A stretch of 64,000 bases of DNA from Candidatus Hadarchaeota archaeon (GTDB lineage: Archaea > Hadarchaeota > Hadarchaeia > Hadarchaeales > JAGGTB01), in contig CAYLJV010000001.1 in assembly GCA_964384105.1 (NCBI GenBank), forward strand, positions 348,900 to 412,899, in the 5' to 3' direction. Positions 1 through 64,000 of the stretch are shown here, one piece after another. The first letter of the stretch is position 1, and the number at the start of each line of letters is the position of its first letter. The notes under the pieces were generated by a model that worked only from the letters and a program-made list of their open reading frames with translations, did no database searches and was not told where the DNA came from. The translations under genes were made by a program, and so were the position numbers.

Positions 1-2
1 AG

Positions 3-1334
3 GTTGAGGGTATCGAGATTATGAGAAATTCTGCAGCTATTGGTGGCGTGGCTTTCTTCTTTGGGTTGGATCTCGAGATAGTCGCCGATCTCATGAAACA
101 GTTTTACGGTGGAAAATCGGAGAAGAACGTTACTCTTGCTGAAAAAGGTTATGAATATGCGAAAGAAAATTTTGAGGGAGTTAGAAAGTTAGAAAAACAG
201 GATAGAAAGGAACTTCCATTACTTACAGGAAACCAAGCAATCTCTCTTGGAGCCGCAAAGGCAGGCTTGGATGTTTACTTTGCCTATCCTATGACACCTT
301 CAACTTCGATTCTACACTTTACTGCAGCATATCAGGATGAATTGGACTTAACGGTAGTTCAGCCTGAGAATGAAATTGGTGTCATTAATATGGCCTTAGG
401 TTCCGCTTATGCAGGTGCTAGAACGATGGTCGCGAGTTCGGGCGGAGGCTATGCTCTGATGCAGGAGGCATTAAGTTTAGCTGGGATGAGTGAAAGTCCG
501 ATATTAGTAGTGGAATGTCAGAGAGCTGGTCCTAGCACGGGAGTGCCTACTTACACGGGGCAGGCTGATCTCGATTTTGCTTTAAATTCAGGCCATGGAG
601 AGTTTCCCAGGATAGTCTTGGCTCCGGGAGATCCAGCTGAGGCGTTCTATAGGGCGGGGGAAGCCTTGAATCTCGCGTGGAAATATCAGACTCTTGTTGT
701 TCTTCTTTCTGATAAACATCTCTCGGAGAGTTATATGACATCGCCTTTAGATACCGGAAAAGTCAATATGGAGAAACAGAAACTCGCTCAGAATCCTGGC
801 AAGGATTACGAGAGGTATAAATTTACAGAAGATGGTATTTCTCCTTTAGCTTTCCCAGGAACATCCGAGGCAGTGATTAAGACCACGAGTTATGAGCATA
901 CAGAATTTGGATATACTACTGAGAAACCAGAGGAAATAGCAGCAATGCAGGAGAAGAGAAGGAAGAAATTAGATGCTATCGAAAAGGATGTTTTGAACAG
1001 AGATCCTGTAAATGTGTTTGGCGATGAGGACTCCGATAATATGATTTTGGCGTGGGGCTCTACGAAAGGTGCTGTTTTGGAGACCATGAAGATTTTAGAT
1101 GAGCCACTAAAGTTCGTTCAACCTATTTATCTCAGACCTTTCCCCTCGGATGAAGTCTTGAAACATATGAAAAGTGCGAAGAAGGTAATCGATGTTGAGG
1201 TAAATTCTACTGGTCAATTGGCTGGGCTTATAAAAAAGGAGACTTTGATGACTGTCGATGAGAAAATCTTGAAGTATGATAGTCGTCCGTTCAATCCACC
1301 GGATCTTGCAAAGAGGATAAGTGAGGTGTTGTGA
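3..1334 (+). CDS. korA: 2-oxoacid:ferredoxin oxidoreductase alpha subunit (5'-truncated by window edge)
   Basis: Frame is open from base 3 (VEGIEIM...). Motifs [27 protein letters not shown] and WGST. Adjacent to the beta subunit. Confidence 0.93.
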
Positions 1335-1335
1335 T

Positions 1336-2184
1336 ATGGCACTGGATTTAGATACGCCCGTTGAAAATACATGGTGTCCCGGTTGTGGCAATTTCAGTCT
1401 GTTGCAATCGGTAAAAATGGCCTTTAATGATTTGGTTGATTCGGGAGATAGAAAGTTGGAGAATATAGTAATTTCTTCTGGTATAGGTTGTCATGCTAAA
1501 ATATTTGATTATATCAAGGTCAATGGATTTTATTCTATTCATGGAAGAGTTCCTGCAACGATTTCAGGTATAAAAATCGCGAATCCCGAGCTCGAAGTTA
1601 TAGGTTTTGCGGGAGACGGAGATGCTTACAACGAGGGGGTTAGTCACTTGATCCACGCTGCTAGGAGAAATGTTGATATCACTATGGTGATTCACAACAA
1701 CAGCGTCTATGGTCTTACAACCGGCCAGTTCACCCCTACTAGTCCGAAGGGGTTCAGAGGAAAATCGACTCCTAAGGGTAGCGTTGAGGAACCTATGAAT
1801 CCTCTTCACCTAATACTCGCAAATAAAGCTTCTTTCGTGGCAAGAGGATTTGCCGGAGAAATCAATCATCTTAAAGAATTGATTAAAAGCGCTGTTCTTC
1901 ACAAGGGTTTTTCAATGATCGATGTTTTACAGCCTTGTGTCACTTTCTATAACACTTGGAAGCATTACAAACAGAACGTCTACAAGCTCGAAGAGACAGA
2001 TCACGACACTGGCGGTTTTGATGCGGCGTGGGATATGGCCAAGAAAAAGGACGAAAAGATTCCGATTGGTTTGTTTTACAAGGAAGGGAGAGATACTTTC
2101 GACGATTTAATTTTGAATGGGAAAGTACCGGTGAAAAGAGAGATAGCTCCCGATATTGATTCTGTAATTAAAAACTACATCTGA
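1336..2184 (+). CDS. korB: 2-oxoacid:ferredoxin oxidoreductase beta subunit
   Basis: WCPGCGN, SGIGC, HGR, GDGD...NN TPP motif and QPCVTF. ATG at 1336 follows GAGGTG (1323-1328), so it is preferred over the ORF-track start at 1321. Confidence 0.94.
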
Positions 2185-2210
2185 AATATTCGGGGAAATT
2201 ATACGAATAA

Positions 2211-2226
2211 AAGCAGAATTTATATT
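2211..2226 (+). promoter_or_regulatory. BRE/TATA promoter of the tRNA gene
   Basis: Purine-rich AAGCAGAA followed by TTTATA (2219-2224), about 30 nt upstream of the tRNA 5' end. Confidence 0.6.
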
Positions 2227-2251
2227 TGTTATTTTCAACATCTTGATGTTA

Positions 2252-2347
2252 GGGCCCGTAGCTTAGTCCGGTTAGAGCGCCCGACCAATAGAAATTGGGG
2301 CGAAGCTCATAACCGGGTGGTCGAGGGTTCGAATCCCTCCGGGCCCA
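2252..2347 (+). tRNA. trnI: tRNA-Ile2 (anticodon CAU, agmatidine type) with a 21-nt intron between positions 30 and 31
   Basis: Acceptor stem GGGCCCG/CGGGCCC, D stem GCTT/GAGC, T arm GAGGG-TTCGAAT-CCCTC. Removing 2284-2304 gives anticodon arm CCCGG-CTCATAA-CCGGG. The body closely resembles archaeal Ile2 tRNAs as I recall them (elongator Met begins GCC). CCA is not encoded. Confidence 0.93.
2284..2304 (+). other. Archaeal tRNA intron with strict hBHBh' motif
   Basis: h: GAG 2275-77 with CTC 2306-08. H: CGCC 2278-81 with GGCG 2299-2302. Bulges CG/A and AA/G. h': CCAAT/ATTGG closing an AGAA loop. Confidence 0.9.
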
Positions 2348-2494
2348 CTAATTTTTCTGATTAGTTATATCTTCAGATATAAAATATTATTATCGAAGTA
2401 AGCTGTTGGTTTTTAAATTTTGAAGTATTTGTTACTATCAACAAAGCTGGGAAAGGTGTCATCTAGTCTTAAAGAGGTAAATGCGGGTGATACA

Positions 2495-3721
2495 TTGAAA
2501 AAAATTATTGGTATTGTGGTAATTGTTTTAATTGGATTCACTTTCGCTCTACAAACCCAATTCTGGAAAGATGACTCGACTTCGTCTGATATTCCTTCTG
2601 AAGAAACTTGGAACAATACTTATGGCACACGTGGTTGGGATGGATTAAATTCTATTATAGAAACTAGTGGTGGAGAATACGTTCTTGCGGGATATTCTAA
2701 CAGTAAAGCTTGGATACTAAAAACTGATAATCTTGGAAATGAAGTTTGGAGCAGATACTATTTCGGTGAGGGAATAAAGGATGATAAGGCAGTGTCTCTT
2801 ATTGAGACGGATGATGGAGGTTATGCTATAGCTGGGCAAACTTATGTTCCTGGTGATAGTAATACTGATTCTTGGTTAATGAAGGTAGATGTGACGGGTG
2901 AAAAGGTTTGGGAGAAAAGCTATTCGACTGAGGATAGGGATAAAGTCTGGTCACTTGTCCAAACTGGGGATGGTGGCTATGTATTTGCTGGACAAAAGGA
3001 GGTAAAGGGGAATGGTGGCATAGATGCATGGCTGGTAAGGACGGATAGTAAAGGGAATGAGTTGTGGAGTAATACATATGGTGGTCCAGATTATGACATT
3101 AGCGTCTGGGATGAAGCTTGGTCTGTTATCCAAACTGAAGATGGAGGATTTGTTCTTTGTGGTCAGAAGCAGAATCCAGATAAAGGGGATGTAGATGCAT
3201 GGCTGTTTAAGACTGATAGTTCTGGAAGGAAGGTTTGGAGTAAAACATATGATCTTCAAGGCTGGGATGAAGCTTGGCAGGTTGTTCAAACTTCTGACGG
3301 TGGGTTTGCTTTAGCTGGTCAGACTCATTTTTTTGAAGAGGGAATAATAGATTCTTGGTTACTTAAGACTGATAAGTCAGGCAATCAGCTTTGGATAAGA
3401 GATTATGGTACTGAAGGATGGGAGAAAATCTGGTCCCTCGTTCAGACTCAGGATGATGGCTTTGCTATGGCTGGTCAGAAACAGTATCTTGATAACGATA
3501 TTGTTGAAGCCTGGGTTCTAAGGACCGATGATTCTGGAAAGGAGTTATGGAGCAAAACTTTTAGAGGATCTCATTATGGTAGTGAAGTTTGGGATAAAGT
3601 CCAGATGATTATACAAACCAATGACGGTGGCTTTGGTATAGTGGGGGGGACGTCTACTACCGATAACAATCGCCTAGATGGTTGGTTTATAAAAACAGAT
3701 GAGGATGGTAGTGGCTTATAG
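2495..3721 (+). CDS. Secreted/membrane-anchored beta-propeller repeat protein
   Basis: TTG at 2495 after GGGTGA. N-terminal KK plus hydrophobic helix. Seven ~50-aa repeats of SxxQTxDGG(Y/F)xxAG...WLxKTDxxGxxxWxxxY. Confidence 0.75.
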   Translation: MKKIIGIVVIVLIGFTFALQTQFWKDDSTSSDIPSEETWNNTYGTRGWDGLNSIIETSGGEYVLAGYSNSKAWILKTDNLGNEVWSRYYFGEGIKDDKAVSLIETDDGGYAIAGQTYVPGDSNTDSWLMKVDVTGEKVWEKSYSTEDRDKVWSLVQTGDGGYVFAGQKEVKGNGGIDAWLVRTDSKGNELWSNTYGGPDYDISVWDEAWSVIQTEDGGFVLCGQKQNPDKGDVDAWLFKTDSSGRKVWSKTYDLQGWDEAWQVVQTSDGGFALAGQTHFFEEGIIDSWLLKTDKSGNQLWIRDYGTEGWEKIWSLVQTQDDGFAMAGQKQYLDNDIVEAWVLRTDDSGKELWSKTFRGSHYGSEVWDKVQMIIQTNDGGFGIVGGTSTTDNNRLDGWFIKTDEDGSGL

Positions 3722-3819
3722 CTTCTATTAGTTTTTTCTGCGCGTAGCTTGCTCTGTTGGTTTTGCTTTTAGAGAATTATAAAAGCTGTAGTTCCTACTT
3801 ATTAATTAAAAGATTTGTT

Positions 3820-4926
3820 ATGAAAATCAGAGATCGTATAATTTTGCATATTGATATGGATTCTTTTTTTGCTTCCGTAGAATCTAAAAGAAGGGGGATT
3901 ATCGATGAACCTATAGTAATATGCGTGTATTCTGGAAGATCTGAGGACTCCGGAGCAGTTTCGACCGCTAATTATCTGGCTAGAGAATACGGTATAAAAG
4001 CCGGAATGCCTATTAGACGAGCAAAAAAGATCGCCAAAGAGAATGAAGAGGAATTAGGTAAAAAATTTCATTTTATACCGGTTGATAAAGAGTACTACAA
4101 AAAGGTTTCAGAAGAGATAAGATCCAAGATACTTGAAAATTACGCTGATAGAATGGAACAGGCTTCTATAGATGAGTTTTATTTGGATATTTCTGATGAA
4201 GTAGATAATTGGGAGGAGGCTGGAGAGATAGGCGACAATATAAAAGAGAGTGTGAAGAAGAACTTTGATTTGTCGTGTTCGGTAGGTATTGGTCCAAATA
4301 AGTTAGTTGCGAAAATTGCTTCTGACAGAAACAAACCTGACGGCCTGACTTTGGTAAAGACGGAGAATGTTAAAGATTTCTTGTTTTCATTGGATCTTGA
4401 AGATATCCATGGAATTGGGAGTAAAACTGTGGAGCGCCTTTTTTCTTTAGGAATTTATTCCGTTAGAGACCTTTCAAAAGCGAATGTCAGGTCACTTATT
4501 GAAGAATTTGGTGAAAATTTAGGACCAAAACTAAAGATGAAGTCAAAGGGCATCGACGATTCGGAGGTAAAAGAAAGACGTCAGAAGCAGTTTTCTCGGA
4601 TTACTACTTTGAAGGAGAATAGTAATGATTTTGAATATATAAGTGGCTATCTTGAAGATTTAGCCAGTGAGCTTGAAAAAAGGTTAGGAAGAGAGAATCT
4701 TTTTGCTGAAAAGACAGCACTGATCACCATTGATACTAACCTAAAGATGAGAACTCGTTCAAAGAACTTTGACGTACCCTCCAGAAAAAGGGAAATAATC
4801 CTATCTGTTGGTTCGGAATTATTGAAAGAGTTTCTTAATGATTTTGACGGAGAGATAAGAAGAGTTGGTTTGAGAGTTATGGACTTAAAGGAATTGGATG
4901 GTCAGAAGAAATTGTTAGATTTTTGA
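3820..4926 (+). CDS. dinB: Y-family DNA polymerase IV (DinB/Dpo4)
   Basis: HIDMDSFFASVE, STANYxAR, SIDEFYLD, SVGIGPNKLVAKIASD, KPDG, and HhH motif IHGIG. ATG at 3820. Confidence 0.95.
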   Translation: MKIRDRIILHIDMDSFFASVESKRRGIIDEPIVICVYSGRSEDSGAVSTANYLAREYGIKAGMPIRRAKKIAKENEEELGKKFHFIPVDKEYYKKVSEEIRSKILENYADRMEQASIDEFYLDISDEVDNWEEAGEIGDNIKESVKKNFDLSCSVGIGPNKLVAKIASDRNKPDGLTLVKTENVKDFLFSLDLEDIHGIGSKTVERLFSLGIYSVRDLSKANVRSLIEEFGENLGPKLKMKSKGIDDSEVKERRQKQFSRITTLKENSNDFEYISGYLEDLASELEKRLGRENLFAEKTALITIDTNLKMRTRSKNFDVPSRKREIILSVGSELLKEFLNDFDGEIRRVGLRVMDLKELDGQKKLLDF

Positions 4927-4936
4927 AATACTTTTG

Positions 4937-5587
4937 TTATTCTGATTTTCGGGATGCGAAGAATATAACTATTAACAAGACTGTTATCGCGCTTCCTACT
5001 CCAACTATCAGATGGGGGAAAGGAATTCTAGAAAGGATTCCCGATAGAGATTCTCTAAATCTTAATGAAAAGAGACCAAAAAAGAAGGCTATTCCTCCCG
5101 AGGGAATAATTAGAGCTAAAAGATACTTGGATTGATTTGAAAATATCTCATAAATTCTTTTTTCGGAGACTTCCTTTTCTTCCATTTCTGAACCATTTTT
5201 TTTGAATTGATTTAAGCTATAGATCAATAGGTTTCCAATTATTACTAGAACCCCGATAGCTAGAGTTGCTTCTATGGAAAGATAGTTCTCTATATTTGCC
5301 CCAATTCTTAAGAGCAAATCTATTTGAGAAAAGGAGAGAGCGGAAGGGAGATAAAATAGTACCGATAATACGTGGATCACTAGAAGATTTTTCCATTTTC
5401 TGAACATGAGTAAATAGATTATGAGTACAAGGAGTCCGGGTAGGAAAATAATATATCCATATCTTGGGAGACTGAGTAGAATTGTTCCAAGATTTCTATA
5501 AAGGGAAGTTTGTGAGAACGAATAAATTGCTGCGCTGAAAGTTGAAAATGTGATTCCTAATTGGGGAAGGTAATAATAAGATTTCAT
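4937..5587 (-). CDS. Hypothetical multi-pass membrane protein (last gene of MoxR operon)
   Basis: Several hydrophobic helices; 4-nt overlap with the DUF58 gene. Confidence 0.7.
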   Translation of the reverse strand: MKSYYYLPQLGITFSTFSAAIYSFSQTSLYRNLGTILLSLPRYGYIIFLPGLLVLIIYLLMFRKWKNLLVIHVLSVLFYLPSALSFSQIDLLLRIGANIENYLSIEATLAIGVLVIIGNLLIYSLNQFKKNGSEMEEKEVSEKRIYEIFSNQSKYLLALIIPSGGIAFFFGLFSLRFRESLSGILSRIPFPHLIVGVGSAITVLLIVIFFASRKSE

Positions 5588-6987
5588 CTTCTCATTTTCC
5601 CCCTTAAAAGCGCCTGTGTGAAGCTTTCTTTTGATGGTTTCCAGTCAATCCATTTAACGTACTGTTTTAGATTTTTTACAGCCTGATCGTTTTTGACTTG
5701 TAGAATTTTTTGTAACGTTTGTTCTTTCCAAGTATTTTCTATAGAACCGTAATCCGCTACATTTACAATCATTATCGGTAGTTCTTTCTTCCTCGCTCGT
5801 ATATGCTTTGATATTTCTTTTATTCCATTTTTCTGAGCGTCTGTATTTTCTGTTGTAAACCGAGTTATGATTATAGAGAATATTTTATATCCGGACATAT
5901 ATTTTCTACACTTTGTAACGGCGTTCTGTAGATCCCCCTTAGCCGAGATCTTAGTGGTTCTGCTTTTCGGTCCGCGCTTTTTTATTCCTAGTGGTTCTGA
6001 TTCACTCACCATTTCCGATTTTCCTTTTCTCTCAACTTTTGGACTATCTCTAACAACTTTTAGGTCTAGAATTTCTCTCAGGATTTCGAGGTATTGTCTT
6101 TTCCCTGTTCCGGGCTTTACCATTTCTATTCCACCGTCATACGCACAGAAACCAACTTTATTTCCTTGACTCAGATAGAAGTATGATAGACTATTAGCAG
6201 CTTCAAGAGCATATTCGAAAACGTTTCCTACGGATGTTCCAAGAGCCATAGTTGAGGATTTATCCAGAAATATCCATACTAAAGCCTTCCCTTCTTTTTC
6301 GTAGTCATTTATCATTGGCCAGCATGTATTACCACTGATGTTCCTAGCAGTTGCTTTCCAGTTTATTCGGCTGAAAGGATCGCCTGGGGTATACTCCTGA
6401 AGCTCTTTTATTTCCATTGTGGGTATACCTATCTTTGGTCCGAAGGTGCTAGGAGTAGGAATCTTTGAAGAGCTTACTGTTCCCCTCACTCTTTTTGCAT
6501 CTAATAACCTGGGTTTTACAGTTATTTTACGTTCACAGTCTTTACCTTCTTCAATCGATCCGATACCGAGTGGGTGATAGGATTTCCACCTTACACCGTC
6601 TAATTCGTATACCCCTCTTTTGGTACATTTGTAAATGTAATTCAACTCATCTTCCACAGGGTCTTTCCCTTTCCAGATAACTTTGTAGTTATTTCCATCT
6701 ACTAATTCGAATTCTTCGGGTAGATCATCTATTATCTCAACTATTCCCCTTCCCCCATTGATCTTTACTTTAGTCTTGCTCGTGACTGTTTCATTCAGAT
6801 TTATGTTCTCTTTTTCGGGTTCTCTAATTATTTCGATCTTATGTGGTTGTTTTAAGATGAAGCTATGAAAAACGAGCAATAATGATACTAGTCCCATACT
6901 CACTAGAACGATATTGCCGAAGAGTAAACCAGAAAAAAAGAAGATTACGAAAAATATTATTAATCCAAGAGAAATTTTAGTTTTCAA
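5584..6987 (-). CDS. DUF58 family protein
   Basis: N-terminal TM pair, Ig-like region, ELQEYTPGDPFSRINWKATAR and IFLDKSSTM motifs; directly follows MoxR. Confidence 0.88.
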   Translation of the reverse strand: MKTKISLGLIIFFVIFFFSGLLFGNIVLVSMGLVSLLLVFHSFILKQPHKIEIIREPEKENINLNETVTSKTKVKINGGRGIVEIIDDLPEEFELVDGNNYKVIWKGKDPVEDELNYIYKCTKRGVYELDGVRWKSYHPLGIGSIEEGKDCERKITVKPRLLDAKRVRGTVSSSKIPTPSTFGPKIGIPTMEIKELQEYTPGDPFSRINWKATARNISGNTCWPMINDYEKEGKALVWIFLDKSSTMALGTSVGNVFEYALEAANSLSYFYLSQGNKVGFCAYDGGIEMVKPGTGKRQYLEILREILDLKVVRDSPKVERKGKSEMVSESEPLGIKKRGPKSRTTKISAKGDLQNAVTKCRKYMSGYKIFSIIITRFTTENTDAQKNGIKEISKHIRARKKELPIMIVNVADYGSIENTWKEQTLQKILQVKNDQAVKNLKQYVKWIDWKPSKESFTQALLRGKMRR

Positions 6988-6991
6988 TTCT

Positions 6992-7963
6992 TCACCTCGA
7001 TTTGTATTTCCTCGGAGCTTCCACGTTTTCGGTAATTTCTTTTAGTATATCATCTGCACGGATTCCTTCTAGCATGTGCTCGGACGATAGTATTACTCTG
7101 TGTGATAGGGCGTCTTTTACGAAAGTTTTTACATCTTCCGGAATTACAAAGTCTCTCCCCTCGATTAGGGCCATTGCCCTCGATAATCTTAGAAGGGCTA
7201 ATCCACCTCGCGGGCTTGCCCCCACTTCGATCTTTGGGTGTTCTCTCGTTTTCCTAACTATCCTGACTATATATTCAAGAATGTTATCGTGCACAAATAT
7301 CGAGTTTTCGACTTCTTCTTGAATTTCCCTGAAATTATCCTGCGTCATTACGTTTTTAACTTCTTCACTTGGGTCGTCAGCTTTCCAGTTTATTCTTCTC
7401 TTTAATATTCGGATTTCATCTTCTTGTTTATCCATGTACCCCAATGATAATTTTATCAAAAATCGATCTAGCTGTGCTTCGGGAAGAGGGTACGTGCCTT
7501 CTAATTCCAGTGGATTCTGGGTCGCCAATACAAAAAACGGTGATTTAAGCTTGTGGAGTGTTCCCTCAATTGTTACCTGTTTTTCTTCCATGGCTTCAAG
7601 GAGTGCTGCTTGTGTTTTGGGAGTTGCTCTGTTTATCTCATCTGCTAGGATGACATTACTGAATATCGGCCCCTTTTCCAATTTGAATTCAGCCTTACCA
7701 GGTTGCCAGACACGAGTCCCAATTATATCTGCGGGCATAAGATCTGGGGTGAATTGAATTCTTTTCCATTTACAGCCTATAGTTTTTGAGAGTAACTTGG
7801 TGAGAAGAGTTTTTCCTAGTCCAGGATAGTCCTCAAATAGAACATGACCATTAGCCAAGCTAGCACATAACACTTTTTTCACTGTATCTTGCTTTCCAAC
7901 GAAAATTTCTCCGATGGAATCTAGAATTTCTTCACATCTTTTTTTTGCCTTTTCAATTTTCAT
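6992..7963 (-). CDS. moxR: MoxR-family AAA+ ATPase
   Basis: EDYPGLGKT, RIQFTPDLMPADIIG, LADEINRATPKTQAALLEAM, ATQNPLE and LPEAQLDRF. Confidence 0.95.
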   Translation of the reverse strand: MKIEKAKKRCEEILDSIGEIFVGKQDTVKKVLCASLANGHVLFEDYPGLGKTLLTKLLSKTIGCKWKRIQFTPDLMPADIIGTRVWQPGKAEFKLEKGPIFSNVILADEINRATPKTQAALLEAMEEKQVTIEGTLHKLKSPFFVLATQNPLELEGTYPLPEAQLDRFLIKLSLGYMDKQEDEIRILKRRINWKADDPSEEVKNVMTQDNFREIQEEVENSIFVHDNILEYIVRIVRKTREHPKIEVGASPRGGLALLRLSRAMALIEGRDFVIPEDVKTFVKDALSHRVILSSEHMLEGIRADDILKEITENVEAPRKYKSR

Positions 7964-7967
7964 GGTG

Positions 7968-9077
7968 TTACTCTTCCTCTATTTTTTCAATTGTTTTTTC
8001 CAAGACGTCTTTTCTTCTTTTTTTGTTCTTTTTCTTTACTTTCTCCTTTGTCCAGCGACTGAGTATTGGTGATGGTTCTAGGTCTTCATATTCTAATAAT
8101 TCCTTTATTTGATAGAATATTTGAGTCCAGCTTTTTTCCTTTCGGCTCTCACGGAAGATCAAGTAAACTATTATTTTCTCTTTTGAGCCGTTCTCTAAGA
8201 ATTCTTCCATCGCTTTTAGTATCTCTTCTCTTTTTTTATCTTGGAGGACTCTTTCGACTTTTTGATGAGGGGTCCAGGATTCTTTTGTTTTTTCTCTGCT
8301 TCTTATATCTTGGAGTATCTTAAGGAATCCTACTATACCCAAACCAATTACTATTGACCATTCTAGTAAAAGAAGCCTTGAACCTATTGACCCCTCTAGA
8401 TAGGACCTTAGTCCAAATACATAGAAGCCGATGAAGCTACCTACAATAAAAGATAGGATGTGGAAGACATCTTTTTCCAATAAGGAATGGGGATTTTGCT
8501 TGTTTTTATAGAGAAATATGAATCCCCCGGCAACGAAAATGAGTCCCAGAAATACTGAATTTGCTATCATGGTGGCTAAGGATTCCCCAAAAATCTCGAT
8601 TTGATTTGGAAATAGAGCTAGGGAAAGATTTCTGGAAAAAAAACCAAGGACAACAATGGTTGTCGACTTTAAGGCGGTTGAGAGTGATTTGTTCTCTTCT
8701 ATTCCAGAAGAGAAGATGTAGTAGAGGGAAATGAGAATAGATAGGTATAGGATGGGTTGGGCAGCTGAATTTAGTAATGAAAGAAAGGGTGTATTATCTA
8801 TAAGCAAGAAAACGAAGAGTCCAATCATCAGGAAGTGCAATGAGACTTTTAGCGTCAAAATCAGATTTCCTTCAAAGATATATCCGATTATTTCCGAAAA
8901 AATGTATATTATTATTGCTGTTATTGCAGGTAGAACTATAAACGCAGCGTCGATCCCGTATATCAAATTAAATATCCCGTTTTCGCTGTAAAAGGAATAG
9001 ATGATTATTGCGAGTATTACTGAGAAAATCATTTTTTTGTAGCTTGTTTTGTCTTCGCCGCAATCTTCTTCTTTCAC
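7968..9077 (-). CDS. Hypothetical membrane protein
   Basis: About 7 hydrophobic segments then a charged C-terminal domain; overlaps the transglutaminase gene stop. Confidence 0.7.
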   Translation of the reverse strand: MKEEDCGEDKTSYKKMIFSVILAIIIYSFYSENGIFNLIYGIDAAFIVLPAITAIIIYIFSEIIGYIFEGNLILTLKVSLHFLMIGLFVFLLIDNTPFLSLLNSAAQPILYLSILISLYYIFSSGIEENKSLSTALKSTTIVVLGFFSRNLSLALFPNQIEIFGESLATMIANSVFLGLIFVAGGFIFLYKNKQNPHSLLEKDVFHILSFIVGSFIGFYVFGLRSYLEGSIGSRLLLLEWSIVIGLGIVGFLKILQDIRSREKTKESWTPHQKVERVLQDKKREEILKAMEEFLENGSKEKIIVYLIFRESRKEKSWTQIFYQIKELLEYEDLEPSPILSRWTKEKVKKKNKKRRKDVLEKTIEKIEEE

Positions 9078-11986
9078 TCTTCCCCTCCAACTATTTTATT
9101 GATAAAAGACCAAGATCGATAGAATTTGGTGTAATCTCCCCTTCCTACGTCATGTGAGCTGTATTTTGCGAATTCGAAGATATGAATTAAAGCTTCGAGT
9201 TCTCCTAGATTTGCACTTCCTATTTCGCTGATCTTTTTCCTAAGATCACTTGAGGTTGCTCCTGCTTTCAAGTCGTCGAAACTCTCCGATAATCGGTCAA
9301 ATATATAGTTGAAAAGGGTTTCTATTTCCTCTTTATATTCGACTATTCTGATATCTTGAGTTACTACAATGCTCTTTTCGTCTATTTGGGCATGTATTAC
9401 TATCTGATGTTTTTCTTTCTTCTTGAAAGTGTGAGTTAATTTTAGATCTTTCTTCGAACCCGATTTTCTTTTTTTATCATCTATGTATACTTTTATCTTG
9501 TTTTTCTCGGAAAACTCATTTTTTTCTTTATAACGGATTAGGATTTCTAAAGGTTCATTAACTTCCCAGACCTTTGGTAAATCCTTTTCTATTTGGGGGA
9601 ATTCTATTTTTATTGGATCTTCTTTATTATTTCTCTTTTCAAAAATCTCTTTATCGAATTTTTTTTCTTTACTAAATTCTTGAGGAGTTTTATTTTCTTC
9701 AGACTCCCTTCTCAAAGCGATACTTCCTATTGCAAGTACCACTATTATGATTCCTAAAATAGCCCAAGGTACGATTTTTTGTGAAGTAGTGGGTGAGCTA
9801 ACTAGGAAGTTTCCATCCGTTTCTGATGAGAGATGAAACCCTTGTTTTGGGAAAATCAGTTTGAATGAGAAGTTATTCTTTTCATATTCTTTAGGTAGAC
9901 TTATTTCGAAGGAAGCCTTTCCGCCTTCTTTAGTTACTTTGTTTATTTCGTTTTCTTGGTTGTAAGAGAGTAGAATTTTCTCTCCAGCTATAGGTTCTCC
10001 GAGCTTATTTGTAATTAAAGCATTTATCTCAAATTTCTCGCCTAGAGTAGCTTCTCCGTTTTTACTGTAGGTGATCCGTGTTTCCTCGTATACGAATATT
10101 TCTTCTGATTTAGAGAATCCCCTTTCCGATAATCTAAAGGTTATATCCTTCTTACCTAAACCTAGAGATTCGGGAACGGTAAATTCTACAAAAAACTCTC
10201 CATTTTCTTCGCTCCTTGTCGTCGCCACAACTTGATTTTCTAAAACGATCTCTAGTTTTTCGTTCTCTTTTACTGTTTGTCCAAAAATTCTGACTTCCTT
10301 TCCTTTTACGAAATAGTTTTCGATTCCGGAATCAATTCTAATTAGAGAGACTTCCGTAGAAAGACTGGCTTTGCTTTCTTCGTAAAATCCTGTACCATTA
10401 AACTCTGCTTCCAACTGATAATTTCCAGTTTTAGAGATTGATTCTTCGATTTCAAAATGGCCATCTAAGTATGTATTCAAAAACCAGTTTTTTTCTCCTA
10501 GAGAAAGTTCTATTGTTTGTAAACCTAATTTTTCTTCAGCTGGAATTTCTTTTAGTTTTCCTTTAATAGAAAATTTTTCACCTGCCAAAATTGAATCTGG
10601 AGCAGAGATTGAAATTTCAGTTTTTGAAAAGATTTTTACTTTAGAATTTTTTCCTGTATCAAGTAGCCCTTGTTTTATCGCTTCTTGTTCTAGTATGGTA
10701 TATCGAGTAAATGGTCTATAACTTCTGGAACTCTTGTAGATTCCGCTAGATAGCGACTGAGCTATTATCCAATGATAGCCCACGTCAATGTTTTCATCTA
10801 TTTTACACCTTATGTTAAAAGTCCCTTCGTTATCCGTAGTTCCCATTCTTATATCTATATCCTCTGATTCCCGTTTTTCCTTGAGGTAGATTCGTACCCT
10901 CATGTTTTTCAGAGGATTTCCGTTTCCGTCTTTAACACTTCCCTGGACTTTTATGTGTTCTCCTTTTATTCCGACATTATCGAACTCATCGATTACGGTG
11001 GAAGTTGATATTTTGTTTTCCGAATTGGGGGAGCTTGGAGTAGCGTCAAAAGATATCCAGCCAATATTTTCAAATGGTACTTCAGCTATTAGATGACTTT
11101 GATCTGAGTTAACGATTTGGTATTTCTCGTTAGGATCTAAACTGAAACCATATACTACTCTTGATGGGATTCCAACAGATCTTGACAAAATAACGAAAGC
11201 AGAATTAAAGTTTGCACAGACGCCTTTTTTTTCATTGAATAAGAACCAGTGAACGGGGTCACGATCCGGTGGGGCCCTCTCGTAACCTGAATCGTAGGTA
11301 TAAGTTTTCTTTAGATAGTTCTCAATTGCCTTCGCTTTTGCGTAAGGATTTTCTATTTTTTCTGTTATTTTTCGTGCAAGTTCTTTTGTGTTTTCCGTGA
11401 TGCTCTCGGATAATTGAAAATATTGCGGGTTTTTTGAGAGGTTTCCCGATTTTAATATTTCTTCACTGTGTGAGTAAACATCGTAATAAACCCTATACGA
11501 GTGTTTGAAGATCTCAGGTGTTGTGAATGTTTCTTTTTCGGAATGGTATCTTAGATTCTCCAGATTTTCTATCCGATAGGTTCTATAAAAAATTGGGACG
11601 AAATTACTAACAGGGATTAGTGGAGTGATGGTAGATATATGGGGCTCTGAAAAATCCTTATTTACTCTCGCTAGTTCGTTATTTTCGTAGTATAGTTCAC
11701 CTTCATCACTATTCTCTATTTTCCATGTTTGCCCATTGTATGTTTCGCCCACAGCTATTCGCATAAAGTTTCTTCCTGTAGGGCCACGAATTTCAAAGAG
11801 CGGAAAAGGGGAGGGGATACTCCCTTCAACGGAAATTTCACCTTCTGTAGAAATAGATTTCAGAGACAGATCCTTTTCTTCGTCTTCTGTATCAAAAGTG
11901 GCTATTATATCGAAGGTTGCAACAAGGCTGGAAGCTGCACCCAATATGATGATAATTGCAATTAAGCTTTTTATCCACTCTTTCAA
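9074..11986 (-). CDS. Transglutaminase-like (TgpA-type) surface protein with Ig-like repeats and C-terminal membrane anchor
   Basis: KGVCANFNSAFVILSRSVGIPSRVVYG (Cys), SHLIAEV (His) and WISFDATP (Asp). N-terminal and late TM helices. Confidence 0.85.
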   Translation of the reverse strand: MKEWIKSLIAIIIILGAASSLVATFDIIATFDTEDEEKDLSLKSISTEGEISVEGSIPSPFPLFEIRGPTGRNFMRIAVGETYNGQTWKIENSDEGELYYENNELARVNKDFSEPHISTITPLIPVSNFVPIFYRTYRIENLENLRYHSEKETFTTPEIFKHSYRVYYDVYSHSEEILKSGNLSKNPQYFQLSESITENTKELARKITEKIENPYAKAKAIENYLKKTYTYDSGYERAPPDRDPVHWFLFNEKKGVCANFNSAFVILSRSVGIPSRVVYGFSLDPNEKYQIVNSDQSHLIAEVPFENIGWISFDATPSSPNSENKISTSTVIDEFDNVGIKGEHIKVQGSVKDGNGNPLKNMRVRIYLKEKRESEDIDIRMGTTDNEGTFNIRCKIDENIDVGYHWIIAQSLSSGIYKSSRSYRPFTRYTILEQEAIKQGLLDTGKNSKVKIFSKTEISISAPDSILAGEKFSIKGKLKEIPAEEKLGLQTIELSLGEKNWFLNTYLDGHFEIEESISKTGNYQLEAEFNGTGFYEESKASLSTEVSLIRIDSGIENYFVKGKEVRIFGQTVKENEKLEIVLENQVVATTRSEENGEFFVEFTVPESLGLGKKDITFRLSERGFSKSEEIFVYEETRITYSKNGEATLGEKFEINALITNKLGEPIAGEKILLSYNQENEINKVTKEGGKASFEISLPKEYEKNNFSFKLIFPKQGFHLSSETDGNFLVSSPTTSQKIVPWAILGIIIVVLAIGSIALRRESEENKTPQEFSKEKKFDKEIFEKRNNKEDPIKIEFPQIEKDLPKVWEVNEPLEILIRYKEKNEFSEKNKIKVYIDDKKRKSGSKKDLKLTHTFKKKEKHQIVIHAQIDEKSIVVTQDIRIVEYKEEIETLFNYIFDRLSESFDDLKAGATSSDLRKKISEIGSANLGELEALIHIFEFAKYSSHDVGRGDYTKFYRSWSFINKIVGGEE

Positions 11987-12091
11987 GTAACTCCCCCCTC
12001 ACAAAAGGGCTTAGTTTTACTTACTTCTTAACGGACTAATATTACTTCTACTTTTAGTTGAGCTGATTGGAAGTGTGCTGAGTAACTGTAA

Positions 12092-12901
12092 TTAACTGTT
12101 TTTTGAGTTGATTTTATTCAAGAATTTCTTTAAGGATTCTATCCAGTCCTGAGGCACATATTGGCCGATTCCTTCCTCGTCGAGATAGTAAATCTGTCCG
12201 TTTTTCTTTCCGAAATTAGAATGTTTAAGGTCTATGCCGTGATAGCCTTTAGTGTAAGATTTTTCTACTAATTCTAGGATCTTCTTAAGATCATCTAATT
12301 TTATTTCAGATGCCTTCAGGGGCTTAATAAACTCGTAAAAGTTTACTACAATCTCTTTTCCGTTACTTTTAGTTATTAACATCCCGTAATATTTTGGAAG
12401 GAAGTCGAGTTGTTGGCGGAGTTCAATTTGATACTTTCGTCTTCTCTCAGCCTCTTTTATTCCTCCCCCTTTTATTTTTAAAACATAATCTTTAAATTTC
12501 CAAACCTCTGTAAAAGCGGATTTGAGGGACTCTTTTTTGCTTAAAATTTCGACTTCGTTATTCGGAGCATATTTTTTTGCTATTTTTGGGTCGGATAGTA
12601 TTTCATGATTTTTGAAAATCTCTTTGAGTAAGTTTCTTTTTTCCTCCTGATTCTCACAGGATCCATCCAAAAGCAGAATGGGGGTCTTTTTTCCCATACC
12701 TCCGATTTTATTAAATAATTCGATACCGTCCGTATTTTCGTTTTCGTATTCTGATATTATCACATCGTAATTGTTTTTATCGATTCTCTTCAGTCCTTCC
12801 TTGGGTGAATTGACAGTTTCTACGACTAAGCTCTCTTTTCTTTGTCCTATTTTATCTGGATCTATTAAGCTGCTGTTTCCGTCTATTAATAGGATCTTCA
12901 A
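12092..12901 (-). CDS. Receiver-like domain fused to an atypical protein-kinase-like domain
   Basis: MKILLIDG...YDVIISEY...DGIELF (REC-like). C-terminal YVLK, HGIDLKHSNF and IYYLDEEG. Confidence 0.65.
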   Translation of the reverse strand: MKILLIDGNSSLIDPDKIGQRKESLVVETVNSPKEGLKRIDKNNYDVIISEYENENTDGIELFNKIGGMGKKTPILLLDGSCENQEEKRNLLKEIFKNHEILSDPKIAKKYAPNNEVEILSKKESLKSAFTEVWKFKDYVLKIKGGGIKEAERRRKYQIELRQQLDFLPKYYGMLITKSNGKEIVVNFYEFIKPLKASEIKLDDLKKILELVEKSYTKGYHGIDLKHSNFGKKNGQIYYLDEEGIGQYVPQDWIESLKKFLNKINSKNS

Positions 12902-13059
12902 TTTACTCCCTCATTAGTTCTATGCTCATATCTACTTGTTGAAGCCTTTTGATGCTGGTTGTTGGCTTTTACTGTGGTCGCTAATTAAATTATGACAGAT
13001 GTTGCAACTGTTTTTGACTAGTTAGATCAATTTCTGTTCTGAAGCGGCTCCAAATAAAA

Positions 13060-14385
13060 CTAAATATAGTCCTTTCTTTTTTCTATTAGTCTTTCGGCGT
13101 TTGTCTGATGCTTATCAATTAATTGATCCAAGTTGAATGTTTTCAACTGTTTTTGTTCAACAATTATTTTTCCATCTACTATGACTGTTTCTACCGCACT
13201 TTCTGGAGCCACATAGACTAGATGTTGATACACGTTAGAGTGGTTTCCTGTGAATAATGGCCTTAAACTAGGGGTTCTTAAATCCAATAGAACGATGTCC
13301 GCTTTTTTCCCTTTTTCTAGGGAGCCTATTTGGTCTTCCATTCCTAGGGCTTTTGCTCCATTGATTGTTGCCATTTCAAAAACTTTTTGGGAGGGCATTT
13401 TTGAAGCATCTAGAAATTTTGCTTTCTGTGCCAATGACGCAAATTTCATAGTTTCGAACATATTTACATTATTATTACAAGGTGCATCATCCGGCCCAAG
13501 ACCTACATTTACTCCGAGTTTCAATAGTTCTGTCACTGGAGCAATTCCATTTCCCAGTTTCATATTTGAAACTGGACAATGTGCCACGTTTGTTCCTGTT
13601 TCTGCGTAAATTTTCTTTTCTGCGTCCGAGAGCCAGACGCAGTGTGCGGCGATAACGTCGGTTCCCAGTAATCCTAATTCGTGAGCTAGTTCTGTAGGTC
13701 TTTTCCCATGTTTTTTCAAGCAAGCTTCTACTTCGTCTTTTCCCTCGTTTAGATGTATATGGATGCCTGTATTATACTTGTCAGCTAATTCTCTAGTTTT
13801 TCTGATAAGCTCTTCGGAAGAAATAAGTATCCATTCATTTCCAAACCAGATTTTTATTCTCCCGTTCGACAGCCCATCTTTCTTCTTAAAGGCTCTTTCG
13901 TTATCTTCTAAGCTCTCTAAGTCTTTTACTAAATCGCCTATTGTGCTAGATAGAATTGCCCTTATGCCAATTTCTTCGGCAGCTTCTGCACAAGCTTCGA
14001 GTTTAATATACATATCGTTTGCAGTAGTGGTACCAGATAAAAGTGCCTCGGCATAGGCTATAGCAGCCGAATAATAAACGTCTTCATTTTCCATAGCTCT
14101 AAGCATTGGGTAATATATTTTTTCAAGCCACTCTTCAAGTCCCATATGTTCTCCTACGCCTCGTGACATGTTATCTGAATGGAAATGTAGACTGATTAAA
14201 CCGGGGATAATAAGCTTGTTTTTTGCGTTTATTCTAATGTCCGTGTTGTGTTTTTTCCTCATTTGTTCGGTTTTACCAATGTCAACGATTTTGTTTCCTT
14301 CTATGACTATGGTACCGTCTTTGAGAATTTCCCTTTCGGGATTCATTGTTACAATAATACCGTTTTCAATACTTTTTTTCTCCAA
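13060..14385 (-). CDS. Amidohydrolase, SAH/MTA deaminase-like (paralog 1)
   Basis: PGLISLHFH, SGTTT, HIHLNE, AHCVW, HCPVSNMKLG, GLGPD and GSLEKGKKAD. Confidence 0.9.
   Translation of the reverse strand: MEKKSIENGIIVTMNPEREILKDGTIVIEGNKIVDIGKTEQMRKKHNTDIRINAKNKLIIPGLISLHFHSDNMSRGVGEHMGLEEWLEKIYYPMLRAMENEDVYYSAAIAYAEALLSGTTTANDMYIKLEACAEAAEEIGIRAILSSTIGDLVKDLESLEDNERAFKKKDGLSNGRIKIWFGNEWILISSEELIRKTRELADKYNTGIHIHLNEGKDEVEACLKKHGKRPTELAHELGLLGTDVIAAHCVWLSDAEKKIYAETGTNVAHCPVSNMKLGNGIAPVTELLKLGVNVGLGPDDAPCNNNVNMFETMKFASLAQKAKFLDASKMPSQKVFEMATINGAKALGMEDQIGSLEKGKKADIVLLDLRTPSLRPLFTGNHSNVYQHLVYVAPESAVETVIVDGKIIVEQKQLKTFNLDQLIDKHQTNAERLIEKRKDYI
14212..14376. repeat. 165-bp block near-identical to 17553-17717 (5' ends of amidohydrolase paralogs 1 and 2)
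   Basis: Manual alignment at offset 3341: 4 mismatches in 165 nt. Confidence 0.9.
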
Positions 14386-14464
14386 TTTTATCCTCTACAA
14401 AAATTAACTAAGAAGTTAGAAAAATAAAAAAATAAAAAAGCAAGTTATTCATCCCGTACGATTC

Positions 14465-15535
14465 CTATTCTTCCCACGTGGTCTTGTTAGTGGGTTCTAC
14501 CGTCCCATCAATAATTTTCTCTCTTAAATCCTCGATGTATTCTTTTACTTCATCCGAAACCATGTTTCCCCAAGTAGGTACGTCCAATGACCTATCTTCT
14601 AGATTTAACATCATCTGAGCTTGTTCTTCTCTGAATTCTTCAAATCGTCCTTCTGTGATAGCGCTTAGAACTTCATCCAGTGGCTTCTCCCAATCCCATA
14701 TACCGCAACCAATTAGAGTTTCAGGATAAAACTCCACGATATCTCTGTATTGCATAATTGTGTACATACCTCTTGTTTCTGCTTCCTTTGTTGCTGCGTA
14801 ATCATCTTGGTTAACAAACACTATGTCAATTCCTTGTTCATCGAAACTAGCAACAGTATCTCTGCTTTTCATTGGATCAGAATATGCATCCATTACTACT
14901 TGAGTAACTTCAACATCCGGGTTTGCGTATTCCGCGCCACCTTTGAAAGCATTGGATACAACTCGGTAGCTTCTAGGTCCAGCTATGGCCAATAGAATTC
15001 CTAGCTTATTTGTTTCAGTTATTCTTCCGGCGGCTGCCCCAAGGAGATAGTTTATTTTGTAGGCATTAAGAGCGTTAAGTGCCACTACGTTTGAGGGGAA
15101 TTCATCTTCTTCCAATATGTCTGATTCCCATTCTTGTATAAAGTAGGTATCTGGGTAGTTGGGGGCAACTGTCTTTACGGCTTCGCTAAACTCATCAGTT
15201 TCAACGTAAACTATTTCGTATTTATCTGCTGCATTTCTAATGACTTGCTCAACATCTCTTAGACCAGTTTCTTCTATCCAATGTATTTCTAGATTATATT
15301 TACCTTGTAGTGACTCAATAGCATCAGCATGGCTAGGTGACCATACTCCTTCATCGTGGTGCCACCACATTACGACTCCGATTTCTAGAGGTCCAGATGG
15401 AGTACCGCCATTTCCTTCAGAGTCGGAAGGGGCGATCATATAACCAATTCCGGTACCAGCGGCGATTCCTACTACGAAGACTACTATCATTAGCACGGTA
15501 GTAGTACGGGCTATTCCTTTGTTTGTTTCGAAAAT
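14465..15535 (-). CDS. BMP/PnrA-family ABC substrate-binding protein, probably with class III signal peptide and ATT start
   Basis: BMP-like periplasmic-binding fold (GAAAGRITETNKLG, AFKGGAEYANP, GIDIVF). Frame is open upstream of GTG 15496 to ATT 15535, giving FETNKG/IARTTTVLMIVVFVVG. Confidence 0.82.
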   Translation of the reverse strand: MFETNKGIARTTTVLMIVVFVVGIAAGTGIGYMIAPSDSEGNGGTPSGPLEIGVVMWWHHDEGVWSPSHADAIESLQGKYNLEIHWIEETGLRDVEQVIRNAADKYEIVYVETDEFSEAVKTVAPNYPDTYFIQEWESDILEEDEFPSNVVALNALNAYKINYLLGAAAGRITETNKLGILLAIAGPRSYRVVSNAFKGGAEYANPDVEVTQVVMDAYSDPMKSRDTVASFDEQGIDIVFVNQDDYAATKEAETRGMYTIMQYRDIVEFYPETLIGCGIWDWEKPLDEVLSAITEGRFEEFREEQAQMMLNLEDRSLDVPTWGNMVSDEVKEYIEDLREKIIDGTVEPTNKTTWEE

Positions 15536-15730
15536 AGCTTATCCCCTTCTTTATATGATAATGTAACTTAAATAAAGTTTTTGTTAGCTTCTAAACTTTT
15601 ATTTTTAAATAAAAGGGTTTAAATCATTTCTAATAGTTATTTGGCCAATAGATTTATCTTAGGTCTATAAAGAAAGATTTAATTATCTTTATTATTTATA
15701 TATTCTTAAAATTGTTTTCAATAGCTGAGA

Positions 15731-16330
15731 GTGATTAAGATGGTTGTCAGCTCCGATATACAAAGTTTAATACAAGACTTTAGGAAATCAAAGTACTTTG
15801 AAGATGTCGTAGGTCAAAATTACGCATGTTTCGTGGTTTCATCAACGTTTAAAGAAAAGTTAATATATTTGGATGGAGCAGAATTTAAAGAAGAATTTAC
15901 GAGTTTACTTAATAATTATACAATGATTAGGCCAGAAATTTTTAAATCAGTATTTTCAGCTAATAAAACAGAAAAAATAAAGAAATTGGTCGCTCAAATT
16001 TCTACGGACGCTAAATCGCCAAAAGAAATTTTAAATCCCTTAGTAGAACTTGAGCAATCGAGCCTTCACTTTGGATCGTATCTTTTGTCTATTTTCACTG
16101 AGGGGGAGTTCATTGTATTTCATGAAGAGGTTTTCAAAGGTTTAAAGGAAATCTTCCCACGAATATGTGAACGGTGGTTGGGTATAGAAATGGCTAGAGA
16201 GGTCGATGATTATTTCATGTTTAATAATGTCTGCAAAAACATAATGTACATTTATGGATTCAAAACAATGTCCGAGGTTCACGAATTTCTTTTTCACGGA
16301 CAAGATACTGATTGGGATTTTAATAAATAA
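15731..16330 (+). CDS. Hypothetical protein (199 aa)
   Basis: Long ORF with protein-like composition, convergent with amidohydrolase 2; no motif recognised. Confidence 0.6.
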   Translation: MIKMVVSSDIQSLIQDFRKSKYFEDVVGQNYACFVVSSTFKEKLIYLDGAEFKEEFTSLLNNYTMIRPEIFKSVFSANKTEKIKKLVAQISTDAKSPKEILNPLVELEQSSLHFGSYLLSIFTEGEFIVFHEEVFKGLKEIFPRICERWLGIEMAREVDDYFMFNNVCKNIMYIYGFKTMSEVHEFLFHGQDTDWDFNK

Positions 16331-16388
16331 AATCTTACAATTTTTGATCCTTTTTTCTATCCTATAATGTTTTTAAGTTTGATTTTAT

Positions 16389-17726
16389 CTATAGCGGTAT
16401 TTCTTTAATGTAGTCTTTTCTTCTTTCTAGGATTTTTTTGGATTTGATTTGGTGTTCTTCTAGTGTGTTGTGGAGGTTTATTGTTTTCAAGGTTTTATTC
16501 TCGACTATGGTTTTGCCGTCTACAATTACGGTGTGGACTGCGTTTGTGGGTGAGGAGTATATTAGGTTTTGGTAAATGTTGGAGTAGTCCGATAGGTGTA
16601 TTGGTCTTAGGTTTGGTGTTTCTAGGTCGAGTAGGACGATGTCTGCTTTTTTTCCTTTTTCTAGGGAGCCTATTTGGCCTTCCATTCCTAGAGCTTTTGC
16701 TCCATTGATTGTTGCCATCTCAAAGACCTTTTCAGCCATCATTTGTTTTGCATCAAAGTGAATTGCTTTTTGCATAAGCGAGGCGAATTTCATTGTCTCG
16801 AACATGTGAAAGGTGTCGTTGCAGGCTGCGTCGTCCGTTCCTAGTCCAATATTCACTCCGAGTTTTGATAGGTCGGGGATTGAGGCGATTCCATTTCCAA
16901 ATTTTGCATTGGATACTGGGTTATGTGAGATATGCGTTCCGGTTTCTGCGTAAATTTTCTTTTCCGCGTCTGAAAGCCAAACGCAGTGTGCGGCGACAAC
17001 GTCGGTTCCCAGTAATCCTAATTCATGGGCTAGTTCGGTGGGTCTTTTCCCATGTTTTTTCAAGCAAGCTTTTACTTCTCCTGAAGATTCGTTAAGATGG
17101 ATATGAATACCTGTGTTGTGTTTGTCTGCGAGGTTTCTTGCTTTTATTAAAAATTCTCTGGAGCTGATTGGTAACCATTCGACTCCAAACCAGACTTTGA
17201 TCCTGTCACTGAATTTTTCGCATTTTTTTAAGGCTTTTTCATTATCTTCCAAAGTTGGTTGATCCTCGAGAGAATCGCTTGCCTCACTGGCGAGAACAGT
17301 TCTCATTCCTATATCCTCGGCTGCCTCGGCGAGTTTAACAATGTAATGATACATCCCATTTATCGTGGTCGTTCCAGTGAGGAGGGATTCTGCGTATGCT
17401 GTAACAGCTGATAGATAGGCATCTTTTGGTTCCATCGCAGAAAGATAGGGATAGAGTATGTTTTGGGCCCACTCTTCAAGACTCATATGCTCTCCGATTC
17501 CCCTAATCATGTTTCCAGGATGGAAATGAAGATTTACTAGACCTGGGATAACAAGCTTGTTTTTTGCATTTATTCTAATGTCCGTGTTGTGTTTTTTCCT
17601 CATTTGTTCGGTTTTACCAATGTCAATGATTTTGTTTCCTTCTATGACTATGGTACCGTCTTTGAGAATCTTCCTTTCGGGATTCATTGTTACAATAATA
17701 CCGTTTTCAATACTTTTGTTCTTCAA
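16389..17726 (-). CDS. Amidohydrolase, SAH/MTA deaminase-like (paralog 2)
   Basis: PGLVNLHFH, TGTTT, HIHLNE, AHCVW, HNPVSNAKFG and GLGTD. Confidence 0.9.
   Translation of the reverse strand: MKNKSIENGIIVTMNPERKILKDGTIVIEGNKIIDIGKTEQMRKKHNTDIRINAKNKLVIPGLVNLHFHPGNMIRGIGEHMSLEEWAQNILYPYLSAMEPKDAYLSAVTAYAESLLTGTTTINGMYHYIVKLAEAAEDIGMRTVLASEASDSLEDQPTLEDNEKALKKCEKFSDRIKVWFGVEWLPISSREFLIKARNLADKHNTGIHIHLNESSGEVKACLKKHGKRPTELAHELGLLGTDVVAAHCVWLSDAEKKIYAETGTHISHNPVSNAKFGNGIASIPDLSKLGVNIGLGTDDAACNDTFHMFETMKFASLMQKAIHFDAKQMMAEKVFEMATINGAKALGMEGQIGSLEKGKKADIVLLDLETPNLRPIHLSDYSNIYQNLIYSSPTNAVHTVIVDGKTIVENKTLKTINLHNTLEEHQIKSKKILERRKDYIKEIPL
17553..17717. repeat. Partner of the 14212-14376 near-identical block
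   Basis: 161/165 identical by manual alignment. Confidence 0.9.
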
Positions 17727-17978
17727 TTGATACCCTTGGTCTCTTATCCGTAACTAATACTAGATAAATGTATTTTTACAAAAAGAAATGATTTTTATAT
17801 TTCTCACTATCTTGTGTTAGTTTTTACTCAATTTTTAGAAAAGTAATCGTTTTGGATTTTATAAGTTATCAGATCTTACAGAAAAGATATTTATTAAAAA
17901 CAAATAAGTATTGTTAATCTTTTTAATACATTTAAGAACAACAAGTTGTATTAATCAACATTATTTTTTACGTAAAGT

Positions 17979-19115
17979 TTAGTTACCTTTTTCTAGAATG
18001 TTTTGTAAAATGTTTTTATAATCGTTCTTTGTAGTTTTTCTTGGATTTGAAGGTAGAATCGCAGCGCTTTCAACTATTTTATCTATGTTATCTTCATTTA
18101 CCCCAGTTATTTTGAGGTTTTTTGGGATTCCTAGTTCTATTTTTAGCTCTTCAATTGCTTCAATGGCCTTCCTTGCCGCGTCCATTATCGAGATATTTTC
18201 GGTTTTTTTCCCCATAACTTTGGCAATTTTCGCAAATTTTTCGGGTTTCTCCTTTGAATTAAATTCCATTACTTCGGGAAGTAATAAAGCGCACGTGAGT
18301 CCATGTGGTGTGTCGAAGTGTCCCCCAATTGAATGAGCTAGGGCATGAACATTTCCCAGCAATGCGTTTGTCATGGCTATACCCGCTAAGTTACTTGCCA
18401 TCAACATTTTGCTTCTTGCGTCTAGGTTGCTTCCATTACGAGTAACTAGAATTATATTTTTTGATATTAATCTAATAGCTTCTAAGGAAAAAAGATCTGT
18501 GTATGGGTCCGAGAAAGAAGAGACATATGCTTCTATGGCATGAGTTAATGCATCCAACCCTGTATGAGCTGTTATTTTCTTAGGTAGACTCAGCGTCAGT
18601 TTTGGATCTAGAATCGCTGTTTTTGCTGCAAAATGCCAGCTGAGGACAAGCATCTTGTAGTTTCTTTTTGTATCTGTTATTACTGCCCCTCTACTAACCT
18701 CACTACCTGTGCCCGCTGTGGTGGGGACCAGCATTATTGGAGAAGCAGGATATTTTATTTTCTCGATACCTTCGTATTGGTTTATTTTTCCTGGGTTCCT
18801 ACTCATCGCTGCTACGGCTTTTGCAGTATCCATTGAACTTCCCCCTCCTAGACCCACTACAGAATCGCAATTATTTTCTTTAAAAAATTTCAAACCTTTT
18901 GAGATTGTGGTGTCCTTGGGGTTTGGTTCTACTTTGTCGAAGACGGACGTATTAAAATTATTTTCTGTAAGCTCCAAAATTTGTTTCATTATTTCCGTTT
19001 TCGCAATACCTTTATCGGTAACTAGTAGTAGGTTGTGTGCACCAATTTCAGTAAGTTCCTTGTTAATTTCAGAGATTTTACCAGAACCGAATATCAGTTT
19101 CGTAGCGATCTTCAA
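17979..19115 (-). CDS. Iron-containing (group III) alcohol dehydrogenase
   Basis: GLGGGSSMDTAK, PTTAGTGSEV, GLDALTHAIEAY, GNVHALAH and HGLTCA. TTG start after GAGGTGA. Confidence 0.93.
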   Translation of the reverse strand: MKIATKLIFGSGKISEINKELTEIGAHNLLLVTDKGIAKTEIMKQILELTENNFNTSVFDKVEPNPKDTTISKGLKFFKENNCDSVVGLGGGSSMDTAKAVAAMSRNPGKINQYEGIEKIKYPASPIMLVPTTAGTGSEVSRGAVITDTKRNYKMLVLSWHFAAKTAILDPKLTLSLPKKITAHTGLDALTHAIEAYVSSFSDPYTDLFSLEAIRLISKNIILVTRNGSNLDARSKMLMASNLAGIAMTNALLGNVHALAHSIGGHFDTPHGLTCALLLPEVMEFNSKEKPEKFAKIAKVMGKKTENISIMDAARKAIEAIEELKIELGIPKNLKITGVNEDNIDKIVESAAILPSNPRKTTKNDYKNILQNILEKGN

Positions 19116-19292
19116 TTGGTCACCTCTATTTAAAATGGCTACTGTTCAAATATTTAAGGTCTTGCTATTGACTTAGATTTAATCAAGCGATTTAAGATAG
19201 CATTAAAGTAATTGAAAGATGATATTCTTAAAATCTATTCAGGATTAATTATTTCGACAATTATATTTCTTTTTTTCTAGGAAAATCTATAT

Positions 19293-20867
19293 TTACTGAT
19301 TTACTTCTTTTCCAATCATACATAGCCCTATTTCTTCTTTTTCAGTTTTCCTAGCATTGAGCACTGACACAATTTTACCTTCGTAGATAACTGCAATCCT
19401 GTCGCTTATCATCATTATTTCATCCAAGTCTTCGGATATCAACAGTATGCCTTTTCCTTTTTTCTTTTCATCCAGTAGAAGATTTCGAATATATTCTTGA
19501 GAACCGACGTCTAGTCCAGCCGTGGGTTTATCCACAAGAAGGAAGTCCGGATTATGAGAAAACTCTCTAGCTAACATGAGTCTCTGTATGTTGCCTCCCG
19601 ATAGCTTACCGGCCAGTTTGTCTAATGTGGGAGTTTGGATATCATACTGTTCTATTAGATTTTCTGCGTTTTCATTGACCTCTTTTTCGTTAACGAAAAA
19701 GTTTTTGTTCCAGGGTATTAACCAAGAATCTGCGAAAGGACAACGCCTGTGTAAACCAAGTATTAAATTTTCGGCTATAGAGCATTCGGGTACTATTCCA
19801 CTCACTCTTGCACTTTCTGGTAAATATCCAATACCTAATTCCCTTTTTTCTTTTGGTCCTTTGCTCGTAATGTCTTTGCCTTTGTATATTATCTGACCCT
19901 CCATAGGCTTCCTAAGACCCATAATAACTTCTACAAGTTCTTTCTGTCCATTTCCGCTCACACCGGCTATTCCAACGATCTCCCCCCTTCTAACTGATAA
20001 AGAAACTTCTTTCAAAGCTAGTGTATTTCTTTCGTTTAATGCTTTGACATTCTTTATCTCGAGGATTTTATCTCCTTTTTTGGAAGACGGATTTTTTAAT
20101 TTGAAAAGAACTTCTCTGCCAACCATCTTTTTAGCTATGTCTTTTTTACTTAGATTCTCATTTTTGAAAGTATCAATTACCTTACCTTTTCTGAGAACAG
20201 TAATTCGATCGCTTAATTCAATTACTTCCGGCAGTTTGTGTGTGATAAAAGGAACAGCTGACAACCCTTCTTGGGACATTTTTTGTAAAGTTTTGATTAG
20301 TTCTCTTTTTTCAATAGGACATAGGAAAGCGGTTGGTTCATCTAGAACAAGAATTTCCGCACCTCGGAATAGTGCTTTGATTATTTCTACTTTTTGTTTT
20401 TCACCGGTTGAGATTTGCCATGGTGTGGCTTCTAGATCGACCTTTAAATTGAATTTTTTTTGTATATCTAATATTCTCTCTTTAGCTTTTTCCATATCGA
20501 TAAAGGGACCATTAGTGGGTTCATAGCCAAGTACTATGTTTTCTATAACTTTCAGTGTTGGTACCAACATTATTGATTGGTGGACCATACCAATTCCAAG
20601 TTTTATTGCGTCTTGGGGTGATTTTATGTCTACTTTTTTTCCCCAAACTCTAATTTCGCCTTCATCCATTTGGTATAGTCCGTAGAGAATATTCATTAGA
20701 GTCGTTTTTCCGGAACCATTCTCTCCGAGAATGCTGTGAGTTTCTCCTTTTTTAAGGTTGAAATCTATTTTGTCGTTCGCTATCACACCAGGGAACTTTT
20801 TTATTATCCCCTTCATTTCTAGGATAACCTTTCCTGATTTGAAATCCTCCGAAATAGAATTGCTCAT
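19293..20867 (-). CDS. ABC transporter ATP-binding protein, CUT2/nucleoside (NupA-like), two ABC domains
   Basis: GENGSGKT, LVLDEPT, IAGVSGNGQ, LSGGNIQR and LLISEDLDE. Confidence 0.93.
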   Translation of the reverse strand: MSNSISEDFKSGKVILEMKGIIKKFPGVIANDKIDFNLKKGETHSILGENGSGKTTLMNILYGLYQMDEGEIRVWGKKVDIKSPQDAIKLGIGMVHQSIMLVPTLKVIENIVLGYEPTNGPFIDMEKAKERILDIQKKFNLKVDLEATPWQISTGEKQKVEIIKALFRGAEILVLDEPTAFLCPIEKRELIKTLQKMSQEGLSAVPFITHKLPEVIELSDRITVLRKGKVIDTFKNENLSKKDIAKKMVGREVLFKLKNPSSKKGDKILEIKNVKALNERNTLALKEVSLSVRRGEIVGIAGVSGNGQKELVEVIMGLRKPMEGQIIYKGKDITSKGPKEKRELGIGYLPESARVSGIVPECSIAENLILGLHRRCPFADSWLIPWNKNFFVNEKEVNENAENLIEQYDIQTPTLDKLAGKLSGGNIQRLMLAREFSHNPDFLLVDKPTAGLDVGSQEYIRNLLLDEKKKGKGILLISEDLDEIMMISDRIAVIYEGKIVSVLNARKTEKEEIGLCMIGKEVNQ

Positions 20868-21045
20868 CTTTACCCCTTAATATATGTCTTTCTTTTAAGA
20901 TAATAATATTGCTAGGCTTTTGTTCTTGATATACTTATAACTTATATGGAACTTCGACCGTATTTTACTAAGGACTTGGGGGGATGAAAAGATAGGAAAG
21001 GACTCAGAAACGCAGATAATTAGTTCTTTTATATATATCGGCATT

Positions 21046-22023
21046 TTGGTATTAGCTTTATTAGCATCTCTCTTGGTAGCGGGTATTTCAACTGAATTGG
21101 GTATACAAGAAACTTTTAGTATATTTTTTTCCTCAATATTTTCAGTATCTGGTTTTCTCGATGTTCTGAGGAGAACCACGCCTCTTTTAATTGCGGCCAT
21201 AGGTTTGGCGGTTGCCTTTAGAACTGGTTTTTGGAACATAGGTGGGGAAGGTCAGATAGTAATAGGTAGTTTAGTAGGTGTAGGAGTAAGCTTGTTCTTA
21301 GACGCTCCTGTTTTTCTTAAAATATTTCTAGCATTTTTTCTTAGTTTTCTGGCAGGTGGTGCTTTTGCCGGAGTTCCGGGTTTTATGAAAGCAAAATGGG
21401 ATGTCAATGATATTGTTAGTACGATGATGTTGAATTTTGTTGCTCTCGCCTTGCTAACTTATTTAATCGTTGGTCCTTGGCATTATGGGACGTTATATCC
21501 AAGAACAGAACCGATACCCGGAGGTATGCAGCTTCCATTTATATCCTATCCGTTGAGTGTGACTTTTTTTTTAGCATTGGCTTTGGCATTTGTCGTATAC
21601 CTACTTTTGAAAAAGACAACAATAGGATACGAAATGGAAATGGTTGGAAAGAACCCCACTGCGGCATATACATATGGGATTAGCACCACAAAAACTACCG
21701 TTTTAGCTGCAATAATAAGTGGCGGTGTATGTGCTTTAGCAGGGACTGCATTGGTTCTTGGTGAATTCTTTCGAGTTCAGGGCGGTATTTCTGGGAACTA
21801 TGGTTTTTATGCTATTGCGGTTGCTTTGCTAGCCAGAAATAAGGTAGAGTTTTTACTATTTGCCTCTTTGTTGGTTGCTATTATTATCACTGGTATGACA
21901 AGTTTGAGTGTTTCGGGTATGCCTAGTAGATTTGGTGAAGTTGTTGTGGGATTGATATTTATAATTGTATTTTTACCGGGGGTTTTGATTAAGAGCAAAT
22001 TTTTGAAGGGGTTGTTGACCTAA
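21046..22023 (+). CDS. ABC permease (NupB-like); true start may be ATG 20984 with a 1-nt frameshift
   Basis: FWNIGGEGQ, WDVNDIVSTMMLNF and GNYGFYAIAVALLA. In-frame TTG 21046 starts inside the first TM helix. Confidence 0.88.
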   Translation: MVLALLASLLVAGISTELGIQETFSIFFSSIFSVSGFLDVLRRTTPLLIAAIGLAVAFRTGFWNIGGEGQIVIGSLVGVGVSLFLDAPVFLKIFLAFFLSFLAGGAFAGVPGFMKAKWDVNDIVSTMMLNFVALALLTYLIVGPWHYGTLYPRTEPIPGGMQLPFISYPLSVTFFLALALAFVVYLLLKKTTIGYEMEMVGKNPTAAYTYGISTTKTTVLAAIISGGVCALAGTALVLGEFFRVQGGISGNYGFYAIAVALLARNKVEFLLFASLLVAIIITGMTSLSVSGMPSRFGEVVVGLIFIIVFLPGVLIKSKFLKGLLT

Positions 22024-22902
22024 ATGGATTGGCTAGGAATAATCAGTGGTATACTTTCATATTTTCCAGTAATTGGCCTTGCTGCTCTAGGTGAGCTCAT
22101 AAGTCAGAAAGCGGGTGTTTACAATATTGGGATAGAAGGGATTGTAGCATTTGGTACGTTCTCAGGAATTCTTGGATATTATCTTACCGGCTCACTTTGG
22201 TTGTCTTTGCTAATTGGTTTCGTTCTCGCTTCTATATTTGGTGTTCTTCTATCAGTTCTATCCGTAAGTTTAAACTTCGACCAGATAGTTATCGGGTTCG
22301 GTCTTTGGTTTTTGGCTGAAGGTTTGGCAGGATTTCTTTATGCCATCGCCGTCCCTGGTGAATTTAATGTACCAGAGAGATTCGGCGAAGTTATTTTCAA
22401 TTTGAATCCTTTGATTTTCATAACAATCGGGTTATTTGTATTTTTCTTTGTCTTACTTCGTTGGACAAAGGAGGGATTGGCAATAAGAGTTGTAGGAGAA
22501 AGACCAGAAGTAGCCGACACAGCAGGGATTAATGTTTCAAAAGTTAGATGGATTTGCTGCATAGTAGGGGCTGGGCTAATGGGGTTAGCTGGAGCGTATC
22601 TTGCAGTGCATGTTCTTCAAGGCTTTACATACAAGATGGTTGCAGGTTATGGTTGGATAGCTTTTGCTATTACATTATTTGGAAGATGGTCTCCTGGGGG
22701 TATTCTCTTTGGTTCGGTTTTTTTCTCTTCTTTAATAGGAATACAGACTCGCTTACAAGTTGCGAAGATATTGTTTATACCAAAAGAGTTTATGGTGGTA
22801 TTGCCCCATATTGGAGTAGTGGTATTGTTGGCAATATTGGGTATTTGGGGTAGAAAGACAGGTATGCCCGCAGCTCTAGGAAAACCCTATGAAAGGGAGT
22901 AG
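22024..22902 (+). CDS. ABC permease (NupC-like)
   Basis: GVYNIGIEG, GLAIRVVGERPEVADTAGINV, GYGWIAFA and PAALGKPY. Confidence 0.92.
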   Translation: MDWLGIISGILSYFPVIGLAALGELISQKAGVYNIGIEGIVAFGTFSGILGYYLTGSLWLSLLIGFVLASIFGVLLSVLSVSLNFDQIVIGFGLWFLAEGLAGFLYAIAVPGEFNVPERFGEVIFNLNPLIFITIGLFVFFFVLLRWTKEGLAIRVVGERPEVADTAGINVSKVRWICCIVGAGLMGLAGAYLAVHVLQGFTYKMVAGYGWIAFAITLFGRWSPGGILFGSVFFSSLIGIQTRLQVAKILFIPKEFMVVLPHIGVVVLLAILGIWGRKTGMPAALGKPYERE

Positions 22903-23000
22903 TTTCATTCTCTGGCTCTCTATCAACTTTTGTAGGTAGAATTTTTAAGTTGTTGTAACTTCGAAGAAAAATTTGTTAGAATTAAATTCTTATTAACTTA

Positions 23001-24743
23001 TCAATTCTTAGGCTTTCCATTATGTCCCCAGTTTCGAATTTTATAGTAATTATCTAGCATCTTCTCAAAATCTTTTCTACTAATTTCTCTCCCACTTGCA
23101 GGACCAGGTCCCGTAACGGGTTTTGTCATGAGTTTGGGTAAGTAATCATCTTTACGGCTGAAGCCTTCTTTTACGTTGAATTTTCTGGTCATGTTCCAAA
23201 CTTTTTCACCTAAGTTTTTCAATTCCTCCGTTGAATAATCATAACCTAGTAATTTCAACCATTCTTCTCCTAGGTCGTCGAGATAGGCGAACCTTCCAAA
23301 GTCACACAAGATATAGCACCAGAATAGTGAATTTCTATCCTGTCCTTCTTTTAGGATTTCCGCCTGGGCATCATAGTCCCATCTCGAATTTCCGAAAAAT
23401 GTTGTTGGTCCAACAACCCAAGCTCGCTTATGGCAGGCTCCTCGATCGCTTGTAGCGTATTCAAGTGCCATACCAACGGAGCCTCGCGGGTCATAGCCCG
23501 GATAATCCATACCTTTACACTCAGCGGCGAATTTTCTTCCACCATAAACGCTTGTTGCCTTTAGTATTCCTTGAGATAAAATTTCCCCTAATTCCCCTTC
23601 TCGGTGAGCAATTTTTTTCAGGACTTTAATGCTCTGTTTTGCATCACCAAATTTAATTGGGTAATCTATTATCCCTTCTTCGCTACACCTCATTAACCAA
23701 GCCAGAATGTTGCCAGTGGAAATTGTATCGATCCCATAATCGTTACAGAGATGATCAAGTTTAGCAACACTGCTTTTGTCCTTTATTCCACAGTTATACC
23801 CAAACATAGCTATTGTTTCGTATTCCGGTCCCTTTTGGGTAATGATATTAAATTCTCCATTTAAATCAAGAGAGTAACCACATGCTAGGGGGCAATTGTA
23901 GCAGGATTTTCTGCCCCTAATTGTTTTCTTAAAACTCTCTAGAGTTATAGAATCACAATTTTCACATTGGCTTTTTTTCCATCCTTCTGTAGGTAAAACC
24001 CCAACCCCATTAGAGGCTGCGATAGTATTCATAGTACCGGTATTAATGAAGGATTGGGTGGCGGGACTATTGCGGAGTTCTTTAGAATATTTAATAGATA
24101 ATTTTTTGATTTCTTCGGGAATATTAGGTCGATTTTTGTTTACGACTACACATTTCAGATTTTTCGAACCCATTACGGCTCCACTTCCTCCTCGCCCCGC
24201 ATGATGGGTTCCACGATCACATGAGATCGTCGCGTATCTAACTTTTTTTTCTCCAGCTAATCCGATTCCCGCAACTTCTGAATTTTTCCCAAATATATCG
24301 TATAGTTCATTGACACTTTTCCCTGAGAGATTTTTTGCATTTTTTAAGTTTATATTATTCTTGTCTATTTCCAAATAAACAAGTTCTTCTGCTTTTCCTT
24401 CGAAGACTATTCCTAAATAGTCAAATAAAGCAAACCTTAAATTAGCCGGAAAATTACCACCACAATAACAATCAAGAAAAGCCCCTGTTAGTGGAGATTT
24501 TGTTATAACTGCATAACGAGACGATGCCGGAGCGAGAGCCGTCATCGGCCCCCAAGCAAAAATAAGTATATTATCATGAGATATCGGATCGATCCCTGGT
24601 TTAAGCTCTTTCAATAGGTGATGAACGCCGAAACCTTTTCCACCTATGTATTCAAAATCATTAGGCAGAGTCTCTGTAGAAATCTCCTCGTTAGATAGAT
24701 CCACACGGAGAAATCTGTTCGGTTTAGAAATATTTTTTACCAT
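23001..24743 (-). CDS. aor: Aldehyde:ferredoxin oxidoreductase family (tungstopterin) protein 1
   Basis: KSPLTG, GGSGAVMGSKNLK, CxxCxxxC, GPEYET, YGIDTIS, DRGACH and YYKIRNW. Confidence 0.9.
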   Translation of the reverse strand: MVKNISKPNRFLRVDLSNEEISTETLPNDFEYIGGKGFGVHHLLKELKPGIDPISHDNILIFAWGPMTALAPASSRYAVITKSPLTGAFLDCYCGGNFPANLRFALFDYLGIVFEGKAEELVYLEIDKNNINLKNAKNLSGKSVNELYDIFGKNSEVAGIGLAGEKKVRYATISCDRGTHHAGRGGSGAVMGSKNLKCVVVNKNRPNIPEEIKKLSIKYSKELRNSPATQSFINTGTMNTIAASNGVGVLPTEGWKKSQCENCDSITLESFKKTIRGRKSCYNCPLACGYSLDLNGEFNIITQKGPEYETIAMFGYNCGIKDKSSVAKLDHLCNDYGIDTISTGNILAWLMRCSEEGIIDYPIKFGDAKQSIKVLKKIAHREGELGEILSQGILKATSVYGGRKFAAECKGMDYPGYDPRGSVGMALEYATSDRGACHKRAWVVGPTTFFGNSRWDYDAQAEILKEGQDRNSLFWCYILCDFGRFAYLDDLGEEWLKLLGYDYSTEELKNLGEKVWNMTRKFNVKEGFSRKDDYLPKLMTKPVTGPGPASGREISRKDFEKMLDNYYKIRNWGHNGKPKN

Positions 24744-25055
24744 ATTGTGCCTCTGACCGTTTATTATTGTTTATATCTATAATATTTAGTTTACGAAAAA
24801 TTTTCCTACGTACAATTTTTATTATTGTTTTGAAAGTGATAATTCCTATAAAATGATAGGAGAACTTTTTTAATATTTTTTAATCTCTTTTCTAGCTTCA
24901 ATTGCTTTCTATTTTATTATTAACGAAATTATTTCTGTTATTTCCAGAATCAATTGCCTAATATTTTTTACCTAAGGTTTAAAATAAAAATAAAGTTCTC
25001 TTTTTTTGAGTTAATTATTAACCTTTTTTCACTATAATTAAAGTAAGGATAAAAA

Positions 25056-26312
25056 ATGAAAAATAAGCAAATTTTATCAAAGGTAAGAGAAAACAGAGAG
25101 GAGCTTATAAATTTTGCTACTAAACTCATAAACTTCAAGACATCCAACCCTCCAGGTGAAAATTATCAAAGAGCTCAAAAATGGTTTGCAAAAAAGTTAC
25201 AAGAAATAGGTATGAAGGTTGAAACCTTCGAAATTTATCCTAATGAACCAAACGTGATTAGTTTATTGGAAGGATTAGGAAAAAAGACTTTGATTTTCAA
25301 TGGTCATATGGACGTTGCTCAGGTTAAGGAAAGTGAAAAATGGAACTTTGATCCTTTCAATGCCAAATATGACAAAGAATTTTTGTATGGAAGGGGTTCT
25401 ACCGATATGAAGGGAGGGTTGGCTGCAGTATACATTGCTATAAAAACACTTTGTGATAATGGATTCGATTTTAATCAAAATATAATGTTTCAATCTGTTG
25501 TGGGGGAGGAGGCAGGTGAACATGGCACCAAGATGGCCTTAGAAAAGGGATACACTGGAGATTTTGCTATTGTTCCAGAGCCCAACAACTTGAAAATACA
25601 AGGACAGGGAGGAGCAATTACTCTTTGGATTAAGCTGAAAAGCGACAGAGTATATCATGATGGTACGAGGAGAAAATTAATTCATGCAGGCGGTGGGATC
25701 GAAGGAGCTAGTATGATCGAAAAGGCTTGTAAAATCTTGATTGGTATGCAAGACTTAGAAAAATATTGGAGTGTGATGAAAAAGTATCCGGGCATGCCGC
25801 CGGGGGCAAATACGATAAATCCTTCCGTTATAAATGGCGGAAGAAATCCTGCATTTATTGCTGACGAATGCAAGGTTTGGTATAGTATACACTTCTTACC
25901 AAATGAAAAAGTAGAAGAAGTGAAAAAAGAAGTATCAACTCATATAGAAAAGGTTTCTGAATCGGATCCGTGGCTCAGAAATAATCCTCCAAAGTTGGAA
26001 TGGGGGGGAAATTCTTTATTTAAGGGAACTGGAGAAGTATTTCCGTCTGCCGAAATTGAAATAGAAAATTGTTTTGTTCAATCTTTCATAAAAAACTATG
26101 AAGATATTTTCGGAAAAAACCCTAAACCATCAATTTGGCCTTCAGTCAGTGATGCTGGTTGGTTTTCGGAGTTTGGGATACCTGTTGTCATATGTGGTCC
26201 TGGAAGAATAGAAGAAGCTCACTCCGTAAACGAAAAGGTAGAAATTGACCAACTTATTAAAGCTGCCGAGTTATATGCTAGTTACATTATTAACTTCTGT
26301 GAAGAAAGATAA
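25056..26312 (+). CDS. ylmB: M20 family hydrolase, YlmB-like N-formyl-aminomethylpyrimidine deformylase
   Basis: M20 motifs NGHMD, GRGSTDMKGG, GEE and AHSVNE. Segments I recall as typical of Bacillus YlmB: HDGTRRxxIHAGGG, GASxIEK, NTINPxVIxGGR, FIADEC, SDxWLR and WGGxS. Confidence 0.8.
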   Translation: MKNKQILSKVRENREELINFATKLINFKTSNPPGENYQRAQKWFAKKLQEIGMKVETFEIYPNEPNVISLLEGLGKKTLIFNGHMDVAQVKESEKWNFDPFNAKYDKEFLYGRGSTDMKGGLAAVYIAIKTLCDNGFDFNQNIMFQSVVGEEAGEHGTKMALEKGYTGDFAIVPEPNNLKIQGQGGAITLWIKLKSDRVYHDGTRRKLIHAGGGIEGASMIEKACKILIGMQDLEKYWSVMKKYPGMPPGANTINPSVINGGRNPAFIADECKVWYSIHFLPNEKVEEVKKEVSTHIEKVSESDPWLRNNPPKLEWGGNSLFKGTGEVFPSAEIEIENCFVQSFIKNYEDIFGKNPKPSIWPSVSDAGWFSEFGIPVVICGPGRIEEAHSVNEKVEIDQLIKAAELYASYIINFCEER

Positions 26313-26440
26313 GCTTTTAAGAATTAACAATACTACTATCGTACTATTTATTGTACTTGGGTTACTTGTAAACATTTTTTTATTAGTAAGCGGTATATTC
26401 TTTTAGTATTAATTAATTAGGTAAGTTATTGGTGTAATTT

Positions 26441-27466
26441 ATGAAATCAGTACGTTTTTATGGAAAAGATAAACCTCTCAAGGTTGAAGAGATAAAAGTT
26501 CCGGAAATAAGAAGCGAAGAAGTTTTAACTAAAGTTAAGGCTGCTGGTATTTGTCATACAGATTTACATTTTTTGGATGGAACTCTTGAGCCCTGGAAGG
26601 GCGAGTTACCATTGATCTTGGGTCATGAGGTTTCGGGTGAAGTTATAAGAACTGGCGAAGATGTCAAGAGTTTCAAAAAAGGCGATAGGGTAATCATTAA
26701 TAATAATCTGAACTGTGGTGAGTGTAAATATTGTAAATTTGGTCGCGAGAATCTCTGTTCGAATTTGGATCAATATGGTTTTACCGTGGATGGTGGGTAC
26801 GCGGAGATGATAAAAGTGAAGGAATCTAGTCTTTTGGAGTTGCCTGAGGAGATTCCTTTTGAAATAGGATCCATTTTACCTTGTTCTGTTGCATCAGTGT
26901 ACCATGGATTAGTCAAAATAGCGGATTTGAGAAAAAACGACACTTTGTTGATAAATGGGTTTGGTGGTTTAGGAAACAGTGCACTGCAAATAGCTAAGTA
27001 TTTGGAAGTTAGGACTTTGATAGTTGATGTTTCAGAGGAGAAGTTAAAGTCTGCTAGTGAAAATGGTGCTGACTTTGTAATAAACGCTGCTAAAGACAAT
27101 GTTATTGATAAAGTTATGGAATTTACAGAAGGGGAGGGATTAAATGCCGCTGTTGAATTTGTAGGCACAGCTACCTCGATGAAAAATGCTTTGGATTCTC
27201 TAGGAAAAATGGGTCGGTACTTAATTATTGGTTATACGAGTGATAAATTGGAGATTACTCCTTTGAATATGGTTGTCAATGAAATTGAAATATTGAGCTC
27301 AGTCGCTTATACCATGGAGGATTTGAAGGAGGTCGTCGAATTAGTGGCTGATGGGAAGATTGAACCAAAAATATCAAAGATAGTTAGTCTTGAGGAGATT
27401 CCCGCTACTTTAGAAGAATTGAGAAAAGGAAGAATAAAAGGAAGAGCCGTTGCTAAAATGGATTAG
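26441..27466 (+). CDS. Zn-dependent alcohol dehydrogenase (MDR)
   Basis: GICHTD, GHEVSG, structural Zn CGECKYC...C, and GFGGLG. Confidence 0.93.
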   Translation: MKSVRFYGKDKPLKVEEIKVPEIRSEEVLTKVKAAGICHTDLHFLDGTLEPWKGELPLILGHEVSGEVIRTGEDVKSFKKGDRVIINNNLNCGECKYCKFGRENLCSNLDQYGFTVDGGYAEMIKVKESSLLELPEEIPFEIGSILPCSVASVYHGLVKIADLRKNDTLLINGFGGLGNSALQIAKYLEVRTLIVDVSEEKLKSASENGADFVINAAKDNVIDKVMEFTEGEGLNAAVEFVGTATSMKNALDSLGKMGRYLIIGYTSDKLEITPLNMVVNEIEILSSVAYTMEDLKEVVELVADGKIEPKISKIVSLEEIPATLEELRKGRIKGRAVAKMD

Positions 27467-27566
27467 TTATTATTTTTTAATCAATTTTTTTGATATCGGG
27501 GAAAATAAAATAGATTCCACTATTTATAATAAAAATATAAATAGAAGTATCAAGGCTAATCAACTA

Positions 27567-29006
27567 ATGAAGACTGTTTTTGATGGGGGGAAGATTGTAA
27601 CGGGAGATGGAAATACTATCATCGAGAAAGGATATGTTGTCACTCATGATGGATTAATAACGGAGGTAGGAAAAGGCTCCTACTCTAAAACCCATAAGAG
27701 TGGTAGGATCATAGAAGCCAGTGACAAATTGATCATTCCTGGAATAATAAACCATCACGAACACTATCTAACATTTGGACCTGGAATTGTTGGGGAGTAT
27801 CCTTGGTACGAAGAGAAAGTTATAGAAAATTTAAATAAGCATATGCTTCAGGGTACTACCACCATACTCAATCAGGATGGGTTGATAACCCCAGAAGAGT
27901 TCGCTAAAACTAATTATTTACATCCGATAAATCTTAAGACCACAACCCTTCATATAAAACCGTATATTGAAGCGGCTGAGATAATCAGCGAATGTCCAGG
28001 ACTTTCGGAAGAACATAGGAAGCTTACGGTCGGTGAAATGGTGAATAATGGTGCTGTGGCTATTGGTGAAGTTGAAGAGTTGACAACACTATCTACTTTC
28101 TATTTTCCCAAAATTATCAAAAAAAGGACAGGATATTATATAACTTCTAAAGATGCTCGTCGACTACTAAGGGCCATACTCGGTAACGTTGATAACCCAC
28201 CGGATTTTGATCCTCAAAAAGTTAATAGTATCCTAGAGGATATTGACCTCGCAGAAAAATTAGACCCTGTTGAAATTAAAAATTTATTTGAAGAAACCAT
28301 CCTTAAACAACACAAGATTTGCAAGAAAGTTTATTCAGAAGCGGGAAGACTTGGTGCGAAATATAACATACCGGTTGTAGTACATTATAGTTTAGAATGC
28401 ATGAATTGGGTTGTTGAATTGGCTGAGAAATTTGCCAAAAAGGTTAATATTATAGCAGCTCATTGTGACTCAGTTACTTTTTCAGATGTTGAAGCTGCTA
28501 TAGAAACTACGAAGAAACTGAAGAAGATGGGGGTAATAGCCAATACTACTTCGTATATGAAAAATCACAATGAAATCACTGATATTTCGGCAAGGCTTTT
28601 CGAGGAAAATTTAGTCGATAACATATGCACTGATGGGATAATGGAACACGATTCTATACTATTCTTTATAGAGCGTCTTATGGAGGAAAATCTTGTGGGT
28701 TTATCGGAGGCGATAGCGATGGTTACTAGTAATGTGGTGGATGCGATTCCCAATCTTGCACCCCACAGGGGTCTGATAAAAGAAGGTAAAATAGCAGATT
28801 TGGTGCTTGTTGACGAGCAAGAAATCTCAAATGTAGAAAAAGTGATGATCGGTGGAGAAATTGTGGTTGAAAACGGTGCGAGGCCTAGAGAAGAAGTTCC
28901 CCTAATGGAGCCGTCCGTATATGATCCGGAAGGTAGGAATCCTGTAAGATCTTTATATACGAAATTACCAAGTAAGTTAACAAGAGAGAATAGTTGGTTG
29001 GTATAG
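27567..29006 (+). CDS. Divergent amidohydrolase-superfamily protein
   Basis: ATG 27567 (MKTVFDGGKIVTGDG) after TATA-like TTTATAAT. IIPGIINHHEH, GTTTI, ICTDG and GLIKEGKIADLV. Confidence 0.8.
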   Translation: MKTVFDGGKIVTGDGNTIIEKGYVVTHDGLITEVGKGSYSKTHKSGRIIEASDKLIIPGIINHHEHYLTFGPGIVGEYPWYEEKVIENLNKHMLQGTTTILNQDGLITPEEFAKTNYLHPINLKTTTLHIKPYIEAAEIISECPGLSEEHRKLTVGEMVNNGAVAIGEVEELTTLSTFYFPKIIKKRTGYYITSKDARRLLRAILGNVDNPPDFDPQKVNSILEDIDLAEKLDPVEIKNLFEETILKQHKICKKVYSEAGRLGAKYNIPVVVHYSLECMNWVVELAEKFAKKVNIIAAHCDSVTFSDVEAAIETTKKLKKMGVIANTTSYMKNHNEITDISARLFEENLVDNICTDGIMEHDSILFFIERLMEENLVGLSEAIAMVTSNVVDAIPNLAPHRGLIKEGKIADLVLVDEQEISNVEKVMIGGEIVVENGARPREEVPLMEPSVYDPEGRNPVRSLYTKLPSKLTRENSWLV

Positions 29007-29151
29007 TATTTCTGTAAAGAAGTTGTCTCATTTTTTAATTGCTTTTGATTTACGTAAGTTTGTTTAAATCCATACTAAAAAGGATTAAATTAATTGCTCT
29101 AGGTGCAAGAAATACTTATAGGATTTAAAATTCACTATTGTAACTCGTAGT

Positions 29152-29397
29152 ATGAAAATAATTACTGACTCTAATCTTTGTACTGGGTGCCGTACTTGTG
29201 AGGTTATCTGTACTTATCATCACGAGGGAGCTTTTGGAAGGAGTTCTTCAAGTATTGCAGTTGAGAGAAATGAAGAGAGGGGAGTATTCGAGATTAAGAT
29301 AGAGGAGAGGGGTGAACATGCTTGTGATTTATGTGGTGGAGATCCTCTCTGCGTAAAATACTGTGCAGTGGATGCAATAAAAATAAAGAAGAGTTGA
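29152..29397 (+). CDS. Small 4Fe-4S ferredoxin-like subunit preceding AOR 2
   Basis: CTGCRTCEVIC and CDLCGGDPLCVKYCAVDAI. Confidence 0.85.
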   Translation: MKIITDSNLCTGCRTCEVICTYHHEGAFGRSSSSIAVERNEERGVFEIKIEERGEHACDLCGGDPLCVKYCAVDAIKIKKS

Positions 29398-29403
29398 TTA
29401 GAC

Positions 29404-31338
29404 TTGGATGAAGAAGAGACGTTTGGATATTCTGGAAAAATACTTAGAGTAAACCTTACCAATGGAAAGATCCGTGAAGAACCAGTTATTAAATATGCGA
29501 AGAGATTGATTGGTGGGCGTGGTATAAATAGCTATTTACTTTTCACTGAAACACCCCCAAGAATAAATGCGTTTGATCCAGAAAATAGGTTAATATTTGG
29601 GACAGGTCCTCTAGTGGGTACCATGGTTCCAATGTCGTGTCGGTTTACAGTAACTGCTAAGTCGCCCCTGACAGGTGGACTTGGAGATGCTAATGCAGGT
29701 GGGCATTTTAGTCCAGAATTGAAATACGCAGGTTTTGATCACGTAGTAATTACTGGTAGAGCACCTAATCCTGTTTTCTTGCTCTTAGATAATGGAAACG
29801 CGGAGATTAGAGATGCTAACGAAATTTGGAATGCAACCACATTTGATACAGATACCCTGATAAGAGAGGAAGTGGGGGATTCGGATATTCAAGTAGCTAG
29901 TATAGGCCCTGCAGGTGAAAATCTAGTCAGATTTGCTAATATTATTTGTAATAGGAAAAGAGCTTGTGGGAGAACGGGAATGGGTGCAGTAATGGGGTCT
30001 AAGAATTTGAAAGCAGTAGCCGTGAGAGGTGATGGACTTTTAGAAGTAGCTGAACCGGAGAAATTCATGCAATTAGTTGATGAGAAACTACAAATCTTAT
30101 TGAATAATGAATCTCTGAAAGCCTTATCAAAACTCGGTGGAATGGGTTTAGTGAAAATCGTTCCGGGTTATGAGAATGATATTCTTAGAAATTTTCAGGG
30201 TGGGGATTTTAATCTCGATGATGTGAGTGGGGAGAAGTTGTTTAAGGATCATCATGTTCACTATCTTTCATGTTTTAATTGCCCGATACATTGCTATCAC
30301 TTCTTACGGATAGAGGATGGTGAATGGGCAGGGATTGAGGGCCCCGGAATGGAGTATAATGCGGTTATCGACTTCGGATACAAACTTGATATCCACGATC
30401 TTAGACCGATAATAAAGGCTCAAATATTTTGCAATCAACAAGGATTGGACATTGATGATTCGTCTGGCCTAATATCCTGGGCCATAGAGTGCTTTAAAAA
30501 AGGAATAATAAATCTAGATGATACTGATGGTTTGACATTGGATTGGGGGGATCCATCTTTGGTAATGAGCCTTCTGGAAAAAATAACTGTGAGGAAGGGA
30601 TTCGGTAATATTTTGGCGGAGGGTATCAAGAGAGCCTCGAATAGGGTTGGTAAGGAATCAGAGAAGTATGCGATTCATATTAAGGGTTTAACTGTGATGG
30701 ATGCTTTGAGAACTTTTAAGGGGTGGATGTTTGGTGAGGTTGTATCACCCAGGGGTGCGGAGCATTTGAGAGGGACGATTGGGGGAGTTGAAGAGGTGGC
30801 AATGAGTAGGGATGCTGGGGAAGAGTTTTTTGGTGTATCTACTGCGGGGGATCCTTCAGCGTATGAAGGTAAGGTAGAATTAGTAATATACTTTGAGCGT
30901 TTATCAGCTATAGTTAATGCTTTGAATATGTGTTATTTTACTAGCAAGTGGTCTTCTCCGTCTCTTTTGGATATTAAGGATTATGCAGAGCTATTCTCTG
31001 CGGCCACGGGTTGGGATTTTAGCGAGAATGATCTGGTAAAGGTTGCCGATCGAATAATAAACGTTGAAAAGGCTTTTAATGTTCGGGAAGGTTTGACTCG
31101 TAAGGATGATACATTGCCGGCTAGATTTTTTGAGGAACCAGTTCCTTCCGGTCCAATGAAGGGAGCTTACATAGAAGAGGGTATACTCAATGCTATGCTA
31201 GATAAGTACTATAAAATTCGGGGCTGGAGCGAGAGAGATGGATTACAAACAGAGGAAACCCTTAAGGAACTTGAACTTGGGGAGATTTCAGACAAACTCA
31301 AACTCGGCGTAAATATGATTAGTACTGACAATAAATGA
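29404..31338 (+). CDS. aor: Aldehyde:ferredoxin oxidoreductase family protein 2
   Basis: KSPLTG, GGHFSPELKYAGFD, GRTGMGAVMGSKNLKA, CFNCPIHC, GMEYN and ALNMCYF. Confidence 0.9.
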   Translation: MDEEETFGYSGKILRVNLTNGKIREEPVIKYAKRLIGGRGINSYLLFTETPPRINAFDPENRLIFGTGPLVGTMVPMSCRFTVTAKSPLTGGLGDANAGGHFSPELKYAGFDHVVITGRAPNPVFLLLDNGNAEIRDANEIWNATTFDTDTLIREEVGDSDIQVASIGPAGENLVRFANIICNRKRACGRTGMGAVMGSKNLKAVAVRGDGLLEVAEPEKFMQLVDEKLQILLNNESLKALSKLGGMGLVKIVPGYENDILRNFQGGDFNLDDVSGEKLFKDHHVHYLSCFNCPIHCYHFLRIEDGEWAGIEGPGMEYNAVIDFGYKLDIHDLRPIIKAQIFCNQQGLDIDDSSGLISWAIECFKKGIINLDDTDGLTLDWGDPSLVMSLLEKITVRKGFGNILAEGIKRASNRVGKESEKYAIHIKGLTVMDALRTFKGWMFGEVVSPRGAEHLRGTIGGVEEVAMSRDAGEEFFGVSTAGDPSAYEGKVELVIYFERLSAIVNALNMCYFTSKWSSPSLLDIKDYAELFSAATGWDFSENDLVKVADRIINVEKAFNVREGLTRKDDTLPARFFEEPVPSGPMKGAYIEEGILNAMLDKYYKIRGWSERDGLQTEETLKELELGEISDKLKLGVNMISTDNK

Positions 31339-31483
31339 TTTGTAGTTACTGTAGCCAAAAGCTTCGTTTATTTCTTTACTTGTTTTGTACCTGAAAGTAT
31401 ATTTGATTTCTTCTTGATAGATGGAGGGCTAATTTTATAGATACTCGAATTAGACAAAAGTAACGGTTACCTTCGAAGGTACG

Positions 31484-33520
31484 GTGAAGATATTATTGAC
31501 CACGGATATTATAAAAAAAGTTGAGGAAGGTTTAGCTGCGCCATCAACGATTGCAGTTAGGCGCTTAATTGATTTACTATCAAATCGTAGAAGAAAAAAC
31601 AAGGAAGAATTGGTTTTACTTAAAGAAACATTTTCTAAAATTAAGTCGGACATATCGCAACCAAGAGAAGACCTAATAAAACTGGCTGAAAAAAACCTTA
31701 GAAAAAATTGTTGTGAAGTTTATTATGCTAAGAATAAAATGGATATAGTTTCCATAATTAAAAATATTGTTTCTGAAGAAGCAACCATTGTGAAATCTAA
31801 ATCCAATACGATGAAGGAACTCGATATAAGAAGTAAGTTGGAGTCAGAAGGGTTTAGGATAGTTGAAACGGATTTTGGGGATAGAATAATACAGCTTTCT
31901 GGGGGAAGATCTGGACACCCTATTGTTCCAGCTACACATTTATCCGTCGAAGAAGTTGCCAAACTTTTTTCTGAAGAGACTGGTTTTGATATTGAAGCAA
32001 ATCCAAAAGAAATTGTTCAGAAGGGAAAGAAATCAATCAAAAAAGAGATAATTGAATCAGAAGCAGGATTGACTGGTGCAAATGCAATATCCGCTGATGA
32101 TGGAGCTATATGTATTATTGAAAATGAAGGGAATATTAGCCTCATTACGAGAATACCAAAAAAACATATAGTAATAGCTGGAATCGACAAAATTGTAAAA
32201 TCAATGGATGACGCACTGTTCCAGACTTTGGTTATTGAAAAATTCTCTCAGATTGATGGAACCTATATTTCCCTTATTAAGGGTCCGAGTAGAACAGCGG
32301 ACATTGGCTTAGAGGAAGTCTTAGGTGTCTACGGGGCAGAGGAGGTACATGTTATTTTAATTGATCAGTGGAGAAGTGCTGCTGCTGAGAAAGGATTCGA
32401 TGACATGTTGAAGTGTGTTAATTGTGGGGCTTGTTTGATATCTTGTCCTGTGATGTATTCTATAGGACTTGGATATGGAGAGGACTATCCGGGGGGTATG
32501 GGCATTCTTAAGTCCAGTTTTATAGATGGAATCGAAAAGACTATAAATAAAGGTCTTTGGCTTTGCCTTTCCTGTAGAAGATGTCAGGAGTTCTGTCCTT
32601 CTGATATTAATATACCCCAAATGCTCGAAGGATTAAGAGAAGAATCTTTTTACATGGGATGTAGGGTTCCTCAGAAGATTGCGGATTTTTTAAGAAATAT
32701 CAGAGATGTTGGTAATCCGTATCGTTACTCGAAAAAAAGTAGAGGTGATTGGACAGAGGATAGTTATCAGATAAGCACTAAGGATGACTACCTGTATTAT
32801 GTTGGATGCATTGGTTCTTATGATCCGAGAGGTCAGAAGATGGCTAGGTCTACTTTAAATTTGTTAAAAGAAGCTAATCTACAATTCGGAATTTTAGGCC
32901 CTCGTGAAGTCTGTGATGGTAATGATGTTAATAGAATCGGTGAAAGAGGACTTTTTGAAAGATTAGTAAAAGAAAATGTGGAGCAGTTAAATGGACTGAA
33001 TGTAGAGAAAATCATTACTTTGTCACCTCACGCTTATAATATTATGAAAAATGAGTATTCCAGTATTTGTAAAGAATTTGACTATGAAGTTGTTCACTAT
33101 ACTCAGATTTTAAGAGGTCTAATAAAAGCAGATAAGATCGATTTTTCGGGCTTAGAGGCTAAAATTACATTCCATGACCCTTGTTTTCTTGGCAGAATAA
33201 ATAACGAATACGAGGCTCCGAGAGATATACTCGAATCTATTCGAGGTATAGAATTAGTTGAGATGAAAGATAATAAAGAGGACTCATTTTGTTGTGGGGG
33301 TGGATATAATTTCTTCACTGACTTTTTAGGAAATAATGAATTTTGTCCCTCTAGAGTCAGGGTTAGGATGGCGCATGAGACGGGTGCAGACATTTTAGCA
33401 GTTGCCTGTCCAATATGCTTGTTAATGTTTGATGACGCTATAAAAGCTGAAAATCTTGGTGAGGAAATGGTTGTTAGAGATATTTCAGAAATAGTTAATG
33501 AAGCGAAAACTAATAACTGA
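31484..33520 (+). CDS. LUD-domain (LutB/LldF-like) + 4Fe-4S + CCG-domain fusion oxidoreductase
   Basis: ETDFGDRIIQL, HPIVPATH, GANAI, ENEGNI, GPSRTADI, two CxxCxxCxxxCP, YYVGC, FHDPC, CCGGG and ACPIC. Confidence 0.85.
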   Translation: MKILLTTDIIKKVEEGLAAPSTIAVRRLIDLLSNRRRKNKEELVLLKETFSKIKSDISQPREDLIKLAEKNLRKNCCEVYYAKNKMDIVSIIKNIVSEEATIVKSKSNTMKELDIRSKLESEGFRIVETDFGDRIIQLSGGRSGHPIVPATHLSVEEVAKLFSEETGFDIEANPKEIVQKGKKSIKKEIIESEAGLTGANAISADDGAICIIENEGNISLITRIPKKHIVIAGIDKIVKSMDDALFQTLVIEKFSQIDGTYISLIKGPSRTADIGLEEVLGVYGAEEVHVILIDQWRSAAAEKGFDDMLKCVNCGACLISCPVMYSIGLGYGEDYPGGMGILKSSFIDGIEKTINKGLWLCLSCRRCQEFCPSDINIPQMLEGLREESFYMGCRVPQKIADFLRNIRDVGNPYRYSKKSRGDWTEDSYQISTKDDYLYYVGCIGSYDPRGQKMARSTLNLLKEANLQFGILGPREVCDGNDVNRIGERGLFERLVKENVEQLNGLNVEKIITLSPHAYNIMKNEYSSICKEFDYEVVHYTQILRGLIKADKIDFSGLEAKITFHDPCFLGRINNEYEAPRDILESIRGIELVEMKDNKEDSFCCGGGYNFFTDFLGNNEFCPSRVRVRMAHETGADILAVACPICLLMFDDAIKAENLGEEMVVRDISEIVNEAKTNN

Positions 33521-33689
33521 ACAATTACTTCTGTAGGTACATCAGAAAAATTTTTAGGAGGCCAAAACCTTTTTTGTGTTATAAGATTCTTTGCATAGGG
33601 TATCTTAGGTTGGTAGTAAATACGAGGATAGATGTATATCTTTGATGGTACTCTTTTTGTTTCTTAACCATGGCCTAATCTTCTACCTT

Positions 33690-33824
33690 ATGGATGAGAA
33701 GGAAGAACCCGCGAAGTTCGAATTCTATGAATTGGGAGATTACTTACGAATTCAATTAGAAGAGTTGAAGGAAAATAACTGTGCGTATTTACCGGGTGGA
33801 AAAAGTTACGAGAAATCAAATTGA
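33690..33824 (+). CDS. Possible 44-aa small protein or gene remnant
   Basis: MDEKEEPAKFEFYELGDYLRIQLEEL... has coding-like composition within a 500-bp gap; no homology recognised. Confidence 0.25.
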   Translation: MDEKEEPAKFEFYELGDYLRIQLEELKENNCAYLPGGKSYEKSN

Positions 33825-34025
33825 GTAAGTAAAAAAAGAGATAGCGAGGGTTAGAAACTGTTTAACTTCTTCCGTAGAGAATAAATCAGAGTGTAACTAT
33901 TAGGGGCTTATTGTGATATGACCATAAGCTAGTTAAAATGTATAACGGTATCATCAGTGGTAGATGTTAATTGCTTCTTTACTAAAGCACTTACCCAAAA
34001 ATAGGTTTATAAAAGATGTATTATC

Positions 34026-34922
34026 CTACTTTTCAGTTCTTTCAAAAGGTTCCCCTAGAGCAGAGGGTATTACTTTACCAGCTCCGAAAAATGCCGAAAT
34101 GACTAATACTAATATAACTACAATATGGGGCAGTACACTCATAAACTCTTCAGGTAAAAAGGATATTCCAACCGCTTGTAATCTAAGCTGTAATCCCCCC
34201 ACAATAGAAAACAGGAAAGCACCGGGTAATAGATAATTAACATTCCATTTAGCGAACATAACTAAAACAAAACTTATCCAACCATATCCGGCTACCATAG
34301 TTCTGTATCCTTGCATAAAATTAATGAATAGATACGCTCCAGCTAACCCCATTAGGCCACAGCCTACTACGACACAAGCTAGTCTCACCCTATCTACTTG
34401 TATACCAACGGAATCGGCAGCCATCGGATCTTCCCCCACTGCGTTTATCCTTAGTCCCCATCCCGTCTTTTTTATTACGATAGCTAAGGCTAGCCAGATG
34501 GCTATAGATATATAAAAGATAGGGTCTAAAGAGAACAAAATTTTTCCAAAATTTTCGGTCGGTGGCGAACCGGAAAGATACAAGGTATAAATAAAAGCTG
34601 CTATACCTATACCTAAAAACCATAAACCAAATCCAACAACTACTTGATTAAGTTTTTCATATATTGATAGATATGAATTCATTATTCCAAATAAACACCC
34701 TCCGAAAAAACCCACAATCATAGAAGACCATATATTAGGCGTAACAAACCCGTAAAATACGATTGCCGTTATAGCACCAAAAGCCATGACCCCCTCTATT
34801 CCAATGTTATAAACTCCGCTTTTTTGACTCAACATTTCTCCAGTGGAAGCTATTAAATAGATAGGCATTATTGAAAGGGCGCCTAGAATAAGTTTTACCA
34901 ATGCATCTATCATAAATCCCAC
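34026..34922 (-). CDS. ABC permease (NupC-like)
   Basis: SGVYNIGIEG, GLRINAVGEDPMAADSVGI, GYGWISFV and PSALGEPF. Confidence 0.92.
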   Translation of the reverse strand: MGFMIDALVKLILGALSIMPIYLIASTGEMLSQKSGVYNIGIEGVMAFGAITAIVFYGFVTPNIWSSMIVGFFGGCLFGIMNSYLSIYEKLNQVVVGFGLWFLGIGIAAFIYTLYLSGSPPTENFGKILFSLDPIFYISIAIWLALAIVIKKTGWGLRINAVGEDPMAADSVGIQVDRVRLACVVVGCGLMGLAGAYLFINFMQGYRTMVAGYGWISFVLVMFAKWNVNYLLPGAFLFSIVGGLQLRLQAVGISFLPEEFMSVLPHIVVILVLVISAFFGAGKVIPSALGEPFERTEK

Positions 34923-35956
34923 CTTTTTTCAAGTATGTTTAAAATTAAAGTTGAAACAAATACAATTCCGATTGATAAATTTGCAAATGCAGAAGACAAA
35001 CCTAGAGATTTAAGAGCAGCTGCTCCCATAAGTATGCCCCCTACAAAAAAAGAAGTGAAGAGGGTAAGTTCGGGACGCAACCTTGCAATTAGTAAGCAAA
35101 CGATTGCATAAAATCCAAAGTTACCTGTAATTCCCCCCACTCCAAAGAAAAATTCACCAACCACAAGGGAGGTACCTGCTAACCCACAAATAGCTCCACT
35201 TAAAAACATTGCTAAAATTGTTATACGTCCCGAATTAATTCCTGCATATTCTGCAGCGTATGGATTCTTTCCGACTACATTTAACTTAAAACCGAAGCAT
35301 GTTTTATTCATTAACAGATATATAATTGGAATCAACGCAAGAGCAAATAGAAATATAGTGTTTAGTGGTTCGATTATGAATGGAAAACGAAGACTATTAG
35401 GTATAAAATCCGTTCTTGGATACGCTATTAGGCCGGCAGGATTCCAGGGACCAGCTATTAGGTAGCTGAGAAAAGCAAGCACTATAAAATTCTGCATTAG
35501 TGTAATGGGTATTTCGTGTATTTCCATTTTTGATTTTAAGAAGCCTGCGAATGAGCCCCAAATACCTCCTAAAAAGAAACTCAATGAAAATGCAAGGATG
35601 ATAATCAATATACTTGGAAGGTCGATAAATAAACAAACCCCCAAAGTTGCGATTACTCCAAGAGCAATTTGTCCTTCTCCACCTACATTCCAAAGCTTGG
35701 ATTTAAAAGCAATAAGTAAACCGAGCGATGTAATTAAAAGAGGAACAGTTTTTGTCATTGAATTTAAAATGCCGGATTTCGAAAAAAAGCTGCCATTAAA
35801 AAAAGCTTTTGAAACATCGAAAAAAGGAACATTTTCGAAAGACGATATAGCCAACAAGCCGAGACTAACTGCAGAAAAAACAATAACTAAAAAAAGGAGG
35901 GGTTTGCTCAATAGCCTAGCCAATTTTCCTGGAGATAAATTTATTTTTTTGGCCAT
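34910..35956 (-). CDS. ABC permease (NupB-like)
   Basis: LWNVGGEGQ, VVGKNPYAAEYAGIN and GNFGFYAIV. Confidence 0.92.
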   Translation of the reverse strand: MAKKINLSPGKLARLLSKPLLFLVIVFSAVSLGLLAISSFENVPFFDVSKAFFNGSFFSKSGILNSMTKTVPLLITSLGLLIAFKSKLWNVGGEGQIALGVIATLGVCLFIDLPSILIIILAFSLSFFLGGIWGSFAGFLKSKMEIHEIPITLMQNFIVLAFLSYLIAGPWNPAGLIAYPRTDFIPNSLRFPFIIEPLNTIFLFALALIPIIYLLMNKTCFGFKLNVVGKNPYAAEYAGINSGRITILAMFLSGAICGLAGTSLVVGEFFFGVGGITGNFGFYAIVCLLIARLRPELTLFTSFFVGGILMGAAALKSLGLSSAFANLSIGIVFVSTLILNILEKRWDL

Positions 35957-35963
35957 AGAAATC

Positions 35964-37475
35964 CTAGTTTCCTCCCATTATAAGTCCGATTTCTTCTTTT
36001 TTTGCTGAGGATGGAACTATATCTCTAATTCTCCCTTCGTAAATTATCGCTATTCTATCACTCATTAATTTTAGTTCTTCTAGACTCTCAGAAATTAAGA
36101 TAATAGAAGAACCAGCTTCTACTTCTTTTTTCAATAATTCCCTAATTTGCTCTATCGAGCCTACATCTAACCCCCTTGTTGGATAACAAGCTACCAAGAG
36201 TTTGGGATTTTTATACAACTCTCTTGCAATTAAAATCTTCTGAAGATTTCCACCAGAACAGCTTTTAGCTAGGTCTTTCTCAGTTGATACCTTAATATTA
36301 TATTCTTTAATCAGACGTTTTGCATAATCCCGTATTTTCTCATCGTTGAGAAAGCAATTGAAATTTCGTAAAAAAGGGATATTGAAGCTCATTCTAAAAT
36401 TTGCCTCGTTCTGATGTTTTAAAAATAAGTTATCACAAACAGGAATTTCATTTACAATTCCTACCTTTATTCTATCCTCAGGTATATATCCTATCCCGAG
36501 TTCCTTAATCTCTTTCGGAGATAGGGCAGTAATATCATTATTAAGGAAAACAACTTTCCCCTTTTCGGCTTTTCTCAACCCGGTTATTACTTCGGCTAAT
36601 TCCTTTTGTCCATTTCCAGATACTCCAGCTATACCCAGTATCTCTTTTTCCTTTAAATCGAAAGATACACCACTCAACTTCAAGAAACCTTCATCACCCC
36701 TAGCTTGAAGGTTTTGAACCGTTAGAACAGTTTTACCTTTTTCTATCTTTTTTCTCTTGACTTTGAATAAAACATCTCTTCCTACCATCGCTTTTGCTAA
36801 TTTTTTTTCTCCTACATTTTTTGTTTTAACACAATCGACAACTTTTCCTTTCCGAAGTATAGTAATTCTGTCGCTTATTTCGAGAACTTCACGAAGTTTG
36901 TGTGTAATGAAAATTACTGACATTCCCTTTTCTCTGACCGATTTCCTAACGAAATTCATTAGTTCCTTTGCTTCTTTTGGTGTTAACATAGCAGTGGGTT
37001 CGTCAAGAATAAGGATTTCCGCTCCCCAGTACAGAGTTTTTATTATTTCGACTCTTTGTTGTTCCCCAACAGAAAGATTTTTCACCTTGGCTTTGGGTGA
37101 AATTGAAAGTCCATTTTCACTTGAGAGTTCTGACAAAAGATTCGAAGTGGAGTTTAAATTTAATAATAAACCTTCTGGAGGCTTGCCTAAAGCTACGTTT
37201 TCAGTAACTGTAAGTGTAGGTATAAGCATAAAATGTTGGTGTACCATTCCGACTCCAAGTTTAAGTGCTTCCTTTGGCGAGTTTATAATGGTTTTCTCGC
37301 CTCGAATTAGTATTTCGCCTTCGTCTGATTGGTAAAGACCATATAATATTTTCATTAAGGTAGTTTTACCTGCACCATTCTCTCCAAGTAGTGCATGGAC
37401 TTCTCCAGGTTTCAAATCAAAGTTAATATCTTTGTTAGCTATGGTTCCTGGAAAAGTTTTTGTAATCCCTCGCAT
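35964..37475 (-). CDS. ABC transporter ATP-binding protein (NupA-like); true start may be ATG 37495 with a 1-nt frameshift
   Basis: GENGAGKT, LSVGEQQR, ILDEPT, SGGNLQK and ISESLEE. Confidence 0.92.
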   Translation of the reverse strand: MRGITKTFPGTIANKDINFDLKPGEVHALLGENGAGKTTLMKILYGLYQSDEGEILIRGEKTIINSPKEALKLGVGMVHQHFMLIPTLTVTENVALGKPPEGLLLNLNSTSNLLSELSSENGLSISPKAKVKNLSVGEQQRVEIIKTLYWGAEILILDEPTAMLTPKEAKELMNFVRKSVREKGMSVIFITHKLREVLEISDRITILRKGKVVDCVKTKNVGEKKLAKAMVGRDVLFKVKRKKIEKGKTVLTVQNLQARGDEGFLKLSGVSFDLKEKEILGIAGVSGNGQKELAEVITGLRKAEKGKVVFLNNDITALSPKEIKELGIGYIPEDRIKVGIVNEIPVCDNLFLKHQNEANFRMSFNIPFLRNFNCFLNDEKIRDYAKRLIKEYNIKVSTEKDLAKSCSGGNLQKILIARELYKNPKLLVACYPTRGLDVGSIEQIRELLKKEVEAGSSIILISESLEELKLMSDRIAIIYEGRIRDIVPSSAKKEEIGLIMGGN

Positions 37476-37828
37476 TTCTACTACTTTTTCCCCATTTTTA
37501 AAAATCAGAAAAAAAGTTCCCAGCCATATTTTAAGTTTATTATTATCTTTTTAAAGAACTTTTCGTATTACAATTTTAGATATGTCTCCTTAAATCGTCT
37601 TAGAAAATCCAAGTTCTGCGTTTTCATTTTTAAAGGATTTATTCTGATAGAGGTCTATAGTTTTGATTAATTGTCTCTGTAGTAGTATTTTATCTACATT
37701 ATTCTGTTTAGCAGTATTAGGTACATAATTTTATGACTTTATTGAATAAGCATCCTTAATTACAACTTCTTTTCTAAAATAGCCTTGATTTTTCAATCAA
37801 AACCGGCATTTGATAAAGCTAATTATGA

Positions 37829-38231
37829 CATAAAATCTATATAATACCAAGGCACCTATTATTAAACATATGTCTAAAACCTTGGAAAGTATATTGGGGG
37901 AGTACAAGGATAAAACTAGTGAATCAAAGAAAGTATGGGAAAGGCTCAGAAAGAGTATTGTCGATGGTGTAGGATGTGCGGGTAGATACTATAGACCCTA
38001 TCCCCTTGTTGTAGATAAAGCTGAAGGGTCTCGAATTTGGGATGTTGATGGTAATGAGTACATCGACTTTTACTTTGATTGGGGTCCACTGGTTTTAGGG
38101 CATTCCAACCCGAAGATTGTAAAAGCCCTTAAGGAGCAGGCTGAAAAGGGAACCATGTATGGTCTGCCTTACGAAAAACTAGCAGATTATGTTGAGGAGT
38201 TAAAGAAGCGTTATCCTGCTGATCTTTTTAG
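37829..38231 (+). repeat. 403-bp direct repeat, copy 1 (promoter plus 5' part of aminotransferase 1)
   Basis: No mismatch found on manual reading against 39685-40087 (offset 1856). Confidence 0.9.
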
Positions 38232-39213
38232 ATTGACAAACTCAGGTACTGAAGCAACATTGCATGCAATAAGGACTGCAAGAGGATATACGGGTAAGGA
38301 TAAGATAGTGAAGATGGAGGGGGGTTTCCACGGAATTCATAATGATGTACTCGTAAGCTTTTACCCACCGGTAAGTAAAGTTGGTCCCAGCTGGGCGCCT
38401 TCACCGTATTTGGACTCATCAGGGGTCCCCTCGGATACAAGGAAAAACACTTTGGTGGCTCCTTTTAATGATATAGCTGCTCTTGAGAGTCTTTTCAGGA
38501 AACATGAGGGTGAAATTGCTGCTGTGATAGTGGAGCCGGTAATGTTGTTTCATGGGGTGATTCCGCCAAAGGAAGGCTATCTGAAAAATGTCAGGAAGCT
38601 CACCGAGGAATACAATGTTGTTCTAATTTTTGATGAGGTTAAAACTGGGAGCAAAATTGCTTATGGTGGAGCCTGTAAATATTTTGATGTTGTCCCAGAC
38701 ATGTTAACTTTGGGTAAAGCTATTGGATGTGGCCTGCCAATTGCTGCTTTTGGTGGTAAGGAGGAGATAATGAACGAAGTTAGCCAGCAGGGATCAGGGG
38801 TACATATCGGAACTTACAATGGAAACCCACTTTCTATTAGTGGTGGCCTGGCGGGTCTTAGGAGTCTAACGAGAGATGTGTACAAAAAAATGGACAAGTT
38901 AAGTGAAATGTTAGGAGATGGAATTCAAGATTGTCTGGATGATGAGGGGTTAACTGGTCGTGTTCAACGCGTGTCGAGTATTGGGGCAGTATATTTAGGG
39001 ATAAGTGAAGAGATTAGAAACTTTAGAGAGGCTGCTCGGGTTAATATAGATTTAGGTTGGAGGTACTGGCTTTCCATGGTGAATGAGGGGATATTTTTCT
39101 CGCCGGGTACTGGTGCTGGTGGAAATTGGCATCTTTCGAGTGTACATACTAAGCGGGATATAGAAAAAGTTCTAGAAAAGAACAAAATGATAATTCAGGA
39201 ACTTAGTGATTAG
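37870..39213 (+). CDS. Class III PLP aminotransferase, GSA-aminomutase-like (paralog 1)
   Basis: WDVDGNEYID, NSGTEAT, GGFHG, LIFDEVKTG, GKAIGCGLP and GTYNGNP. Confidence 0.9.
   Translation: MSKTLESILGEYKDKTSESKKVWERLRKSIVDGVGCAGRYYRPYPLVVDKAEGSRIWDVDGNEYIDFYFDWGPLVLGHSNPKIVKALKEQAEKGTMYGLPYEKLADYVEELKKRYPADLFRLTNSGTEATLHAIRTARGYTGKDKIVKMEGGFHGIHNDVLVSFYPPVSKVGPSWAPSPYLDSSGVPSDTRKNTLVAPFNDIAALESLFRKHEGEIAAVIVEPVMLFHGVIPPKEGYLKNVRKLTEEYNVVLIFDEVKTGSKIAYGGACKYFDVVPDMLTLGKAIGCGLPIAAFGGKEEIMNEVSQQGSGVHIGTYNGNPLSISGGLAGLRSLTRDVYKKMDKLSEMLGDGIQDCLDDEGLTGRVQRVSSIGAVYLGISEEIRNFREAARVNIDLGWRYWLSMVNEGIFFSPGTGAGGNWHLSSVHTKRDIEKVLEKNKMIIQELSD
38854..38939 (+). repeat. 86-bp identical block shared with 40710-40795
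   Basis: Manual alignment at offset 1856. Confidence 0.85.
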
Positions 39214-39301
39214 TATTCTATCGCAATTATTACTCAACAGAAATGGGTAGTTAGTGCAGGGACTTAAATATACAAATATACAAAGTTAACAGTGTTATAA
39301 A

Positions 39302-39598
39302 ATGGTGAAGGTTAGGATAATACCAAAAGTGAAAAACTCCCCTAAAGAAACCGTAATCAAAGGTGAATCAGTAAAAGATGTTATATTGAAATTGCATGAA
39401 AAGCATAGCATCCCCAAGAAAATATATAATAAACATTTAAAGAAGATGATAAGTCCGTTTAGGGGTTTAATAGTACTCCTAAATGGGAAAGCAGTTGGAA
39501 ATTTTGCGGACAAAGAGTATGTCCCGCTATCTGGAGTCGACCAATCAGTTAAAGAAGAAGACGAAATTATTATTATTTTTCCTGCTGCTGGAGGATAA
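39302..39598 (+). CDS. MoaD/ThiS/SAMP ubiquitin-like protein
   Basis: beta-grasp size, VLLNG, and C-terminal IFPAAGG. Confidence 0.88.
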   Translation: MVKVRIIPKVKNSPKETVIKGESVKDVILKLHEKHSIPKKIYNKHLKKMISPFRGLIVLLNGKAVGNFADKEYVPLSGVDQSVKEEDEIIIIFPAAGG

Positions 39599-39684
39599 CT
39601 ACGGTAAATTCTATTAATAGAAACTACGAAGTTGGGTTACTGCAGTTATTCAATTTCTAAAATAATTTTTTGGAATTAAGTGAG

Positions 39685-40087
39685 CATAAAATCTATATAA
39701 TACCAAGGCACCTATTATTAAACATATGTCTAAAACCTTGGAAAGTATATTGGGGGAGTACAAGGATAAAACTAGTGAATCAAAGAAAGTATGGGAAAGG
39801 CTCAGAAAGAGTATTGTCGATGGTGTAGGATGTGCGGGTAGATACTATAGACCCTATCCCCTTGTTGTAGATAAAGCTGAAGGGTCTCGAATTTGGGATG
39901 TTGATGGTAATGAGTACATCGACTTTTACTTTGATTGGGGTCCACTGGTTTTAGGGCATTCCAACCCGAAGATTGTAAAAGCCCTTAAGGAGCAGGCTGA
40001 AAAGGGAACCATGTATGGTCTGCCTTACGAAAAACTAGCAGATTATGTTGAGGAGTTAAAGAAGCGTTATCCTGCTGATCTTTTTAG
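39685..40087 (+). repeat. 403-bp direct repeat, copy 2
   Basis: Matches 37829-38231. Confidence 0.9.
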
Positions 40088-41069
40088 GTTAACAAATTCT
40101 GGCACGGAGGCAACAATGCACGCTATAAGAACTGCAAGAGGCTATACTGGTAAAGATAAAATAGTAAAAATGGAGGGGTGCTTCCACGGTTCTCATAATG
40201 ATGTACTCGTAAGTATATTCCCACCATTGGGCAAGGCAGGTCCAAGCTGGGCTCCTTCTCAGCATTTGGCTTCTTCCGGTGTTCCAGCGAATATAAAGGA
40301 AAATACATTAATCGCGCCCTTTAATAATATAGAGTCTTTAGAGAATCTTTTTAAGAAACATCAGGGAGAAATTGCGGCTGTAATAATGGAGCCGGTTCCT
40401 ATGTTTATGGGAGTAGTTCCACCGATGGATGGTTATCTAGAAGCTGTTAGGGAGCTTACTGAGGAACATAATGTTGTTTTGATATTTGACGAGGTCAAGA
40501 CTGGATGTAAAATTGCTTACGGAGGCGCCTGTGAATATTTCGATATAGTTCCTGATATGATAGCTTTAGGTAAAGCTATAGGGTGTGGTTTACCAATTGG
40601 GGCTTTTGGAGGTAAGGAAGAGATAATGAGTGAAATTAGTCATGGAGGTTCTGGGAAACATATGGGAACTTATAATGCAAATCCACTTTCTATTAGCGGC
40701 GGCTTGGCAGGTCTTAGGAGTCTAACGAGAGATGTGTACAAAAAAATGGACAAGTTAAGTGAAATGTTAGGAGATGGAATTCAAGATTGTCTGGAAGACG
40801 AAGGTATAATCGGCCGTGTACAACGTGTATCCAGTATTGGGGCAATATATCTAGGTATAGATGAAGAAGTGACGAACCTTCGAGAGGCAGCTAGCGTTGA
40901 TATGGCTTTAGGTTGGAGGTACTGGCTTTCGATGCTTAATGAAGGAATTCTTTTCTCGACGGGTACTGGTGCTGGCGGGAATTGGCATCTTTCGAGTGTT
41001 CATACGAAGCAGGATATAGAAGAGGTTCTAGAAAAAAACAGGGTGGTATTACAACAGATTAAGGATTGA
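39726..41069 (+). CDS. Class III PLP aminotransferase, GSA-aminomutase-like (paralog 2)
   Basis: Same motifs as paralog 1; central part diverged (GCFHG, PMFMG, GTYNANP). Confidence 0.9.
   Translation: MSKTLESILGEYKDKTSESKKVWERLRKSIVDGVGCAGRYYRPYPLVVDKAEGSRIWDVDGNEYIDFYFDWGPLVLGHSNPKIVKALKEQAEKGTMYGLPYEKLADYVEELKKRYPADLFRLTNSGTEATMHAIRTARGYTGKDKIVKMEGCFHGSHNDVLVSIFPPLGKAGPSWAPSQHLASSGVPANIKENTLIAPFNNIESLENLFKKHQGEIAAVIMEPVPMFMGVVPPMDGYLEAVRELTEEHNVVLIFDEVKTGCKIAYGGACEYFDIVPDMIALGKAIGCGLPIGAFGGKEEIMSEISHGGSGKHMGTYNANPLSISGGLAGLRSLTRDVYKKMDKLSEMLGDGIQDCLEDEGIIGRVQRVSSIGAIYLGIDEEVTNLREAASVDMALGWRYWLSMLNEGILFSTGTGAGGNWHLSSVHTKQDIEEVLEKNRVVLQQIKD
40710..40795 (+). repeat. 86-bp identical block shared with 38854-38939
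   Basis: Manual alignment. Confidence 0.85.
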
Positions 41070-41247
41070 AATAGATTTAGTTGTGTTTTTATTTTTTTCG
41101 CATGTAGAAGCAAATATTACACTTCTATGATGAATTTGACTGATATTTAAGTTTTATTTCAAAATTAGTAATTTCTTATTGTATTCATTGATAATATTTA
41201 AAAATAGAAATAAATGAAAATTCTAAATCTGAATTCTATGAAAGGTT

Positions 41248-41778
41248 TCAGCAGGGGGTAATTTGTAGTCCTCCGTCTTCTCTTAATTTAAAATGATAGT
41301 TCTTACAGTGGATATCTAGAATATTCAAGTTTCCTGTATTTTTTAGATCGATATTTTTAATAAAATCAAATTCAATTAAAAATCGATTTGGAACAAATTC
41401 TTTGTGTTCGGGTTCATTTTTCCCGAAAATTTTGAATATTTCACTTAGAGAGCTTGGGTCTTTTTTACTTTCTCTAAATATTTTTAGAGCTTTCTTTTCC
41501 GAAATTTCTTTTCGTTCTGTTTTGAGATTACTATTTTTGTCAATGATCCCTAACAAAAGTTTGTCTTCAAGTCGGACTATCGAGGTCGAAAAGTCTCCGT
41601 GGTTATCGATAATCAGCTCAGATCCTTCTTTCTTAAGCTTATCGAGAAAATCCTGCTCGTCTTTATTTTCTATTTTTATGTTTGTAAATTCAATTAGGTT
41701 TTCATTGAAGAATTCATAGGTCCACGCAATATTTTTTATTTTATAGTCCAATTCTCGGGTTAAATCTACTTTCTTCAT
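41248..41778 (-). CDS. Hypothetical protein (176 aa)
   Basis: ATG-started ORF with Lys/Glu-rich composition in an otherwise plus-strand region; no motif recognised. Confidence 0.6.
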   Translation of the reverse strand: MKKVDLTRELDYKIKNIAWTYEFFNENLIEFTNIKIENKDEQDFLDKLKKEGSELIIDNHGDFSTSIVRLEDKLLLGIIDKNSNLKTERKEISEKKALKIFRESKKDPSSLSEIFKIFGKNEPEHKEFVPNRFLIEFDFIKNIDLKNTGNLNILDIHCKNYHFKLREDGGLQITPC

Positions 41779-41978
41779 AAAATTTTCACATCTTTATAAT
41801 GGGTTTATTTTTACAAAATTTTAAAGTATATAATTCTTTGGCATATTTGTTCAGTACTTTGTTCTTTTTACTTTATATCTAATATCTACATTGAAACCGT
41901 GCTCTCTTTGTGATATCAAACATATTCATTACTGGACCTTCAGTAAGCTATATATACAACCGTTTGAGACTTTTACAT

Positions 41979-42458
41979 ATGCTTTACTTAAGACCAGAAA
42001 AATGTGTTGGATGTAGGTCTTGTGAACTTGCTTGTTCGTTTGAACATTATAAAGAAAATAATCCGGCGAGGGCTTTAATTTATGTTGTAAAAGAGGAGGA
42101 GGGTATAGACTATCCAGTCATATGTCAACATTGTGACGATGCCCCCTGTATAGAGGTCTGCCCTAAAGACGCTATTATTAGGGATCCTGATACAAATGCA
42201 GTAAAAATTCTAAGAGATGAGTGTATCGGATGTAGAGCTTGTATTAATGTTTGTCCTTTTGGCGCTATATTTGTGGATCCCAAAACGGGTGATGTTTTTA
42301 AGTGTGACTTATGTGATGGGAATCCTAAGTGTGCCGAAATTTGTCCCGTTGATGCTATCATATTTGATTCGAGGAAGGATGTTGGACCACGATTGCTCAG
42401 TCGTTCTAAGTCCAGTGATATTGTTAAATATATAAGAAAAGATAGGAGTGAAAAGTGA
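41979..42458 (+). CDS. 4Fe-4S dicluster (DmsB/NrfC-like) subunit preceding AOR 3
   Basis: CVGCRSCELAC, CQHCDDAPCIEVCP, CIGCRACINVCP and CDLCDGNPKCAEICP. ATG at 41979. Confidence 0.9.
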   Translation: MLYLRPEKCVGCRSCELACSFEHYKENNPARALIYVVKEEEGIDYPVICQHCDDAPCIEVCPKDAIIRDPDTNAVKILRDECIGCRACINVCPFGAIFVDPKTGDVFKCDLCDGNPKCAEICPVDAIIFDSRKDVGPRLLSRSKSSDIVKYIRKDRSEK

Positions 42459-44370
42459 AATGTTTGGGTGGAACGATACAAATTTAAGAATAGACTTGGA
42501 TCGCCAGAAAATCGTAAAGGAACCCTTGAGCGAGGAACTTGCAATGAATTTTTTGGGAGGGGCGGGTATAAACGCAAAGATTTTGTACGATGAGACTGGT
42601 CCAGAAGTTGGACCGTTAGATCCAGGGAACAGATTAATTTTTGGAACTGGTCCTCTTTGTGGAACTTTAGCTCCGGGAAGTGCTCGATACGAGGCCACTG
42701 CTAAAGGACCATTAACGTTTGCTTTTAGCGATAGTAACTCGGGTGGTCATTTTGGTCCAGAGATTAAGTACGCAGGTTATGAGCATGTTATATTTCAGGG
42801 TAGGGCAAAAAACCCGGTATACTTATGGATTGATGATGATCATGTTGAGCTAAAAGACGCTAGCCAATTATGGGGTGAGGATGTCTGGGTGACCGATGAA
42901 GTGATAAAAGAAGAAATTGGGGATCCAGATTTGAAAATTGCTGCAATTGGCCCTCCTGGCGAAAATCTTGTTCGCTATGCTGCTGTGATAAATGATAGAG
43001 CTAGGGCTCTAGGTTGGAGTGGTACAGGGGCCGTTATGGGTTCAAAAAATCTCAAAGCTATTGCTGTTAGGGGAACGAAAGGAGTTCAGTTGGCTGATCC
43101 AGAGGAATTTGAAAGAATAAGTAAAAAGTGCCGAGAAATGGTTTTGAATTCTCAATTGATGGAGACTTATGGCTACTATGGAAAACCATATTTGAACTAT
43201 TTGAGAAATGAACTTCAAAAATCTAATCCAACAAAGAACTATAAACTACCTAGAGTTCCTTCTTCCGAATTCCCAAAGGTTGGAAATGAGGCCTTTGATG
43301 AATTAATAATAGGGTGGAAATCTTGCTTTAACTGTCCTCTTCATTGTGGACATATGCTTGAAGCAAAATCGGGTCCTTATTCAGGTTTGAAGGGGGAAGG
43401 ATTTGAATATAACCAGCAGATCGATGGGCAGATGATGGGAATATATGATCTGAATTTTGTTCTCAAGTGGACTGTAGAAACGAATCGATTAGGGTTTGAC
43501 TGTGATGGTCCAGCCTATGCTATTGCATGGGCTATGGAGCTATGGGAGAAGGGTTTGATTTCTGAGAAGGATACGGATGGAATAGAGCTAGTTTGGGGAA
43601 ATAAAGATGCTGCTCTTTCTATGCTAGATAAGATAGCTAAGCGCGAAGGCTTTGGAGATTTACTAGCGGAGGGTATAGAAGTTGCGGCCAAAAAGTTTGG
43701 GAAAAATTCAAGCGATTTTGCTTATCATATAAAGGGTGGTAGGATTGAAATAGATCCTCGGACTGGTTGGGCCACAGCACTATCACATGCTACATCTACT
43801 CGTGGGTCAGACCATCTTAAGGGCATGCCACTTAGCGATGCTTTTGGTGTTTGGAAAGGAATCCCATATGATTTTACTGATGATAGTGATACTGAGTATA
43901 AACATGAGGCAGTGATCTTCTTTGAAAATATGAATGCTGTTGTAGACTCGATAGGTTTGTGTAAAAATCCTACGTGGGTGCAGAGCGAAGAGTGCCCTGG
44001 CTTGAATGAATTTGCGGCTCTTCTTACTGCAGCTACTGGTCACGAGTTTACAGCTGAGAAACTTTTGTCGATTGGAGAGAGAATATATAATGTTGAAAGA
44101 GCGTATAATGCGAGAGAAGGGCTTACTCGAGAAGATGACACCCCTCCAAAAAAATTCTTTGAAGAACCTATAGATACTAAAATAAAAGTATTGGATAGAG
44201 AGACATTTGAAAAATTAAAGGACAAGTATTATGATGCGCGTGGTTGGGATGTTGATACAGGTAGACCTTTGAGAAAAAAATTGGAAGAGCTTGGATTGAC
44301 TTACATAGCAGATGATCTGGAAGACAGAAATGTTGAGGCGCGAAGTCGTGGGAGAAAGGTGGAGGTGTGA
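42448..44370 (+). CDS. aor: Aldehyde:ferredoxin oxidoreductase family protein 3
   Basis: GGHFGPEIKYAGY, GAVMGSKNLKA, CFNCPLHC, GFEYN, DSIGLC and YYDARGWD. Confidence 0.9.
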   Translation: MKSEMFGWNDTNLRIDLDRQKIVKEPLSEELAMNFLGGAGINAKILYDETGPEVGPLDPGNRLIFGTGPLCGTLAPGSARYEATAKGPLTFAFSDSNSGGHFGPEIKYAGYEHVIFQGRAKNPVYLWIDDDHVELKDASQLWGEDVWVTDEVIKEEIGDPDLKIAAIGPPGENLVRYAAVINDRARALGWSGTGAVMGSKNLKAIAVRGTKGVQLADPEEFERISKKCREMVLNSQLMETYGYYGKPYLNYLRNELQKSNPTKNYKLPRVPSSEFPKVGNEAFDELIIGWKSCFNCPLHCGHMLEAKSGPYSGLKGEGFEYNQQIDGQMMGIYDLNFVLKWTVETNRLGFDCDGPAYAIAWAMELWEKGLISEKDTDGIELVWGNKDAALSMLDKIAKREGFGDLLAEGIEVAAKKFGKNSSDFAYHIKGGRIEIDPRTGWATALSHATSTRGSDHLKGMPLSDAFGVWKGIPYDFTDDSDTEYKHEAVIFFENMNAVVDSIGLCKNPTWVQSEECPGLNEFAALLTAATGHEFTAEKLLSIGERIYNVERAYNAREGLTREDDTPPKKFFEEPIDTKIKVLDRETFEKLKDKYYDARGWDVDTGRPLRKKLEELGLTYIADDLEDRNVEARSRGRKVEV

Positions 44371-44483
44371 TTCTTGGCCAATATTATTTTCATAGATTCT
44401 TTCCAAGATTTTAAAACGGAAGATATAAGCTCGGAATACCAACAGCGCATTGCAAAAATTATACAAAATGGAACTGATTACTA

Positions 44484-45467
44484 ATGATAGTTGATATTCA
44501 TAGCCATATTATAACTGAGTCTTACTTGGATGAACTCTCTAGTAGGAAGAATGTTCCGAGAATAGAAAGTAAGGGCGACGGAGTCTATACTATTCATTGT
44601 AGCGATTTTCTTTCTTACGACTTTGATGAAAGAATGTATGATTTAGATAGAAAGTCTGAGGACATGAAAAAAGCGGGGGTTGATATGCAAATAATTAGTA
44701 TAGCAATGCCAGGAGTTAATAATTTAAAACCAAAAAATGCTGTCAATCTTGCACGATCAGTTAACAACGAAATTGCAGATATTGTGGAGAAAAGGCCGGA
44801 TACTTTTGATGGTGTGGCCACTCTTCCATTTATAGATACAGAAGAGGCTCTAAAAGAGTTGGATAGAGCAATAAATGATTTGGATTTGAAAGGTATTTCT
44901 GTTTCATCTAATATAGCTGGTAGAGGCTTAGATGATAAGGCCTTTTGGCCAGTTTATGAAAAAGTTTCTAATTTAAATATACCTATTTTGGTACATCCGA
45001 CTGTTCCTATCATGGGAGATAAGTTGACGAAGTACGGTCTGAATACAGTTGTCGGCTTTGTTTTTGATTCCACAGTAGCTACACTAAATATGGTTTTTGG
45101 TGGAGTCTTTGAACGCTTTCCAGACCTGAAGGTTGTGGTTCCTCACGCTGGTGGAACAATTCCTTATCTCATCAAGAGGATAGATCATCAATATACGATA
45201 AATCCGAATTGTCGAGAGAAAATCTCAAAAAAACCTAGTGAATATCTGAAATCAATTTACGTGGACACGGCTCAATCTACTTGTGATACTTCTATGAACT
45301 GCGTTAGATCGTTGATGGGAATTGACAAGGTTGTTTTTGGAAGTGATTATCCGTTTTGTTCGCTTGAGGATTCTGTGAATTCGATTAAAGAGATTGGCTT
45401 TTCCGACGAAGAGCTGAATGATATATTTGTGAAAACGGCAGAGAATATTTTTGACTTATCAGATTAG
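44484..45467 (+). CDS. Amidohydrolase_2 family, ACMSD/iso-orotate-decarboxylase-like
   Basis: DIHSH, ILVHPT, VPHAGGTIP and FGSDYPF. Confidence 0.85.
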   Translation: MIVDIHSHIITESYLDELSSRKNVPRIESKGDGVYTIHCSDFLSYDFDERMYDLDRKSEDMKKAGVDMQIISIAMPGVNNLKPKNAVNLARSVNNEIADIVEKRPDTFDGVATLPFIDTEEALKELDRAINDLDLKGISVSSNIAGRGLDDKAFWPVYEKVSNLNIPILVHPTVPIMGDKLTKYGLNTVVGFVFDSTVATLNMVFGGVFERFPDLKVVVPHAGGTIPYLIKRIDHQYTINPNCREKISKKPSEYLKSIYVDTAQSTCDTSMNCVRSLMGIDKVVFGSDYPFCSLEDSVNSIKEIGFSDEELNDIFVKTAENIFDLSD

Positions 45468-45516
45468 TTTTTCTGTATTTTTAATAGATGATATTTTTCT
45501 TAAAATTAACACCATG

Positions 45517-45538
45517 AAACGAAAGTTTTATTAACCAC
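45517..45538 (+). promoter_or_regulatory. BRE/TATA promoter, class A (thiolase operon)
   Basis: AAACGAAAGTTTTATTAACCAC; TATA starts 34 nt before the start codon; matches 49087 and 55469. Confidence 0.7.
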
Positions 45539-45560
45539 TGAAGGGAAATTAATCTAGCTC

Positions 45561-46733
45561 GTGGTGAAAAAAGTGCGTGATGTTGCAATAGTTGGAATAG
45601 GTATGACCGAGTTTGGTCGACTTGATGGTAATCTTACAGATATTGCATGCGATGCAGCGCTTCAAGCAATGCATGATGCAAATGCTGAAGAAAAAGAGTT
45701 TGATGCATTGTACTTTTCAAATATGGCTTCGGGTGCTTTCAATAGCCAAACCGCTGTAGCAAGTTCAATTGCCGATCGTTTAAGTTTACTTCCTGCCGAT
45801 GCGCATCGTATAGAAAATGGTCCCGCTTCTGGGGGTTCGGGAATAAGAAGCGCTTTGATGGGGGTTGCATCTGGATTTCAAGACCTGGTTTTGGTAGTTG
45901 GTGCTGAAAAAATGACTGATGTGAGCGGAGATGTAGCTACAGATATTCTTTCTTCTATGAACCATCCTGAGGCAGAGTATAAACATGGAGTTACGATGCC
46001 TGGCATGGGTGCTTTGTATACAAGGCTTTATATGAAGGAGTATGGGGTTACGGAGGATGAATTTGCTGCTGCTGCCGCAAAGAATCACATTAATGCTACT
46101 AAGAATCCCAAAGCGCAACTTAGACATAAGGAAGCTACTATTGAGGGAGTAAAGGATTCAATAATGGTTGCAGATCCTATTAGATTGTATCATACCTGCC
46201 CAGTGACAGATGGTGCTGCCGCATTAGTTTTATGTCCGTTGGATATGGTTGAAGAGTTTTCGAAGAAACCTGTTAGAATACTTGGCTCTGGACAGGCTAC
46301 AGATACGATGTCTCTAGAGGAACGCGATAATCCGTTGAGGCTTAAGAGTGTAGAAATTGCTTCGGATGAGGCCTTTAAGATGGCAGGTTTGAGTCGTAAG
46401 GATATTGATATAGCTGAGGTGCATGATGCATTTATAACACTAGAATTAGCTGAATTGGAAGCAGCTGGATTCTTCCCTGCAGGGAAGGCAGGTAAAGCTA
46501 CTCTAGAAGGAAAGACAAAATTAGATGGCGAATTTCCAGTAAACACTTCTGGTGGACTAAAAGCCAGAGGTCACCCAGTAGGAGCCACGGGAATTTCCCA
46601 AGCAGTTGAGTTGGTTACTCAGATTAGGGGGGAAGCAGGTGAAAGACAGGTTAAAAAAGCTAAAAATGGTTTCTGTTGCAACTTTGGTGGATTTGGTAAT
46701 AATACTGTAGTACATATTTTAGGAGGGATCTGA
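45561..46733 (+). CDS. Thiolase-superfamily (SCP-x type) protein lacking the nucleophilic Cys
   Basis: VAIVGIGMT, ENGPASGG (canonical ExACASG), AEVHDAF, NTSGGLKARGHPVGATG and CCNFGG. Confidence 0.85.
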   Translation: MVKKVRDVAIVGIGMTEFGRLDGNLTDIACDAALQAMHDANAEEKEFDALYFSNMASGAFNSQTAVASSIADRLSLLPADAHRIENGPASGGSGIRSALMGVASGFQDLVLVVGAEKMTDVSGDVATDILSSMNHPEAEYKHGVTMPGMGALYTRLYMKEYGVTEDEFAAAAAKNHINATKNPKAQLRHKEATIEGVKDSIMVADPIRLYHTCPVTDGAAALVLCPLDMVEEFSKKPVRILGSGQATDTMSLEERDNPLRLKSVEIASDEAFKMAGLSRKDIDIAEVHDAFITLELAELEAAGFFPAGKAGKATLEGKTKLDGEFPVNTSGGLKARGHPVGATGISQAVELVTQIRGEAGERQVKKAKNGFCCNFGGFGNNTVVHILGGI

Positions 46734-46735
46734 AA

Positions 46736-47107
46736 GTGGCGGGAAATGAGATTAAAGGTTACGAATGTAAAAATTGTGGGAGGCTAGGCCATATTGCTGG
46801 AAGAAGGTGCCTGAGCTGTAAAGGAACAGAATTTGAGGAAATTAAACTGGGTGATAAAGCTGTGCTTAGAACATATACGCAGATTTACAATATCCCTGCT
46901 GGCGTGAATGTTGACCCTCCTCTAATGATTGGCTTGTTGGAATTTGATAATGGTGTCAAGGTCGTAGGACAGTTGAACGTTGATGACCCTGAGGACTTGG
47001 GGGTTGGTAAGAAATTCGAACCCGAATGGTCAAAGCTTAGGGAGATTCAAGGTAAGGAAGTTTTTGGTTTTAGGTTCAAGCTCGTTGAAAGCTCAAAGGA
47101 GGGATAG
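46736..47107 (+). CDS. DUF35 Zn-ribbon/OB-fold protein (thiolase partner)
   Basis: CKNCG...CLSC followed by an OB-fold region; directly after the thiolase. Confidence 0.88.
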   Translation: MAGNEIKGYECKNCGRLGHIAGRRCLSCKGTEFEEIKLGDKAVLRTYTQIYNIPAGVNVDPPLMIGLLEFDNGVKVVGQLNVDDPEDLGVGKKFEPEWSKLREIQGKEVFGFRFKLVESSKEG

Positions 47108-47109
47108 AA

Positions 47110-47799
47110 ATGAAAGAAAAAACATATCGTGGAATAGAGAGTAAGAGGAAAGTGAAGGATTTAGGCTTCGAGTATCTGGGCGAAGATATTGATATGCCAG
47201 TTCGTGGAACTGATGCGGACTGGGAAGAAGTTATGAAGCCATATCCAACTAGGAAAATTGTTCTACCCAATGGAAAAGAAATGATAGTCGATAGTATGAG
47301 TAAGGATGAAGTAGAGGAGGTTGCTGAGGCACTGCAACCTAAAACTGTTCAACATAGACAACTGTTTGATTTGATCTCCTCTGAACTGGTCACTGAACTA
47401 TACTTATGGCGAGAAAATAGACCAATGTGGAGTTGTCCACCGGAAAGTCATTTCTGTTTAGTTGGAAGAGTTGATGGAACTATTGTTGGTTGTTCGAACG
47501 GTGTATTAAGCGATCCTAAGGTGGGGAACAGTCTTCATACAGTTGCTATAGAAGAAGGACAGCAAGTAGGCGCTCAATTGTGGGGATGTAAGCTAGAGCA
47601 TTATTTTGATGTTTTGGGAATTGAAGCATTGCACGCTGCTGCCGAGAGTTATAGAGGAAGTACGGAGTTATTCGATAGATTTGGATTTAAAGAACTACCT
47701 AGTAAGATAACACACTTTGGTACTGGCCCTGAGCAGTATTTGACGAAGGCCCAATGGAAGCGAATAAGACCCGGTAAAATAACTGGCAAGAGGATTTAA
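47110..47799 (+). CDS. Probable GNAT-fold acyltransferase
   Basis: CLVGRVDGTIVG strand, EGQQVGAQL (motif A-like) and ELFDRFGF (motif B-like). Confidence 0.6.
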   Translation: MKEKTYRGIESKRKVKDLGFEYLGEDIDMPVRGTDADWEEVMKPYPTRKIVLPNGKEMIVDSMSKDEVEEVAEALQPKTVQHRQLFDLISSELVTELYLWRENRPMWSCPPESHFCLVGRVDGTIVGCSNGVLSDPKVGNSLHTVAIEEGQQVGAQLWGCKLEHYFDVLGIEALHAAAESYRGSTELFDRFGFKELPSKITHFGTGPEQYLTKAQWKRIRPGKITGKRI

Positions 47800-47976
47800 T
47801 TTTTCGCTTAGTATCTGTACTAGGTAAATTTATTTTTGATTTTAATATTTTATCTCTAAAAATGAATAATGGTTATTTAATGTTCTAAGCTTAAGGAAAG
47901 GCCAAGAGTAGTTGATTTTCTTAAAATCCAGATAATTTAGCACAAACTTGGTTTTGATTAGGGGTTTTAAAGAATT

Positions 47977-48525
47977 CTATTCAAGATAAATTAATTTAGA
48001 AAATATGCTTTTTGAGTTCTCTCTAATTCTTTGCAGATCCTCTTCACTTGGGAGTCCTCTGATATCCCCCATTCTTCCTTTAGTACTAAGTTCTTTGGAC
48101 TCGTGATGTTCGCTTAGAATATACCATTTGCTAAGTACGGAAAATCCTAAGTGTTCGAAGAATTGAGCAATGTATTTTACTGCGGGAATTGCTTCATCTA
48201 TTCCAGTGTGTGGTCCAGAATATGTACAGAAAATTAGAACATTTTTTCCGGGTATTTTAGGAGCTTTTGGTTTTATTCTCCCCTCTTTTCTGTATTCTTT
48301 AAACTTGGTTCTTAGGAAGGAGTCTAAGGGTTCTGCCGGATGCCAGTTAATTGAGGGTGAGCCTATGCATATTAGATCAAAATCAAAAAAATCAATCTGA
48401 TTAGCCTTATCCGCCTTCTTAAGTAAGACATCTGCTCCTGCATCTTCCAGACCCATCTTTACAGCATAAGCTACTTTCTCTGTATTTCCGGTGCTAGACC
48501 AGTAGATAATTGCTACTTTATTCAT
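47977..48525 (-). CDS. Flavodoxin-family protein
   Basis: YWSSTGNTEKVA FMN loop, IGSP, and FCTYSG. Confidence 0.88.
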   Translation of the reverse strand: MNKVAIIYWSSTGNTEKVAYAVKMGLEDAGADVLLKKADKANQIDFFDFDLICIGSPSINWHPAEPLDSFLRTKFKEYRKEGRIKPKAPKIPGKNVLIFCTYSGPHTGIDEAIPAVKYIAQFFEHLGFSVLSKWYILSEHHESKELSTKGRMGDIRGLPSEEDLQRIRENSKSIFSKLIYLE

Positions 48526-48710
48526 TTAGCATTCATTCCTTTACTTTCAAAATAAAGGTCATAAATTCAATTGGTTTATCCTGTCAATAAATAAAAACTT
48601 CTGCATAAAACATCAATATTTTCTAGGGTATTAGCCATACAAATAAGTACTAAATTTGTGTGATAAAAACCAGAATAGATAGATCACCTTTTGAAATTAA
48701 AACATCGAAC

Positions 48711-48930
48711 ATGAAGGGGCCGGGAACGTTACCTCTTTCGCGGACAGGTTGTTGCCTATACTTTAAAAAACCGGCTTCCAGCCGATACAGAGCCTGTCGG
48801 AGCGCCCGACCCCCGTGCCCCCGTAGCTGTGCAAACAAGGAGGTGAGAAACTCCTGCGGGAACACTTAATCCGCTTGTGTTGTTGAACCAATTCAATGGT
48901 AGAGAATGCAACACGTGGCGGAAGCGTGAT
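48711..48930. ncRNA. Candidate structured RNA element of unknown class
   Basis: About 54% GC (119/220 counted) within AT-rich intergenic DNA, with many stems including overlapping alternatives; no family recognised. Confidence 0.4.
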
Positions 48931-48950
48931 AATTGAAGTAAAATTTAGGT

Positions 48951-48966
48951 CTTTTCAATTGAAAAG
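48951..48966. promoter_or_regulatory. Perfect 16-bp palindrome CTTTTCAATTGAAAAG, possible operator
   Basis: Loop-less inverted repeat between the structured element and the tenA promoter. Confidence 0.35.
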
Positions 48967-49086
48967 TTCTCGAGCTTCATCCCCCAACAGATTCACATAT
49001 AATTTTTTTCGACGGTCGTATAAAAATTTTTTTGTTTTAAGACTCGTAGAAGTTTTTCTTTTTAATATCTAATAATAAGGGTTATT

Positions 49087-49112
49087 AAACGAAAAGTTTA
49101 TTAACCACCGCT
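49087..49112 (+). promoter_or_regulatory. BRE/TATA promoter, class A (tenA)
   Basis: AAACGAAAAGTTTATTAACCACCGCT; 20/22 identical to 55469-55490. Confidence 0.7.
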
Positions 49113-49127
49113 TCAAAATTTACTACC

Positions 49128-49928
49128 GTGATGTCTTTGAGTTCTAAAAATACGAGAGAAGTATTGGTAGATGAATGGGAAAATAAATCTACTTTTGTTG
49201 ATCAATTGAGGGAGAAATACGATCATCTTTTCCAAAAAATTGCTGAACATCCATTTCTCCTAGAAATCGAGGAGGGAAAACTGCCGTTAGAGAAATTTTT
49301 ATTTTATGCTAAGCAAAATGAATATTACATATCTGAACTAAGATCAGCTGCTTCAGCTGGAGCTGCTCGGGCAACGACTGATTCTGAAAGAAGGATAATG
49401 ATGATGATTGTAAGCATGTTTCCACTGGAGTTATCTGAGTATTGTTTTGGAAAACTTTCTGTGGCAGCAGGTGTGCCGGATGAGGAGATTAAAGCCATAC
49501 TTGAAGATCCAGATTTCCCACTTCCAGCCACACGGGCATATACCGATTTTATGTACAAGGAGTTTGCGACCAAACCCGCGGGAGTAGCGACAGCGTCTTT
49601 CATAACTTGCCCCTGGACTTACAGCTCAGTGGATATTGGAGGTCTTTCGTGTGGTAAAACTTTTGCAAAAGCTCTGCATGACCATTATGGAGTCGACAAA
49701 AAGATCACTGAGGAATATATAGAACATTATGAAACAGACGAAGATTTTGCTATTGGTATAAAGGCTTTGAAAGATGCGGTGAATAAAGATGCGGAAGAGG
49801 GAAATGATAAAATGAGGAATATCCTAGAGTCTAATTTTAAAAGGGATGTAGAATACGAGTATATGTTTTGGGAGATGGCATACAAGCATAATCCTGGTAA
49901 GGAAAGGGAATTTGGTTCTTATTTCTAA
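49128..49928 (+). CDS. tenA: TenA-family protein (thiaminase II / aminopyrimidine aminohydrolase-like)
   Basis: HPFL, FLFYAKQNEYY, catalytic-type CPWTY, and EYMFWEMAY. Confidence 0.8.
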   Translation: MMSLSSKNTREVLVDEWENKSTFVDQLREKYDHLFQKIAEHPFLLEIEEGKLPLEKFLFYAKQNEYYISELRSAASAGAARATTDSERRIMMMIVSMFPLELSEYCFGKLSVAAGVPDEEIKAILEDPDFPLPATRAYTDFMYKEFATKPAGVATASFITCPWTYSSVDIGGLSCGKTFAKALHDHYGVDKKITEEYIEHYETDEDFAIGIKALKDAVNKDAEEGNDKMRNILESNFKRDVEYEYMFWEMAYKHNPGKEREFGSYF

Positions 49929-50053
49929 CAGATTATGAAAAATATTTTAGGAGAACCTCGAAATCTCGTTTTTATTTTTCTAGGTTTGACTTTTATTTGA
50001 TTTCTAACTTTCTAAAAAAATAAGAAATTTTTCAAATCTTCCTTGTCTTATCA

Positions 50054-50072
50054 AAATGTTTATATATGACTG
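50054..50072 (+). promoter_or_regulatory. BRE/TATA promoter, class B (amidohydrolase 3)
   Basis: AAATGTTTATATATGACTG, identical to 58421-58439. Confidence 0.7.
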
Positions 50073-50109
50073 TCTACTCATTTTCAAAAGACTAACAATA
50101 GGTGTTTAG

Positions 50110-51426
50110 ATGGGAAAAACTATTGCTATAGAAAATGGAATTGTTCTTACTATGAACTCAGATAGAGAAATTTTTAAAGAGGGATCTGTGGTTATAGAGG
50201 ATGACAGAATTTTGGAAGTTGGCGATAGTAGTGATGTGAAAAAGAATTATACGCCTGATATTTCTATTGATGCAAAAAATAAAATCGTAATTCCTGGCTT
50301 GATTAGTTTGCATCATCACTCTGATAATATGTCAAGGGGTGTGGGAGAACATATGGGGCTTCATGATTATTTAGAAAAGATATACTACCCAATGCTTTCA
50401 AAAGCAACTCCTGAAGAAACTAAGTTAACTGCACTATTGTCATATACTGAAGCTATTCTTTCGGGTACTACCACAGTAAACGAAATGTATGTTAATCTTG
50501 AAAGTTGTGCGGAGGCTGCCGAAGAGATTGGTATAAGGGCGGTCATGTCTAGTGAAGCTGCTGATTTAATAGAAGGATATGGTGAAAGCTTGGACCTAAA
50601 TGAAAAGGCCTTTAAGGAGTTAGATGGTTCTGCAGACGGAAGGATTAGAATATGGTTTGGGGCAGAGTGGGTGCCTGTTTGTTCCGAAGATTTTCTCATA
50701 AAAACGAGAGAATTAGCTGATAAGTATGAGACTGGGATTCACATACATCTTAATGAGTCGAAAGACGAAGTAGAACTTTGCAAAAAAGAACACGGCAAGG
50801 GCTCAGCTGAATATGTTAATGAATTAGGAGTTTTGGGGGATGATGTTGTATCTGCTCATAGCGTCTGGCTTTCAGAAAAAGAACAGAATATTTTTTCTGA
50901 AAGAGGCGTTAGCGTAGCTCATTGCCCGGTTTCAAATTTGAAATTGGGAAACGGAATAGCACCAATTCCTGAATTGATTGAAAAGGGTGTCAACGTTGGT
51001 CTTGGCCCTGACGGCGCTCCTTGTAACAATACAGTTAATATGTTTGAAACTATGAAATTTGCTTCCTTGGTACAAAAAGGGAGATTTTTAGATGCGTCTC
51101 AGATGCCATCAGAAAAGGTTTTAGAGATGGCTACTATAAACGGGGCAAAAGCTCTTGGACTAGAAGACGAAATTGGATCGTTAGAGAAAGGTAAAAAAGC
51201 CGATATAGTGTTGGTTGATCTCGATGTACCAAATCTACGCCCGATCTATTATGGTAAAAATCTTAATGCGTACTCACATTTGGTATACGCATCTCCAAAT
51301 GCTGTGGATACAGTGCTAATAGATGGGAAATTAATTGTAAGAGATGGTAAGATAGATACAGTTGATGAAGAGAAGCTTCTTAGAGATTTTCAGACTTCTG
51401 CTGATGGACTTATAGATCGAATATAA
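50110..51426 (+). CDS. Amidohydrolase, SAH/MTA deaminase-like (paralog 3)
   Basis: PGLISLHHH, SGTTT, HIHLNE, AHSVW, HCPVSNLKLG and GLGPD. Confidence 0.9.
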   Translation: MGKTIAIENGIVLTMNSDREIFKEGSVVIEDDRILEVGDSSDVKKNYTPDISIDAKNKIVIPGLISLHHHSDNMSRGVGEHMGLHDYLEKIYYPMLSKATPEETKLTALLSYTEAILSGTTTVNEMYVNLESCAEAAEEIGIRAVMSSEAADLIEGYGESLDLNEKAFKELDGSADGRIRIWFGAEWVPVCSEDFLIKTRELADKYETGIHIHLNESKDEVELCKKEHGKGSAEYVNELGVLGDDVVSAHSVWLSEKEQNIFSERGVSVAHCPVSNLKLGNGIAPIPELIEKGVNVGLGPDGAPCNNTVNMFETMKFASLVQKGRFLDASQMPSEKVLEMATINGAKALGLEDEIGSLEKGKKADIVLVDLDVPNLRPIYYGKNLNAYSHLVYASPNAVDTVLIDGKLIVRDGKIDTVDEEKLLRDFQTSADGLIDRI

Positions 51427-51542
51427 GCAGTTTAGGATTTTGATGGTTTCTTTTTCATGTATCTTGGGTGGTTTGTTTGGAATTTGTAAGAACGTAAAGT
51501 TTAAATACCTGCGTTGGGGTATTTACAGAGGTATAAAAACCC

Positions 51543-52583
51543 TTGGAAATTGTGGGAAAGATGTTAGGGCTAACTAATAGACAGTGGGCGACAACTTTCT
51601 CTTTCTTCGGCATTGTTATTGCAATACTAGCTGTAATATTTTTGGTTATAGGGGTTGCAATCGATATAGAAATGCAAAGTATATTCTCTGTTTTTTTTAA
51701 GACTACTTTGTTTTCTAGTAGCGGTCTTCTTAAAGTTCTACAGAGAACAACACCCCTTACAGTAGCGGGTCTGGGGTTAGCGGTAGCGTTTAATTCAAAG
51801 TTTTGGAACATTGGTGGAGAAGGCCAGATTGTGGTAGGGGCTTTAGTTGTTACTGGTATCTGTTTGTTTTTAGGATTACCAGCATTCATTTTGGTGCCAC
51901 TGGCTCTTATTTTGAGTTTTTTAATTGGTGGAGCTTATTCTGGATTTGCAGGAGTTATTAAAGCAAAGTGGAATGTAAATGAAATTCCAGTTACGATTAT
52001 GATGAATTTTTTAGCTTTTGCAATTTTAGGTTATTTAATCAATAACCCTTGGAATTGGGGAGAAGGTTTATACGCTCGGACGGCACTTATTCCTGCTGCA
52101 ACTAGGTTTCCTTTTATAATCAGACCGTTGAGCACGACTTTTCTACTGGCAATAATTTTAGTCTTAGTGATATATGTTTTAGTTAAAAAAACGATATTTG
52201 GTTACAAGATTAGAGTTGTGGGTAGCAACTACAGAGCTGCAATAACCCAGGGTATAAATGCCAATAAGATCATTAGCTTGAGTGCATTTATAAGCGGAGG
52301 TGTTTGTGCCCTCGCAGGAGCTTTTATCGTATTTGGTGGGCTTTTTAGGGCTCAAGATGGCCTTTCGGGCTTTTATGGCTTTTATGCAATAGTTGTCGCT
52401 CTTCTTGCGAACAATAAGCCGCAATATATAATTTTTGCGGCATTCTTTATGGCCTTCATTATACAGGGTGTGATCAGCATTGTAGTTCTTGGAGTTCCTC
52501 GCCAATTGGGGACGTTAGTGGTTGGTATAATGTTCGTCGTTGCAATTTCTTCAAAGTTAATTACTGAGAGGTTGCCATTATGA
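51543..52583 (+). CDS. ABC permease (NupB-like)
   Basis: FWNIGGEGQ, WNVNEIPVTIMMNF and GFYGFYAIVVALLA. Confidence 0.92.
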   Translation: MEIVGKMLGLTNRQWATTFSFFGIVIAILAVIFLVIGVAIDIEMQSIFSVFFKTTLFSSSGLLKVLQRTTPLTVAGLGLAVAFNSKFWNIGGEGQIVVGALVVTGICLFLGLPAFILVPLALILSFLIGGAYSGFAGVIKAKWNVNEIPVTIMMNFLAFAILGYLINNPWNWGEGLYARTALIPAATRFPFIIRPLSTTFLLAIILVLVIYVLVKKTIFGYKIRVVGSNYRAAITQGINANKIISLSAFISGGVCALAGAFIVFGGLFRAQDGLSGFYGFYAIVVALLANNKPQYIIFAAFFMAFIIQGVISIVVLGVPRQLGTLVVGIMFVVAISSKLITERLPL

Positions 52584-53455
52584 TCACTGATATAACTATT
52601 TCGATATTGACCCTTTTACCTATATTAGGTCTATCTTCTCTTGGAGGATTAATTACACACAAAAGTGGCGTTTATAACATAGCGATGGAAGGGATTATGG
52701 TTTTTGGAGCACTGGCTGCTACTTTTACTTATTTCCATATATTTAGTTCACCCTGGATTGCTCTATTTGGTGGGCTTTTGGGTGGAATTTTATTCGGAGC
52801 GATTTTAGCTGTTTTGGAAGTGAGATTGAAATTGAATCAGATAGTCGTTGGATTTGGTCTATGGTTTGTAGCAGAGGGATTGGCTGGAACAATCTATTTT
52901 ACAAGTGTCCCGAGTTTTACTATAGAAAATACATTTAGTTCGACTTTATTTTCTCTTAACCCAATTTTCTATCTTACAATAGGTTTGGCAGTTGTGCTTT
53001 ACATTCTTTTTAAGAGGACGAAACAAGGTCTAGCTATAAGAGTCGTGGGTGAAAATCCAAAAGTTGCCGATTCTACAGGAATAAATGTGTTTAGGGTTAG
53101 ATGGATATGTTGTTTGGTGGGTTCAGCCCTTGTTGGGGCGTCCGGTGCTTATGCGTCTATTCAGTTCTTACAGGGTTTTACATATAGTATGATAGCGGGA
53201 TATGGTTGGATCGCTTTTGCTACTATATTATTTGGGCGTTTTTCCTCAGAGGGGGTGTTTGGTGCTTCTCTGTTCTTTACTGCTTTAATAGCGATACAAA
53301 CTAGATTACAAGTTGCAGGAATGGTTTTCATACCCACTCAGTTTATGGTTGTGATACCTCATTTGGCGGTTATAGCAGCTCTCGCTTTGATGGGTATAAT
53401 GGGAAAAAGCTCTAATATGCCTTCTGGATTAGGTATTCCGTACGAAAGAAAATAG
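52580..53455 (+). CDS. ABC permease (NupC-like)
   Basis: SGVYNIAMEG, GLAIRVVGENPKVADSTGINV and GYGWIAFA. Confidence 0.92.
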   Translation: MITDITISILTLLPILGLSSLGGLITHKSGVYNIAMEGIMVFGALAATFTYFHIFSSPWIALFGGLLGGILFGAILAVLEVRLKLNQIVVGFGLWFVAEGLAGTIYFTSVPSFTIENTFSSTLFSLNPIFYLTIGLAVVLYILFKRTKQGLAIRVVGENPKVADSTGINVFRVRWICCLVGSALVGASGAYASIQFLQGFTYSMIAGYGWIAFATILFGRFSSEGVFGASLFFTALIAIQTRLQVAGMVFIPTQFMVVIPHLAVIAALALMGIMGKSSNMPSGLGIPYERK

Positions 53456-53456
53456 T

Positions 53457-54722
53457 TTGGTGAACAAATTGACTAATCAAATTAGAAAAAAAATTGGTGA
53501 GGCAAATAATGAAGTAGTTGAAAAAATTATGGAGTCCCACCCAGTGCTGGTGGACATAGCTCCAGCAATTGATGCTGTTCCAGGTATGGAAAGTGATATG
53601 CTTCTATATGGAGGCCCACCTAATTGTTGGGAAGACATGATAGATCCTGTAAAAGGAGCGGCAATTGGTGCTTCTATTTATGAAGGATGGACAAGTTCAG
53701 AGGATGAAGCTATTTCCTATATAGAGGATGGAAAGGTAAAATTTTCGCCAACAGCCGATCATTCTGCAGGTGCTCCGATGGCGGGAATTATTTCACCATC
53801 TATGCCTGTATTCGTGATTAAAAACAAGACTTATGGTAATTATACATTTTCAAACGTAAACGAGGGTTTGGGGAAGACTCTTCGTTACGGTGCTTATGAT
53901 AATGAGGTGATTACAACTCTTCGCTGGATAGAGAAAACGCTAATGCCTGTTTTAAAAGAGGTATTGGAGAAACATGGTGAAATAGACGTTAAAAGATTGA
54001 TAATCGGAGCGATACATAGGGGTGATGAATGTCATAATAGGAACAAGACAGCATCCAATCTATTATTGAAGCCACTTGCTTCAGCTCTTTTTAGAACAAG
54101 TGTAGATCGAGAAGAAGCGGCACAGGTGTTAGATTTCATAAATGGAAATCCACATTTCTTTTTAAACCTCTCTATAGCTTCTAGTATAGCTTGCTTAAAT
54201 GCAGCTCACGATGTTAAATACAGCACCATTGTTACCCGACTTTGTACAAATGGTTCTGATTTTGGCTTGAAACTGAGCGGTTTAAATGAAGAGTGGATAA
54301 CTGCTCCTTCCAAGCTAGCTGAGGGTAGCTATTTTGAAGGTTATGACGAAAAAGATGCTGCACCTGTTTTTGGTGACTCTTATAATTCCGAGCCAGCAGG
54401 TTTGGGTGGCTTTGCGATGGCAGCTGCTCCTGCTATTGGTAGCTTTATAGGAATTTCACCTGAAGAATGTATTGATTATACAAAAGAGATGTATAGAATA
54501 ACTGTAACGGAACATAAATACTACAAAATACCACATTTGGGCTATAGAGGTACTCCTCTAGGTATTGATATTCGGAAGGTAGTAAAGACAGGTATATTAC
54601 CAATAATAAATACTGGTATATCCCACAAAGATAGAGGAAAGGGACAAATAGGTGCAGGCATAGTTAGACCGCCTCTGGAACTTTTCAAAAAAGCTTGGAA
54701 GAAATTTGAAAATTTCTATTAA
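53457..54722 (+). CDS. DUF1116 protein (YlbE/AllG/YahG family)
   Basis: GGPP, NEGLGKTLRYGA, GDECHNRN, HFFLNL, GDS...GLGGF and INTGISH...GQIGAG. Confidence 0.85.
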   Translation: MVNKLTNQIRKKIGEANNEVVEKIMESHPVLVDIAPAIDAVPGMESDMLLYGGPPNCWEDMIDPVKGAAIGASIYEGWTSSEDEAISYIEDGKVKFSPTADHSAGAPMAGIISPSMPVFVIKNKTYGNYTFSNVNEGLGKTLRYGAYDNEVITTLRWIEKTLMPVLKEVLEKHGEIDVKRLIIGAIHRGDECHNRNKTASNLLLKPLASALFRTSVDREEAAQVLDFINGNPHFFLNLSIASSIACLNAAHDVKYSTIVTRLCTNGSDFGLKLSGLNEEWITAPSKLAEGSYFEGYDEKDAAPVFGDSYNSEPAGLGGFAMAAAPAIGSFIGISPEECIDYTKEMYRITVTEHKYYKIPHLGYRGTPLGIDIRKVVKTGILPIINTGISHKDRGKGQIGAGIVRPPLELFKKAWKKFENFY

Positions 54723-54807
54723 TACGTAGAAATTTTAGGGATTTGGAAATTCTGTCGGAAAGATATATATACAAGCTAAGAGCGAATTCTCAAAGAGGAG
54801 ATTAGTT

Positions 54808-55383
54808 ATGAATGAAAAGAAGGGATTTTTAAATGACGAGAGGCTCGAAAAGCTAGATATACCAGAAAATGTTGAGTCCGTAGCAGAGGAGATTTATCAG
54901 AAAGCTTCAGAAAAAGATGTTTTGTTGGGATATTCTTCGGAGGATACTATAGCGAGTGTTTTGTATACTTCTTGCAGAAAAGTTGGTGCTTATCGTCCTC
55001 TTGATGATTTTATTAAATTGTATGAAACGGATCGGAAGAGAGTAAGTCAAAGTTACAAGAAAATTGTTCGTGGTCTTGATCTAAGGATTCCTCCTTTTGA
55101 CATACTTAAATGTACGAACTACCTACTGAAAAAGTTGGATTTATTAGAAGAACTTGAAGAAACTGTGAGTGATATTTTTAAAAAAATTGATACAAAAAAC
55201 GTTGCGTACGGTAAAAATCCTTTTTCGATTTCAGCTGCTATTGTTTATTTGGCTTGTGACAAAGAAAACATTAGCATAACACAAAATATGGTTTCGGAGG
55301 CCGCGGGGGTTTCGAGTGTTACATTACGTTCGCGTTTAAAAGAGATAAAAAAAGAATTGGCAGATTCTAGTAATATACAATAA
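54808..55383 (+). CDS. TFB-like protein with only the two cyclin repeats (no Zn ribbon or B-reader)
   Basis: LYTSCR, GKNPFSISAAIVYLA and TQNMVSEAAGVSSVTLRSRLKE. No CxxC. Own TATA (TATATATA ~54762) and GAGGAG RBS. Confidence 0.85.
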   Translation: MNEKKGFLNDERLEKLDIPENVESVAEEIYQKASEKDVLLGYSSEDTIASVLYTSCRKVGAYRPLDDFIKLYETDRKRVSQSYKKIVRGLDLRIPPFDILKCTNYLLKKLDLLEELEETVSDIFKKIDTKNVAYGKNPFSISAAIVYLACDKENISITQNMVSEAAGVSSVTLRSRLKEIKKELADSSNIQ

Positions 55384-55468
55384 AAATTTCCTTTTAGCCT
55401 ACTAGTATTTTTTGTAAAATCCAGCTTTTGATAAGTTAATTGGTGGTATAAAAACTATATTAATTTTA

Positions 55469-55490
55469 GAAAGGTTTATTAACGACCGCT
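55469..55490 (+). promoter_or_regulatory. BRE/TATA promoter, class A (FAD oxidoreductase operon)
   Basis: GAAAGGTTTATTAACGACCGCT. Confidence 0.7.
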
Positions 55491-55510
55491 CACTACTAAC
55501 GTTTGGTTAT

Positions 55511-57088
55511 ATGAAGGAGATTAAGGCTACTAATAGGGTTATCCATATTCCGGAGAAATCCTCAAATCATGATGTTGTTTTCAAAGAATTGATTGATATT
55601 GTTGGAGAGGAATATGTTAGAGATGACCTTGGTACTAACTATGTTTATTCCAAAAATATGACGGAGTTTGAGCAGTATCTTCCTGAATATGTTGTTGCCC
55701 CAGGTTCTACTGAGGAGGTCAGCGAGATAATAAAATTAGCGAATGAGCATAAAGTCCCGATTCAGTGTCAAGTGAAGGGGCTAAACATGGGGGATTGTCA
55801 TATGTTGCTCGATGGTGGCTTGTTAATTGATTTAAGGAGAATGAGTTCTGTATTAGACGTTGATGAAGATTCTTCATATGCATTATGCGAGGCTGGAGTA
55901 AGCTTTGCGGATTTGAGAAAAGAGTTGAGAGAAAATCACCCTGATTTTATTGTAAATTATGGTTTTATGCCTGCAAGTTGCGGAATAGTGGCAAATGCTC
56001 TCGTTGAAGGGCATCTACAGTATTCAAATAAATACGGTTGTTCTTACCATAATCTCCTCTCGGCGGAGGTAGTACTTCCAACAGGCGAAATTGTAAAAGT
56101 CGGTGCAAGAGGACTAGTAAATTCTTGGAATCGTAGATCTGCGACTCCGGATTTATTGGGTCTGTTTTCGGGTGGATGGTATGGAACAACTGGAATCGTA
56201 ACGAAAGCTGCTATAAGGATAATTCCAAAGCCGAAATTTAGTGAAACCGTGTTTGTAACTACACCGAATATAAAGTCTGCTTGTGAAATGCCTAGAAGAT
56301 TGGCTGCTTCCCATTTGTGTGATGGTATAGGAAGTGTGGACTGGCGAATGTGTATGCTTGTTGGGGGTAGTAAGAAAGCCGAGGATGTTCCGAATGAGCG
56401 GCCTGAGGGATGGCCTGAAACTTCTATGGATGTGAGTTTTTCTTCATATGTGAGTGAAGAAGAATTCGAACTAAAAAGAAAAAATATTGAATCGATTGCA
56501 GAAGAGTTGGATGGCGAAGTATTACCTCTTGATGGATTTGGGTATGAAACAGAAAGATTCTGTAGCCTTCCGATGGTTGAAGGAGCTCCAGGAGGCGTAG
56601 GCCCATTTTTTGCAGGTGCTGGAAAGGGATCTGGTCTTTCATGGATCGGAGGATTGGGTGAGGATAAATATTATGAAGATTTGTATGAAGGTACACTGGA
56701 AATATTTGATAAATATCCTGATATTTTCCCACAAATTTGCATGTACGAAATGAGTCATGGTCACGTTGGTTGTTTTAGAGAAATAGTCTCTTTTGATAGA
56801 GCTGACCCAGATCAAGTAAACCAGGTTAGAAATGCACACAAAGAAGTCGTTAAAATGATGTATGATCATGGATACACCCTTTACAAAGCTCCGAAGTTTG
56901 CTACTGATATTTTGATGAAGGATTATGCTGACAGTGAATTCTTAAATTTAATGAAAAAAGTGAGAAAGACGCTAGATCCGAGTGGAATTATGGCGCCGAA
57001 GAGATGGAACCTTTCCGATGATGATGACGTTTATAAGTATTATGGTGGAAGTGAACCAGACTTAGATACAAAGGAAGGTGGTGAGTGA
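55511..57088 (+). CDS. FAD-binding oxidoreductase (VAO/PCMH/GlcD superfamily)
   Basis: PGSTEEVSEIIKLAN, LIDLRRM, EAGVSF, EVVLPTGEIV, GTTGIVTK and LDPSGIMAP. Confidence 0.88.
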   Translation: MKEIKATNRVIHIPEKSSNHDVVFKELIDIVGEEYVRDDLGTNYVYSKNMTEFEQYLPEYVVAPGSTEEVSEIIKLANEHKVPIQCQVKGLNMGDCHMLLDGGLLIDLRRMSSVLDVDEDSSYALCEAGVSFADLRKELRENHPDFIVNYGFMPASCGIVANALVEGHLQYSNKYGCSYHNLLSAEVVLPTGEIVKVGARGLVNSWNRRSATPDLLGLFSGGWYGTTGIVTKAAIRIIPKPKFSETVFVTTPNIKSACEMPRRLAASHLCDGIGSVDWRMCMLVGGSKKAEDVPNERPEGWPETSMDVSFSSYVSEEEFELKRKNIESIAEELDGEVLPLDGFGYETERFCSLPMVEGAPGGVGPFFAGAGKGSGLSWIGGLGEDKYYEDLYEGTLEIFDKYPDIFPQICMYEMSHGHVGCFREIVSFDRADPDQVNQVRNAHKEVVKMMYDHGYTLYKAPKFATDILMKDYADSEFLNLMKKVRKTLDPSGIMAPKRWNLSDDDDVYKYYGGSEPDLDTKEGGE

Positions 57089-58371
57089 AGTTGGAAGAGA
57101 GGATTAAGCAAGTGGAGGAGCATATAGAAAAGGTCAGAAGCAAAGAAAAGACCCCATTTAAGGAACTTGACGATTGGGTGTACAAATGTACAGGATGCTC
57201 GAGCTGTCAAGGTTTCTACAGGGAAAATCCACCATTACATCCCCCGATAGAGCATTGGAGGGGGGAACAAACGTATGATCAAACTTGCCCTATAATGTCT
57301 GGTAGTCGTTTTGAAGTTGAAACTCCTTCTGGTCTTCTCTGGTCTATTAAGGGTTATCTTGAAGGAATTATACCGATGAAAGAAGAAGCTCTCGAAAGAT
57401 TGTTTAAATGTACTAGTTGCGCAGCTTGTGAATATGAGTGCTATGGGGATCATGGTGAAAAAATTAGCAAGATTATTAGATCAGTTCGTGAGAACCAGAT
57501 AAAAGAGGGCAAAGTCCCGCCTAAGATTAGGGATTTTTTAGAGAATATTTATGTCACTAATAATCCGTGGGGGTCTCCGAAAAGTAGGAGAATGGAATGG
57601 TCAAAAGAACTTGATAATATTAAAGAGTATGATTCTGATGATGAATACTTGTACTATGTTGGCTGCGTGGGTTCTTATGATGAATATAGCCAAACAATGA
57701 CAAGTAATACATACACCCTATTGAATAAGGCTGGTATTTCATTTGGTATATTATCAGATGAAATCTGTGATGGTGCTGAAGTAAATCAGATCGGTGAAAC
57801 AGGGTTGTATGAGGAATTAGCAAGGCAGAATATTGAGAAATTCAAAAATTTAGGTGTTAAGAAGATAGTTGCTCTTTCACCTCATGCGTATGATGTTTTT
57901 AAGAACGAATACCCATTTGAAGAAAAATATCCGGAATTTGAAGAAGTTATACATTATACTCAATTGTTATCCGAGGTTATTCAAGAAGGAAAGTTAAACA
58001 CAGGCAATTATGAGGCTAAAGTTACTTATCATGATCCCTGTTATTTGGGCAGACACAACGATATATATGAGGAACCAAGAGATGTGCTAAAGTCAATAGA
58101 TGGGATTGAACTCATCGAAATGAGACGTACGAAAAACAGGTCTTTTTGTTGCGGTGGAGCAACTGGAAATTTCTATACGGATATGATAAGTTCGAGCGTA
58201 GGTAATGCAAGTCGAGATAGAATCATAGAGGCTTATGAAAATGATGCAGAAATTTTAGCAGTTTCTTGTCCAATATGCATGACCATGTTGAAAGACGCGG
58301 TGAAACAAGAAAATCTTGAAAAGGAACTGGCTGTAATGGACATTTCGGAGATAGTAATTAAATCACTATGA
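57085..58371 (+). CDS. (Fe-S)-binding CCG-domain protein (GlcF/HdrD-like)
   Basis: CTGCSSCQ...CP, CTSCAACEYEC, YYVGC, YHDPC, CCGG and SCPIC. Confidence 0.88.
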   Translation: MKLEERIKQVEEHIEKVRSKEKTPFKELDDWVYKCTGCSSCQGFYRENPPLHPPIEHWRGEQTYDQTCPIMSGSRFEVETPSGLLWSIKGYLEGIIPMKEEALERLFKCTSCAACEYECYGDHGEKISKIIRSVRENQIKEGKVPPKIRDFLENIYVTNNPWGSPKSRRMEWSKELDNIKEYDSDDEYLYYVGCVGSYDEYSQTMTSNTYTLLNKAGISFGILSDEICDGAEVNQIGETGLYEELARQNIEKFKNLGVKKIVALSPHAYDVFKNEYPFEEKYPEFEEVIHYTQLLSEVIQEGKLNTGNYEAKVTYHDPCYLGRHNDIYEEPRDVLKSIDGIELIEMRRTKNRSFCCGGATGNFYTDMISSSVGNASRDRIIEAYENDAEILAVSCPICMTMLKDAVKQENLEKELAVMDISEIVIKSL

Positions 58372-58420
58372 GATTCCTTGGAAACATAGTTTTGTATTTT
58401 TTACATTTTTTTGTTACGCG

Positions 58421-58439
58421 AAATGTTTATATATGACTG
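58421..58439 (+). promoter_or_regulatory. BRE/TATA promoter, class B (etf operon)
   Basis: Identical 19-mer to 50054-50072, 31 nt before the etfB start measured from the motif end. Confidence 0.7.
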
Positions 58440-58469
58440 GGTTAGAAGACTAGAATGTTGGTGTAATTT

Positions 58470-59270
58470 GTGAAAATTTGCGTTTGCGTGAAAAGGGTGC
58501 CTGCTTCTTTGGAGGACATTGAACTCACGGAAAGTGGGGAAATAGAAGAGAAATACTTGAGTTTCGGTATTAATGAGTACGATACTTATTCTCTCGAGGA
58601 AGCAGTGCAATTGAAGGAGAATATCGGTGGGGAAGTAATTGTCGTGATTTTGGGACCTGAAGAAGCAAATGAGATTGCAAAACAGTGTATCGCAAAGGGT
58701 GCAGATCGAGCTATAAGAATATTCGATCAATCGTTACATGAAAAACAGATAGAAGATGTTTACTGTAAATCGATGATCATGAAAAATGTTTTTGAAGACT
58801 TAAATCCCGATTTGATCTTTACTGGAGCACAGTCAAACGATGGATGCCACGCTCAGTTTGGAGTTACGTTGGCAGCTTTATTGGGTTTTCATTATGCATC
58901 GTTAGTTTCTGAATTAGATCTGAATTTCGATTCCAAAAAGGCTATAGTTCAAAGAGAACTTGAGGGAGGTATAGAAGAAAAAGTAGAAATAAGCTTACCA
59001 GCTGTTCTTACTGTCCAAACAGGTTTAAACGAACCCAGATATGCTTCTCTTATGGCGATAAGAAGGGTTAATGATTCAAATATTGAATTTAAGGATTTTG
59101 ATAGCATTGGATTAGATGCAAGGGATCTAGAAGAGACCTTTTTTATGACAGAAATAGAAAGGCTTTACAAGCCTCCAGAAACTGAAATGGCAGAAATTTT
59201 TGAAGGGTCTCCTGAAGAATCAGCTTCCAAATTGTTTGATAAATTGGATGAAGATGGCTTGGTGAATTAA
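58470..59270 (+). CDS. etfB: Electron transfer flavoprotein beta subunit
   Basis: VCVKRVP, INEYD..SLEEA, GADRA, GAQSND, RELEGG and LNEPRYASL. Confidence 0.95.
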   Translation: MKICVCVKRVPASLEDIELTESGEIEEKYLSFGINEYDTYSLEEAVQLKENIGGEVIVVILGPEEANEIAKQCIAKGADRAIRIFDQSLHEKQIEDVYCKSMIMKNVFEDLNPDLIFTGAQSNDGCHAQFGVTLAALLGFHYASLVSELDLNFDSKKAIVQRELEGGIEEKVEISLPAVLTVQTGLNEPRYASLMAIRRVNDSNIEFKDFDSIGLDARDLEETFFMTEIERLYKPPETEMAEIFEGSPEESASKLFDKLDEDGLVN

Positions 59271-59271
59271 A

Positions 59272-60237
59272 ATGGTTTTTGTTTTGGTCGAACATAGAGA
59301 TGGTGAAATAAGAGATATAACCTTTGAAATGTTGCGCTTAGCTTGGGACATTAAAAGTAAAGATGATAAGGAAAAGGTGACCGCAATATTGTTTGCAGAA
59401 GATACAGAGGGTTTATTTTCAGAATTGGATTCTTGGGCCGATGAAGTTTTAACATTTGCCGATCCTAAATTGAAAAATTTTAACGCCGATGTTTACAGAC
59501 AACTATTGGAGTCAGTCATTAAAGAGAGAAATCCGAAATTGATTATCTTGGGTCATACTGCTCAGGGGATTAATTTAGCTCCGGCGGTTTCAGCTGATCT
59601 TGGTATCCCTCTGGTGACCTCTGTGAGACACTTAGAGAGGTATGATGGTGGCCCTATAGTTATGCGAACTATGTATGGGGAAAAAATTAATTCAGATATT
59701 AAATTTAAAAAAAGAGATCAGTATATGATTACACTCCAAGCTGGATCTTTTGCTATCGATGAATCACCAGGTGCTACTACCGAAATGGTTGAGATGGACT
59801 TGTCTATTAATGATGACGATATTTTTCAGAAATTTTTGGGCTTTATAGAACCTGAAATAGGTGAAGTCGATATATCTTCATCTGAATTTCTTGTAGCCGT
59901 TGGACGAGGTATAGGTGAAAAAGCTAATATGGACATTATCGAGGAACTTGCGGATCTTTTAAATGCCGATATATGTTGCTCTAGACCGGTTATAGACAAT
60001 GGATGGCTTTCTAAAGATAGGCAAGTTGGGCAAAGTGGTAAGTACGTTAAGCCAAAGCTCTATGTGGCCGTAGGAATTAGTGGTGCTCTTCAACACACGA
60101 TTGGGATTAAGGGAGGTACAATAGTCGCAATTAATAAGGATGCCCAAGCTCCAATATTCAAATTTGCAGATTATGGAATTGTTGGAGATTTGTTTGATGT
60201 TGTACCTGCACTCGTCGATAAACTAAAAGAATCATAG
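59272..60237 (+). CDS. etfA: Electron transfer flavoprotein alpha subunit
   Basis: VAVGRGIG, CCSRPVID, QVGQSGK, GISGALQH and AINKDAQAPIF. Confidence 0.95.
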   Translation: MVFVLVEHRDGEIRDITFEMLRLAWDIKSKDDKEKVTAILFAEDTEGLFSELDSWADEVLTFADPKLKNFNADVYRQLLESVIKERNPKLIILGHTAQGINLAPAVSADLGIPLVTSVRHLERYDGGPIVMRTMYGEKINSDIKFKKRDQYMITLQAGSFAIDESPGATTEMVEMDLSINDDDIFQKFLGFIEPEIGEVDISSSEFLVAVGRGIGEKANMDIIEELADLLNADICCSRPVIDNGWLSKDRQVGQSGKYVKPKLYVAVGISGALQHTIGIKGGTIVAINKDAQAPIFKFADYGIVGDLFDVVPALVDKLKES

Positions 60238-60335
60238 TGAATACTGGTGGCGGTCCTCTTTATTGCTCTTTAATCATAATCCCCAATTTCTTCAACGTAA
60301 AGTTTATATATGGGTGAGGCGGAGTTAACCATAAC

Positions 60336-61475
60336 TTGGTGATTCTTTTGGAAAGTACAGTTCCCGATTCAGAGGAAAGAGATAGAATAAAGAGTTATTT
60401 CAAGGCTGACATAGATTTTTGCTACCAATGTGGTGGATGTACAGGAGTATGTCCTTGGGGTGAGCTGACAGATTTTAATCCCAGGAAACTCATTCGTATT
60501 GCTCAACTGGGTTTATCAAATCTGACTTCCGAGGATATATGGTATTGCACATCTTGCTCCGAGTGTGTTGATCATTGTCCTCACCAAATTCTAGTACCCG
60601 AGATTATGAGTAGTCTTAGAGCGTCTAATATTGAGAAGGGGAAATTACCAAAACCAGCCCAGGAGGCACTTGAAAGCTTATATAGCTTAGGAAACCCTTG
60701 GGGTGGCAGTAAAAGGAAAAGAATAGAATGGACTAAAGATCTGAATATAAGCGAATATGAAGACCAAGAGGTTCTTTGGTGGGTGGGTTGTACCCCTGCT
60801 TATGATGAAAGAAGTCAGGAAGTAGCGAAGGTTTTAACAAAAATTTTTGATGCGATAGACGTTGATTTCGGAATTCTTGGGCTGGAAGAGCAGTGTTGCG
60901 CAGAAATGGCTTTATGGTTGGGGGAGGTGGGACTTTTTGAAAGCTTTGTTGAGAAAAATTTAGAGATTTTTAAAAATTCGGGAGCAGAAAAGATAATCAC
61001 CACATCTCCGCACTGTTATGATGTTTTTAGGAATAGATATCCGGATATTGGAATTGACTTTTTGCATTATACACAGTATTTACATGAAAAGTTAGGTGAT
61101 TTTAGATTTTCAAATGAATTCAATTTCAACGTTATTTATCAGGATCCTTGCACTCTTGCTCGTCGTAACGAAGTCTACGAAGAACCACGGGTTCTTTTAC
61201 AGAAAGTGCCAGGTCTGAACTTATTGGAATTGGATAAAAACAGAGGGATGGCTCTGTGCTGTGGAGGTGGTGGTGGCAGAATTTTGATGGAAACCGATCC
61301 TGAAGAGAGATTCTCGAATATTATCCTCGAAAATGCTTTGAATAAAGGTGCTGAAGTTCTTGCTACGACATGTCCGTTTTGCCTGCTAAATTTTGAGGAT
61401 AGTGTAAAGACGCTTGGCGTTGAAGATCAAATTAGAATAATGGACATCTCGGAAATCTTGTTTAAAGCTCTTTGA
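60336..61475 (+). CDS. HdrD-like (Fe-S)-binding CCG-domain protein
   Basis: CYQCGGCTGVCP, CTSCSECVDHCP, WVGC, QCC, QDPC, CCGGGGG and TCPFC. Confidence 0.88.
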   Translation: MVILLESTVPDSEERDRIKSYFKADIDFCYQCGGCTGVCPWGELTDFNPRKLIRIAQLGLSNLTSEDIWYCTSCSECVDHCPHQILVPEIMSSLRASNIEKGKLPKPAQEALESLYSLGNPWGGSKRKRIEWTKDLNISEYEDQEVLWWVGCTPAYDERSQEVAKVLTKIFDAIDVDFGILGLEEQCCAEMALWLGEVGLFESFVEKNLEIFKNSGAEKIITTSPHCYDVFRNRYPDIGIDFLHYTQYLHEKLGDFRFSNEFNFNVIYQDPCTLARRNEVYEEPRVLLQKVPGLNLLELDKNRGMALCCGGGGGRILMETDPEERFSNIILENALNKGAEVLATTCPFCLLNFEDSVKTLGVEDQIRIMDISEILFKAL

Positions 61476-61485
61476 GGAGATAAAA

Positions 61486-63462
61486 TTGACGAATGATAAA
61501 GATGAAAGAATAGGAGTATATGTTTGCCATTGCGGGACAAATATAGCGGGGACTGTTGATGTTAAAGAAGTTGTCAAATTTGCTGCTAATTTAGACGGTG
61601 TAGTCGTTTCTAGGGATTATGAATTTATGTGTTCGGATCTTGGACAAAAGCTGATAGCAAAAGATATTGAAAAATTAGATTTGAATAGGGTAGTAGTCGC
61701 TGCTTGTTCTCCGACGCTCCATGAAGAGACTTTTATGCGAGTTATGGAGAATGCGGGGTTAAATAGATTTGAATTTTTACAAGCAAATATAAGGGAATTA
61801 TGTTCGTGGGTAACTATTGATGGGTTGAAGGCAACAGAAAAAGCAAAGAGATTAGTTAAGGCTGCAGTTAACAGAGTCATAGAGCATGACCCTATAGAAA
61901 TTCGCGAAATTGAAGTTACCCCTAAGGCTTTGGTGGTTGGAGGTGGCATTGCGGGTATAGAGGCTGCTTTGGATATTGCAGGTTCAGGTAAGGAAGTATA
62001 CCTGATTGAAAAATCTCCTAGTATTGGGGGTCATATGGCTAAGCTTGATAAGACCTTTCCGACACTTGACTGTTCTAGTTGTATTCTTACTCCTAAAATG
62101 GGTGAAGTTTTACATAGTCCTAAAATATCTCTGATGACTTACACCGAGGTAGAATCTGTCGATGGATTTCCTGGGAATTACAAGGTCAGATTAAGGAAGA
62201 ATGCTAGGTACGTTGATGAGGAGAAGTGCAATGGTTGTGGTATTTGTCAGGAGAAATGCCCGGCAAAGGTACCTAGTGAATTTAATGAAGGAATGAGTAA
62301 TAGAAAAGCTATATATATTCCGTTTCCGCAGGCGGTTCCTCAAGTTCCGGTTATAGATGAGGGAAACTGTATATACCTTGCTACTGGTAAGTGCCGAACT
62401 TGTCAATTAAATTGTCCTCGTGATGCGATAGATTTTGAGCAGAAAGATGAAATAGTTGAGATTGAGGTAGGGAATATAATTATTGCAACAGGTTACGAGC
62501 TTTTTGATCCTAGTGAGCTTGAACGCTATGGATATAGAAAATACGATAATGTGCTAACTTCTCTAGAAGCCGAAAGAATGATTGACTCAAGTGGACCTAC
62601 TGGAGGAAAAATTTTGCTCTCTGATGGAGGGGAACCAGAGAGCGTGGCTATAATACATTGTGTTGGTAGTAGAGACAAAAATTTTCATGAATATTGCTCT
62701 AAGGTTTGTTGCATGTATTCTATGAAATTGGCCCACCTTATTAGAGAGAAAACTGGGGCCAATATTTACGAATTTTATATGGATATTCGTGCTGGTGGTA
62801 AAGGGTATGAAGAATTTTACAATAGATTACAGGAGGAGGGAGTAGTGTTCGTCAGGGGAAAACCGGGGAATATAGAAATAATCAGTGAAGAGGATCAATT
62901 AGTTGTAAAATCGGAGGATACCTTACTGGGGCAGAGGATTAATGTTCCAGTTAATATGGTGATACTTAGTCCTGCAATGATACCTAGTACTGATTCTGAT
63001 AAGATTTCTAATGCATTTGCCATAAGTCGTGATAAGGATGGTTTTTTCATGGAGAGACATCCTAAGTTAGCACCGGTTAATACTTCAAGCGATGGTATAT
63101 TCTTGGCAGGTGCTTGTCAGGGACCAAAAGACATTCCTGAATCAGTAGCTCAAGGTGCCGCTTCTGCGGAGGAAGCTGTTAAGATGATTGATGCAGGTGT
63201 ACTAAGGCTTGAGCCTTATGTCTCCAAGATCGATGAGGATATTTGCGCAGGTTGTAAGATTTGTATAAGCGTTTGCCCCTTCGATGCTATAGAGTTTGAT
63301 GAGGAAAAGGGCGTGTCAAGAGTGGAGGAAACTCTTTGTAAGGGATGTGGCACTTGTGTTTCGGTTTGTCCTTCTGGAGCTGCTGATCAATTTGGATATA
63401 GGGACAAGCAGATTTTTGCGGAAGTTATATCGAATGCTGGTAGATTGGAGGAAAGGTTGTAA
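61486..63462 (+). CDS. hdrA: Heterodisulfide reductase subunit A (flavin/Fe-S)
   Basis: CHCG, VAACSP, GGGIAG, TFPTLDCSSC, two ferredoxin motifs, CVGSRD..CSKVCC and GACQGP. Confidence 0.95.
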   Translation: MTNDKDERIGVYVCHCGTNIAGTVDVKEVVKFAANLDGVVVSRDYEFMCSDLGQKLIAKDIEKLDLNRVVVAACSPTLHEETFMRVMENAGLNRFEFLQANIRELCSWVTIDGLKATEKAKRLVKAAVNRVIEHDPIEIREIEVTPKALVVGGGIAGIEAALDIAGSGKEVYLIEKSPSIGGHMAKLDKTFPTLDCSSCILTPKMGEVLHSPKISLMTYTEVESVDGFPGNYKVRLRKNARYVDEEKCNGCGICQEKCPAKVPSEFNEGMSNRKAIYIPFPQAVPQVPVIDEGNCIYLATGKCRTCQLNCPRDAIDFEQKDEIVEIEVGNIIIATGYELFDPSELERYGYRKYDNVLTSLEAERMIDSSGPTGGKILLSDGGEPESVAIIHCVGSRDKNFHEYCSKVCCMYSMKLAHLIREKTGANIYEFYMDIRAGGKGYEEFYNRLQEEGVVFVRGKPGNIEIISEEDQLVVKSEDTLLGQRINVPVNMVILSPAMIPSTDSDKISNAFAISRDKDGFFMERHPKLAPVNTSSDGIFLAGACQGPKDIPESVAQGAASAEEAVKMIDAGVLRLEPYVSKIDEDICAGCKICISVCPFDAIEFDEEKGVSRVEETLCKGCGTCVSVCPSGAADQFGYRDKQIFAEVISNAGRLEERL

Positions 63463-63464
63463 TT

Positions 63465-63884
63465 ATGAATGAGTTTGAACCCCGGATAGTAGCTCTTTTA
63501 TGTAGGTGGTGTACTTATCAAGCTGCTGATACTGCAGGTACGAGTAGGATGAAATATCCGTTTAATGTTACCTCTATTAGAGTACCATGCTCTGGTAGAG
63601 TTGATCCCACTTTTGTGCTAAAAGCTTTTGAGGAGGGCGCTGACGGAGTTTTTATCGGTGGATGCCACCCTGGAGAATGCCATTATAGAGAGGGCAACTA
63701 CAGCGCAATGGGTAGGATACCTATTTTGAAGAATTTACTTAGCCAATTTGGCATAGATAAAGAGAGAGTTAGGTTGGAATGGGTTTCTGCTTCCGAACCA
63801 AGTAAGTTTGTCTCAACTGTAACTGATTTTACTGAGGAAATAAGAAAACTTGGGCCTTTGGACTGGGATGAGGTGATACTGTGA
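63465..63884 (+). CDS. mvhD: MvhD [2Fe-2S] subunit
   Basis: CRWCTY, RVPCSGRV, GADGV..GGCHPGECHY and WVSASE. Confidence 0.95.
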   Translation: MNEFEPRIVALLCRWCTYQAADTAGTSRMKYPFNVTSIRVPCSGRVDPTFVLKAFEEGADGVFIGGCHPGECHYREGNYSAMGRIPILKNLLSQFGIDKERVRLEWVSASEPSKFVSTVTDFTEEIRKLGPLDWDEVIL

Positions 63885-64000
63885 GTGAAAAACTAAAGTT
63901 TGCTTTTTATTGGGCTGCGAGTTGTGGTGGTTGCGATGTAGTTGTTTTGGATATAGATGAGAAGATACTGGATATAATTGAGATAGCCGATATCGTTTTT
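63881..64000 (+). CDS. mvhG: MvhG hydrogenase small subunit (3'-truncated by window edge)
   Basis: GTG start overlapping the mvhD stop; translates MSEKLKFAFYWAASCGGCDVVVLDIDEKILDIIEIADIVF (not in the ORF track). Confidence 0.88.
   Translation, partial: MSEKLKFAFYWAASCGGCDVVVLDIDEKILDIIEIADIVF

Follow-up and report, generated by a model that had tools for sequence, protein, structure and literature searches.

The 64,000-nucleotide stretch of Candidatus Hadarchaeota DNA analysed here (the window) raises the question of whether a long run of transporter, hydrolase and oxidoreductase genes encodes a single anaerobic pathway and, if so, for which compound. A preliminary description had read everything from position 13060 onward as a catabolic route for 5-substituted (amino)pyrimidines. 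Genes were assigned to families with Pfam, and to subfamilies or equivalogs by NCBIfam cut-offs; the families named in that description were all recovered at the coordinates it had given (Table 1). The uncultured mat archaeon is a carrier of a gene set that recurs in other anaerobic archaea and bacteria, and the segment 13,060-54,722 is most likely an expanded, paralogue-rich version of a conserved, O2-independent gene cluster.

Layout of the locus

A left boundary at about 13060 makes sense; beyond it lie a response regulator, a MoxR-DUF58-transglutaminase operon, a Y-family polymerase, a tRNA and a 2-oxoacid:ferredoxin oxidoreductase. The G+C content is uniform, at 0.34-0.41 within the region and 0.35-0.43 to its left, and the region is therefore not a compositional island. 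The genes of the window form about 12 transcription units on both strands, and the final 9 kb are a separate redox block, marked off by a TFIIB gene.

Table 1. Features of the window, with coordinates, strand and basis or context.
Feature	Position	Strand	Basis or context
HxxE Amidohydro_1 paralogue 1, 441 aa	13060..14385	-	PF01979, 260 bits; downstream of Bmp gene
BMP/PnrA-family ABC substrate-binding protein	14465..15496	-	PF02608, 103 bits
HxxE Amidohydro_1 paralogue 2	16389-17726	-	Pfam
Fe-ADH	17979-19115	-	Pfam
Double ABC ATPase	19293-20867	-	Pfam; apparent operon with Fe-ADH and Amidohydro_1 paralogue 2 (16389..20867)
BPD_transp_2 permease pair 1	21046..22902	+	Pfam
AOR-family enzyme, 580 aa (AOR-580)	23001..24743	-	AFOR_N + AFOR_C
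YlmB-family M20 deacylase	25056-26312	+	NCBIfam NF006370, 534 bits (cut-off 412)
Zn-ADH	26441-27466	+	Pfam
Atypical amidohydrolase, 518 aa	27450-29006	+	Apparent operon with M20 and Zn-ADH (25056..29006)
AOR-family enzyme, 644 aa (AOR-644)	29404..31338	+	Part of 29404..33520 pair with LUD fusion
LUD-4Fe4S-CCG fusion (LutB/LdhH-like)	after AOR-644, in 29404..33520	+	Pfam
Transporter set 2: double ABC ATPase and permease pair, without binding protein	34026..37475	-	Pfam
HemL-like class-III aminotransferase 1	37870-39213	+	PF00202
HemL-like class-III aminotransferase 2	39726-41069	+	PF00202
Poly-4Fe-4S subunit of AOR-640	41910-42458	+	Conserved core
AOR, 640 aa (AOR-640)	42448-44370	+	Conserved core
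ACMSD-like Amidohydro_2 decarboxylase	44484-45467	+	Conserved core
Thiolase-like, DUF35 and 229-aa protein (weak GNAT match)	45561..47799	+	Directly downstream of decarboxylase
Flavodoxin	47977..48525	-	PF00258
TENA_THI-4 (TenA-like)	49128-49928	+	First gene of apparent operon 49128..54722
HxxE Amidohydro_1 paralogue 3	50110-51426	+	Pfam
Permease pair 3	51543-53455	+	Pfam; within TenA-like/AllG apparent operon
AllG/DUF1116	53457-54722	+	Pfam; apparent operon 49128..54722
TFIIB-repeat protein, 191 aa	opens block 54808..63884	+	Pfam
GlcD-like FAD oxidase, CCG, EtfB, EtfA, HdrD-like, HdrA-like, MvhD	55511-63884	+	Pfam

A conserved core in archaea and bacteria

Recurrence was searched from three independent anchors. 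A compact cluster of 6-20 kb, comprising Fer4-AOR, Amidohydro_2, HxxE Amidohydro_1, YlmB-family M20, AllG-like, Zn-ADH and BMP-type ABC transporter genes, was found in at least 15 unrelated contigs (loci designated by L numbers) from Hadarchaeales, other uncultured archaea and two bacterial MAGs. Since the same families come together around three independent anchors, the grouping is beyond chance; the co-occurrence that the preliminary description had proposed to look for is thus borne out for the core. In L022 (Hadarchaeum), MoaD/ThiS-like, Fer4, AOR, Amidohydro_2, ABC ATPase and HxxE amidohydrolase genes, two permease genes and a second AOR gene form one co-directional run, to which L024, L027, L034 and L075 add M20, Zn-ADH, class-III transaminase, AllG, RidA, cyclase-family, Bmp and XDH genes. 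The MoaD/ThiS-like gene also lies beside the AOR gene in L024 and L027. With M20 as the anchor, the same set was retrieved in the two bacterial MAGs. The route had been presented as an archaeal one; L109, labelled as a Proteobacteria MAG, and L112 carry the same gene order, and it is thus not specific to archaea.

The synteny might nevertheless stem from shared regulation or ferredoxin use among separately acting operons, with nucleoside uptake, deaminases of the MTA/SAH/5'-deoxyadenosine type, AOR/ADH detoxification of aldehydes from amino-acid fermentation, the HemL pair, the thiolase, and lactate or hydroxy-acid oxidation with ETF/Hdr belonging to no single pathway. Such a reading would suit the dozen or so transcription units on both strands, the broad range of AORs, the lack of conservation of the redox blocks, HemL-like genes and AOR-644 with the core, and the deoxyadenosine- and MTA-type deaminases that are the hydrolases' top NCBIfam matches. 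It is nonetheless doubtful, as the same 8-10 families lie in compact, often co-directional clusters in archaea and bacteria around all three anchors, two permease genes flank that for M20 in L109 and L112, transporter genes separate the decarboxylase gene from the hydrolase gene in L022, and the hydrolases fall under equivalog cut-offs and lack the nucleoside-deaminase 'WPxE' Glu.

Proposed aldehyde oxidation and decarboxylation

In the window, the gene for the poly-4Fe-4S subunit overlaps the start of the AOR-640 gene. Orthologues of this Fer4-AOR are present in 14 other contigs (65-76% identity), and the Amidohydro_2 gene adjoins it in nine of the 13 loci read, the window included. The best solved relatives of AOR-640 are the true, broad-range AORs 9MQX, 1AOR and 8C0Z (E values from 1e-121 to 4e-100). 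Those of the Amidohydro_2 protein are human ACMSD (4e-43), LigW (9e-37) and IDCase (8e-27), and the metal ligands and catalytic His of ACMSD are kept. This tight unit is compatible with oxidation of an aldehyde to an acid followed by decarboxylation. Counting against such a scheme, Amidohydro_2 homologues of 40% identity are found in unrelated settings too (with urocanase/HAL in L025), and no adjacent decarboxylase gene was seen in L075 and L032 within the contig read.

The second AOR varies from locus to locus. AOR-580 has an orthologue in the cluster of L031 (62% identity); AOR-644 shares just 32-41% identity with the AORs of related loci and, together with the LUD-4Fe4S-CCG fusion, is probably outside the conserved unit. 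LUD/CCG genes occur in none of the related loci, nor do the GlcD-like, CCG, ETF, Hdr and MvhD families of the final block; in L110, an FAD oxidase with ETF and LarA makes up a lactate-type module. The ETF/Hdr/Mvh genes had been assigned the part of electron sink. As the block is missing from every related locus, it lies outside the unit, and the ETF/Hdr/MvhD and LUD/CCG genes are neighbours of the cluster, not components. The flavodoxin is a possible low-potential electron carrier; none was seen in related loci. The thiolase-like, DUF35 and 229-aa genes recur in L075, where the trio adjoins AllG (52%, 33% and 30% identity).

Zn-ADH orthologues (55% identity) are found in L034 and L075, and an Fe-ADH gene adjoins RidA-M20-RidA in the Hadarchaeales locus L108. 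Most related loci also have a class-III transaminase, of the GABA/acetylornithine type. Such enzymes usually act on aliphatic omega-amines. The two transaminases of the window, previously counted as pathway members, share only 28% identity with it: they are HemL-like proteins that score at the cut-off of the NF000818 subfamily and under that of the hemL equivalog, and are recent duplicates (84% mutual identity, with a 100% identical 5' tract). As they are not orthologues of the cluster's usual transaminase, the HemL-like genes are probably neighbours too.

Predicted uptake and ring hydrolysis

The transporter inventory of the window consists of one Bmp, two double ABC ATPases and three BPD_transp_2 permease pairs, a binding protein being present in only one of the three sets. 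The ATPase of the 16389..20867 operon and permease pair 1 resemble their counterparts in L022 (53%, and 55% and 65% identity, respectively), and Bmp genes occur in L001, L024, L034, L109 and L112. Every Bmp protein tested has as its sole NCBIfam match the model for a putative B6 ABC transporter substrate-binding protein, at 61-87 bits (61 for the window protein, a weak match) against a cut-off of 400.

The HxH, HxxE ('HLNE'), His and Asp motifs are present in each of the three Amidohydro_1 proteins (438-445 aa). Paralogue 1 shares 59-61% identity with the hydrolases in the clusters of L001, L022 and L024. Its best NCBIfam match is the 5'-deoxyadenosine deaminase model (401 bits, below the cut-off of 522); deoxyadenosine- and MTA-type deaminases are the best matches of the trio, all under equivalog cut-offs. 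At the position of the 'WPxE' Glu of the MTA/SAH deaminase 4F0R, a ribose-binding residue, these amidohydrolases have Leu. Such a difference would favour a free base over a nucleoside as the substrate. The 518-aa amidohydrolase has a weak enamidase match and is 55% identical to an L001 gene. AllG orthologues (51-67% identity) are present in L024, L031, L034 and L075, and AllG-family genes were also called in L027 and L109.

The YlmB-family deacylase and the TenA-like protein

The M20 protein had been called a YlmB-like deformylase, and it is indeed a true member of the YlmB family, both by its NF006370 score and by its full-length identity of 47% (E 6e-154) to YlmB from Halalkalibacter (Bacillaceae), whose gene (L111) is preceded by a TPP riboswitch and followed by tenA-thiXYZ. 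Orthologues occur in L024, L034, L109 and L112 (about 42-57% identity where measured); the L027 M20 was assigned from family and length only.

For the TenA assignment, the outcome is mixed. The window protein retains Cys135 and Glu205 of Bacillus subtilis TenA, the catalytic Cys/Glu pair of thiaminase II, but it has Asn in place of Asp44, misses the TenA equivalog cut-off (78 against 130, NCBIfam) and belongs to a rare, accessory clade found in two of about 16 loci and in some 10 sequence clusters among 1.84 billion representatives. In L001, a TenA-like gene (73% identity to that of the window) adjoins Fer4-AOR-Amidohydro_2. A different, unrelated TENA-family gene, whose product lacks the catalytic Cys, follows the Bmp genes in bacterial L112; the TENA family was therefore recruited to the cluster twice, independently. 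Neither a riboswitch nor other thiamine context was found near the cluster in the window, and thiD, thiE and thiC are absent from the Pfam results for the window and from the annotated genes of related loci.

AOR-family enzymes are able to reduce acids. Conceivably, then, the AOR could run in reverse and reduce pyrimidinecarboxylate to the aldehyde with reduced ferredoxin or flavodoxin, after which an ADH, or a transaminase with TenA, would remake HMP for thiamine, YlmB and TenA acting in the salvage role that they have in Bacillus. The flavodoxin gene does separate the AOR operon from the TenA-like one, and dedicated reductases for carboxylate recycling have been predicted (PMC11223231). Such salvage is very improbable, however: the decarboxylase in the AOR operon, the two to three ring hydrolases, XDH, AllG and RidA would destroy the pyrimidine, no thiD/thiE or riboswitch lies nearby, and the genes are far too many for vitamin salvage.

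Proposed pathway and its substrate

From the gene identities, motifs and conserved synteny we infer the substrates, the order of the steps and the direction of flux. The reading that we favour, with a probability of roughly 40%, is that the cluster degrades an imported small, amino-substituted N-heteroaromatic base with a one-carbon side chain by tungsten AOR oxidation and decarboxylation. The compound would enter via the BMP-type ABC transporter, and the M20 deacylase would strip an N-formyl or N-acetyl group from its aminomethyl side chain. The aldehyde would then arise either by action of a class-III transaminase on CH2NH2, or by TenA-type displacement to CH2OH and oxidation by the Zn- or Fe-ADH. 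Equipped with a poly-ferredoxin subunit of its own, the tungsten-type AOR would convert the aldehyde to the ring carboxylate and reduce ferredoxin, and the adjacent ACMSD/IDCase-class metal decarboxylase would take off the carboxyl group. The HxxE amidohydrolases may deaminate or open the ring, with AllG-like, RidA, cyclase-family amidase and XDH-family enzymes completing nitrogen release in the relatives.

The best-specified candidate substrates are products of thiamine-pyrimidine breakdown, namely FAMP, aminomethylpyrimidine, HMP and 2-methyl-4-amino-5-pyrimidinecarboxylate; the last of these is known to arise from thiamin, and its further fate is described as unknown (PMC11223231). Of the chain first proposed, from FAMP to an unsubstituted ring, the conserved core and the YlmB kinship stand, the ETF/Hdr sink and the window's own transaminases are not supported, and the lack of a thiamine context speaks against it. 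Thiamine fragments occur in traces, and three AORs, as many hydrolase paralogues and as many transporter sets in the window are a large investment for them; this counts against them, as do, for the pyrimidine scheme, the rarity of the TenA-like clade, the Cys loss in L112, the GABA-type transaminase and the variable second AOR. The AllG(/AllH), RidA, cyclase-family, XDH and thiolase/DUF35 genes lack an assigned step, which also counts against the scheme.

By the same mechanism, hydroxymethyl, aminomethyl or formyl side chains could be trimmed from another azine: B6 vitamers (pyridoxamine or pyridoxine to pyridoxal, 4-pyridoxate and its decarboxylation), 6-hydroxymethyl- or 6-formylpterin from folate breakdown, 5-hydroxymethyl- or 5-formyl-cytosine or -uracil bases, or preQ1, candidates that the present evidence does not tell apart. 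Two ADHs, several AORs and a transaminase would suit two oxidisable side chains, as in B6, whose predicted transporter is the one model that the Bmp proteins match, albeit far under its cut-off; the B6 ring, on the other hand, carries no amino group that the two to three HxxE hydrolases could remove. Enzymes of the ACMSD class (LigW, resorcylate and salicylate decarboxylases, IDCase) act on carboxylates ortho to OH or NH2, the Asp44 to Asn change could suit an oxo rather than an amino ring, and XDH with enamidase-like hydrolases recalls anaerobic nicotinate breakdown, weak as the enamidase match of the 518-aa protein is. The M20, however, is nearest to YlmB, with a pyrimidine as its known substrate, and B6, pterins and modified bases are scarce as well. 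Another azine is rather unlikely.

The XDH-family genes, present in L024, L027, L109 and L112 and not in the window, bring in hydrolytic purine fermentation, a clostridial route that has long been known but never matched to genes, an assignment that the 2012 C. acidurici genome paper could not make either (PMC3519856). It runs from xanthine through 4-ureido-5-imidazolecarboxylate, 4-amino-5-imidazolecarboxylate, 4-aminoimidazole, imidazolone and formiminoglycine to glycine; a variant might open the rings to formamides. Amidohydro_1 would serve in ring opening or deamination, M20, cyclase-family and AllG proteins in removal of ureido or formyl groups, Amidohydro_2 on aminoimidazolecarboxylate, RidA on imines, and transaminase, AOR and ADH on glycine/glyoxylate. 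Purines are abundant, BMP/PnrA proteins classically bind purine nucleosides (Pfam name), SsnA, a cog0402 relative, is a ring-cleaving enzyme of anaerobic urate breakdown (PMC12507026), and the SHMT and arginase-family genes of L001, glycerate kinase and enolase of L031 and AllH of L034 are compatible with such a route. Yet it would leave the tight Fer4-AOR-Amidohydro_2 unit without a reason and the TENA-family genes without a role. The M20 belongs with the ArgE/YlmB deacylases and not with the AllC/AmaB ureidohydrolases, scores with the guanine deaminase and SsnA models stay far short of the cut-offs, AllF is absent from all loci, and AllH occurs in L034 alone. Purine fermentation is thus an unlikely function. 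Degradation of a side-chain-bearing base remains our preferred reading; its mechanism is plausible, and the anaerobic catabolic cluster itself is real and apparently undescribed.

Comparison with known systems

The cluster shares with formylaminopyrimidine salvage in Bacillus (TPP riboswitch-ylmB-tenA-thiXYZ) a YlmB-family M20, the TENA-family Cys/Glu pair and ABC uptake. It differs in that the window has no riboswitch, the binding protein is BMP-type rather than NMT1/ThiY, and the TenA-like protein shares just 23% identity with L111 TenA and at most about 30% with any canonical TenA found. Where Bacillus has thiamine synthesis genes, AOR, decarboxylase and ring hydrolase genes stand here, and destruction rather than reuse is therefore implied.

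Anaerobic purine and ureide pathways (clostridial xanthine, E. coli reductive urate SsnA/YgeY, allantoin AllFGH) have several families in common with the cluster (PMC11326118), namely cog0402 Amidohydro_1 (SsnA-like), M20 (YgeY-like), AllG, AllH (L034) and the relatives' XDH, and both follow a strictly hydrolytic, anaerobic logic. The cluster's matches, however, all fall short of the cut-offs for SsnA, YgeY and guanine deaminase, it lacks YgfK, YgeW, YgeX, HyuA, AllF and carbamate kinase, and its AOR, decarboxylase, ADH and TENA genes have no place in those pathways.

The AFOR_N/AFOR_C architecture and Fe-S subunit are common to the window and to the AORs of Pyrococcus furiosus and Aromatoleum aromaticum (AorABC). 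The window has no gene for an FAD subunit, and in the cluster the AOR consistently comes with an ACMSD-like decarboxylase and with hydrolases for N-heterocycles, a combination for which no precedent was found in the literature searched. A similar logic is seen in fungal thymidine salvage (thymine 7-hydroxylase and IDCase), in which a C5 one-carbon group is likewise taken to a carboxylate and removed by an Amidohydro_2 decarboxylase. Fungal IDCase is a detectable homologue of the window Amidohydro_2, which is nearer to ACMSD and LigW. Whereas the fungal route oxidises by a 2-oxoglutarate dioxygenase, the window would use an O2-independent ADH or transaminase, followed by a tungsten AOR and ferredoxin.

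Gene content and surroundings of the window

Fifty open reading frames (ORFs) of the window were translated and scanned with Pfam and NCBIfam, and every gene family listed in the preliminary description was found where it had been placed. The set comprises three Amidohydro_1 proteins of 438-445 aa that retain the HxH, HxxE, His and Asp motifs (the HxxE hydrolases), an M20 deacylase, a TENA_THI-4 protein, two class-III aminotransferases, an Fe-ADH, a Zn-ADH, and three AOR-family enzymes, one of which is preceded by the gene for a poly-4Fe-4S (Fer4) subunit. It further includes an Amidohydro_2 protein, an AllG/DUF1116 protein, and transport genes for one Bmp binding protein, two double ABC ATPases and three permease pairs.

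To the left of position 13,060 lie unrelated genes, namely a response regulator, a MoxR-DUF58-transglutaminase group, a Y-family polymerase and a 2-oxoacid:ferredoxin oxidoreductase. The TFIIB-repeat protein and the intron-containing tRNA mark the window as archaeal. The closest related contig encodes MCM, Cdc6 and the PolD small subunit, several window proteins have their nearest named homologues in Hadarchaeales MAGs, and microbial-mat metagenomes contain near-identical sequence. Since G+C content is uniform, an island in the sense of horizontal transfer is ruled out, and the term can denote only a functional neighborhood.

Positions of the features discussed, in the window and in related loci (contigs from other archaea and bacteria)
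Sequence	Positions	Feature	Remark
Window	2252-2348	Intron-containing tRNA	Rfam 55 bits; anticodon not assignable by ARAGORN
Window	4937-11986	Minus-strand operon	MoxR AAA ATPase, DUF58, uncharacterized 369-aa protein, 970-aa transglutaminase-core protein with Ig-like repeats
Window	13060-14385	HxxE hydrolase 1	
Window	16389-17726	HxxE hydrolase 2	
Window	23001-24743	AOR-580	
Window	25056-26312	M20 deacylase	
Window	27450-29006	518-aa amidohydrolase	Pfam matches weak and split
Window	29404-31338	AOR-644	
Window	31484-33520	Probable neighboring module	
Window	37829-38128 / 39685-39984	Tract of at least 300 nt, 100% identical	Begins 41 nt before the start codon
Window	37870-39213	HemL-like aminotransferase	
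Window	39726-41069	HemL-like aminotransferase	
Window	41910-44370	Fer4 subunit and AOR-640	
Window	44484-45467	Amidohydro_2 protein	
Window	45561-47799	Thiolase-like, DUF35 and uncharacterized ~230-aa protein	Last has weak GNAT match; directly after decarboxylase gene
Window	47977-48525	Flavodoxin	
Window	48700-48935	G+C-rich patch	Within 600-bp A+T-rich spacer between flavodoxin and TenA-like genes
Window	49128-49928	TenA-like protein	
Window	50110-51426	HxxE hydrolase 3	
Window	53457-54722	AllG-like (DUF1116) protein	
Window	54808-55383	191-aa protein	TFIIB cyclin repeats only; between AllG-like gene and GlcD/ETF/Hdr block
Window	55511-63884	GlcD-like/CCG/EtfBA/HdrD-like/HdrA-like/MvhD block	
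L001	2280-3776	Homologue of 518-aa amidohydrolase	55% identical; adjoins Bmp gene
L075	12845-15085	Homologous thiolase/DUF35/third-protein trio	52%, 33% and 30% identical; adjoins AllG-like gene
L109	8968-12184	M20 gene between both BMP-type permease genes	Bacterial MAG
L112	7772-10988	M20 gene between both BMP-type permease genes	Bacterial MAG
L112	13582-14262	226-aa TENA_THI-4 protein	Directly after two Bmp genes

A conserved gene unit around the AOR

Conservation of the gene combination was tested from three anchors, the TenA-like protein, the Amidohydro_2 protein and AOR-640, and the M20 protein was searched as well. For part of the loci, co-occurrence was tallied manually, using ORF lists, alignments and Pfam scans: the tally covers 12 of the 14 loci with AOR orthologues, leaving out L035 and L036 (2.5-2.9 kb) and the loci with AORs of ~40% identity, and eight of the ten metagenome AOR loci were annotated by hand.

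The core recurs around all three anchors. In L001, reached from the TenA-like anchor (73%), the TenA-like gene is divergent from an adjoining Fer4-AOR-Amidohydro_2 set, accompanied by an HxxE hydrolase, Bmp, a homologue of the 518-aa amidohydrolase and BMP-type permeases. A Hadarchaeum MAG (L022) carries, all in one direction, genes for a MoaD/ThiS-like protein, Fer4, AOR, Amidohydro_2, an ABC ATPase, an HxxE hydrolase, two permeases and a second AOR. Two metagenome loci (L024 and L027) combine the core with a second AOR, HxxE, Aminotran_3, AllG, ThiS-like, RidA, Zn-ADH, M20, cyclase-family and XDH-family genes within ~20 kb, to which L024 adds Bmp and an ABC transporter. Similarly, L034 contains Bmp, M20, two hydrolases, Zn-ADH, RidA, Amidohydro_2, Fer4-AOR, AllG, a transaminase, a second AOR, a cyclase-family gene and AllH; L031 contains RidA, two hydrolases, an AOR-580 orthologue and Fer4-AOR-Amidohydro_2-AllG; and L075 contains a hydrolase, Fer4-AOR, a second AOR, a transaminase, Zn-ADH, a cyclase-family gene and AllG beside the thiolase/DUF35 trio. 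In shorter loci, Fer4-AOR lies beside Amidohydro_2 (L030, L033), a hydrolase (L032) or cyclase/RidA genes (L028, L029). The two bacterial MAGs recovered by the M20 search, L109 and L112, share the order Zn-ADH, AOR, HxxE, transaminase, ABC ATPase, permease, M20, permease, Bmp, Bmp, with XDH, nitroreductase and cyclase-family genes downstream; AllG follows in L109, and the L112 stretch stops within the cyclase gene.

Fer4-AOR is the firmest element of these arrangements. Amidohydro_2 is adjacent to it in 9 of the 13 loci read (the window included), and HxxE hydrolases are present in every locus of at least 10 kb. Frequent partners are the YlmB-like M20, AllG-like, Zn-ADH, class-III transaminase, RidA, cyclase-family amidase, BMP transporter and XDH-family genes. 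In the uncharacterized ORFs of the window, AllH, RidA and the cyclase family have no match, even at E <= 1. As judged from gene content and order, the loci point to a conserved functional unit, of which the window holds a spread-out, paralogue-rich version. The cluster is spread over Hadarchaeales-like archaea and some bacteria, and is not specifically archaeal.

The preliminary description had taken the ETF/Hdr/Mvh genes to be the electron sink of the pathway, and this part of the proposal was not borne out. While the core recurs, genes for ETF, CCG/HdrD, HdrA, MvhD or LUD lie beside it in none of ~16 related loci, and in the window the block sits behind the TFIIB gene. It is therefore read as a neighboring hydroxy-acid/electron-bifurcation module, as is, probably, a second segment upstream (Table). 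The poly-ferredoxin subunit of the AOR is the likelier acceptor, perhaps together with the flavodoxin. The intervening TFIIB-repeat protein may serve as a dedicated regulator or represent a truncated paralogue; a typical archaeal TFB has ~300 aa.

Two pairs of paralogues in the window bear traces of sequence exchange. HxxE hydrolases 1 and 2 are near-identical over their first ~65 residues and one middle tract, whereas the identity of each to the third is only 54-62%, a pattern suggestive of patchy gene conversion between genes ~2 kb apart. The HemL-like aminotransferases, 84% identical to each other overall and sharing an identical tract (Table), look as though they were recently duplicated or gene-converted; an assembly effect is another possibility. 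As orthologues of the cluster transaminase, which is of the acetylornithine/GABA type, they are refuted by an identity of 28%, and are functional stand-ins at best.

The putative aldehyde oxidoreductase and decarboxylase

All three window AORs contain AFOR_N and AFOR_C. The nearest solved relatives of AOR-640 are true AORs (9MQX, 9e-121; 1AOR, 3e-116; 8C0Z, 4e-100), and its domains and closest relatives make it a putative tungsten aldehyde:ferredoxin oxidoreductase. Its orthologues are unusually conserved, at 65-76% identity, with paralogues well apart at no more than 45%. Of AOR-644 and AOR-580, both considered for the role of the conserved second AOR, AOR-580 alone has an orthologue (62%, in L031), and elsewhere the second AOR varies from locus to locus.

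The Amidohydro_2 protein (PF04909, 129 bits) is related to the solved structures of ACMSD (4e-43), LigW (9e-37) and IDCase (8e-27). Its 'DIHSHI', 'VHP', 'PHAGG' and 'GSDYPF' motifs match those of human ACMSD, so that all metal ligands and the catalytic His are present. Of the two ACMSD Arg residues, the second has a retained equivalent ('KRIDH' versus 'GRISH'), and no Arg aligns with the first. A Heimdallarchaeota homologue (L025, 40%) lies in a histidine-utilization context, and family membership alone is thus not diagnostic.

Directly beyond the decarboxylase gene, the thiolase-like and DUF35 genes were considered as an archaeal mevalonate thiolase. This assignment is doubtful, given their position, the lack of an HMG-CoA synthase and the location of the related trio near AllG in L075; the trio may instead encode an unrecognized CoA-dependent step of the same system. 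For the 518-aa amidohydrolase, the search of solved structures gave no close relative, with molinate hydrolase and enamidase at E values of 1e-6 to 1e-3.

The YlmB-like deacylase and the TENA-family proteins

The M20 protein possesses the catalytic and dimerization domains of its family (PF01546 and PF07687) and scores 534 bits against NF006370 (cut-off 412). Its homologues include Bacillaceae proteins, several labeled 'formylaminopyrimidine deformylase' (JGI) and one 'Amidohydrolase YlmB' (UniRef). It is 47% identical over 418 aa (E 6e-154) to YlmB from Halalkalibacter akibai, whose gene lies behind a TPP riboswitch (74.8 bits) and ahead of tenA and an ABC/NMT1 transporter, in what is a classical formylaminopyrimidine salvage operon. 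This full-length match shows the label 'YlmB-like' to be correct, although at 47% identity the substrate may differ from formyl-aminomethylpyrimidine (FAMP). The position of the M20 gene between the permease genes of the two bacterial MAGs is an unusually tight link between deacylase and uptake. On a Hadarchaeales contig the order is RidA-M20-RidA-Fe-ADH, and a Coprothermobacterota homologue lies in a context unrelated to the cluster.

The TenA-like protein carries the family domain, with 82.7 bits against PF03070 (gathering cut-off 22), but it fails the TIGR04306 equivalog (77.9 versus 130 bits) and is at most ~30% identical to the canonical TenAs found. Alignment of 'FITCPWTY' with 'LLPCYWLY' and of 'EYEYMFW' with 'YYEYQFW' shows that the catalytic Cys and Glu, which we take to be C135 and Glu205 of Bacillus subtilis TenA, are kept and are invariant in a clade of five members. 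In 'QNEYY', aligned to 'QDSYY', Asn replaces Asp44, presumably the pyrimidine-binding residue, and this change is also invariant across the clade. The clade is rare: five members were found in a search of 5.8 billion proteins, 1.84 billion representatives yielded ~10 clusters at E <= 1e-30, and a profile search of GTDB species representatives recovered only canonical TenAs of at most 30% identity (Bifidobacterium, Aliarcobacter, Methanomethylicia). The TenA identification therefore stands for the domain and the catalytic pair, and fails for the equivalog score, Asp44 and the thiamine context, since the scans of the window showed no TPP riboswitch, thiD/E/M or ThiXYZ. No TPP element was found in Rfam scans of the whole window at gathering score or of positions 13000-55600 at E <= 1, which returned one tRNA and one chance lncRNA only, and none of the 50 scanned proteins belongs to a thiamine-synthesis family.

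The TENA_THI-4 protein of L112 has no NCBIfam match and its catalytic Cys is missing ('NFSVWWS'). Its identity to the window protein is only 19%, indicating a separate recruitment of the fold. The TenA-like gene of the window is a lineage-specific addition to the conserved unit.

Upstream of that gene, the G+C-rich patch has no Rfam match, its folding energy fails to reach significance on both strands (z -1.4 and -1.1), and the corresponding short spacer of L001 lacks it; it could be an unrecognized small RNA or regulatory element.

A proposed mechanism and its alternatives

The simplest reading of the AOR-decarboxylase pairing is conversion of an aldehyde to a carboxylate, followed by loss of CO2. 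The substrates of ACMSD-class enzymes are unsaturated or aromatic systems that bear a carboxylate with an amino or hydroxy group ortho to it. In the proposed sequence, the YlmB-like M20 enzyme would deformylate a thiamine pyrimidine derivative or close analogue, and the resulting CH2NH2 side chain would become an aldehyde through transamination, or through TenA-type hydrolysis to CH2OH followed by an ADH. The tungsten AOR would oxidize this aldehyde to 2-methyl-4-amino-5-pyrimidinecarboxylate, the Amidohydro_2 enzyme would carry out an IDCase-like decarboxylation, and hydrolytic deamination and ring opening would come last. We assign a probability of about 0.4 to a side-chain-trimming catabolism of this kind with thiamine-type aminopyrimidines as the lead substrate. 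The fuller claim, that this is the first oxygen-independent dismantling of the thiamine pyrimidine or a close analogue from deformylation through ring opening, is tentative and somewhat unlikely.

The thiamine-type reading gains support from what appear to be two independent recruitments of TENA-family proteins, and from the Bmp proteins tested, all of which show a weak, consistent resemblance to a predicted B6 (azine) transporter model in NCBIfam rather than to a nucleoside binder. Against it stand the lack of a thiamine genomic context, the rarity and alteration of the TenA-like clade together with the missing Cys of the L112 protein, and the scarcity of the substrate relative to the gene investment. 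The preliminary chain from FAMP to an unsubstituted ring is a coherent reading of the core enzymes, but AllG/AllH, RidA, the cyclase family, XDH and thiolase/DUF35 have no step in it.

The same side-chain mechanism suits other azines, such as B6 vitamers, pterins and modified pyrimidine bases, and a substrate among these is possible, if unlikely. Purine fermentation would account for many of the partners that the thiamine scheme leaves idle. It would also fill a pathway whose genes could not be assigned in the 2012 genome paper on C. acidurici (PMC3519856), and the SsnA precedent fits (PMC12507026); yet it leaves the AOR-decarboxylase unit, the YlmB-type M20 and the TENA genes unexplained, and is quite unlikely. 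That the genes form no single pathway at all is judged similarly doubtful, and that they work in the direction of salvage rather than catabolism is highly improbable.

Significance and comparison with known systems

All of the families are known. The combination of a putative tungsten AOR and its ferredoxin subunit with an ACMSD-like decarboxylase, YlmB-like deacylase, cog0402 hydrolases, AllG-like protein and BMP transporter appears to be new, as does the oxygen-independent route it implies. No description of the combination was found in the open literature searched. The preliminary description spoke of an archaeal route; the route is not specifically archaeal.

If the mechanism is correct, it would give strict anaerobes an oxygenase-free removal of one-carbon side chains from N-heteroaromatic rings, assign functions to large 'amidohydrolase', 'acetylornithine deacetylase' and DUF1116 groups in uncultured archaea, and offer pairs of reversible carboxylases and acid reductases that are of interest to biocatalysis. 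It may also account for what becomes of pyrimidines derived from vitamins, or of purines or B6, in anoxic mats and sediments. Should the thiamine-pyrimidine reading hold, 2-methyl-4-amino-5-pyrimidinecarboxylate, a recognized product of thiamin breakdown for which no fate is known (PMC11223231), would acquire a metabolic one, and the fungal IDCase step would have a prokaryotic, anaerobic counterpart.

The AllG-like protein (PF06545, 272.6 bits) has as its sole solved relative the uncharacterized 3CLQ (2e-103). In oxamate carbamoyltransferase, AllG acts with AllF (FdrA) and AllH, which are encoded alongside (PMC11326118). The window shares the AllG domain with this system but lacks both partner subunits; AllH occurs in L034 only, and AllF in no related locus.

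An ectoine-type or reductive-pyrimidine logic, with a ring hydrolase, deacylase, omega-transaminase and aldehyde oxidation, does fit several cluster genes, but was rejected because the AOR-decarboxylase unit and the TENA genes are left unexplained.

Finally, the HxxE hydrolases share the catalytic motifs of the MTA/SAH/5'-deoxyadenosine deaminases (cog0402): across an alignment of 11 sequences, HxH, HxxE, His and Asp do not vary. Unlike those enzymes, the three window proteins fall under every NCBIfam equivalog cut-off (335-401 bits at best, versus 522-609), and their 'YPML' aligns with 'WPTE' of the MTA/SAH deaminase 4F0R, such that Leu replaces the Glu of 'WPxE', a residue that binds ribose according to work on Tm0936. 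This replacement hints that the substrate of the HxxE hydrolases may be a free base.

Follow-up and report, generated by a model that had tools for sequence, protein, structure and literature searches.

A YlmB-like deacylase and an Asn-type TenA as possible early enzymes of a conserved pyrimidine-processing gene island in Hadarchaeota

We analyzed a 64-kb stretch of DNA (64,000 nucleotides; the window) from Candidatus Hadarchaeota archaeon, in which a ylmB-like gene and a tenA gene are separated by 23 kb. The encoded proteins may catalyze two early steps of a conserved and undescribed anaerobic island, which would import pyrimidines bearing a substituted methyl group at C5 and strip off this side chain, a reading for which our confidence and our doubt are about evenly balanced. 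The conserved gene neighborhoods support a role in degradation, as far as comparison of sequences can tell, and from the genes we infer the substrate, the order of the steps and the direction of flux. A search of the literature returned nothing relevant on such a gene cluster, nor on thiamine metabolism in Hadarchaeota.

Results

Conserved neighborhoods of Asn-type TenA

The features of the window are compiled in Table 1. As the first-pass annotation had described, the ylmB-like gene heads a plus-strand run that continues with the Zn-dependent alcohol dehydrogenase (Zn-ADH) and the 518-aa amidohydrolase.

Table 1. Features of the island and its left boundary, in window coordinates
Feature	Position	Strand	Evidence or remarks
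Intron-bearing tRNA gene	2252..2348	+	Rfam tRNA, 55 bits; ARAGORN; left edge of the sister-absent region
TRZ/ATZ-type amidohydrolase (deaminase-like), paralogue A	13060..14385	-	Amidohydro_1, 260 bits; 59-61% orthologues in two TenA loci
Bmp/PnrA-type ABC substrate-binding protein	14465..15496	-	PF02608
TRZ/ATZ-type amidohydrolase, paralogue B	16389..17726	-	Amidohydro_1; 64% orthologues adjoin YlmB-FeADH in G037 and G059
Fe-dependent alcohol dehydrogenase (Fe-ADH)	17979..19115	-	Fe-ADH match
ABC transporter set 1	19293..22902	double ATPase -, two BPD_transp_2 permeases +	
Aldehyde:ferredoxin oxidoreductase (AFOR), 580 aa, divergent from YlmB	23001..24743	-	AFOR_N + AFOR_C
YlmB-family M20 deacylase (candidate N-formyl/acyl-aminomethylpyrimidine deacylase)	25056..26312	+	NF006370 match; 418 aa
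Zn-ADH	26441..27466	+	ADH_N + ADH_zinc_N
Divergent 518-aa amidohydrolase (possible ring-opening hydrolase)	27450..29006	+	Weak Amidohydro_1 match
Second AFOR, 644 aa	29404..31338	+	
ABC transporter set 2 (two permeases + double ATPase)	34026..37475	-	
Two class-III (omega) aminotransferases	37870..41069	+	Aminotran_3, 230 and 247 bits
Ferredoxin-like 4Fe-4S protein + AFOR (640 aa)	41910..44370	+	
Amidohydro_2, non-oxidative decarboxylase branch	44484..45467	+	PF04909, 129 bits
Asn-type TenA, long form	49131..49928	+	~14-residue insert after catalytic Cys; C-terminal R..G.YF tail
TRZ/ATZ-type amidohydrolase, paralogue C, just 3' of TenA	50110..51426	+	Amidohydro_1, 246 bits
ABC permease pair 3 + AllG-family protein	51543..54722	+	

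The sample of Asn-type TenA comprised 27 ORFs from 18 fetched loci, which fall into two separate TenA clades. Wherever the flank suffices, all 27 have island neighbors, namely a decarboxylase of the ACMSD/isoorotate decarboxylase (IDCase) type, tungsten-type AFOR with ferredoxin, ADHs, TRZ/ATZ deaminases, Bmp-type ABC importers and sometimes YlmB, and neither thiD nor thiC was found near any of the 27. In contrast, the 29 Asp-type TenA loci showed no island-specific neighbor, and thiD adjoins in 8 of them. This island neighborhood is shared by the window, Hadarchaeales from a different family and metagenome contigs of unrelated origin. Within 15 kb, loci L065/L066 hold AFOR-Fer4, followed by Amidohydro_2-RidA-x-TenA-deaminase-TenA-TenA and then by YlmB-deaminase-ZnADH, and single loci contain two to four TenA paralogues. 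Five Hadarchaeales genomes carry YlmB-RidA-FeADH beside Fer4-AFOR-Amidohydro_2 and deaminase-AFOR580, and in genome G032 TenA is flanked by Bmp/ZnADH on one side and AFOR580 on the other, and Amidohydro_2 is located 11 kb upstream.

Homologues of the Bmp/PnrA-type protein flank Asn-type TenA in five loci, and 48-50% orthologues of the Fe-ADH lie just 3' of YlmB in six Hadarchaeales loci, with or without RidA in between. The Zn-ADH has 53-57% orthologues near YlmB or TenA in three loci, the 580-aa AFOR has orthologues (57-59%) that adjoin TenA in G032 and lie close to YlmB in G037 and G059, and orthologous pairs (55-71%) of the ferredoxin and the 640-aa AFOR were detected in six loci. The 518-aa amidohydrolase, whose PDB matches are just molinate hydrolase and enamidase over the N-terminal part, has 53-55% orthologues in two TenA loci. 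Paralogue C, which matches MTA/SAH deaminase (2e-61) and also 8-oxoguanine deaminase in the PDB, has 47-50% orthologues among the TenA copies of two loci, and AllG homologues adjoin Amidohydro_2 and TenA in two loci.

The Amidohydro_2 protein matched, among PDB entries, ACMSD (4e-43), LigW (9e-37), gamma-resorcylate decarboxylase (9e-30) and IDCase/uracil-5-carboxylate decarboxylase (8e-27). By these alignments its closest solved relatives are decarboxylases, and it is assigned to the branch that removes a carboxylate adjoining an amino or oxo group. Its homologues stand directly upstream of Asn-type TenA in five loci, and close homologues (44-51% identity) among the relatives were confined to YlmB-carrying genomes, with a weaker 35% match in G051.

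The YlmB-like M20 deacylase

The ylmB-like ORF is intact and encodes the Peptidase_M20 and M20_dimer domains. The protein scored 534.2 bits against NF006370/PRK08596, the NCBI YlmB-type equivalog (residues 4-417 of 418), above a cut-off of 412 that only B. subtilis passed among 14 control genomes, and H84, D86, D117, E151, E152 and H389, which belong to the M20 metal ligands and general base, are kept in at least 97% of 120 homologues. It shares 45-48% identity with Bacillaceae/Bacillales YlmB. In the tree, it grouped with other Hadarchaeales (SH-aLRT 97), in a well-supported clade of anaerobe and archaeal sequences separate from the Bacillales clade, a placement that gives no support to an origin from Bacillus.

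That the M20 protein is instead a conventional deacylase from amino-acid biosynthesis (ArgE, DapE or LysK type), unrelated to pyrimidines, appears highly improbable. NCBI names the NF006370 family 'acetylornithine deacetylase', and the protein passed TIGR01910, the broad DapE-ArgE subfamily model. However, it scored far under the cut-offs of the specific models, with 116 bits against the ArgE model TIGR01892 (cut-off 298), 105 bits against NF003474 (cut-off 460) and 90-181 bits against the DapE models (cut-offs 284-439), and the grouping with ArgE/DapE that the first-pass annotation had considered was not found. Moreover, searches of six sister species and of two further genera in the family did not find the gene, which would be unexpected for a core biosynthetic enzyme; the genome has another M20 paralogue at C1:228126, and the ylmB-like gene is surrounded by genes for ADH, AFOR and deaminases instead of arg or lys genes.

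The Asn-type TenA

The tenA ORF spans 49128-49928, with the ATG at 49131 as the likelier start. The protein scored 82.7 bits against PF03070 (TENA_THI-4; cut-off 22) and 77.9 bits against TIGR04306, the salvage_TenA equivalog, under the cut-off of 130. HMMER alignment to B. subtilis TenA matched Cys160, Glu243, Tyr137 and Phe246 to Cys135, Glu205, Tyr112 and Phe208, respectively, and placed Asn63 at Asp44 (KQN vs LQD), in agreement with the initial description of catalytic-type Cys and Glu residues with QN in place of QD. Cys160 and Glu243 are invariant across 50 homologues. Asn63 is invariant within the long-form clade, whose insert contains a second conserved Cys, whereas Asp occupies this position in 130 of the 150 best TenA representatives. 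According to the tree, Asn arose here at least three times, and the two separate Asn clades are both island-linked. The AF2 model (pLDDT 94.8) adopts a haem-oxygenase-like all-helical fold, and its top PDB matches by Foldseek, 2gm8, 3ibx, 1udd and 1yaf (target-normalised TM-scores 0.77-0.83, and up to 0.84 among the best PDB matches), are all thiaminase II. Asp44 in TenA binds amino groups of the ligand, and the D44A substitution lowers the activity (PMC5623701). The Asn may indicate a 4-oxo ring instead of a 4-amino ring as the substrate, in which case the thiamine pyrimidine (HMP) would not be an intermediate.

Boundaries of the region and thiamine genes

Both genes lie in a region of ~56 kb to which nothing in the six sister species corresponds at the DNA level. 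It starts directly 3' of the tRNA gene, where the DNA similarity to the sister species ends, and a search at its far side found no att-type direct repeat copying the 3' end of the tRNA. The missing counterpart and the tRNA boundary are consistent with the horizontal acquisition proposed in the first-pass annotation, but the Bacillus-like character proposed with it does not fit the Hadarchaeales placement of YlmB. A GC-rich element at 48705-48935 showed folding z-scores of just -1.4 and -1.3, had no Rfam family match and is unconserved upstream of TenA homologues.

As originally noted, the window contains no thiD, thiE or thiM gene and no ThiXYZ-type transporter; it also lacks a ThiY gene, and its three ABC systems are of the Bmp/BPD_transp_2 type. 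The sole Phos_pyr_kin/ThiN match in the genome is an intact thiDN (448 aa; C1:572406-573674), ~160 kb beyond the window; ThiE and ThiM gave no match above cut-off. Two thi4 genes are intact. The thiC gene is reduced by an in-situ internal deletion to a 74-aa relic, composed of the N-terminus and the C-terminus, in the syntenic ancestral slot, and this relic rules out an assembly gap as the cause of the missing gene. Genome searches found neither a TPP riboswitch nor the HMP transporter CytX, and the TenA upstream region had no Rfam match. For a ThiY/THI5 alternative, the sole NMT1 match was to an SsuA-like binding protein, which is encoded on contig 10 next to a PAS-TFIIB gene and scored below the cut-offs.

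In a set of 61 Hadarchaeales genomes, three lineages (G000, genus g11 and G032) carry YlmB and the decarboxylase, and these lack thiC and keep thiDN; across 60 Hadarchaeales genomes, the presence of the island coincides with the absence of thiC in three lineages, and the pattern comprises three independent lineages only. The exception, G059, carries both YlmB and thiC, and may be a mixed bin, since it is 71% complete with two thiD copies. Four to five g11 genomes have YlmB without a TenA-family gene. Salvage alongside degradation is probably real too: the early suggestion that the two enzymes feed degradation finds support in the conserved neighborhoods, but thiDN, the two thi4 genes and the thiC relic make it very likely that salvage is also in play.

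Discussion

In the proposed route, the Bmp-type ABC systems would import formylamino- or aminomethyl-pyrimidines from thiamine breakdown, or close analogues. YlmB would take off the N-acyl group to leave -CH2-NH2, and the Cys-dependent TenA would swap the amine for water to afford -CH2OH, which is HMP if the ring is 4-amino-2-methylpyrimidine. The Zn- or Fe-ADH would then oxidize the alcohol to the aldehyde, AFOR and its ferredoxin would convert the aldehyde to the 5-carboxylate, and the ACMSD/IDCase-type Amidohydro_2 would take off CO2, before the TRZ/ATZ deaminases and the 518-aa amidohydrolase deaminate the ring and open it. ThiDN would also draw on the HMP intermediate, which would account for the loss of thiC in island carriers. 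AFOR and ADH are also able to run reductively. Seawater contains picomolar concentrations of thiamine breakdown products (PMC10470507), a supply too small for a 40-50 kb, three-importer island as an energy source, and hence the main substrates may be other heterocycles. A bolder version, which we doubt rather more than we believe, is that the island constitutes the first gene-level route for the anaerobic breakdown of HMP or, more broadly, of 5-(aminomethyl/hydroxymethyl)pyrimidines. The Asn-type TenA subfamily would feed an O2-free sequence of ADH, tungsten-type AFOR and decarboxylase, as a counterpart of the fungal thymine-to-uracil pathway, and the carriers would use HMP and hence have discarded thiC.

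It is unlikely that YlmB and TenA only make HMP for ThiDN, as in Bacillus, with the AFOR, ADH, decarboxylase and deaminase genes hitch-hiking in a general scavenging island. Such pure vitamin salvage would agree with the in-situ deletion of thiC next to retained thiDN and thi4, with the lack of thiC where YlmB is present (G059 excepted), and with the TenA catalytic residues, which are kept apart from Asp44; Asn could also still accept a hydrogen bond from the 4-amino group. Hitch-hiking would, however, sit poorly with a neighborhood conserved between very distantly related lineages, in which the decarboxylase gene immediately precedes a co-oriented tenA gene, with up to four TenA paralogues at a single locus, and with thiD that never adjoins Asn-type TenA but often adjoins the Asp-type. 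In addition, the only bacterial genome found with a YlmB-TenA pair, which may be incomplete, has both thiC and thiD below cut-off.

Alternatively, the island may degrade other N-heterocycles, such as uracil-type 5-substituted pyrimidines from modified nucleic acids, purine-derived intermediates or pterins. The YlmB-like protein and the Asn-type TenA would then be shifted in specificity, no HMP would be made, and thiC would have been lost via other import of HMP or thiamine. The convergent change of Asp44 to Asn would fit a ring with N3-H/C4=O, and the presence of several deaminases, together with AllG, RidA/RutC-like proteins and binding proteins of the Bmp/PnrA type, hints at the catabolism of nucleobases; the window decarboxylase is related to uracil-5-carboxylate decarboxylase, and the g11 genomes without TenA lack thiC as well. 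We nevertheless hold this improbable, if far from negligible, in view of an M20 protein that exceeds the YlmB equivalog cut-off and shares 45-48% identity with Bacillales YlmB, and of a YlmB-TenA pairing that mirrors the thiamine pathway. The searches for CytX, NMT1 and TPP riboswitches turned up no further importer of thiamine or HMP, and the close tie to thiC loss would then be a coincidence.

Genome and ocean surveys usually treat TenA and YlmB as indicators of vitamin B1 salvage. The Asn-type subset always lies among genes for a decarboxylase, AFOR, ADHs and deaminases, and not once next to thiD, and counting such genes as salvage may mislead. If the side-chain-stripping pathway is true, it would name candidate genes that may determine what happens to the thiamine pyrimidine, or to similar pyrimidines substituted at C5, in anoxic sediments. 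It would also match the thymine 7-hydroxylase/IDCase route without using oxygen. The thiC relic illustrates cleanly how internal deletion has removed a biosynthetic gene from lineages that gained an import and processing island, and bears on the evolution of vitamin auxotrophy in subsurface archaea.

Comparison with known systems

The salvage of base-degraded thiamine in Bacillus was reportedly described by Jenkins et al. in 2007. It consists of ThiXYZ import, the deformylase YlmB, the thiaminase II TenA and ThiD (PMC10470507). The window shares with it the two enzyme families, which act consecutively there, the Cys/Glu/Tyr/Phe set of TenA and the M20 metal ligands, and the host likewise needs external pyrimidine, here because thiC is lost. 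Unlike Bacillus, it has Bmp-type ABC systems without ThiXYZ, no tie to thiD, thiE or a TPP riboswitch, Asn at Asp44 and a sub-threshold TIGR04306 score, and the surrounding genes, for ADH, AFOR, a decarboxylase and deaminases, play no part in salvage. The TenA_C and TenA_E subfamilies are said to have been treated by Zallot et al. in 2014. Both belong to thiaminase II (PMC10470507, PMC10277260). The window TenA has the fold and the active-site Cys in common with TenA_C, but differs from both subfamilies in the repeatedly arisen Asn, the long-form insert with its second Cys, the C-terminal tail and the gene context.

The TRZ/ATZ-like aminohydrolases, the M20 hydrolase and the carbamoyltransferase-associated proteins (AllG) recall anaerobic purine degradation. 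The corresponding gene set of enterobacteria and clostridia includes an SsnA-type aminohydrolase and the YgeY M20 hydrolase. In the window, however, the models of this set, SsnA and YgeY included, gave only sub-threshold matches and no xanthine dehydrogenase was seen, while the purine pathway includes neither TenA nor AFOR nor the decarboxylase. Fungal thymidine salvage proceeds by thymine 7-hydroxylase and IDCase (structures 4HK5 and 4LAK). The island would follow the same logic, in which the C5 side chain passes from CH2OH through CHO to COOH and is then removed by an Amidohydro_2 decarboxylase, although the window enzyme is closer to ACMSD than to IDCase. Unlike the fungal pathway with its 2-oxoglutarate dioxygenase, the oxidations here would be O2-independent, performed by ADH and a tungsten-type AFOR with ferredoxin.

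The YlmB-like and TenA-like proteins

The YlmB-like protein scores 534 bits against NF006370/PRK08596 (NCBIfam; cut-off 412), a threshold passed by one of 14 control genomes, which we take to be B. subtilis, the carrier of the characterised YlmB. Its His84, Asp86, Asp117, Glu151, Glu152 and His389 are kept in at least 97% of 120 homologues. The TenA-like protein scores 78 bits against TIGR04306, under the cut-off of 130, and in the alignment with B. subtilis TenA its Cys160, Glu243, Tyr137 and Phe246 correspond to Cys135, Glu205, Tyr112 and Phe208, respectively, while Asn63 occupies the Asp44 position. An AlphaFold model from a 50-sequence alignment reached a pLDDT of 94.8, and its best PDB matches were all thiaminase II structures. 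What the first-pass annotation had observed, YlmB-like and TenA genes here, is thus right in every detail.

Between the flavodoxin gene and TenA lies a 230-bp GC-rich (~54%) stretch that matches no Rfam family. Its folding z-scores are only -1.4 and -1.3, and conservation was not found upstream of TenA homologues; its minus strand carries a hairpin and T-run near 48770.

Features of the window and of related loci (G000, the window's own genome; C, contig; L, fetched locus)
Feature	Position	Strand	Remarks
Intron-bearing tRNA	2252-2348		
Transglutaminase/Big_1 surface-type protein, 970 aa	9074-11986		inside species-specific region
AFOR (aldehyde:ferredoxin oxidoreductase), 580 aa	upstream of YlmB-like gene		divergent from YlmB-like gene
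YlmB-like protein, 418 aa	25056-26312	+	M20 peptidase with dimerisation domain (family match)
Zn-ADH	26441-27466	+	directly after YlmB-like gene
Divergent amidohydrolase, 518 aa	27450-29006	+	after Zn-ADH
Amidohydro_2 protein	44484-45467		
Thiolase-like protein, then 123-aa BbsA/DUF35-like OB-fold protein	45561-47107		inside island
GC-rich stretch	48705-48935		
TenA-like ORF	49128-49928	+	PF03070 match; likelier start ATG at 49131
TFIIB-repeat protein, 191 aa	54808-55383		within island
GlcD-like FAD protein, CCG-domain proteins, EtfB/EtfA, HdrA-like protein	55511-63462		
thiC relic, 74 aa	G000:C2:144652-144837 (L003:1480-1704)	-	first ~25 and last ~50 ThiC residues, in frame
PAS-domain/TFIIB fusion, 392 aa	G000:C10 (L101:162-1340)		adjoins SsuA/NMT1-type binding protein
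MoaD/ThiS-like ubiquitin-fold ORF, 93 aa	L063:9581-9862; L062:889-1170		VGG end; directly upstream of TenA-like gene

Loss of thiC and distribution of the island

The assembly holding the window (1.62 Mb, 12 contigs, 90% complete; window at C1:348900-412899) encodes one intact ThiDN fusion of 448 aa, about 160 kb past the window's end, and two full-length thi4 genes; ThiE and ThiM gave no match above cut-off in this genome, nor was a TPP riboswitch found in it. The sole ThiC match is a short ORF in which a ThiC-like N-terminus is fused to the C-terminal CX2CX4C segment. A branched-chain aminotransferase gene on one side and genes for 273-aa and 179-aa proteins on the other flank this relic, and the same genes border full-length thiC in three sister species, where the two ends of thiC that align with the relic's ends lie about 1 kb apart. 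Since the relic occupies the syntenic slot and its ends match those of the sister genes, thiC was lost through an in-place internal deletion of roughly 1 kb. The same syntenic position rules out an assembly gap as the cause of the missing gene. The organism still requires an external pyrimidine for ThiDN.

Genes of the island, which comprises YlmB, TenA, ADHs, AFORs, the Amidohydro_2 decarboxylase, TRZ/ATZ deaminases and Bmp-type ABC importers, were sought together with thiC and thiDN in 60 further Hadarchaeales genomes. Apart from five of the seven members of genus g11 and G032, of genus g16, none of these genomes had a YlmB-family protein above the cut-off, and the family was not found in the six sister species of the window's genus. 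In the same set, thiC was present in 52 genomes; the eight without a match were G032, all but one of the seven g11 genomes and one 67%-complete genome. The thiC-less genomes keep thiDN, except for G047 (82% complete) and G058 (67% complete), where it was not found. Close homologues of the Amidohydro_2 protein (44-51% identity) occur in four YlmB-carrying g11 genomes and G032, the sole further match being a weaker one (35%) in G051. Island presence and thiC absence go together in three separate lineages, namely this species inside its genus, g11, and G032 as compared with its congener G052, which amounts to three events, a small number, among relatives that are non-independent samples. The exception is G059, a g11 genome with both, which may be a mixed bin because it is 71% complete and has two thiD copies (contigs C43 and C6), one sharing the small contig of thiC. 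One thiD copy is stop-interrupted and adjoins this thiC, the only one seen in g11.

Conserved neighbourhoods and the Asn-type TenA

In g11, one strand encodes Amidohydro_2, an AFOR (about 635 aa) and then a ferredoxin-like protein, and the opposite strand YlmB, a RidA-family protein and then Fe-ADH; next to these genes lie those for a 580-aa-type AFOR and a TRZ/ATZ amidohydrolase, and each protein is 48-71% identical to the window copy. In G032, a TenA has a 580-aa-type AFOR on one flank and, on the opposite flank, a Bmp-type binding protein with a Zn-ADH. Upstream come ABC permeases and a deaminase, and the decarboxylase gene is found at a distance of 11 kb. Metagenome contigs retrieved with the TenA clade alignment carry the same gene families. 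In five loci (L014, L071-L074), TenA is immediately preceded by Amidohydro_2 in the same orientation, and two others (L069, L070) have two to four TenA copies amid Bmp transporter genes. One 137-kb contig (L061/L063) bears two TenA copies surrounded by Fer4-AFOR-Amidohydro_2, deaminases, a Bmp transporter and the 518-aa amidohydrolase, and a 15-kb stretch in L065/L066 reads AFOR-Fer4, then Amidohydro_2-RidA-x-TenA-deaminase-TenA-TenA, then YlmB-deaminase-ZnADH. Literature searches found no published description of such a cluster. The 93-aa MoaD/ThiS-like ORF of two metagenome loci (L062, L063), without counterpart in the window, may supply sulfur, as a carrier protein, to the pterin cofactor of AFOR.

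When the residue at the Asp44 position and the neighbours were tabulated for every TenA ORF in the fetched loci, 27 ORFs in 18 loci proved to be Asn-type (QN or EN), with island-family neighbours wherever there was enough flank and never with thiD or thiC nearby. The Asp-type (QD) TenAs of 29 loci had no such neighbours beyond generic ABC ATPase matches, and thiD lay nearby in eight of the 29, together with thiC in one. Asn occurs in 17 of the 150 best TenA representatives from 1.84 billion proteins. According to the TenA tree, it arose at least three times, and the long-form Asn clade of the window protein (SH-aLRT 95) is separate from a short-form clade (SH-aLRT 100) holding the two Hadarchaeales TenAs, both being island-linked. 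The long-form clade is small, comprising six clusters (50% identity, E below 1e-30); among GTDB species representatives other than the window's genome it occurs in one genome only, a Cytophagales MAG, possibly incomplete, in which searches for thiC and thiD gave no match above cut-off. That a residue which binds the ligand changed convergently, and in step with one gene context, argues for a functional shift.

Origin of the region and further genes

In a tree of 71 sequences, the window YlmB falls in a clade (SH-aLRT 97) with five other Hadarchaeales and five unnamed metagenome sequences, which is sister to a large clade of anaerobic bacterial MAG sequences, and the Bacillales YlmBs form their own separate clade. 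In the earlier description of this YlmB as Bacillus-like and possibly horizontally acquired, the first half is thus true at family level only. In DNA comparisons with the six sister species, positions 1-2182 and the tRNA are 68-71% identical, about 60,400-64,000 is 66% identical, and about 2,350-58,400 has essentially no matches except for short paralogous ones. In the sister genomes, these two flanks are on separate contigs; no att-like repeat was found for the region, and its base composition is unremarkable. A region of ~56 kb that is species-specific within the genus and starts at a tRNA gene fits, and does not prove, acquisition, for which other archaea or anaerobes are the probable source.

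This region also encodes the transglutaminase/Big_1 protein. The thiolase-like gene and its OB-fold neighbour form an archaeal thiolase-partner arrangement. The TFIIB-repeat protein and the PAS/TFIIB fusion are possible ligand-responsive transcription factors. The FAD/CCG/Etf/HdrA run looks like an electron-bifurcating dehydrogenase module; sister species share its right-hand part (about 60.4-64 kb), and the FAD/CCG pair also adjoins TenA-like genes in L062 and L063.

Proposed route and alternative readings

The Amidohydro_2 protein, whose relatives include ACMSD (4e-43), LigW and uracil-5-carboxylate decarboxylase (8e-27), is predicted to be a decarboxylase of the branch that removes a carboxylate beside an amino, hydroxy or oxo group. 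From gene content throughout, we infer a chemically continuous route, in which YlmB, TenA, the two ADH types, AFOR with ferredoxin and this decarboxylase would convert a pyrimidine C5 side chain from -CH2-NH-acyl through -CH2-NH2, -CH2OH, -CHO and -COOH to -H. The ring would afterwards be deaminated and opened by the TRZ/ATZ deaminases, the 518-aa amidohydrolase, RidA and class-III aminotransferases. If the ring is 4-amino-2-methylpyrimidine, HMP would be an intermediate on which ThiDN could draw, and this would explain the loss of thiC.

A processing island with salvage as its by-product is the reading to which we give an even chance. In seawater, pyrimidines derived from thiamine occur at picomolar levels (PMC10470507), and an island of 40-50 kb that encodes three importers can therefore hardly run mainly on them; Asn at the Asp44 position may signal a 4-oxo ring; TenA was not found in the g11 genomes, which counts against the route; and AFOR and ADH could run reductively. 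Because of these points, the remaining weight goes to the rivals. That other heterocycles are the true substrates is unlikely, though it is the strongest of these, and pure salvage is a little more doubtful. An ArgE/DapE-type role of the M20 protein is highly improbable, since its scores fall far under the cut-offs of the genuine ArgE and DapE equivalogs. The proposed processing route would follow the same logic as the fungal thymine-to-uracil pathway, with oxygen-independent enzymes.

Follow-up and report, generated by a model that had tools for sequence, protein, structure and literature searches.

Within the window, a 64,000-nucleotide stretch of DNA from an uncultured Candidatus Hadarchaeota archaeon of hot-spring type, three adjacent genes encode a polyferredoxin, a tungsten-type aldehyde:ferredoxin oxidoreductase (AOR 3) and an Amidohydro_2 protein of the ACMSD family (AH2), and comparative synteny indicates that the pairing of AOR with AH2 is not a matter of chance. 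We give about an even chance to the fuller reading, in which the oxidoreductase and its polyferredoxin are functionally paired with an ACMSD-family decarboxylase, as the core of a mobile gene set that most likely degrades an imported amino-substituted N-heterocycle or nucleoside-derived compound under anoxic conditions. The cassette is found again in relatives and in one bacterium, and would thus mark an uncharacterised anaerobic breakdown pathway.

Gene layout and identity of the oxidoreductase

The first-pass annotation had proposed a same-strand 4Fe-4S subunit, AOR and Amidohydro_2 gene, and open reading frames were found exactly where it had put them (Table 1), including the 113 bp between the AOR stop (44370) and the AH2 ATG (44484). 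Its label "AOR 3" is also right, as the window holds two further AORs (23001–24743, reverse strand; 29404–31338, forward strand). It had further described the ferredoxin and AOR genes as overlapping. Tight coupling of the two genes stands under either possible AOR start, but the overlap itself does not, unless the AOR begins at a GTG at 42448. The alignments of orthologues and of the PDB homologues 9MQX_D and 9G7J begin at the ATG at 42460, which is preceded by a GGAG-type site, and the junction most likely consists of a stop and a start codon separated by a single nucleotide.

The AT-rich spacer before AH2 yielded no Rfam family match. Read by eye, it holds putative TATA-like stretches approximately 26 and 70 nt 5′ of the AH2 ATG, and it may contain a promoter for AH2. 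Together with a T-rich stretch 3′ of AH2, the length of this spacer makes separate transcription possible in the window; in orthologues with gaps of 3–8 bp, the spacing makes co-transcription of AOR and AH2 near-certain.

Table 1 Features of the cassette and its surroundings in the window
Feature	Position	Strand	Basis or remark
Two class-III (HemL-like) aminotransferase paralogues, either side of the MoaD-like gene	37870..41069	+	PF00202, NCBIfam
MoaD/ThiS-like small protein	39302..39598	+	Weak ThiS/MoaD matches
Polyferredoxin (WorS/AorA type Fe-S subunit), four [4Fe-4S] motifs	41979..42458	+	159 aa, ATG 41979
AOR catalytic subunit (AOR 3, WorL type, tungsten-type aldehyde:ferredoxin oxidoreductase)	42460..44370	+	AFOR_N + AFOR_C
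Spacer, 113 bp, AT-rich	44371..44483	+	Sequence reading
AH2 (Amidohydro_2, ACMSD family)	44484..45467	+	PF04909; most likely a non-oxidative decarboxylase
Thiolase-like protein, nucleophilic Cys absent (ENGPASGG)	45561..46733	+	Thiolase Pfam domains
DUF35/OB-fold partner of the thiolase-like protein	46736..47107	+	PF01796
GNAT-fold protein	47110..47799	+	No Pfam match; AF2 model pLDDT 72
TenA/thiaminase-II-like protein	49128..49928	+	PF03070
Amidohydro_1 deaminase (5′-deoxyadenosine deaminase/TRZ-ATZ/SsnA type)	50110..51426	+	Domain match
Two permeases, BMP-type ABC importer	51543..53455	+	PF02653
AllG-family (DUF1116) protein, low-scoring subtype	53457..54722	+	PF06545

The polyferredoxin carries 16 cysteines in four CxxC...CP motifs and matches Pfam Fer4 families. 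Its top PDB matches are the Fe-S subunits of tungsten aldehyde oxidoreductases, 9MQX_E (8e-35) and 8C0Z_C (3e-34), and orthologues with 48–60% identity lie immediately 5′ of every gene of the AOR 3 clade. AOR 3 matches AFOR_N (E = 1e-74) and AFOR_C (E = 5e-102), as well as 9MQX_D (8e-121) and the P. furiosus AOR structure 1AOR (2.6e-116), and contains a [4Fe-4S] motif made up of CxxCxxxC at residues 289–296 (Cys289/292/296) and Cys501. By homology, the two proteins are predicted to be the subunits of a tungsten aldehyde oxidoreductase of the WorSL/AorAB type.

AH2 is most likely a non-oxidative decarboxylase

AH2 matches PF04909 (E = 3.7e-37) and 49 PDB sequences at E below 1e-3, led by human ACMSD (3.7e-43, 151 bits), with LigW (9e-37, 130 bits), IDCase (8e-27, 97 bits) and the LigJ hydratase (6e-17) among the others. 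A profile search ranks these relatives in the same order: against the AH2 clade profile, every solved decarboxylase of the family reaches 105–196 bits, versus 86 for the LigJ hydratase and 75 for the LigY hydrolase. The AF2 model (pLDDT 94.6) is a (beta/alpha)8 barrel with a small beta-sheet insertion between beta1 and alpha1 (strands 26–31, 34–40 and 43–47), and superposes on human ACMSD (4OFC) with a TM-score of 0.91 and on IDCase structures with 0.89–0.92.

The metal ligands expected for this branch, an H-x-H (or E/H variant) on strand 1, a His on strand 5/6 and an Asp on strand 8, are present as H6, H8, H171 and D288; of these, H6, H171 and D288 do not vary among 13 close relatives. The Hadarchaeum orthologues have Glu at position 8, giving H-x-E rather than H-x-H; some enzymes of the LigW group likewise have a Glu in this motif. 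H221 and R232, both invariant in the clade, align with the catalytic His224/228 after strand 6 and the trans-subunit Arg235/239 of ACMSD. HMMER aligns Arg47 of ACMSD with Tyr45, likewise invariant in the clade, and an Arg follows shortly after at position 50. This replacement suggests that the substrate is not ACMS, and an assignment of AH2 as ACMSD proper (EC 4.1.1.45) was rejected because Tyr45 stands in place of the carboxylate-binding Arg47/51.

Family scores, profile scores and fold comparison agree in placing AH2 in the decarboxylase branch, as had been proposed, and not in the hydratase/hydrolase branch. The protein is most likely a metal-dependent non-oxidative decarboxylase.

AOR and AH2 are retained together across archaeal and bacterial genomes

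AOR 3 belongs to a well-supported clade (nine rows, SH-aLRT 97) whose members share 65–71% identity, while the next-best AOR reaches at most 53%. Seven of 66 Hadarchaeota genomes contain this clade, as do one Chloroflexota metagenome-assembled genome (MAG; G066) and one peat contig (L116). An AH2 orthologue sits in the same cluster at all eight AOR 3-clade loci with flanking DNA: it starts 3–8 bp after the AOR stop in five Hadarchaeota loci (L001–L004, L196), is divergent from the ferredoxin-AOR pair on the peat contig, and lies 9.6 kb from the AOR in the Chloroflexota MAG. Across the 66 Hadarchaeota genomes, AOR 3 and AH2 each occur in seven and both in six; in G037 a contig end falls within the AOR, and G064 keeps ferredoxin, AH2 and an AllG-family gene with no AOR between the first two. 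AH2 therefore does not strictly require an adjoining AOR.

The AH2 clade (39 rows, SH-aLRT 98) comprises three subclades, each with a locus linked to AOR 3 or to its ferredoxin. The flanks of the cassette vary, with the thiolase set on the 3′ side in the window, on the 5′ side in G032, and ABC genes in Hadarchaeum, indicating that the trio has been retained through rearrangements. Most of the supporting genomes come from one archaeal order and are therefore not independent samples; the independent contexts number approximately four or five.

Shared clusters and near-exact co-distribution thus bear out the suggested co-occurrence of AH2 with this AOR clade, and a functional link is supported by adjacency above chance and by the 3–8 bp spacers kept in five loci despite differing flanks. 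The first-pass annotation was to be abandoned if the enzyme were a hydratase or hydrolase, or if it were transcribed independently and never co-occurred with this AOR clade; family placement and co-occurrence both point the other way.

Neighbouring genes and the wider mobile set

Judged by synteny, the trio forms the conserved core of a larger, horizontally mobile set of genes, which has passed between domains. Directly 3′ of AH2, the thiolase-like protein has Pro in place of the nucleophilic Cys when aligned to the archaeal thiolases 7YVY and 6ESQ, and this loss is kept in the orthologues of G032, G028 and the bacterial G066. A DUF35 gene adjoins the thiolase-like gene also in L196, L198 and L005. 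All of the best PDB matches to the model of the GNAT-fold protein are GNAT acyltransferases (E ~1e-7), its Atlas neighbours are partly Acetyltransf_1, and its gene occurs in 29 of the 66 Hadarchaeota genomes, usually near AllG.

On the 5′ side, the MoaD/ThiS-like protein is possibly a maturation factor for the AOR cofactor, and ThiS-family genes are found approximately 1.1 kb 5′ of the ferredoxin in Hadarchaeum loci (L002, L003). The class-III aminotransferases are possible aldehyde-forming enzymes. The Hadarchaeum loci lack them, G066 has a different class-III enzyme, and they are not conserved partners of the cassette.

The TenA-like protein retains the catalytic Cys but has QN for QD when aligned to 1UDD, and scores 78 bits against TIGR04306, under the cut-off of 130. 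The peat contig has three homologues, and weak ones occur in G066 and G032; no TenA-type gene was found in the searched Hadarchaeum genomes that retain the AOR-AH2 pair. Homologues of the Amidohydro_1 deaminase adjoin or lie near the cassette in L002, L116, G032 and G066, and BMP-type ABC genes come after AH2 in L002, L003, L199 and G032. Genes for M20 deacylases, alcohol dehydrogenases, RidA and formamidase-like proteins are frequent extras of the clusters.

Within Hadarchaeota, the distribution of the AllG subtype (~245–277 bits) coincides exactly with the eight genomes that have AOR 3 and/or AH2. Its gene lies directly 3′ of AH2 in G032 and G064, and is divergent from AH2 in G066. Oxamate carbamoyltransferase AllFGH consists of AllF, AllG and AllH together (PMC11326118). 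AllG is present as a single copy in G000, a search for AllH (PF11392) in the 90%-complete genome gave no match, and the co-travelling AllG was accordingly not assigned to this enzyme.

Proposed function and order of reactions

What the analysis establishes directly are the identities of the genes, the fold and the conserved catalytic residues, and the synteny and co-distribution of the cassette; the decarboxylase activity of AH2, the order of the steps and the class of substrate we infer as follows. In the favoured sequence, which takes up the AOR-first order that the first-pass annotation had proposed for a heteroaryl carboxylate, an alcohol or aminomethyl side chain would first be converted to an aldehyde, which AOR 3 would oxidise to a carboxylate while passing two electrons along the polyferredoxin. 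AH2 would then release the carboxyl group as CO2 from an sp2 carbon beside an oxo, hydroxy or amino group. The neighbouring deaminases, TenA-like gene and BMP-type importers are consistent with a nitrogen-heterocycle or nucleoside-type substrate.

A rather improbable but specific form of this proposal makes the cassette the core of an O2-independent route by which a pyrimidine or a related heterocycle would lose a one-carbon side chain. The substrate could be the hydroxymethyl- or aminomethyl-pyrimidine part of thiamine, or else 5-hydroxymethyl-uracil or -cytosine. In such a route an alcohol dehydrogenase, TenA-like enzyme or aminotransferase would make the aldehyde from the alcohol or amine, the AOR would give the acid, AH2 the bare ring, and the adenosine/SsnA-type deaminase would then work on the ring.

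Gene order is uninformative on reaction order, and a sequence with the decarboxylase acting first is a serious rival, unlikely in our estimate yet with a substantial share of the probability. Here, hydrolytic opening of an N-ring would yield an unstable amino- or oxo-carboxy semialdehyde that AH2 decarboxylates, the tungsten AOR, in place of an NAD-dependent semialdehyde dehydrogenase, would oxidise the aldehyde, and a RidA-type protein would remove the enamine nitrogen. In the nba/amn pathways, ACMSD, 2-aminomuconate-semialdehyde dehydrogenase and a RidA-family deaminase act successively and their genes are clustered. In both sequence and fold, the solved relative nearest to AH2 is ACMSD, which acts on a substrate that already bears an aldehyde, and an unstable intermediate would account for the tight gene coupling. 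RidA genes adjoin AH2 on its 3′ side in L116 and are found close to the cassette in L002, the L005 and L006 clusters contain cyclase genes, and G000 has RidA and a kynurenine-formamidase-like "cyclase" at C1:421.7–423.0 kb; the RidA and formamidase-like genes of several clusters suit this order equally well. However, the RidA and cyclase genes do not adjoin the cassette in the window, no ring-opening enzyme is linked to it, Arg47 of ACMSD is not conserved, and the known ACMS route requires a dioxygenase, unlikely in such anaerobes.

It is improbable that AH2 is instead a hydratase, lactonase or C-C hydrolase (LigJ/LigI/LigY-like) feeding a retro-aldolase formed by the Cys-less thiolase-like protein and DUF35, with the AOR oxidising the freed aldehyde. 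Hydratases and hydrolases do occur in the Amidohydro_2 family, all four thiolase-like orthologues lack the nucleophilic Cys, as does the Ltp2-DUF35 aldolase class, and the thiolase set adjoins the cassette in the window and in G032, and another ferredoxin-AOR pair in G028. The profile scores nevertheless favour decarboxylases over LigJ and LigY, and the Hadarchaeum loci retain AOR 3 with AH2 while the thiolase set is on another contig.

Operation in the reductive, biosynthetic direction is very unlikely. A phenol-like or heterocyclic ring would be carboxylated by AH2, the AOR would use low-potential ferredoxin to reduce the acid to an aldehyde, and aminotransferases or alcohol dehydrogenases would follow, for instance to salvage a vitamin precursor. 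In vitro, several decarboxylases of the ACMSD family can run in reverse, AORs are able to reduce acids, and aminotransferase, TenA-like and alcohol dehydrogenase genes lie near the cassette; this direction is, however, thermodynamically uphill, the importers, deaminases and deacylases give a catabolic-looking context, and no salvage kinase or ligase was seen in the cluster. Finally, that AOR and AH2 are unrelated neighbours inherited together is the least probable reading and already disfavoured, for although a single archaeal order supplies most loci and the 113-bp spacer permits separate promoters, the link is kept across three AH2 subclades, a bacterium and the divergent peat contig despite reshuffled flanks, and the two genes are almost exactly co-distributed.

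Comparison with known systems

For both subunits of the oxidoreductase, the closest sequence matches are WorSL of Acetomicrobium mobile (9MQX), AorAB of Aromatoleum aromaticum (8C0Z) and 1AOR. The WorSL module belongs to the A. mobile WorABCSL complex (PDB 9MQX; PMC12318220). WorSL and AorAB likewise combine an AOR-family catalytic subunit, bearing the [4Fe-4S] Cys motif, with a ~160-aa four-cluster ferredoxin subunit encoded immediately 5′, and a MoaD-like gene near the cassette is a further likeness to the aor operon. Unlike these systems, the cassette has no adjoining bifurcating WorABC core or FAD subunit AorC, and it pairs its AOR with an ACMSD-type decarboxylase, a pairing not found for those systems in the searchable literature.

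The neighbouring genes resemble the Ltp2-ChsH2(DUF35) steroid side-chain aldolase and the archaeal thiolase/HMGCS/DUF35 complex in combining a thiolase fold with a DUF35 partner, and Ltp2 has also lost the nucleophilic Cys. In contrast to the archaeal complex, the set in the window is without HMG-CoA synthase and is accompanied by GNAT-fold and AllG-family genes.

Among decarboxylases, ACMSD (human 4OFC/2WM1, P. fluorescens 2HBV) shares with AH2 the barrel with its beta-sheet insertion domain, the H-x-H, His and Asp metal ligands, the catalytic His and an Arg contributed across the dimer (R232 in AH2), at approximately 29% identity over the Foldseek alignment. It differs at the substrate-carboxylate-binding Arg47/51, and AH2 has an anaerobic host and a tungsten AOR rather than an NAD-dependent semialdehyde dehydrogenase as its partner. 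LigW (5-carboxyvanillate decarboxylase) and the gamma-resorcylate and 2,3-dihydroxybenzoate decarboxylases, the second-best solved relatives, decarboxylate aryl acids ortho to a hydroxyl, but belong to aerobic pathways for lignin and phenols; the surroundings of the cassette showed no aromatic-ring genes.

IDCase (iso-orotate/uracil-5-carboxylate decarboxylase, 4HK5/4LAM), on which the first-pass annotation's analogy to fungal thymidine salvage turns, is of the same family and fold, although by bit score it is further from AH2 than ACMSD or LigW. It acts after a C5 side chain has been oxidised via an aldehyde to an acid, the logic proposed for the cassette, whereas in fungi that oxidation is done by an O2-dependent dioxygenase. 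If the pyrimidine route were true, the cassette would represent an anaerobic equivalent of the thymine-7-hydroxylase/IDCase pathway, borne by a gene set mobile between Archaea and Bacteria.

Cassette layout in the source genome

The window spans C1:348900-412899 of the Hadarchaeota genome G000 (1.62 Mb, 90% complete), a member of the order of Candidatus Hadarchaeum but of another family; a TFIIB gene in the window confirms its archaeal origin. The polyferredoxin (Fd) contains four cluster motifs with 16 cysteines in total, and among solved structures it most resembles the Fe-S subunits of tungsten aldehyde oxidoreductases, namely WorS of Acetomicrobium mobile WorABCSL (9MQX_E) and AorA (8C0Z_C). 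The adjacent aldehyde:ferredoxin oxidoreductase (AOR3) matches WorL (9MQX_D, 8e-121), Pyrococcus AOR (1AOR), and AorB, and retains the CxxCxxxC...C cluster motif. Together, the matches for both proteins and the retained motif identify Fd and AOR3 as a predicted WorSL/AorAB-type two-subunit AOR. An Amidohydro_2 gene (AH2) follows AOR3 on the same strand after 113 bp, exactly the gap reported by the first-pass annotation. The overlap between Fd and AOR3 described there holds only if AOR3 starts at GTG 42448, but orthologues and solved homologues align from ATG 42460, which leaves 1 nt between the Fd stop and the AOR3 start.

Features of the cassette, its surroundings and related loci (G, genome; L, related locus; other coordinates refer to the window)
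Feature	Coordinates	Remarks
Fd, 159 aa	41979-42458	same strand as AOR3 and AH2
AOR3	42460-44370	same strand as Fd and AH2
AH2, Amidohydro_2 (PF04909)	44484-45467	same strand as Fd and AOR3
Thiolase-like/DUF35/GNAT trio	45561-47799; L196:11409-13566; L198:886-3029; L005:3855-6056	conserved in Hadarchaeota and a Chloroflexota MAG
AllG (DUF1116), low-scoring subtype	53457-54722; G032:C2:99614-100255; G064:C27:8879-9520	
TenA-like gene and flavodoxin	49128-49928 (TenA-like)	around cassette
Three AORs		around cassette
Three 5'-deoxyadenosine-deaminase/SsnA-type amidohydrolases		around cassette
Three BMP-type ABC importers		around cassette
M20 deacylase		around cassette; PRK08596, 534 bits
Fe- and Zn-alcohol dehydrogenases		around cassette
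Two HemL-like aminotransferases and MoaD-like gene		around cassette
Fourth AOR, further BMP/ABC set, arginase-family gene, formamidase-like cyclase, RidA		just outside window
Island, ~70 kb	13060-54722 and G000:C1:415842-422982	
EtfAB/Hdr-like/hydrogenase genes	55511-63884 and G000:C1:412780-415715	
Ferredoxin, AH2 and AllG without AOR	L006:1792-4615	G064:C27
Chloroflexota gene set	L214 and L005	G066:C26, ~29-50 kb
Distant AH2 homologue and AOR	L035:6136-9591	Actinomycetota MAG (Ca. Solincola)

AH2 is a predicted ACMSD-type decarboxylase

By sequence, AH2 is closest to human ACMSD (3.7e-43), followed by LigW, bacterial ACMSD, gamma-resorcylate decarboxylase, and IDCase, with the hydratase LigJ and the hydrolase LigY far below the decarboxylases. 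A profile built from 13 close relatives gave the same ranking (decarboxylases 105-196 bits, LigJ 86, LigY 75), and thus agrees, at the level of family placement, with the original assignment of AH2 to the decarboxylases rather than to hydratases or hydrolases. The AlphaFold model (pLDDT 94.6) has TM-scores of 0.91 to ACMSD and 0.89-0.92 to IDCase, and contains the insertion domain of three strands that characterises this branch. Metal ligands H6, H8, H171, and D288 are present and conserved, as are the catalytic His221 and Arg232, the latter equivalent to Arg235 of ACMSD. Arg47 of ACMSD is replaced in AH2 by an invariant Tyr45, which indicates that the substrate is not ACMS. At the first metal motif (positions 6-8), the window protein and several metagenomic relatives carry H-S-H and the Hadarchaeum orthologues H-A-E, a difference that may reflect distinct metal preferences within one orthologous group.

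AOR3 and AH2 are linked across genomes

Among 66 Hadarchaeota genomes searched, AOR3-clade AORs with 67-71% identity were found in six (G024, G027, G032, G036, G037, and G062), while the next-best AORs reach at most 53%. In the AOR3 tree these sequences form one clade (SH-aLRT 97), which includes genes from a Limnocylindrales (Chloroflexota) MAG (G066; 66% identity) and from a peat contig (L116; 69%). Orthologues of AH2 (43-51% identity) are encoded in G024, G027, G032, G036, G062, and G064. The proposed co-occurrence of the decarboxylase with this AOR clade is borne out by direct adjacency in five loci (L001-L004 and L196), where 3-8 bp separate the AOR stop from the AH2 start, and by membership of the same cluster in the Chloroflexota MAG and the peat contig; in G037, the contig ends in the interior of the AOR. 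The orthologous ferredoxin in G064 is followed by AH2 and AllG after a 40-bp gap with no AOR between, and that genome's nearest AOR (53% identity) is encoded on a different contig with its own ferredoxin downstream.

Nearly the whole gene set is found within ~20 kb of the Chloroflexota MAG, in the order XdhC-like, deaminase, Fd, AOR3, second AOR, aminotransferase, Zn-ADH, and cyclase, then DUF35, thiolase-like, GNAT-like, and AllG on the other strand, with AH2 after them. In the peat contig, a series of AH2, RidA, phosphoesterase-like, TenA, deaminase, TenA, TenA, deacetylase, and M20 genes lies in divergent orientation to Fd-AOR3; the matches listed in the metagenome scan were mostly distant relatives, and among them only this contig was informative. 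Phylogenetic analysis placed AH2 in a 39-member clade (SH-aLRT 98) with three subclades, in each of which a locus is linked to AOR3 or to its ferredoxin. Most of the supporting genomes are related to one another, and about five arrangements are independent. Flanking genes are reshuffled, with the thiolase-like set downstream in the window and upstream in G032, and with ABC genes after AH2 in Hadarchaeum; plain descent of a fixed block therefore fails to account for the link. More distant AH2 homologues (<35% identity; Dehalococcoidia, Smithella, and others) have no AOR within 8 kb, except in an Actinomycetota MAG, where ~760 bp separate a homologue (29%) from a distant AOR (34%) downstream, a second, apparently independent pairing of an AOR with an ACMSD-type protein.

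Six other genomes of the source genome's own genus were searched and contain neither AH2, an AOR3-clade gene, the AllG family, nor the GNAT-fold gene, and the window AOR3 groups with the bacterial and peat sequences rather than with those of other Hadarchaeota. This absence and the tree grouping suggest that the gene set was acquired horizontally. The gene set of the Chloroflexota MAG, along with the AOR3 grouping, points to movement of the cluster from one domain to the other.

Transcription and RNA elements

TATA-like stretches occur in the AT-rich AOR3-AH2 spacer, AH2 is followed by a T-rich run, and a second AT-rich spacer precedes the thiolase-like gene, so separate promoters are possible in the window, whereas the 3-8 bp junctions of the orthologous loci argue for co-transcription there. 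A scan with bacterial promoter and terminator models, which are not applicable to archaea, returned chance-level counts. In the window, the sole Rfam match was a tRNA; riboswitches, of the TPP class or any other, were found neither there nor in five related loci.

Associated genes and the surrounding island

The thiolase-like protein encoded right after AH2 carries ENGPASGG at the site of the nucleophilic Cys of archaeal thiolases, and this loss is shared by G032, G028, and the bacterial G066. Without a nucleophile Cys or an HMG-CoA synthase, a housekeeping mevalonate thiolase is ruled out for this gene (45561-46733). Its partners are DUF35 and a 229-aa protein with a modelled GNAT fold; in G028, a different Fd-AOR pair comes immediately downstream of the trio. 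The GNAT-fold gene and the AllG family each occur in 29 of 66 genomes, 25 of which have both, usually a few kb apart. AllG proteins of Hadarchaeota fall into two score groups, the lower of which (~245-277 bits) is found in exactly the 8 genomes with the AOR3 clade and/or AH2, immediately 3' of AH2 in G032 and G064. No AllH was found in the 90%-complete source genome, making it unlikely that AllG here belongs to an oxamate carbamoyltransferase like E. coli AllFGH (PMC11326118).

The source genome encodes at least four AOR paralogues. Four AORs and four BMP-type ABC importer sets are located in the ~70-kb island, together with three paralogous 5'-deoxyadenosine-deaminase/SsnA-type amidohydrolases, the M20 deacylase, a 518-aa amidohydrolase, an arginase-family protein, a cyclase/formamidase-like protein, and RidA. 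The island looks like a paralogous toolkit to import and dismantle nitrogen-rich small molecules. Beside it are encoded a FAD-binding/CCG oxidoreductase pair, EtfAB, HdrA-like and MvhD-like (FlpD) proteins, and then NiFe-hydrogenase subunits, possibly a flavin-based electron-bifurcating assembly that could re-oxidise ferredoxin reduced by the AORs.

In the TenA-like protein, the catalytic Cys (TCPWTY) and the FWEMA Glu are retained; the protein does not reach the thiaminase II cut-off, and QN takes the place of the pyrimidine-binding QD of thiaminase II. Three paralogues of this TenA occur in one run in the peat contig, but none turned up in the Hadarchaeum genomes retaining AOR3-AH2, and TenA was rejected as an obligate cassette partner.

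Candidate chemistry and order of steps

ACMSD-family decarboxylases remove carboxyls on sp2 carbons adjoining an oxo, hydroxy, or amino group. From the gene identities and their linkage, which the analysis shows, we infer a route in which an alcohol or aminomethyl side chain would be converted to an aldehyde, AOR3 would oxidise the aldehyde to an acid, and AH2 would then take off the carboxyl. This order, proposed in the first-pass annotation by analogy with fungal thymidine salvage, agrees with the presence of alcohol dehydrogenases, aminotransferases, a TenA-like gene, and deaminases, and is slightly but not decisively favoured over the reverse. In the reverse order, a possible route following ACMSD logic, AH2 would decarboxylate a ring-opened carboxy-semialdehyde, AOR3 would oxidise the resulting aldehyde, and RidA would deaminate, consistent with ACMSD as the closest structural relative of AH2 and with the RidA and cyclase genes. 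Less likely, in view of the AH2 family scores, is a hydratase-plus-aldolase role for AH2 and the thiolase-like set.

With oxidation preceding decarboxylation, a thiamine-pyrimidine or 5-hydroxymethyl-pyrimidine substrate is attractive, since M20, TenA, alcohol dehydrogenase/aminotransferase, AOR, decarboxylase, and deaminase would make a complete chain. The idea is weakened by the failure to find the window-type TenA in cassette-keeping Hadarchaeum genomes, by the rank of IDCase, which is not the nearest AH2 relative, and by the riboswitch searches, which yielded none.

Comparison with known systems

Both enzyme families, AORs and ACMSD-type decarboxylases, are well known. No description of their conserved pairing, or of the gene set, was found in the literature searched, whose coverage is incomplete and leaves novelty unproven. 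To our knowledge, most AOR paralogues of anaerobes have no assigned physiological substrate, and a decarboxylase fixed to one sharply defined AOR clade offers a concrete handle on it. The AH2 substrate, once found, would identify the AOR3 aldehyde and reveal how a nitrogenous compound is broken down under anoxic conditions, by a pathway that appears to be common to Hadarchaeota, Chloroflexota, and peat organisms. The cassette offers a practical way to approach what one AOR clade does physiologically. Unlike in the WorABCSL and AorAB systems, no bifurcating or FAD module adjoins Fd-AOR3 in the window. The ACMSD family is familiar chiefly from the aerobic breakdown of aromatics and tryptophan, whereas the cassette extends it to strictly anaerobic archaea, where its partner is a tungsten enzyme.
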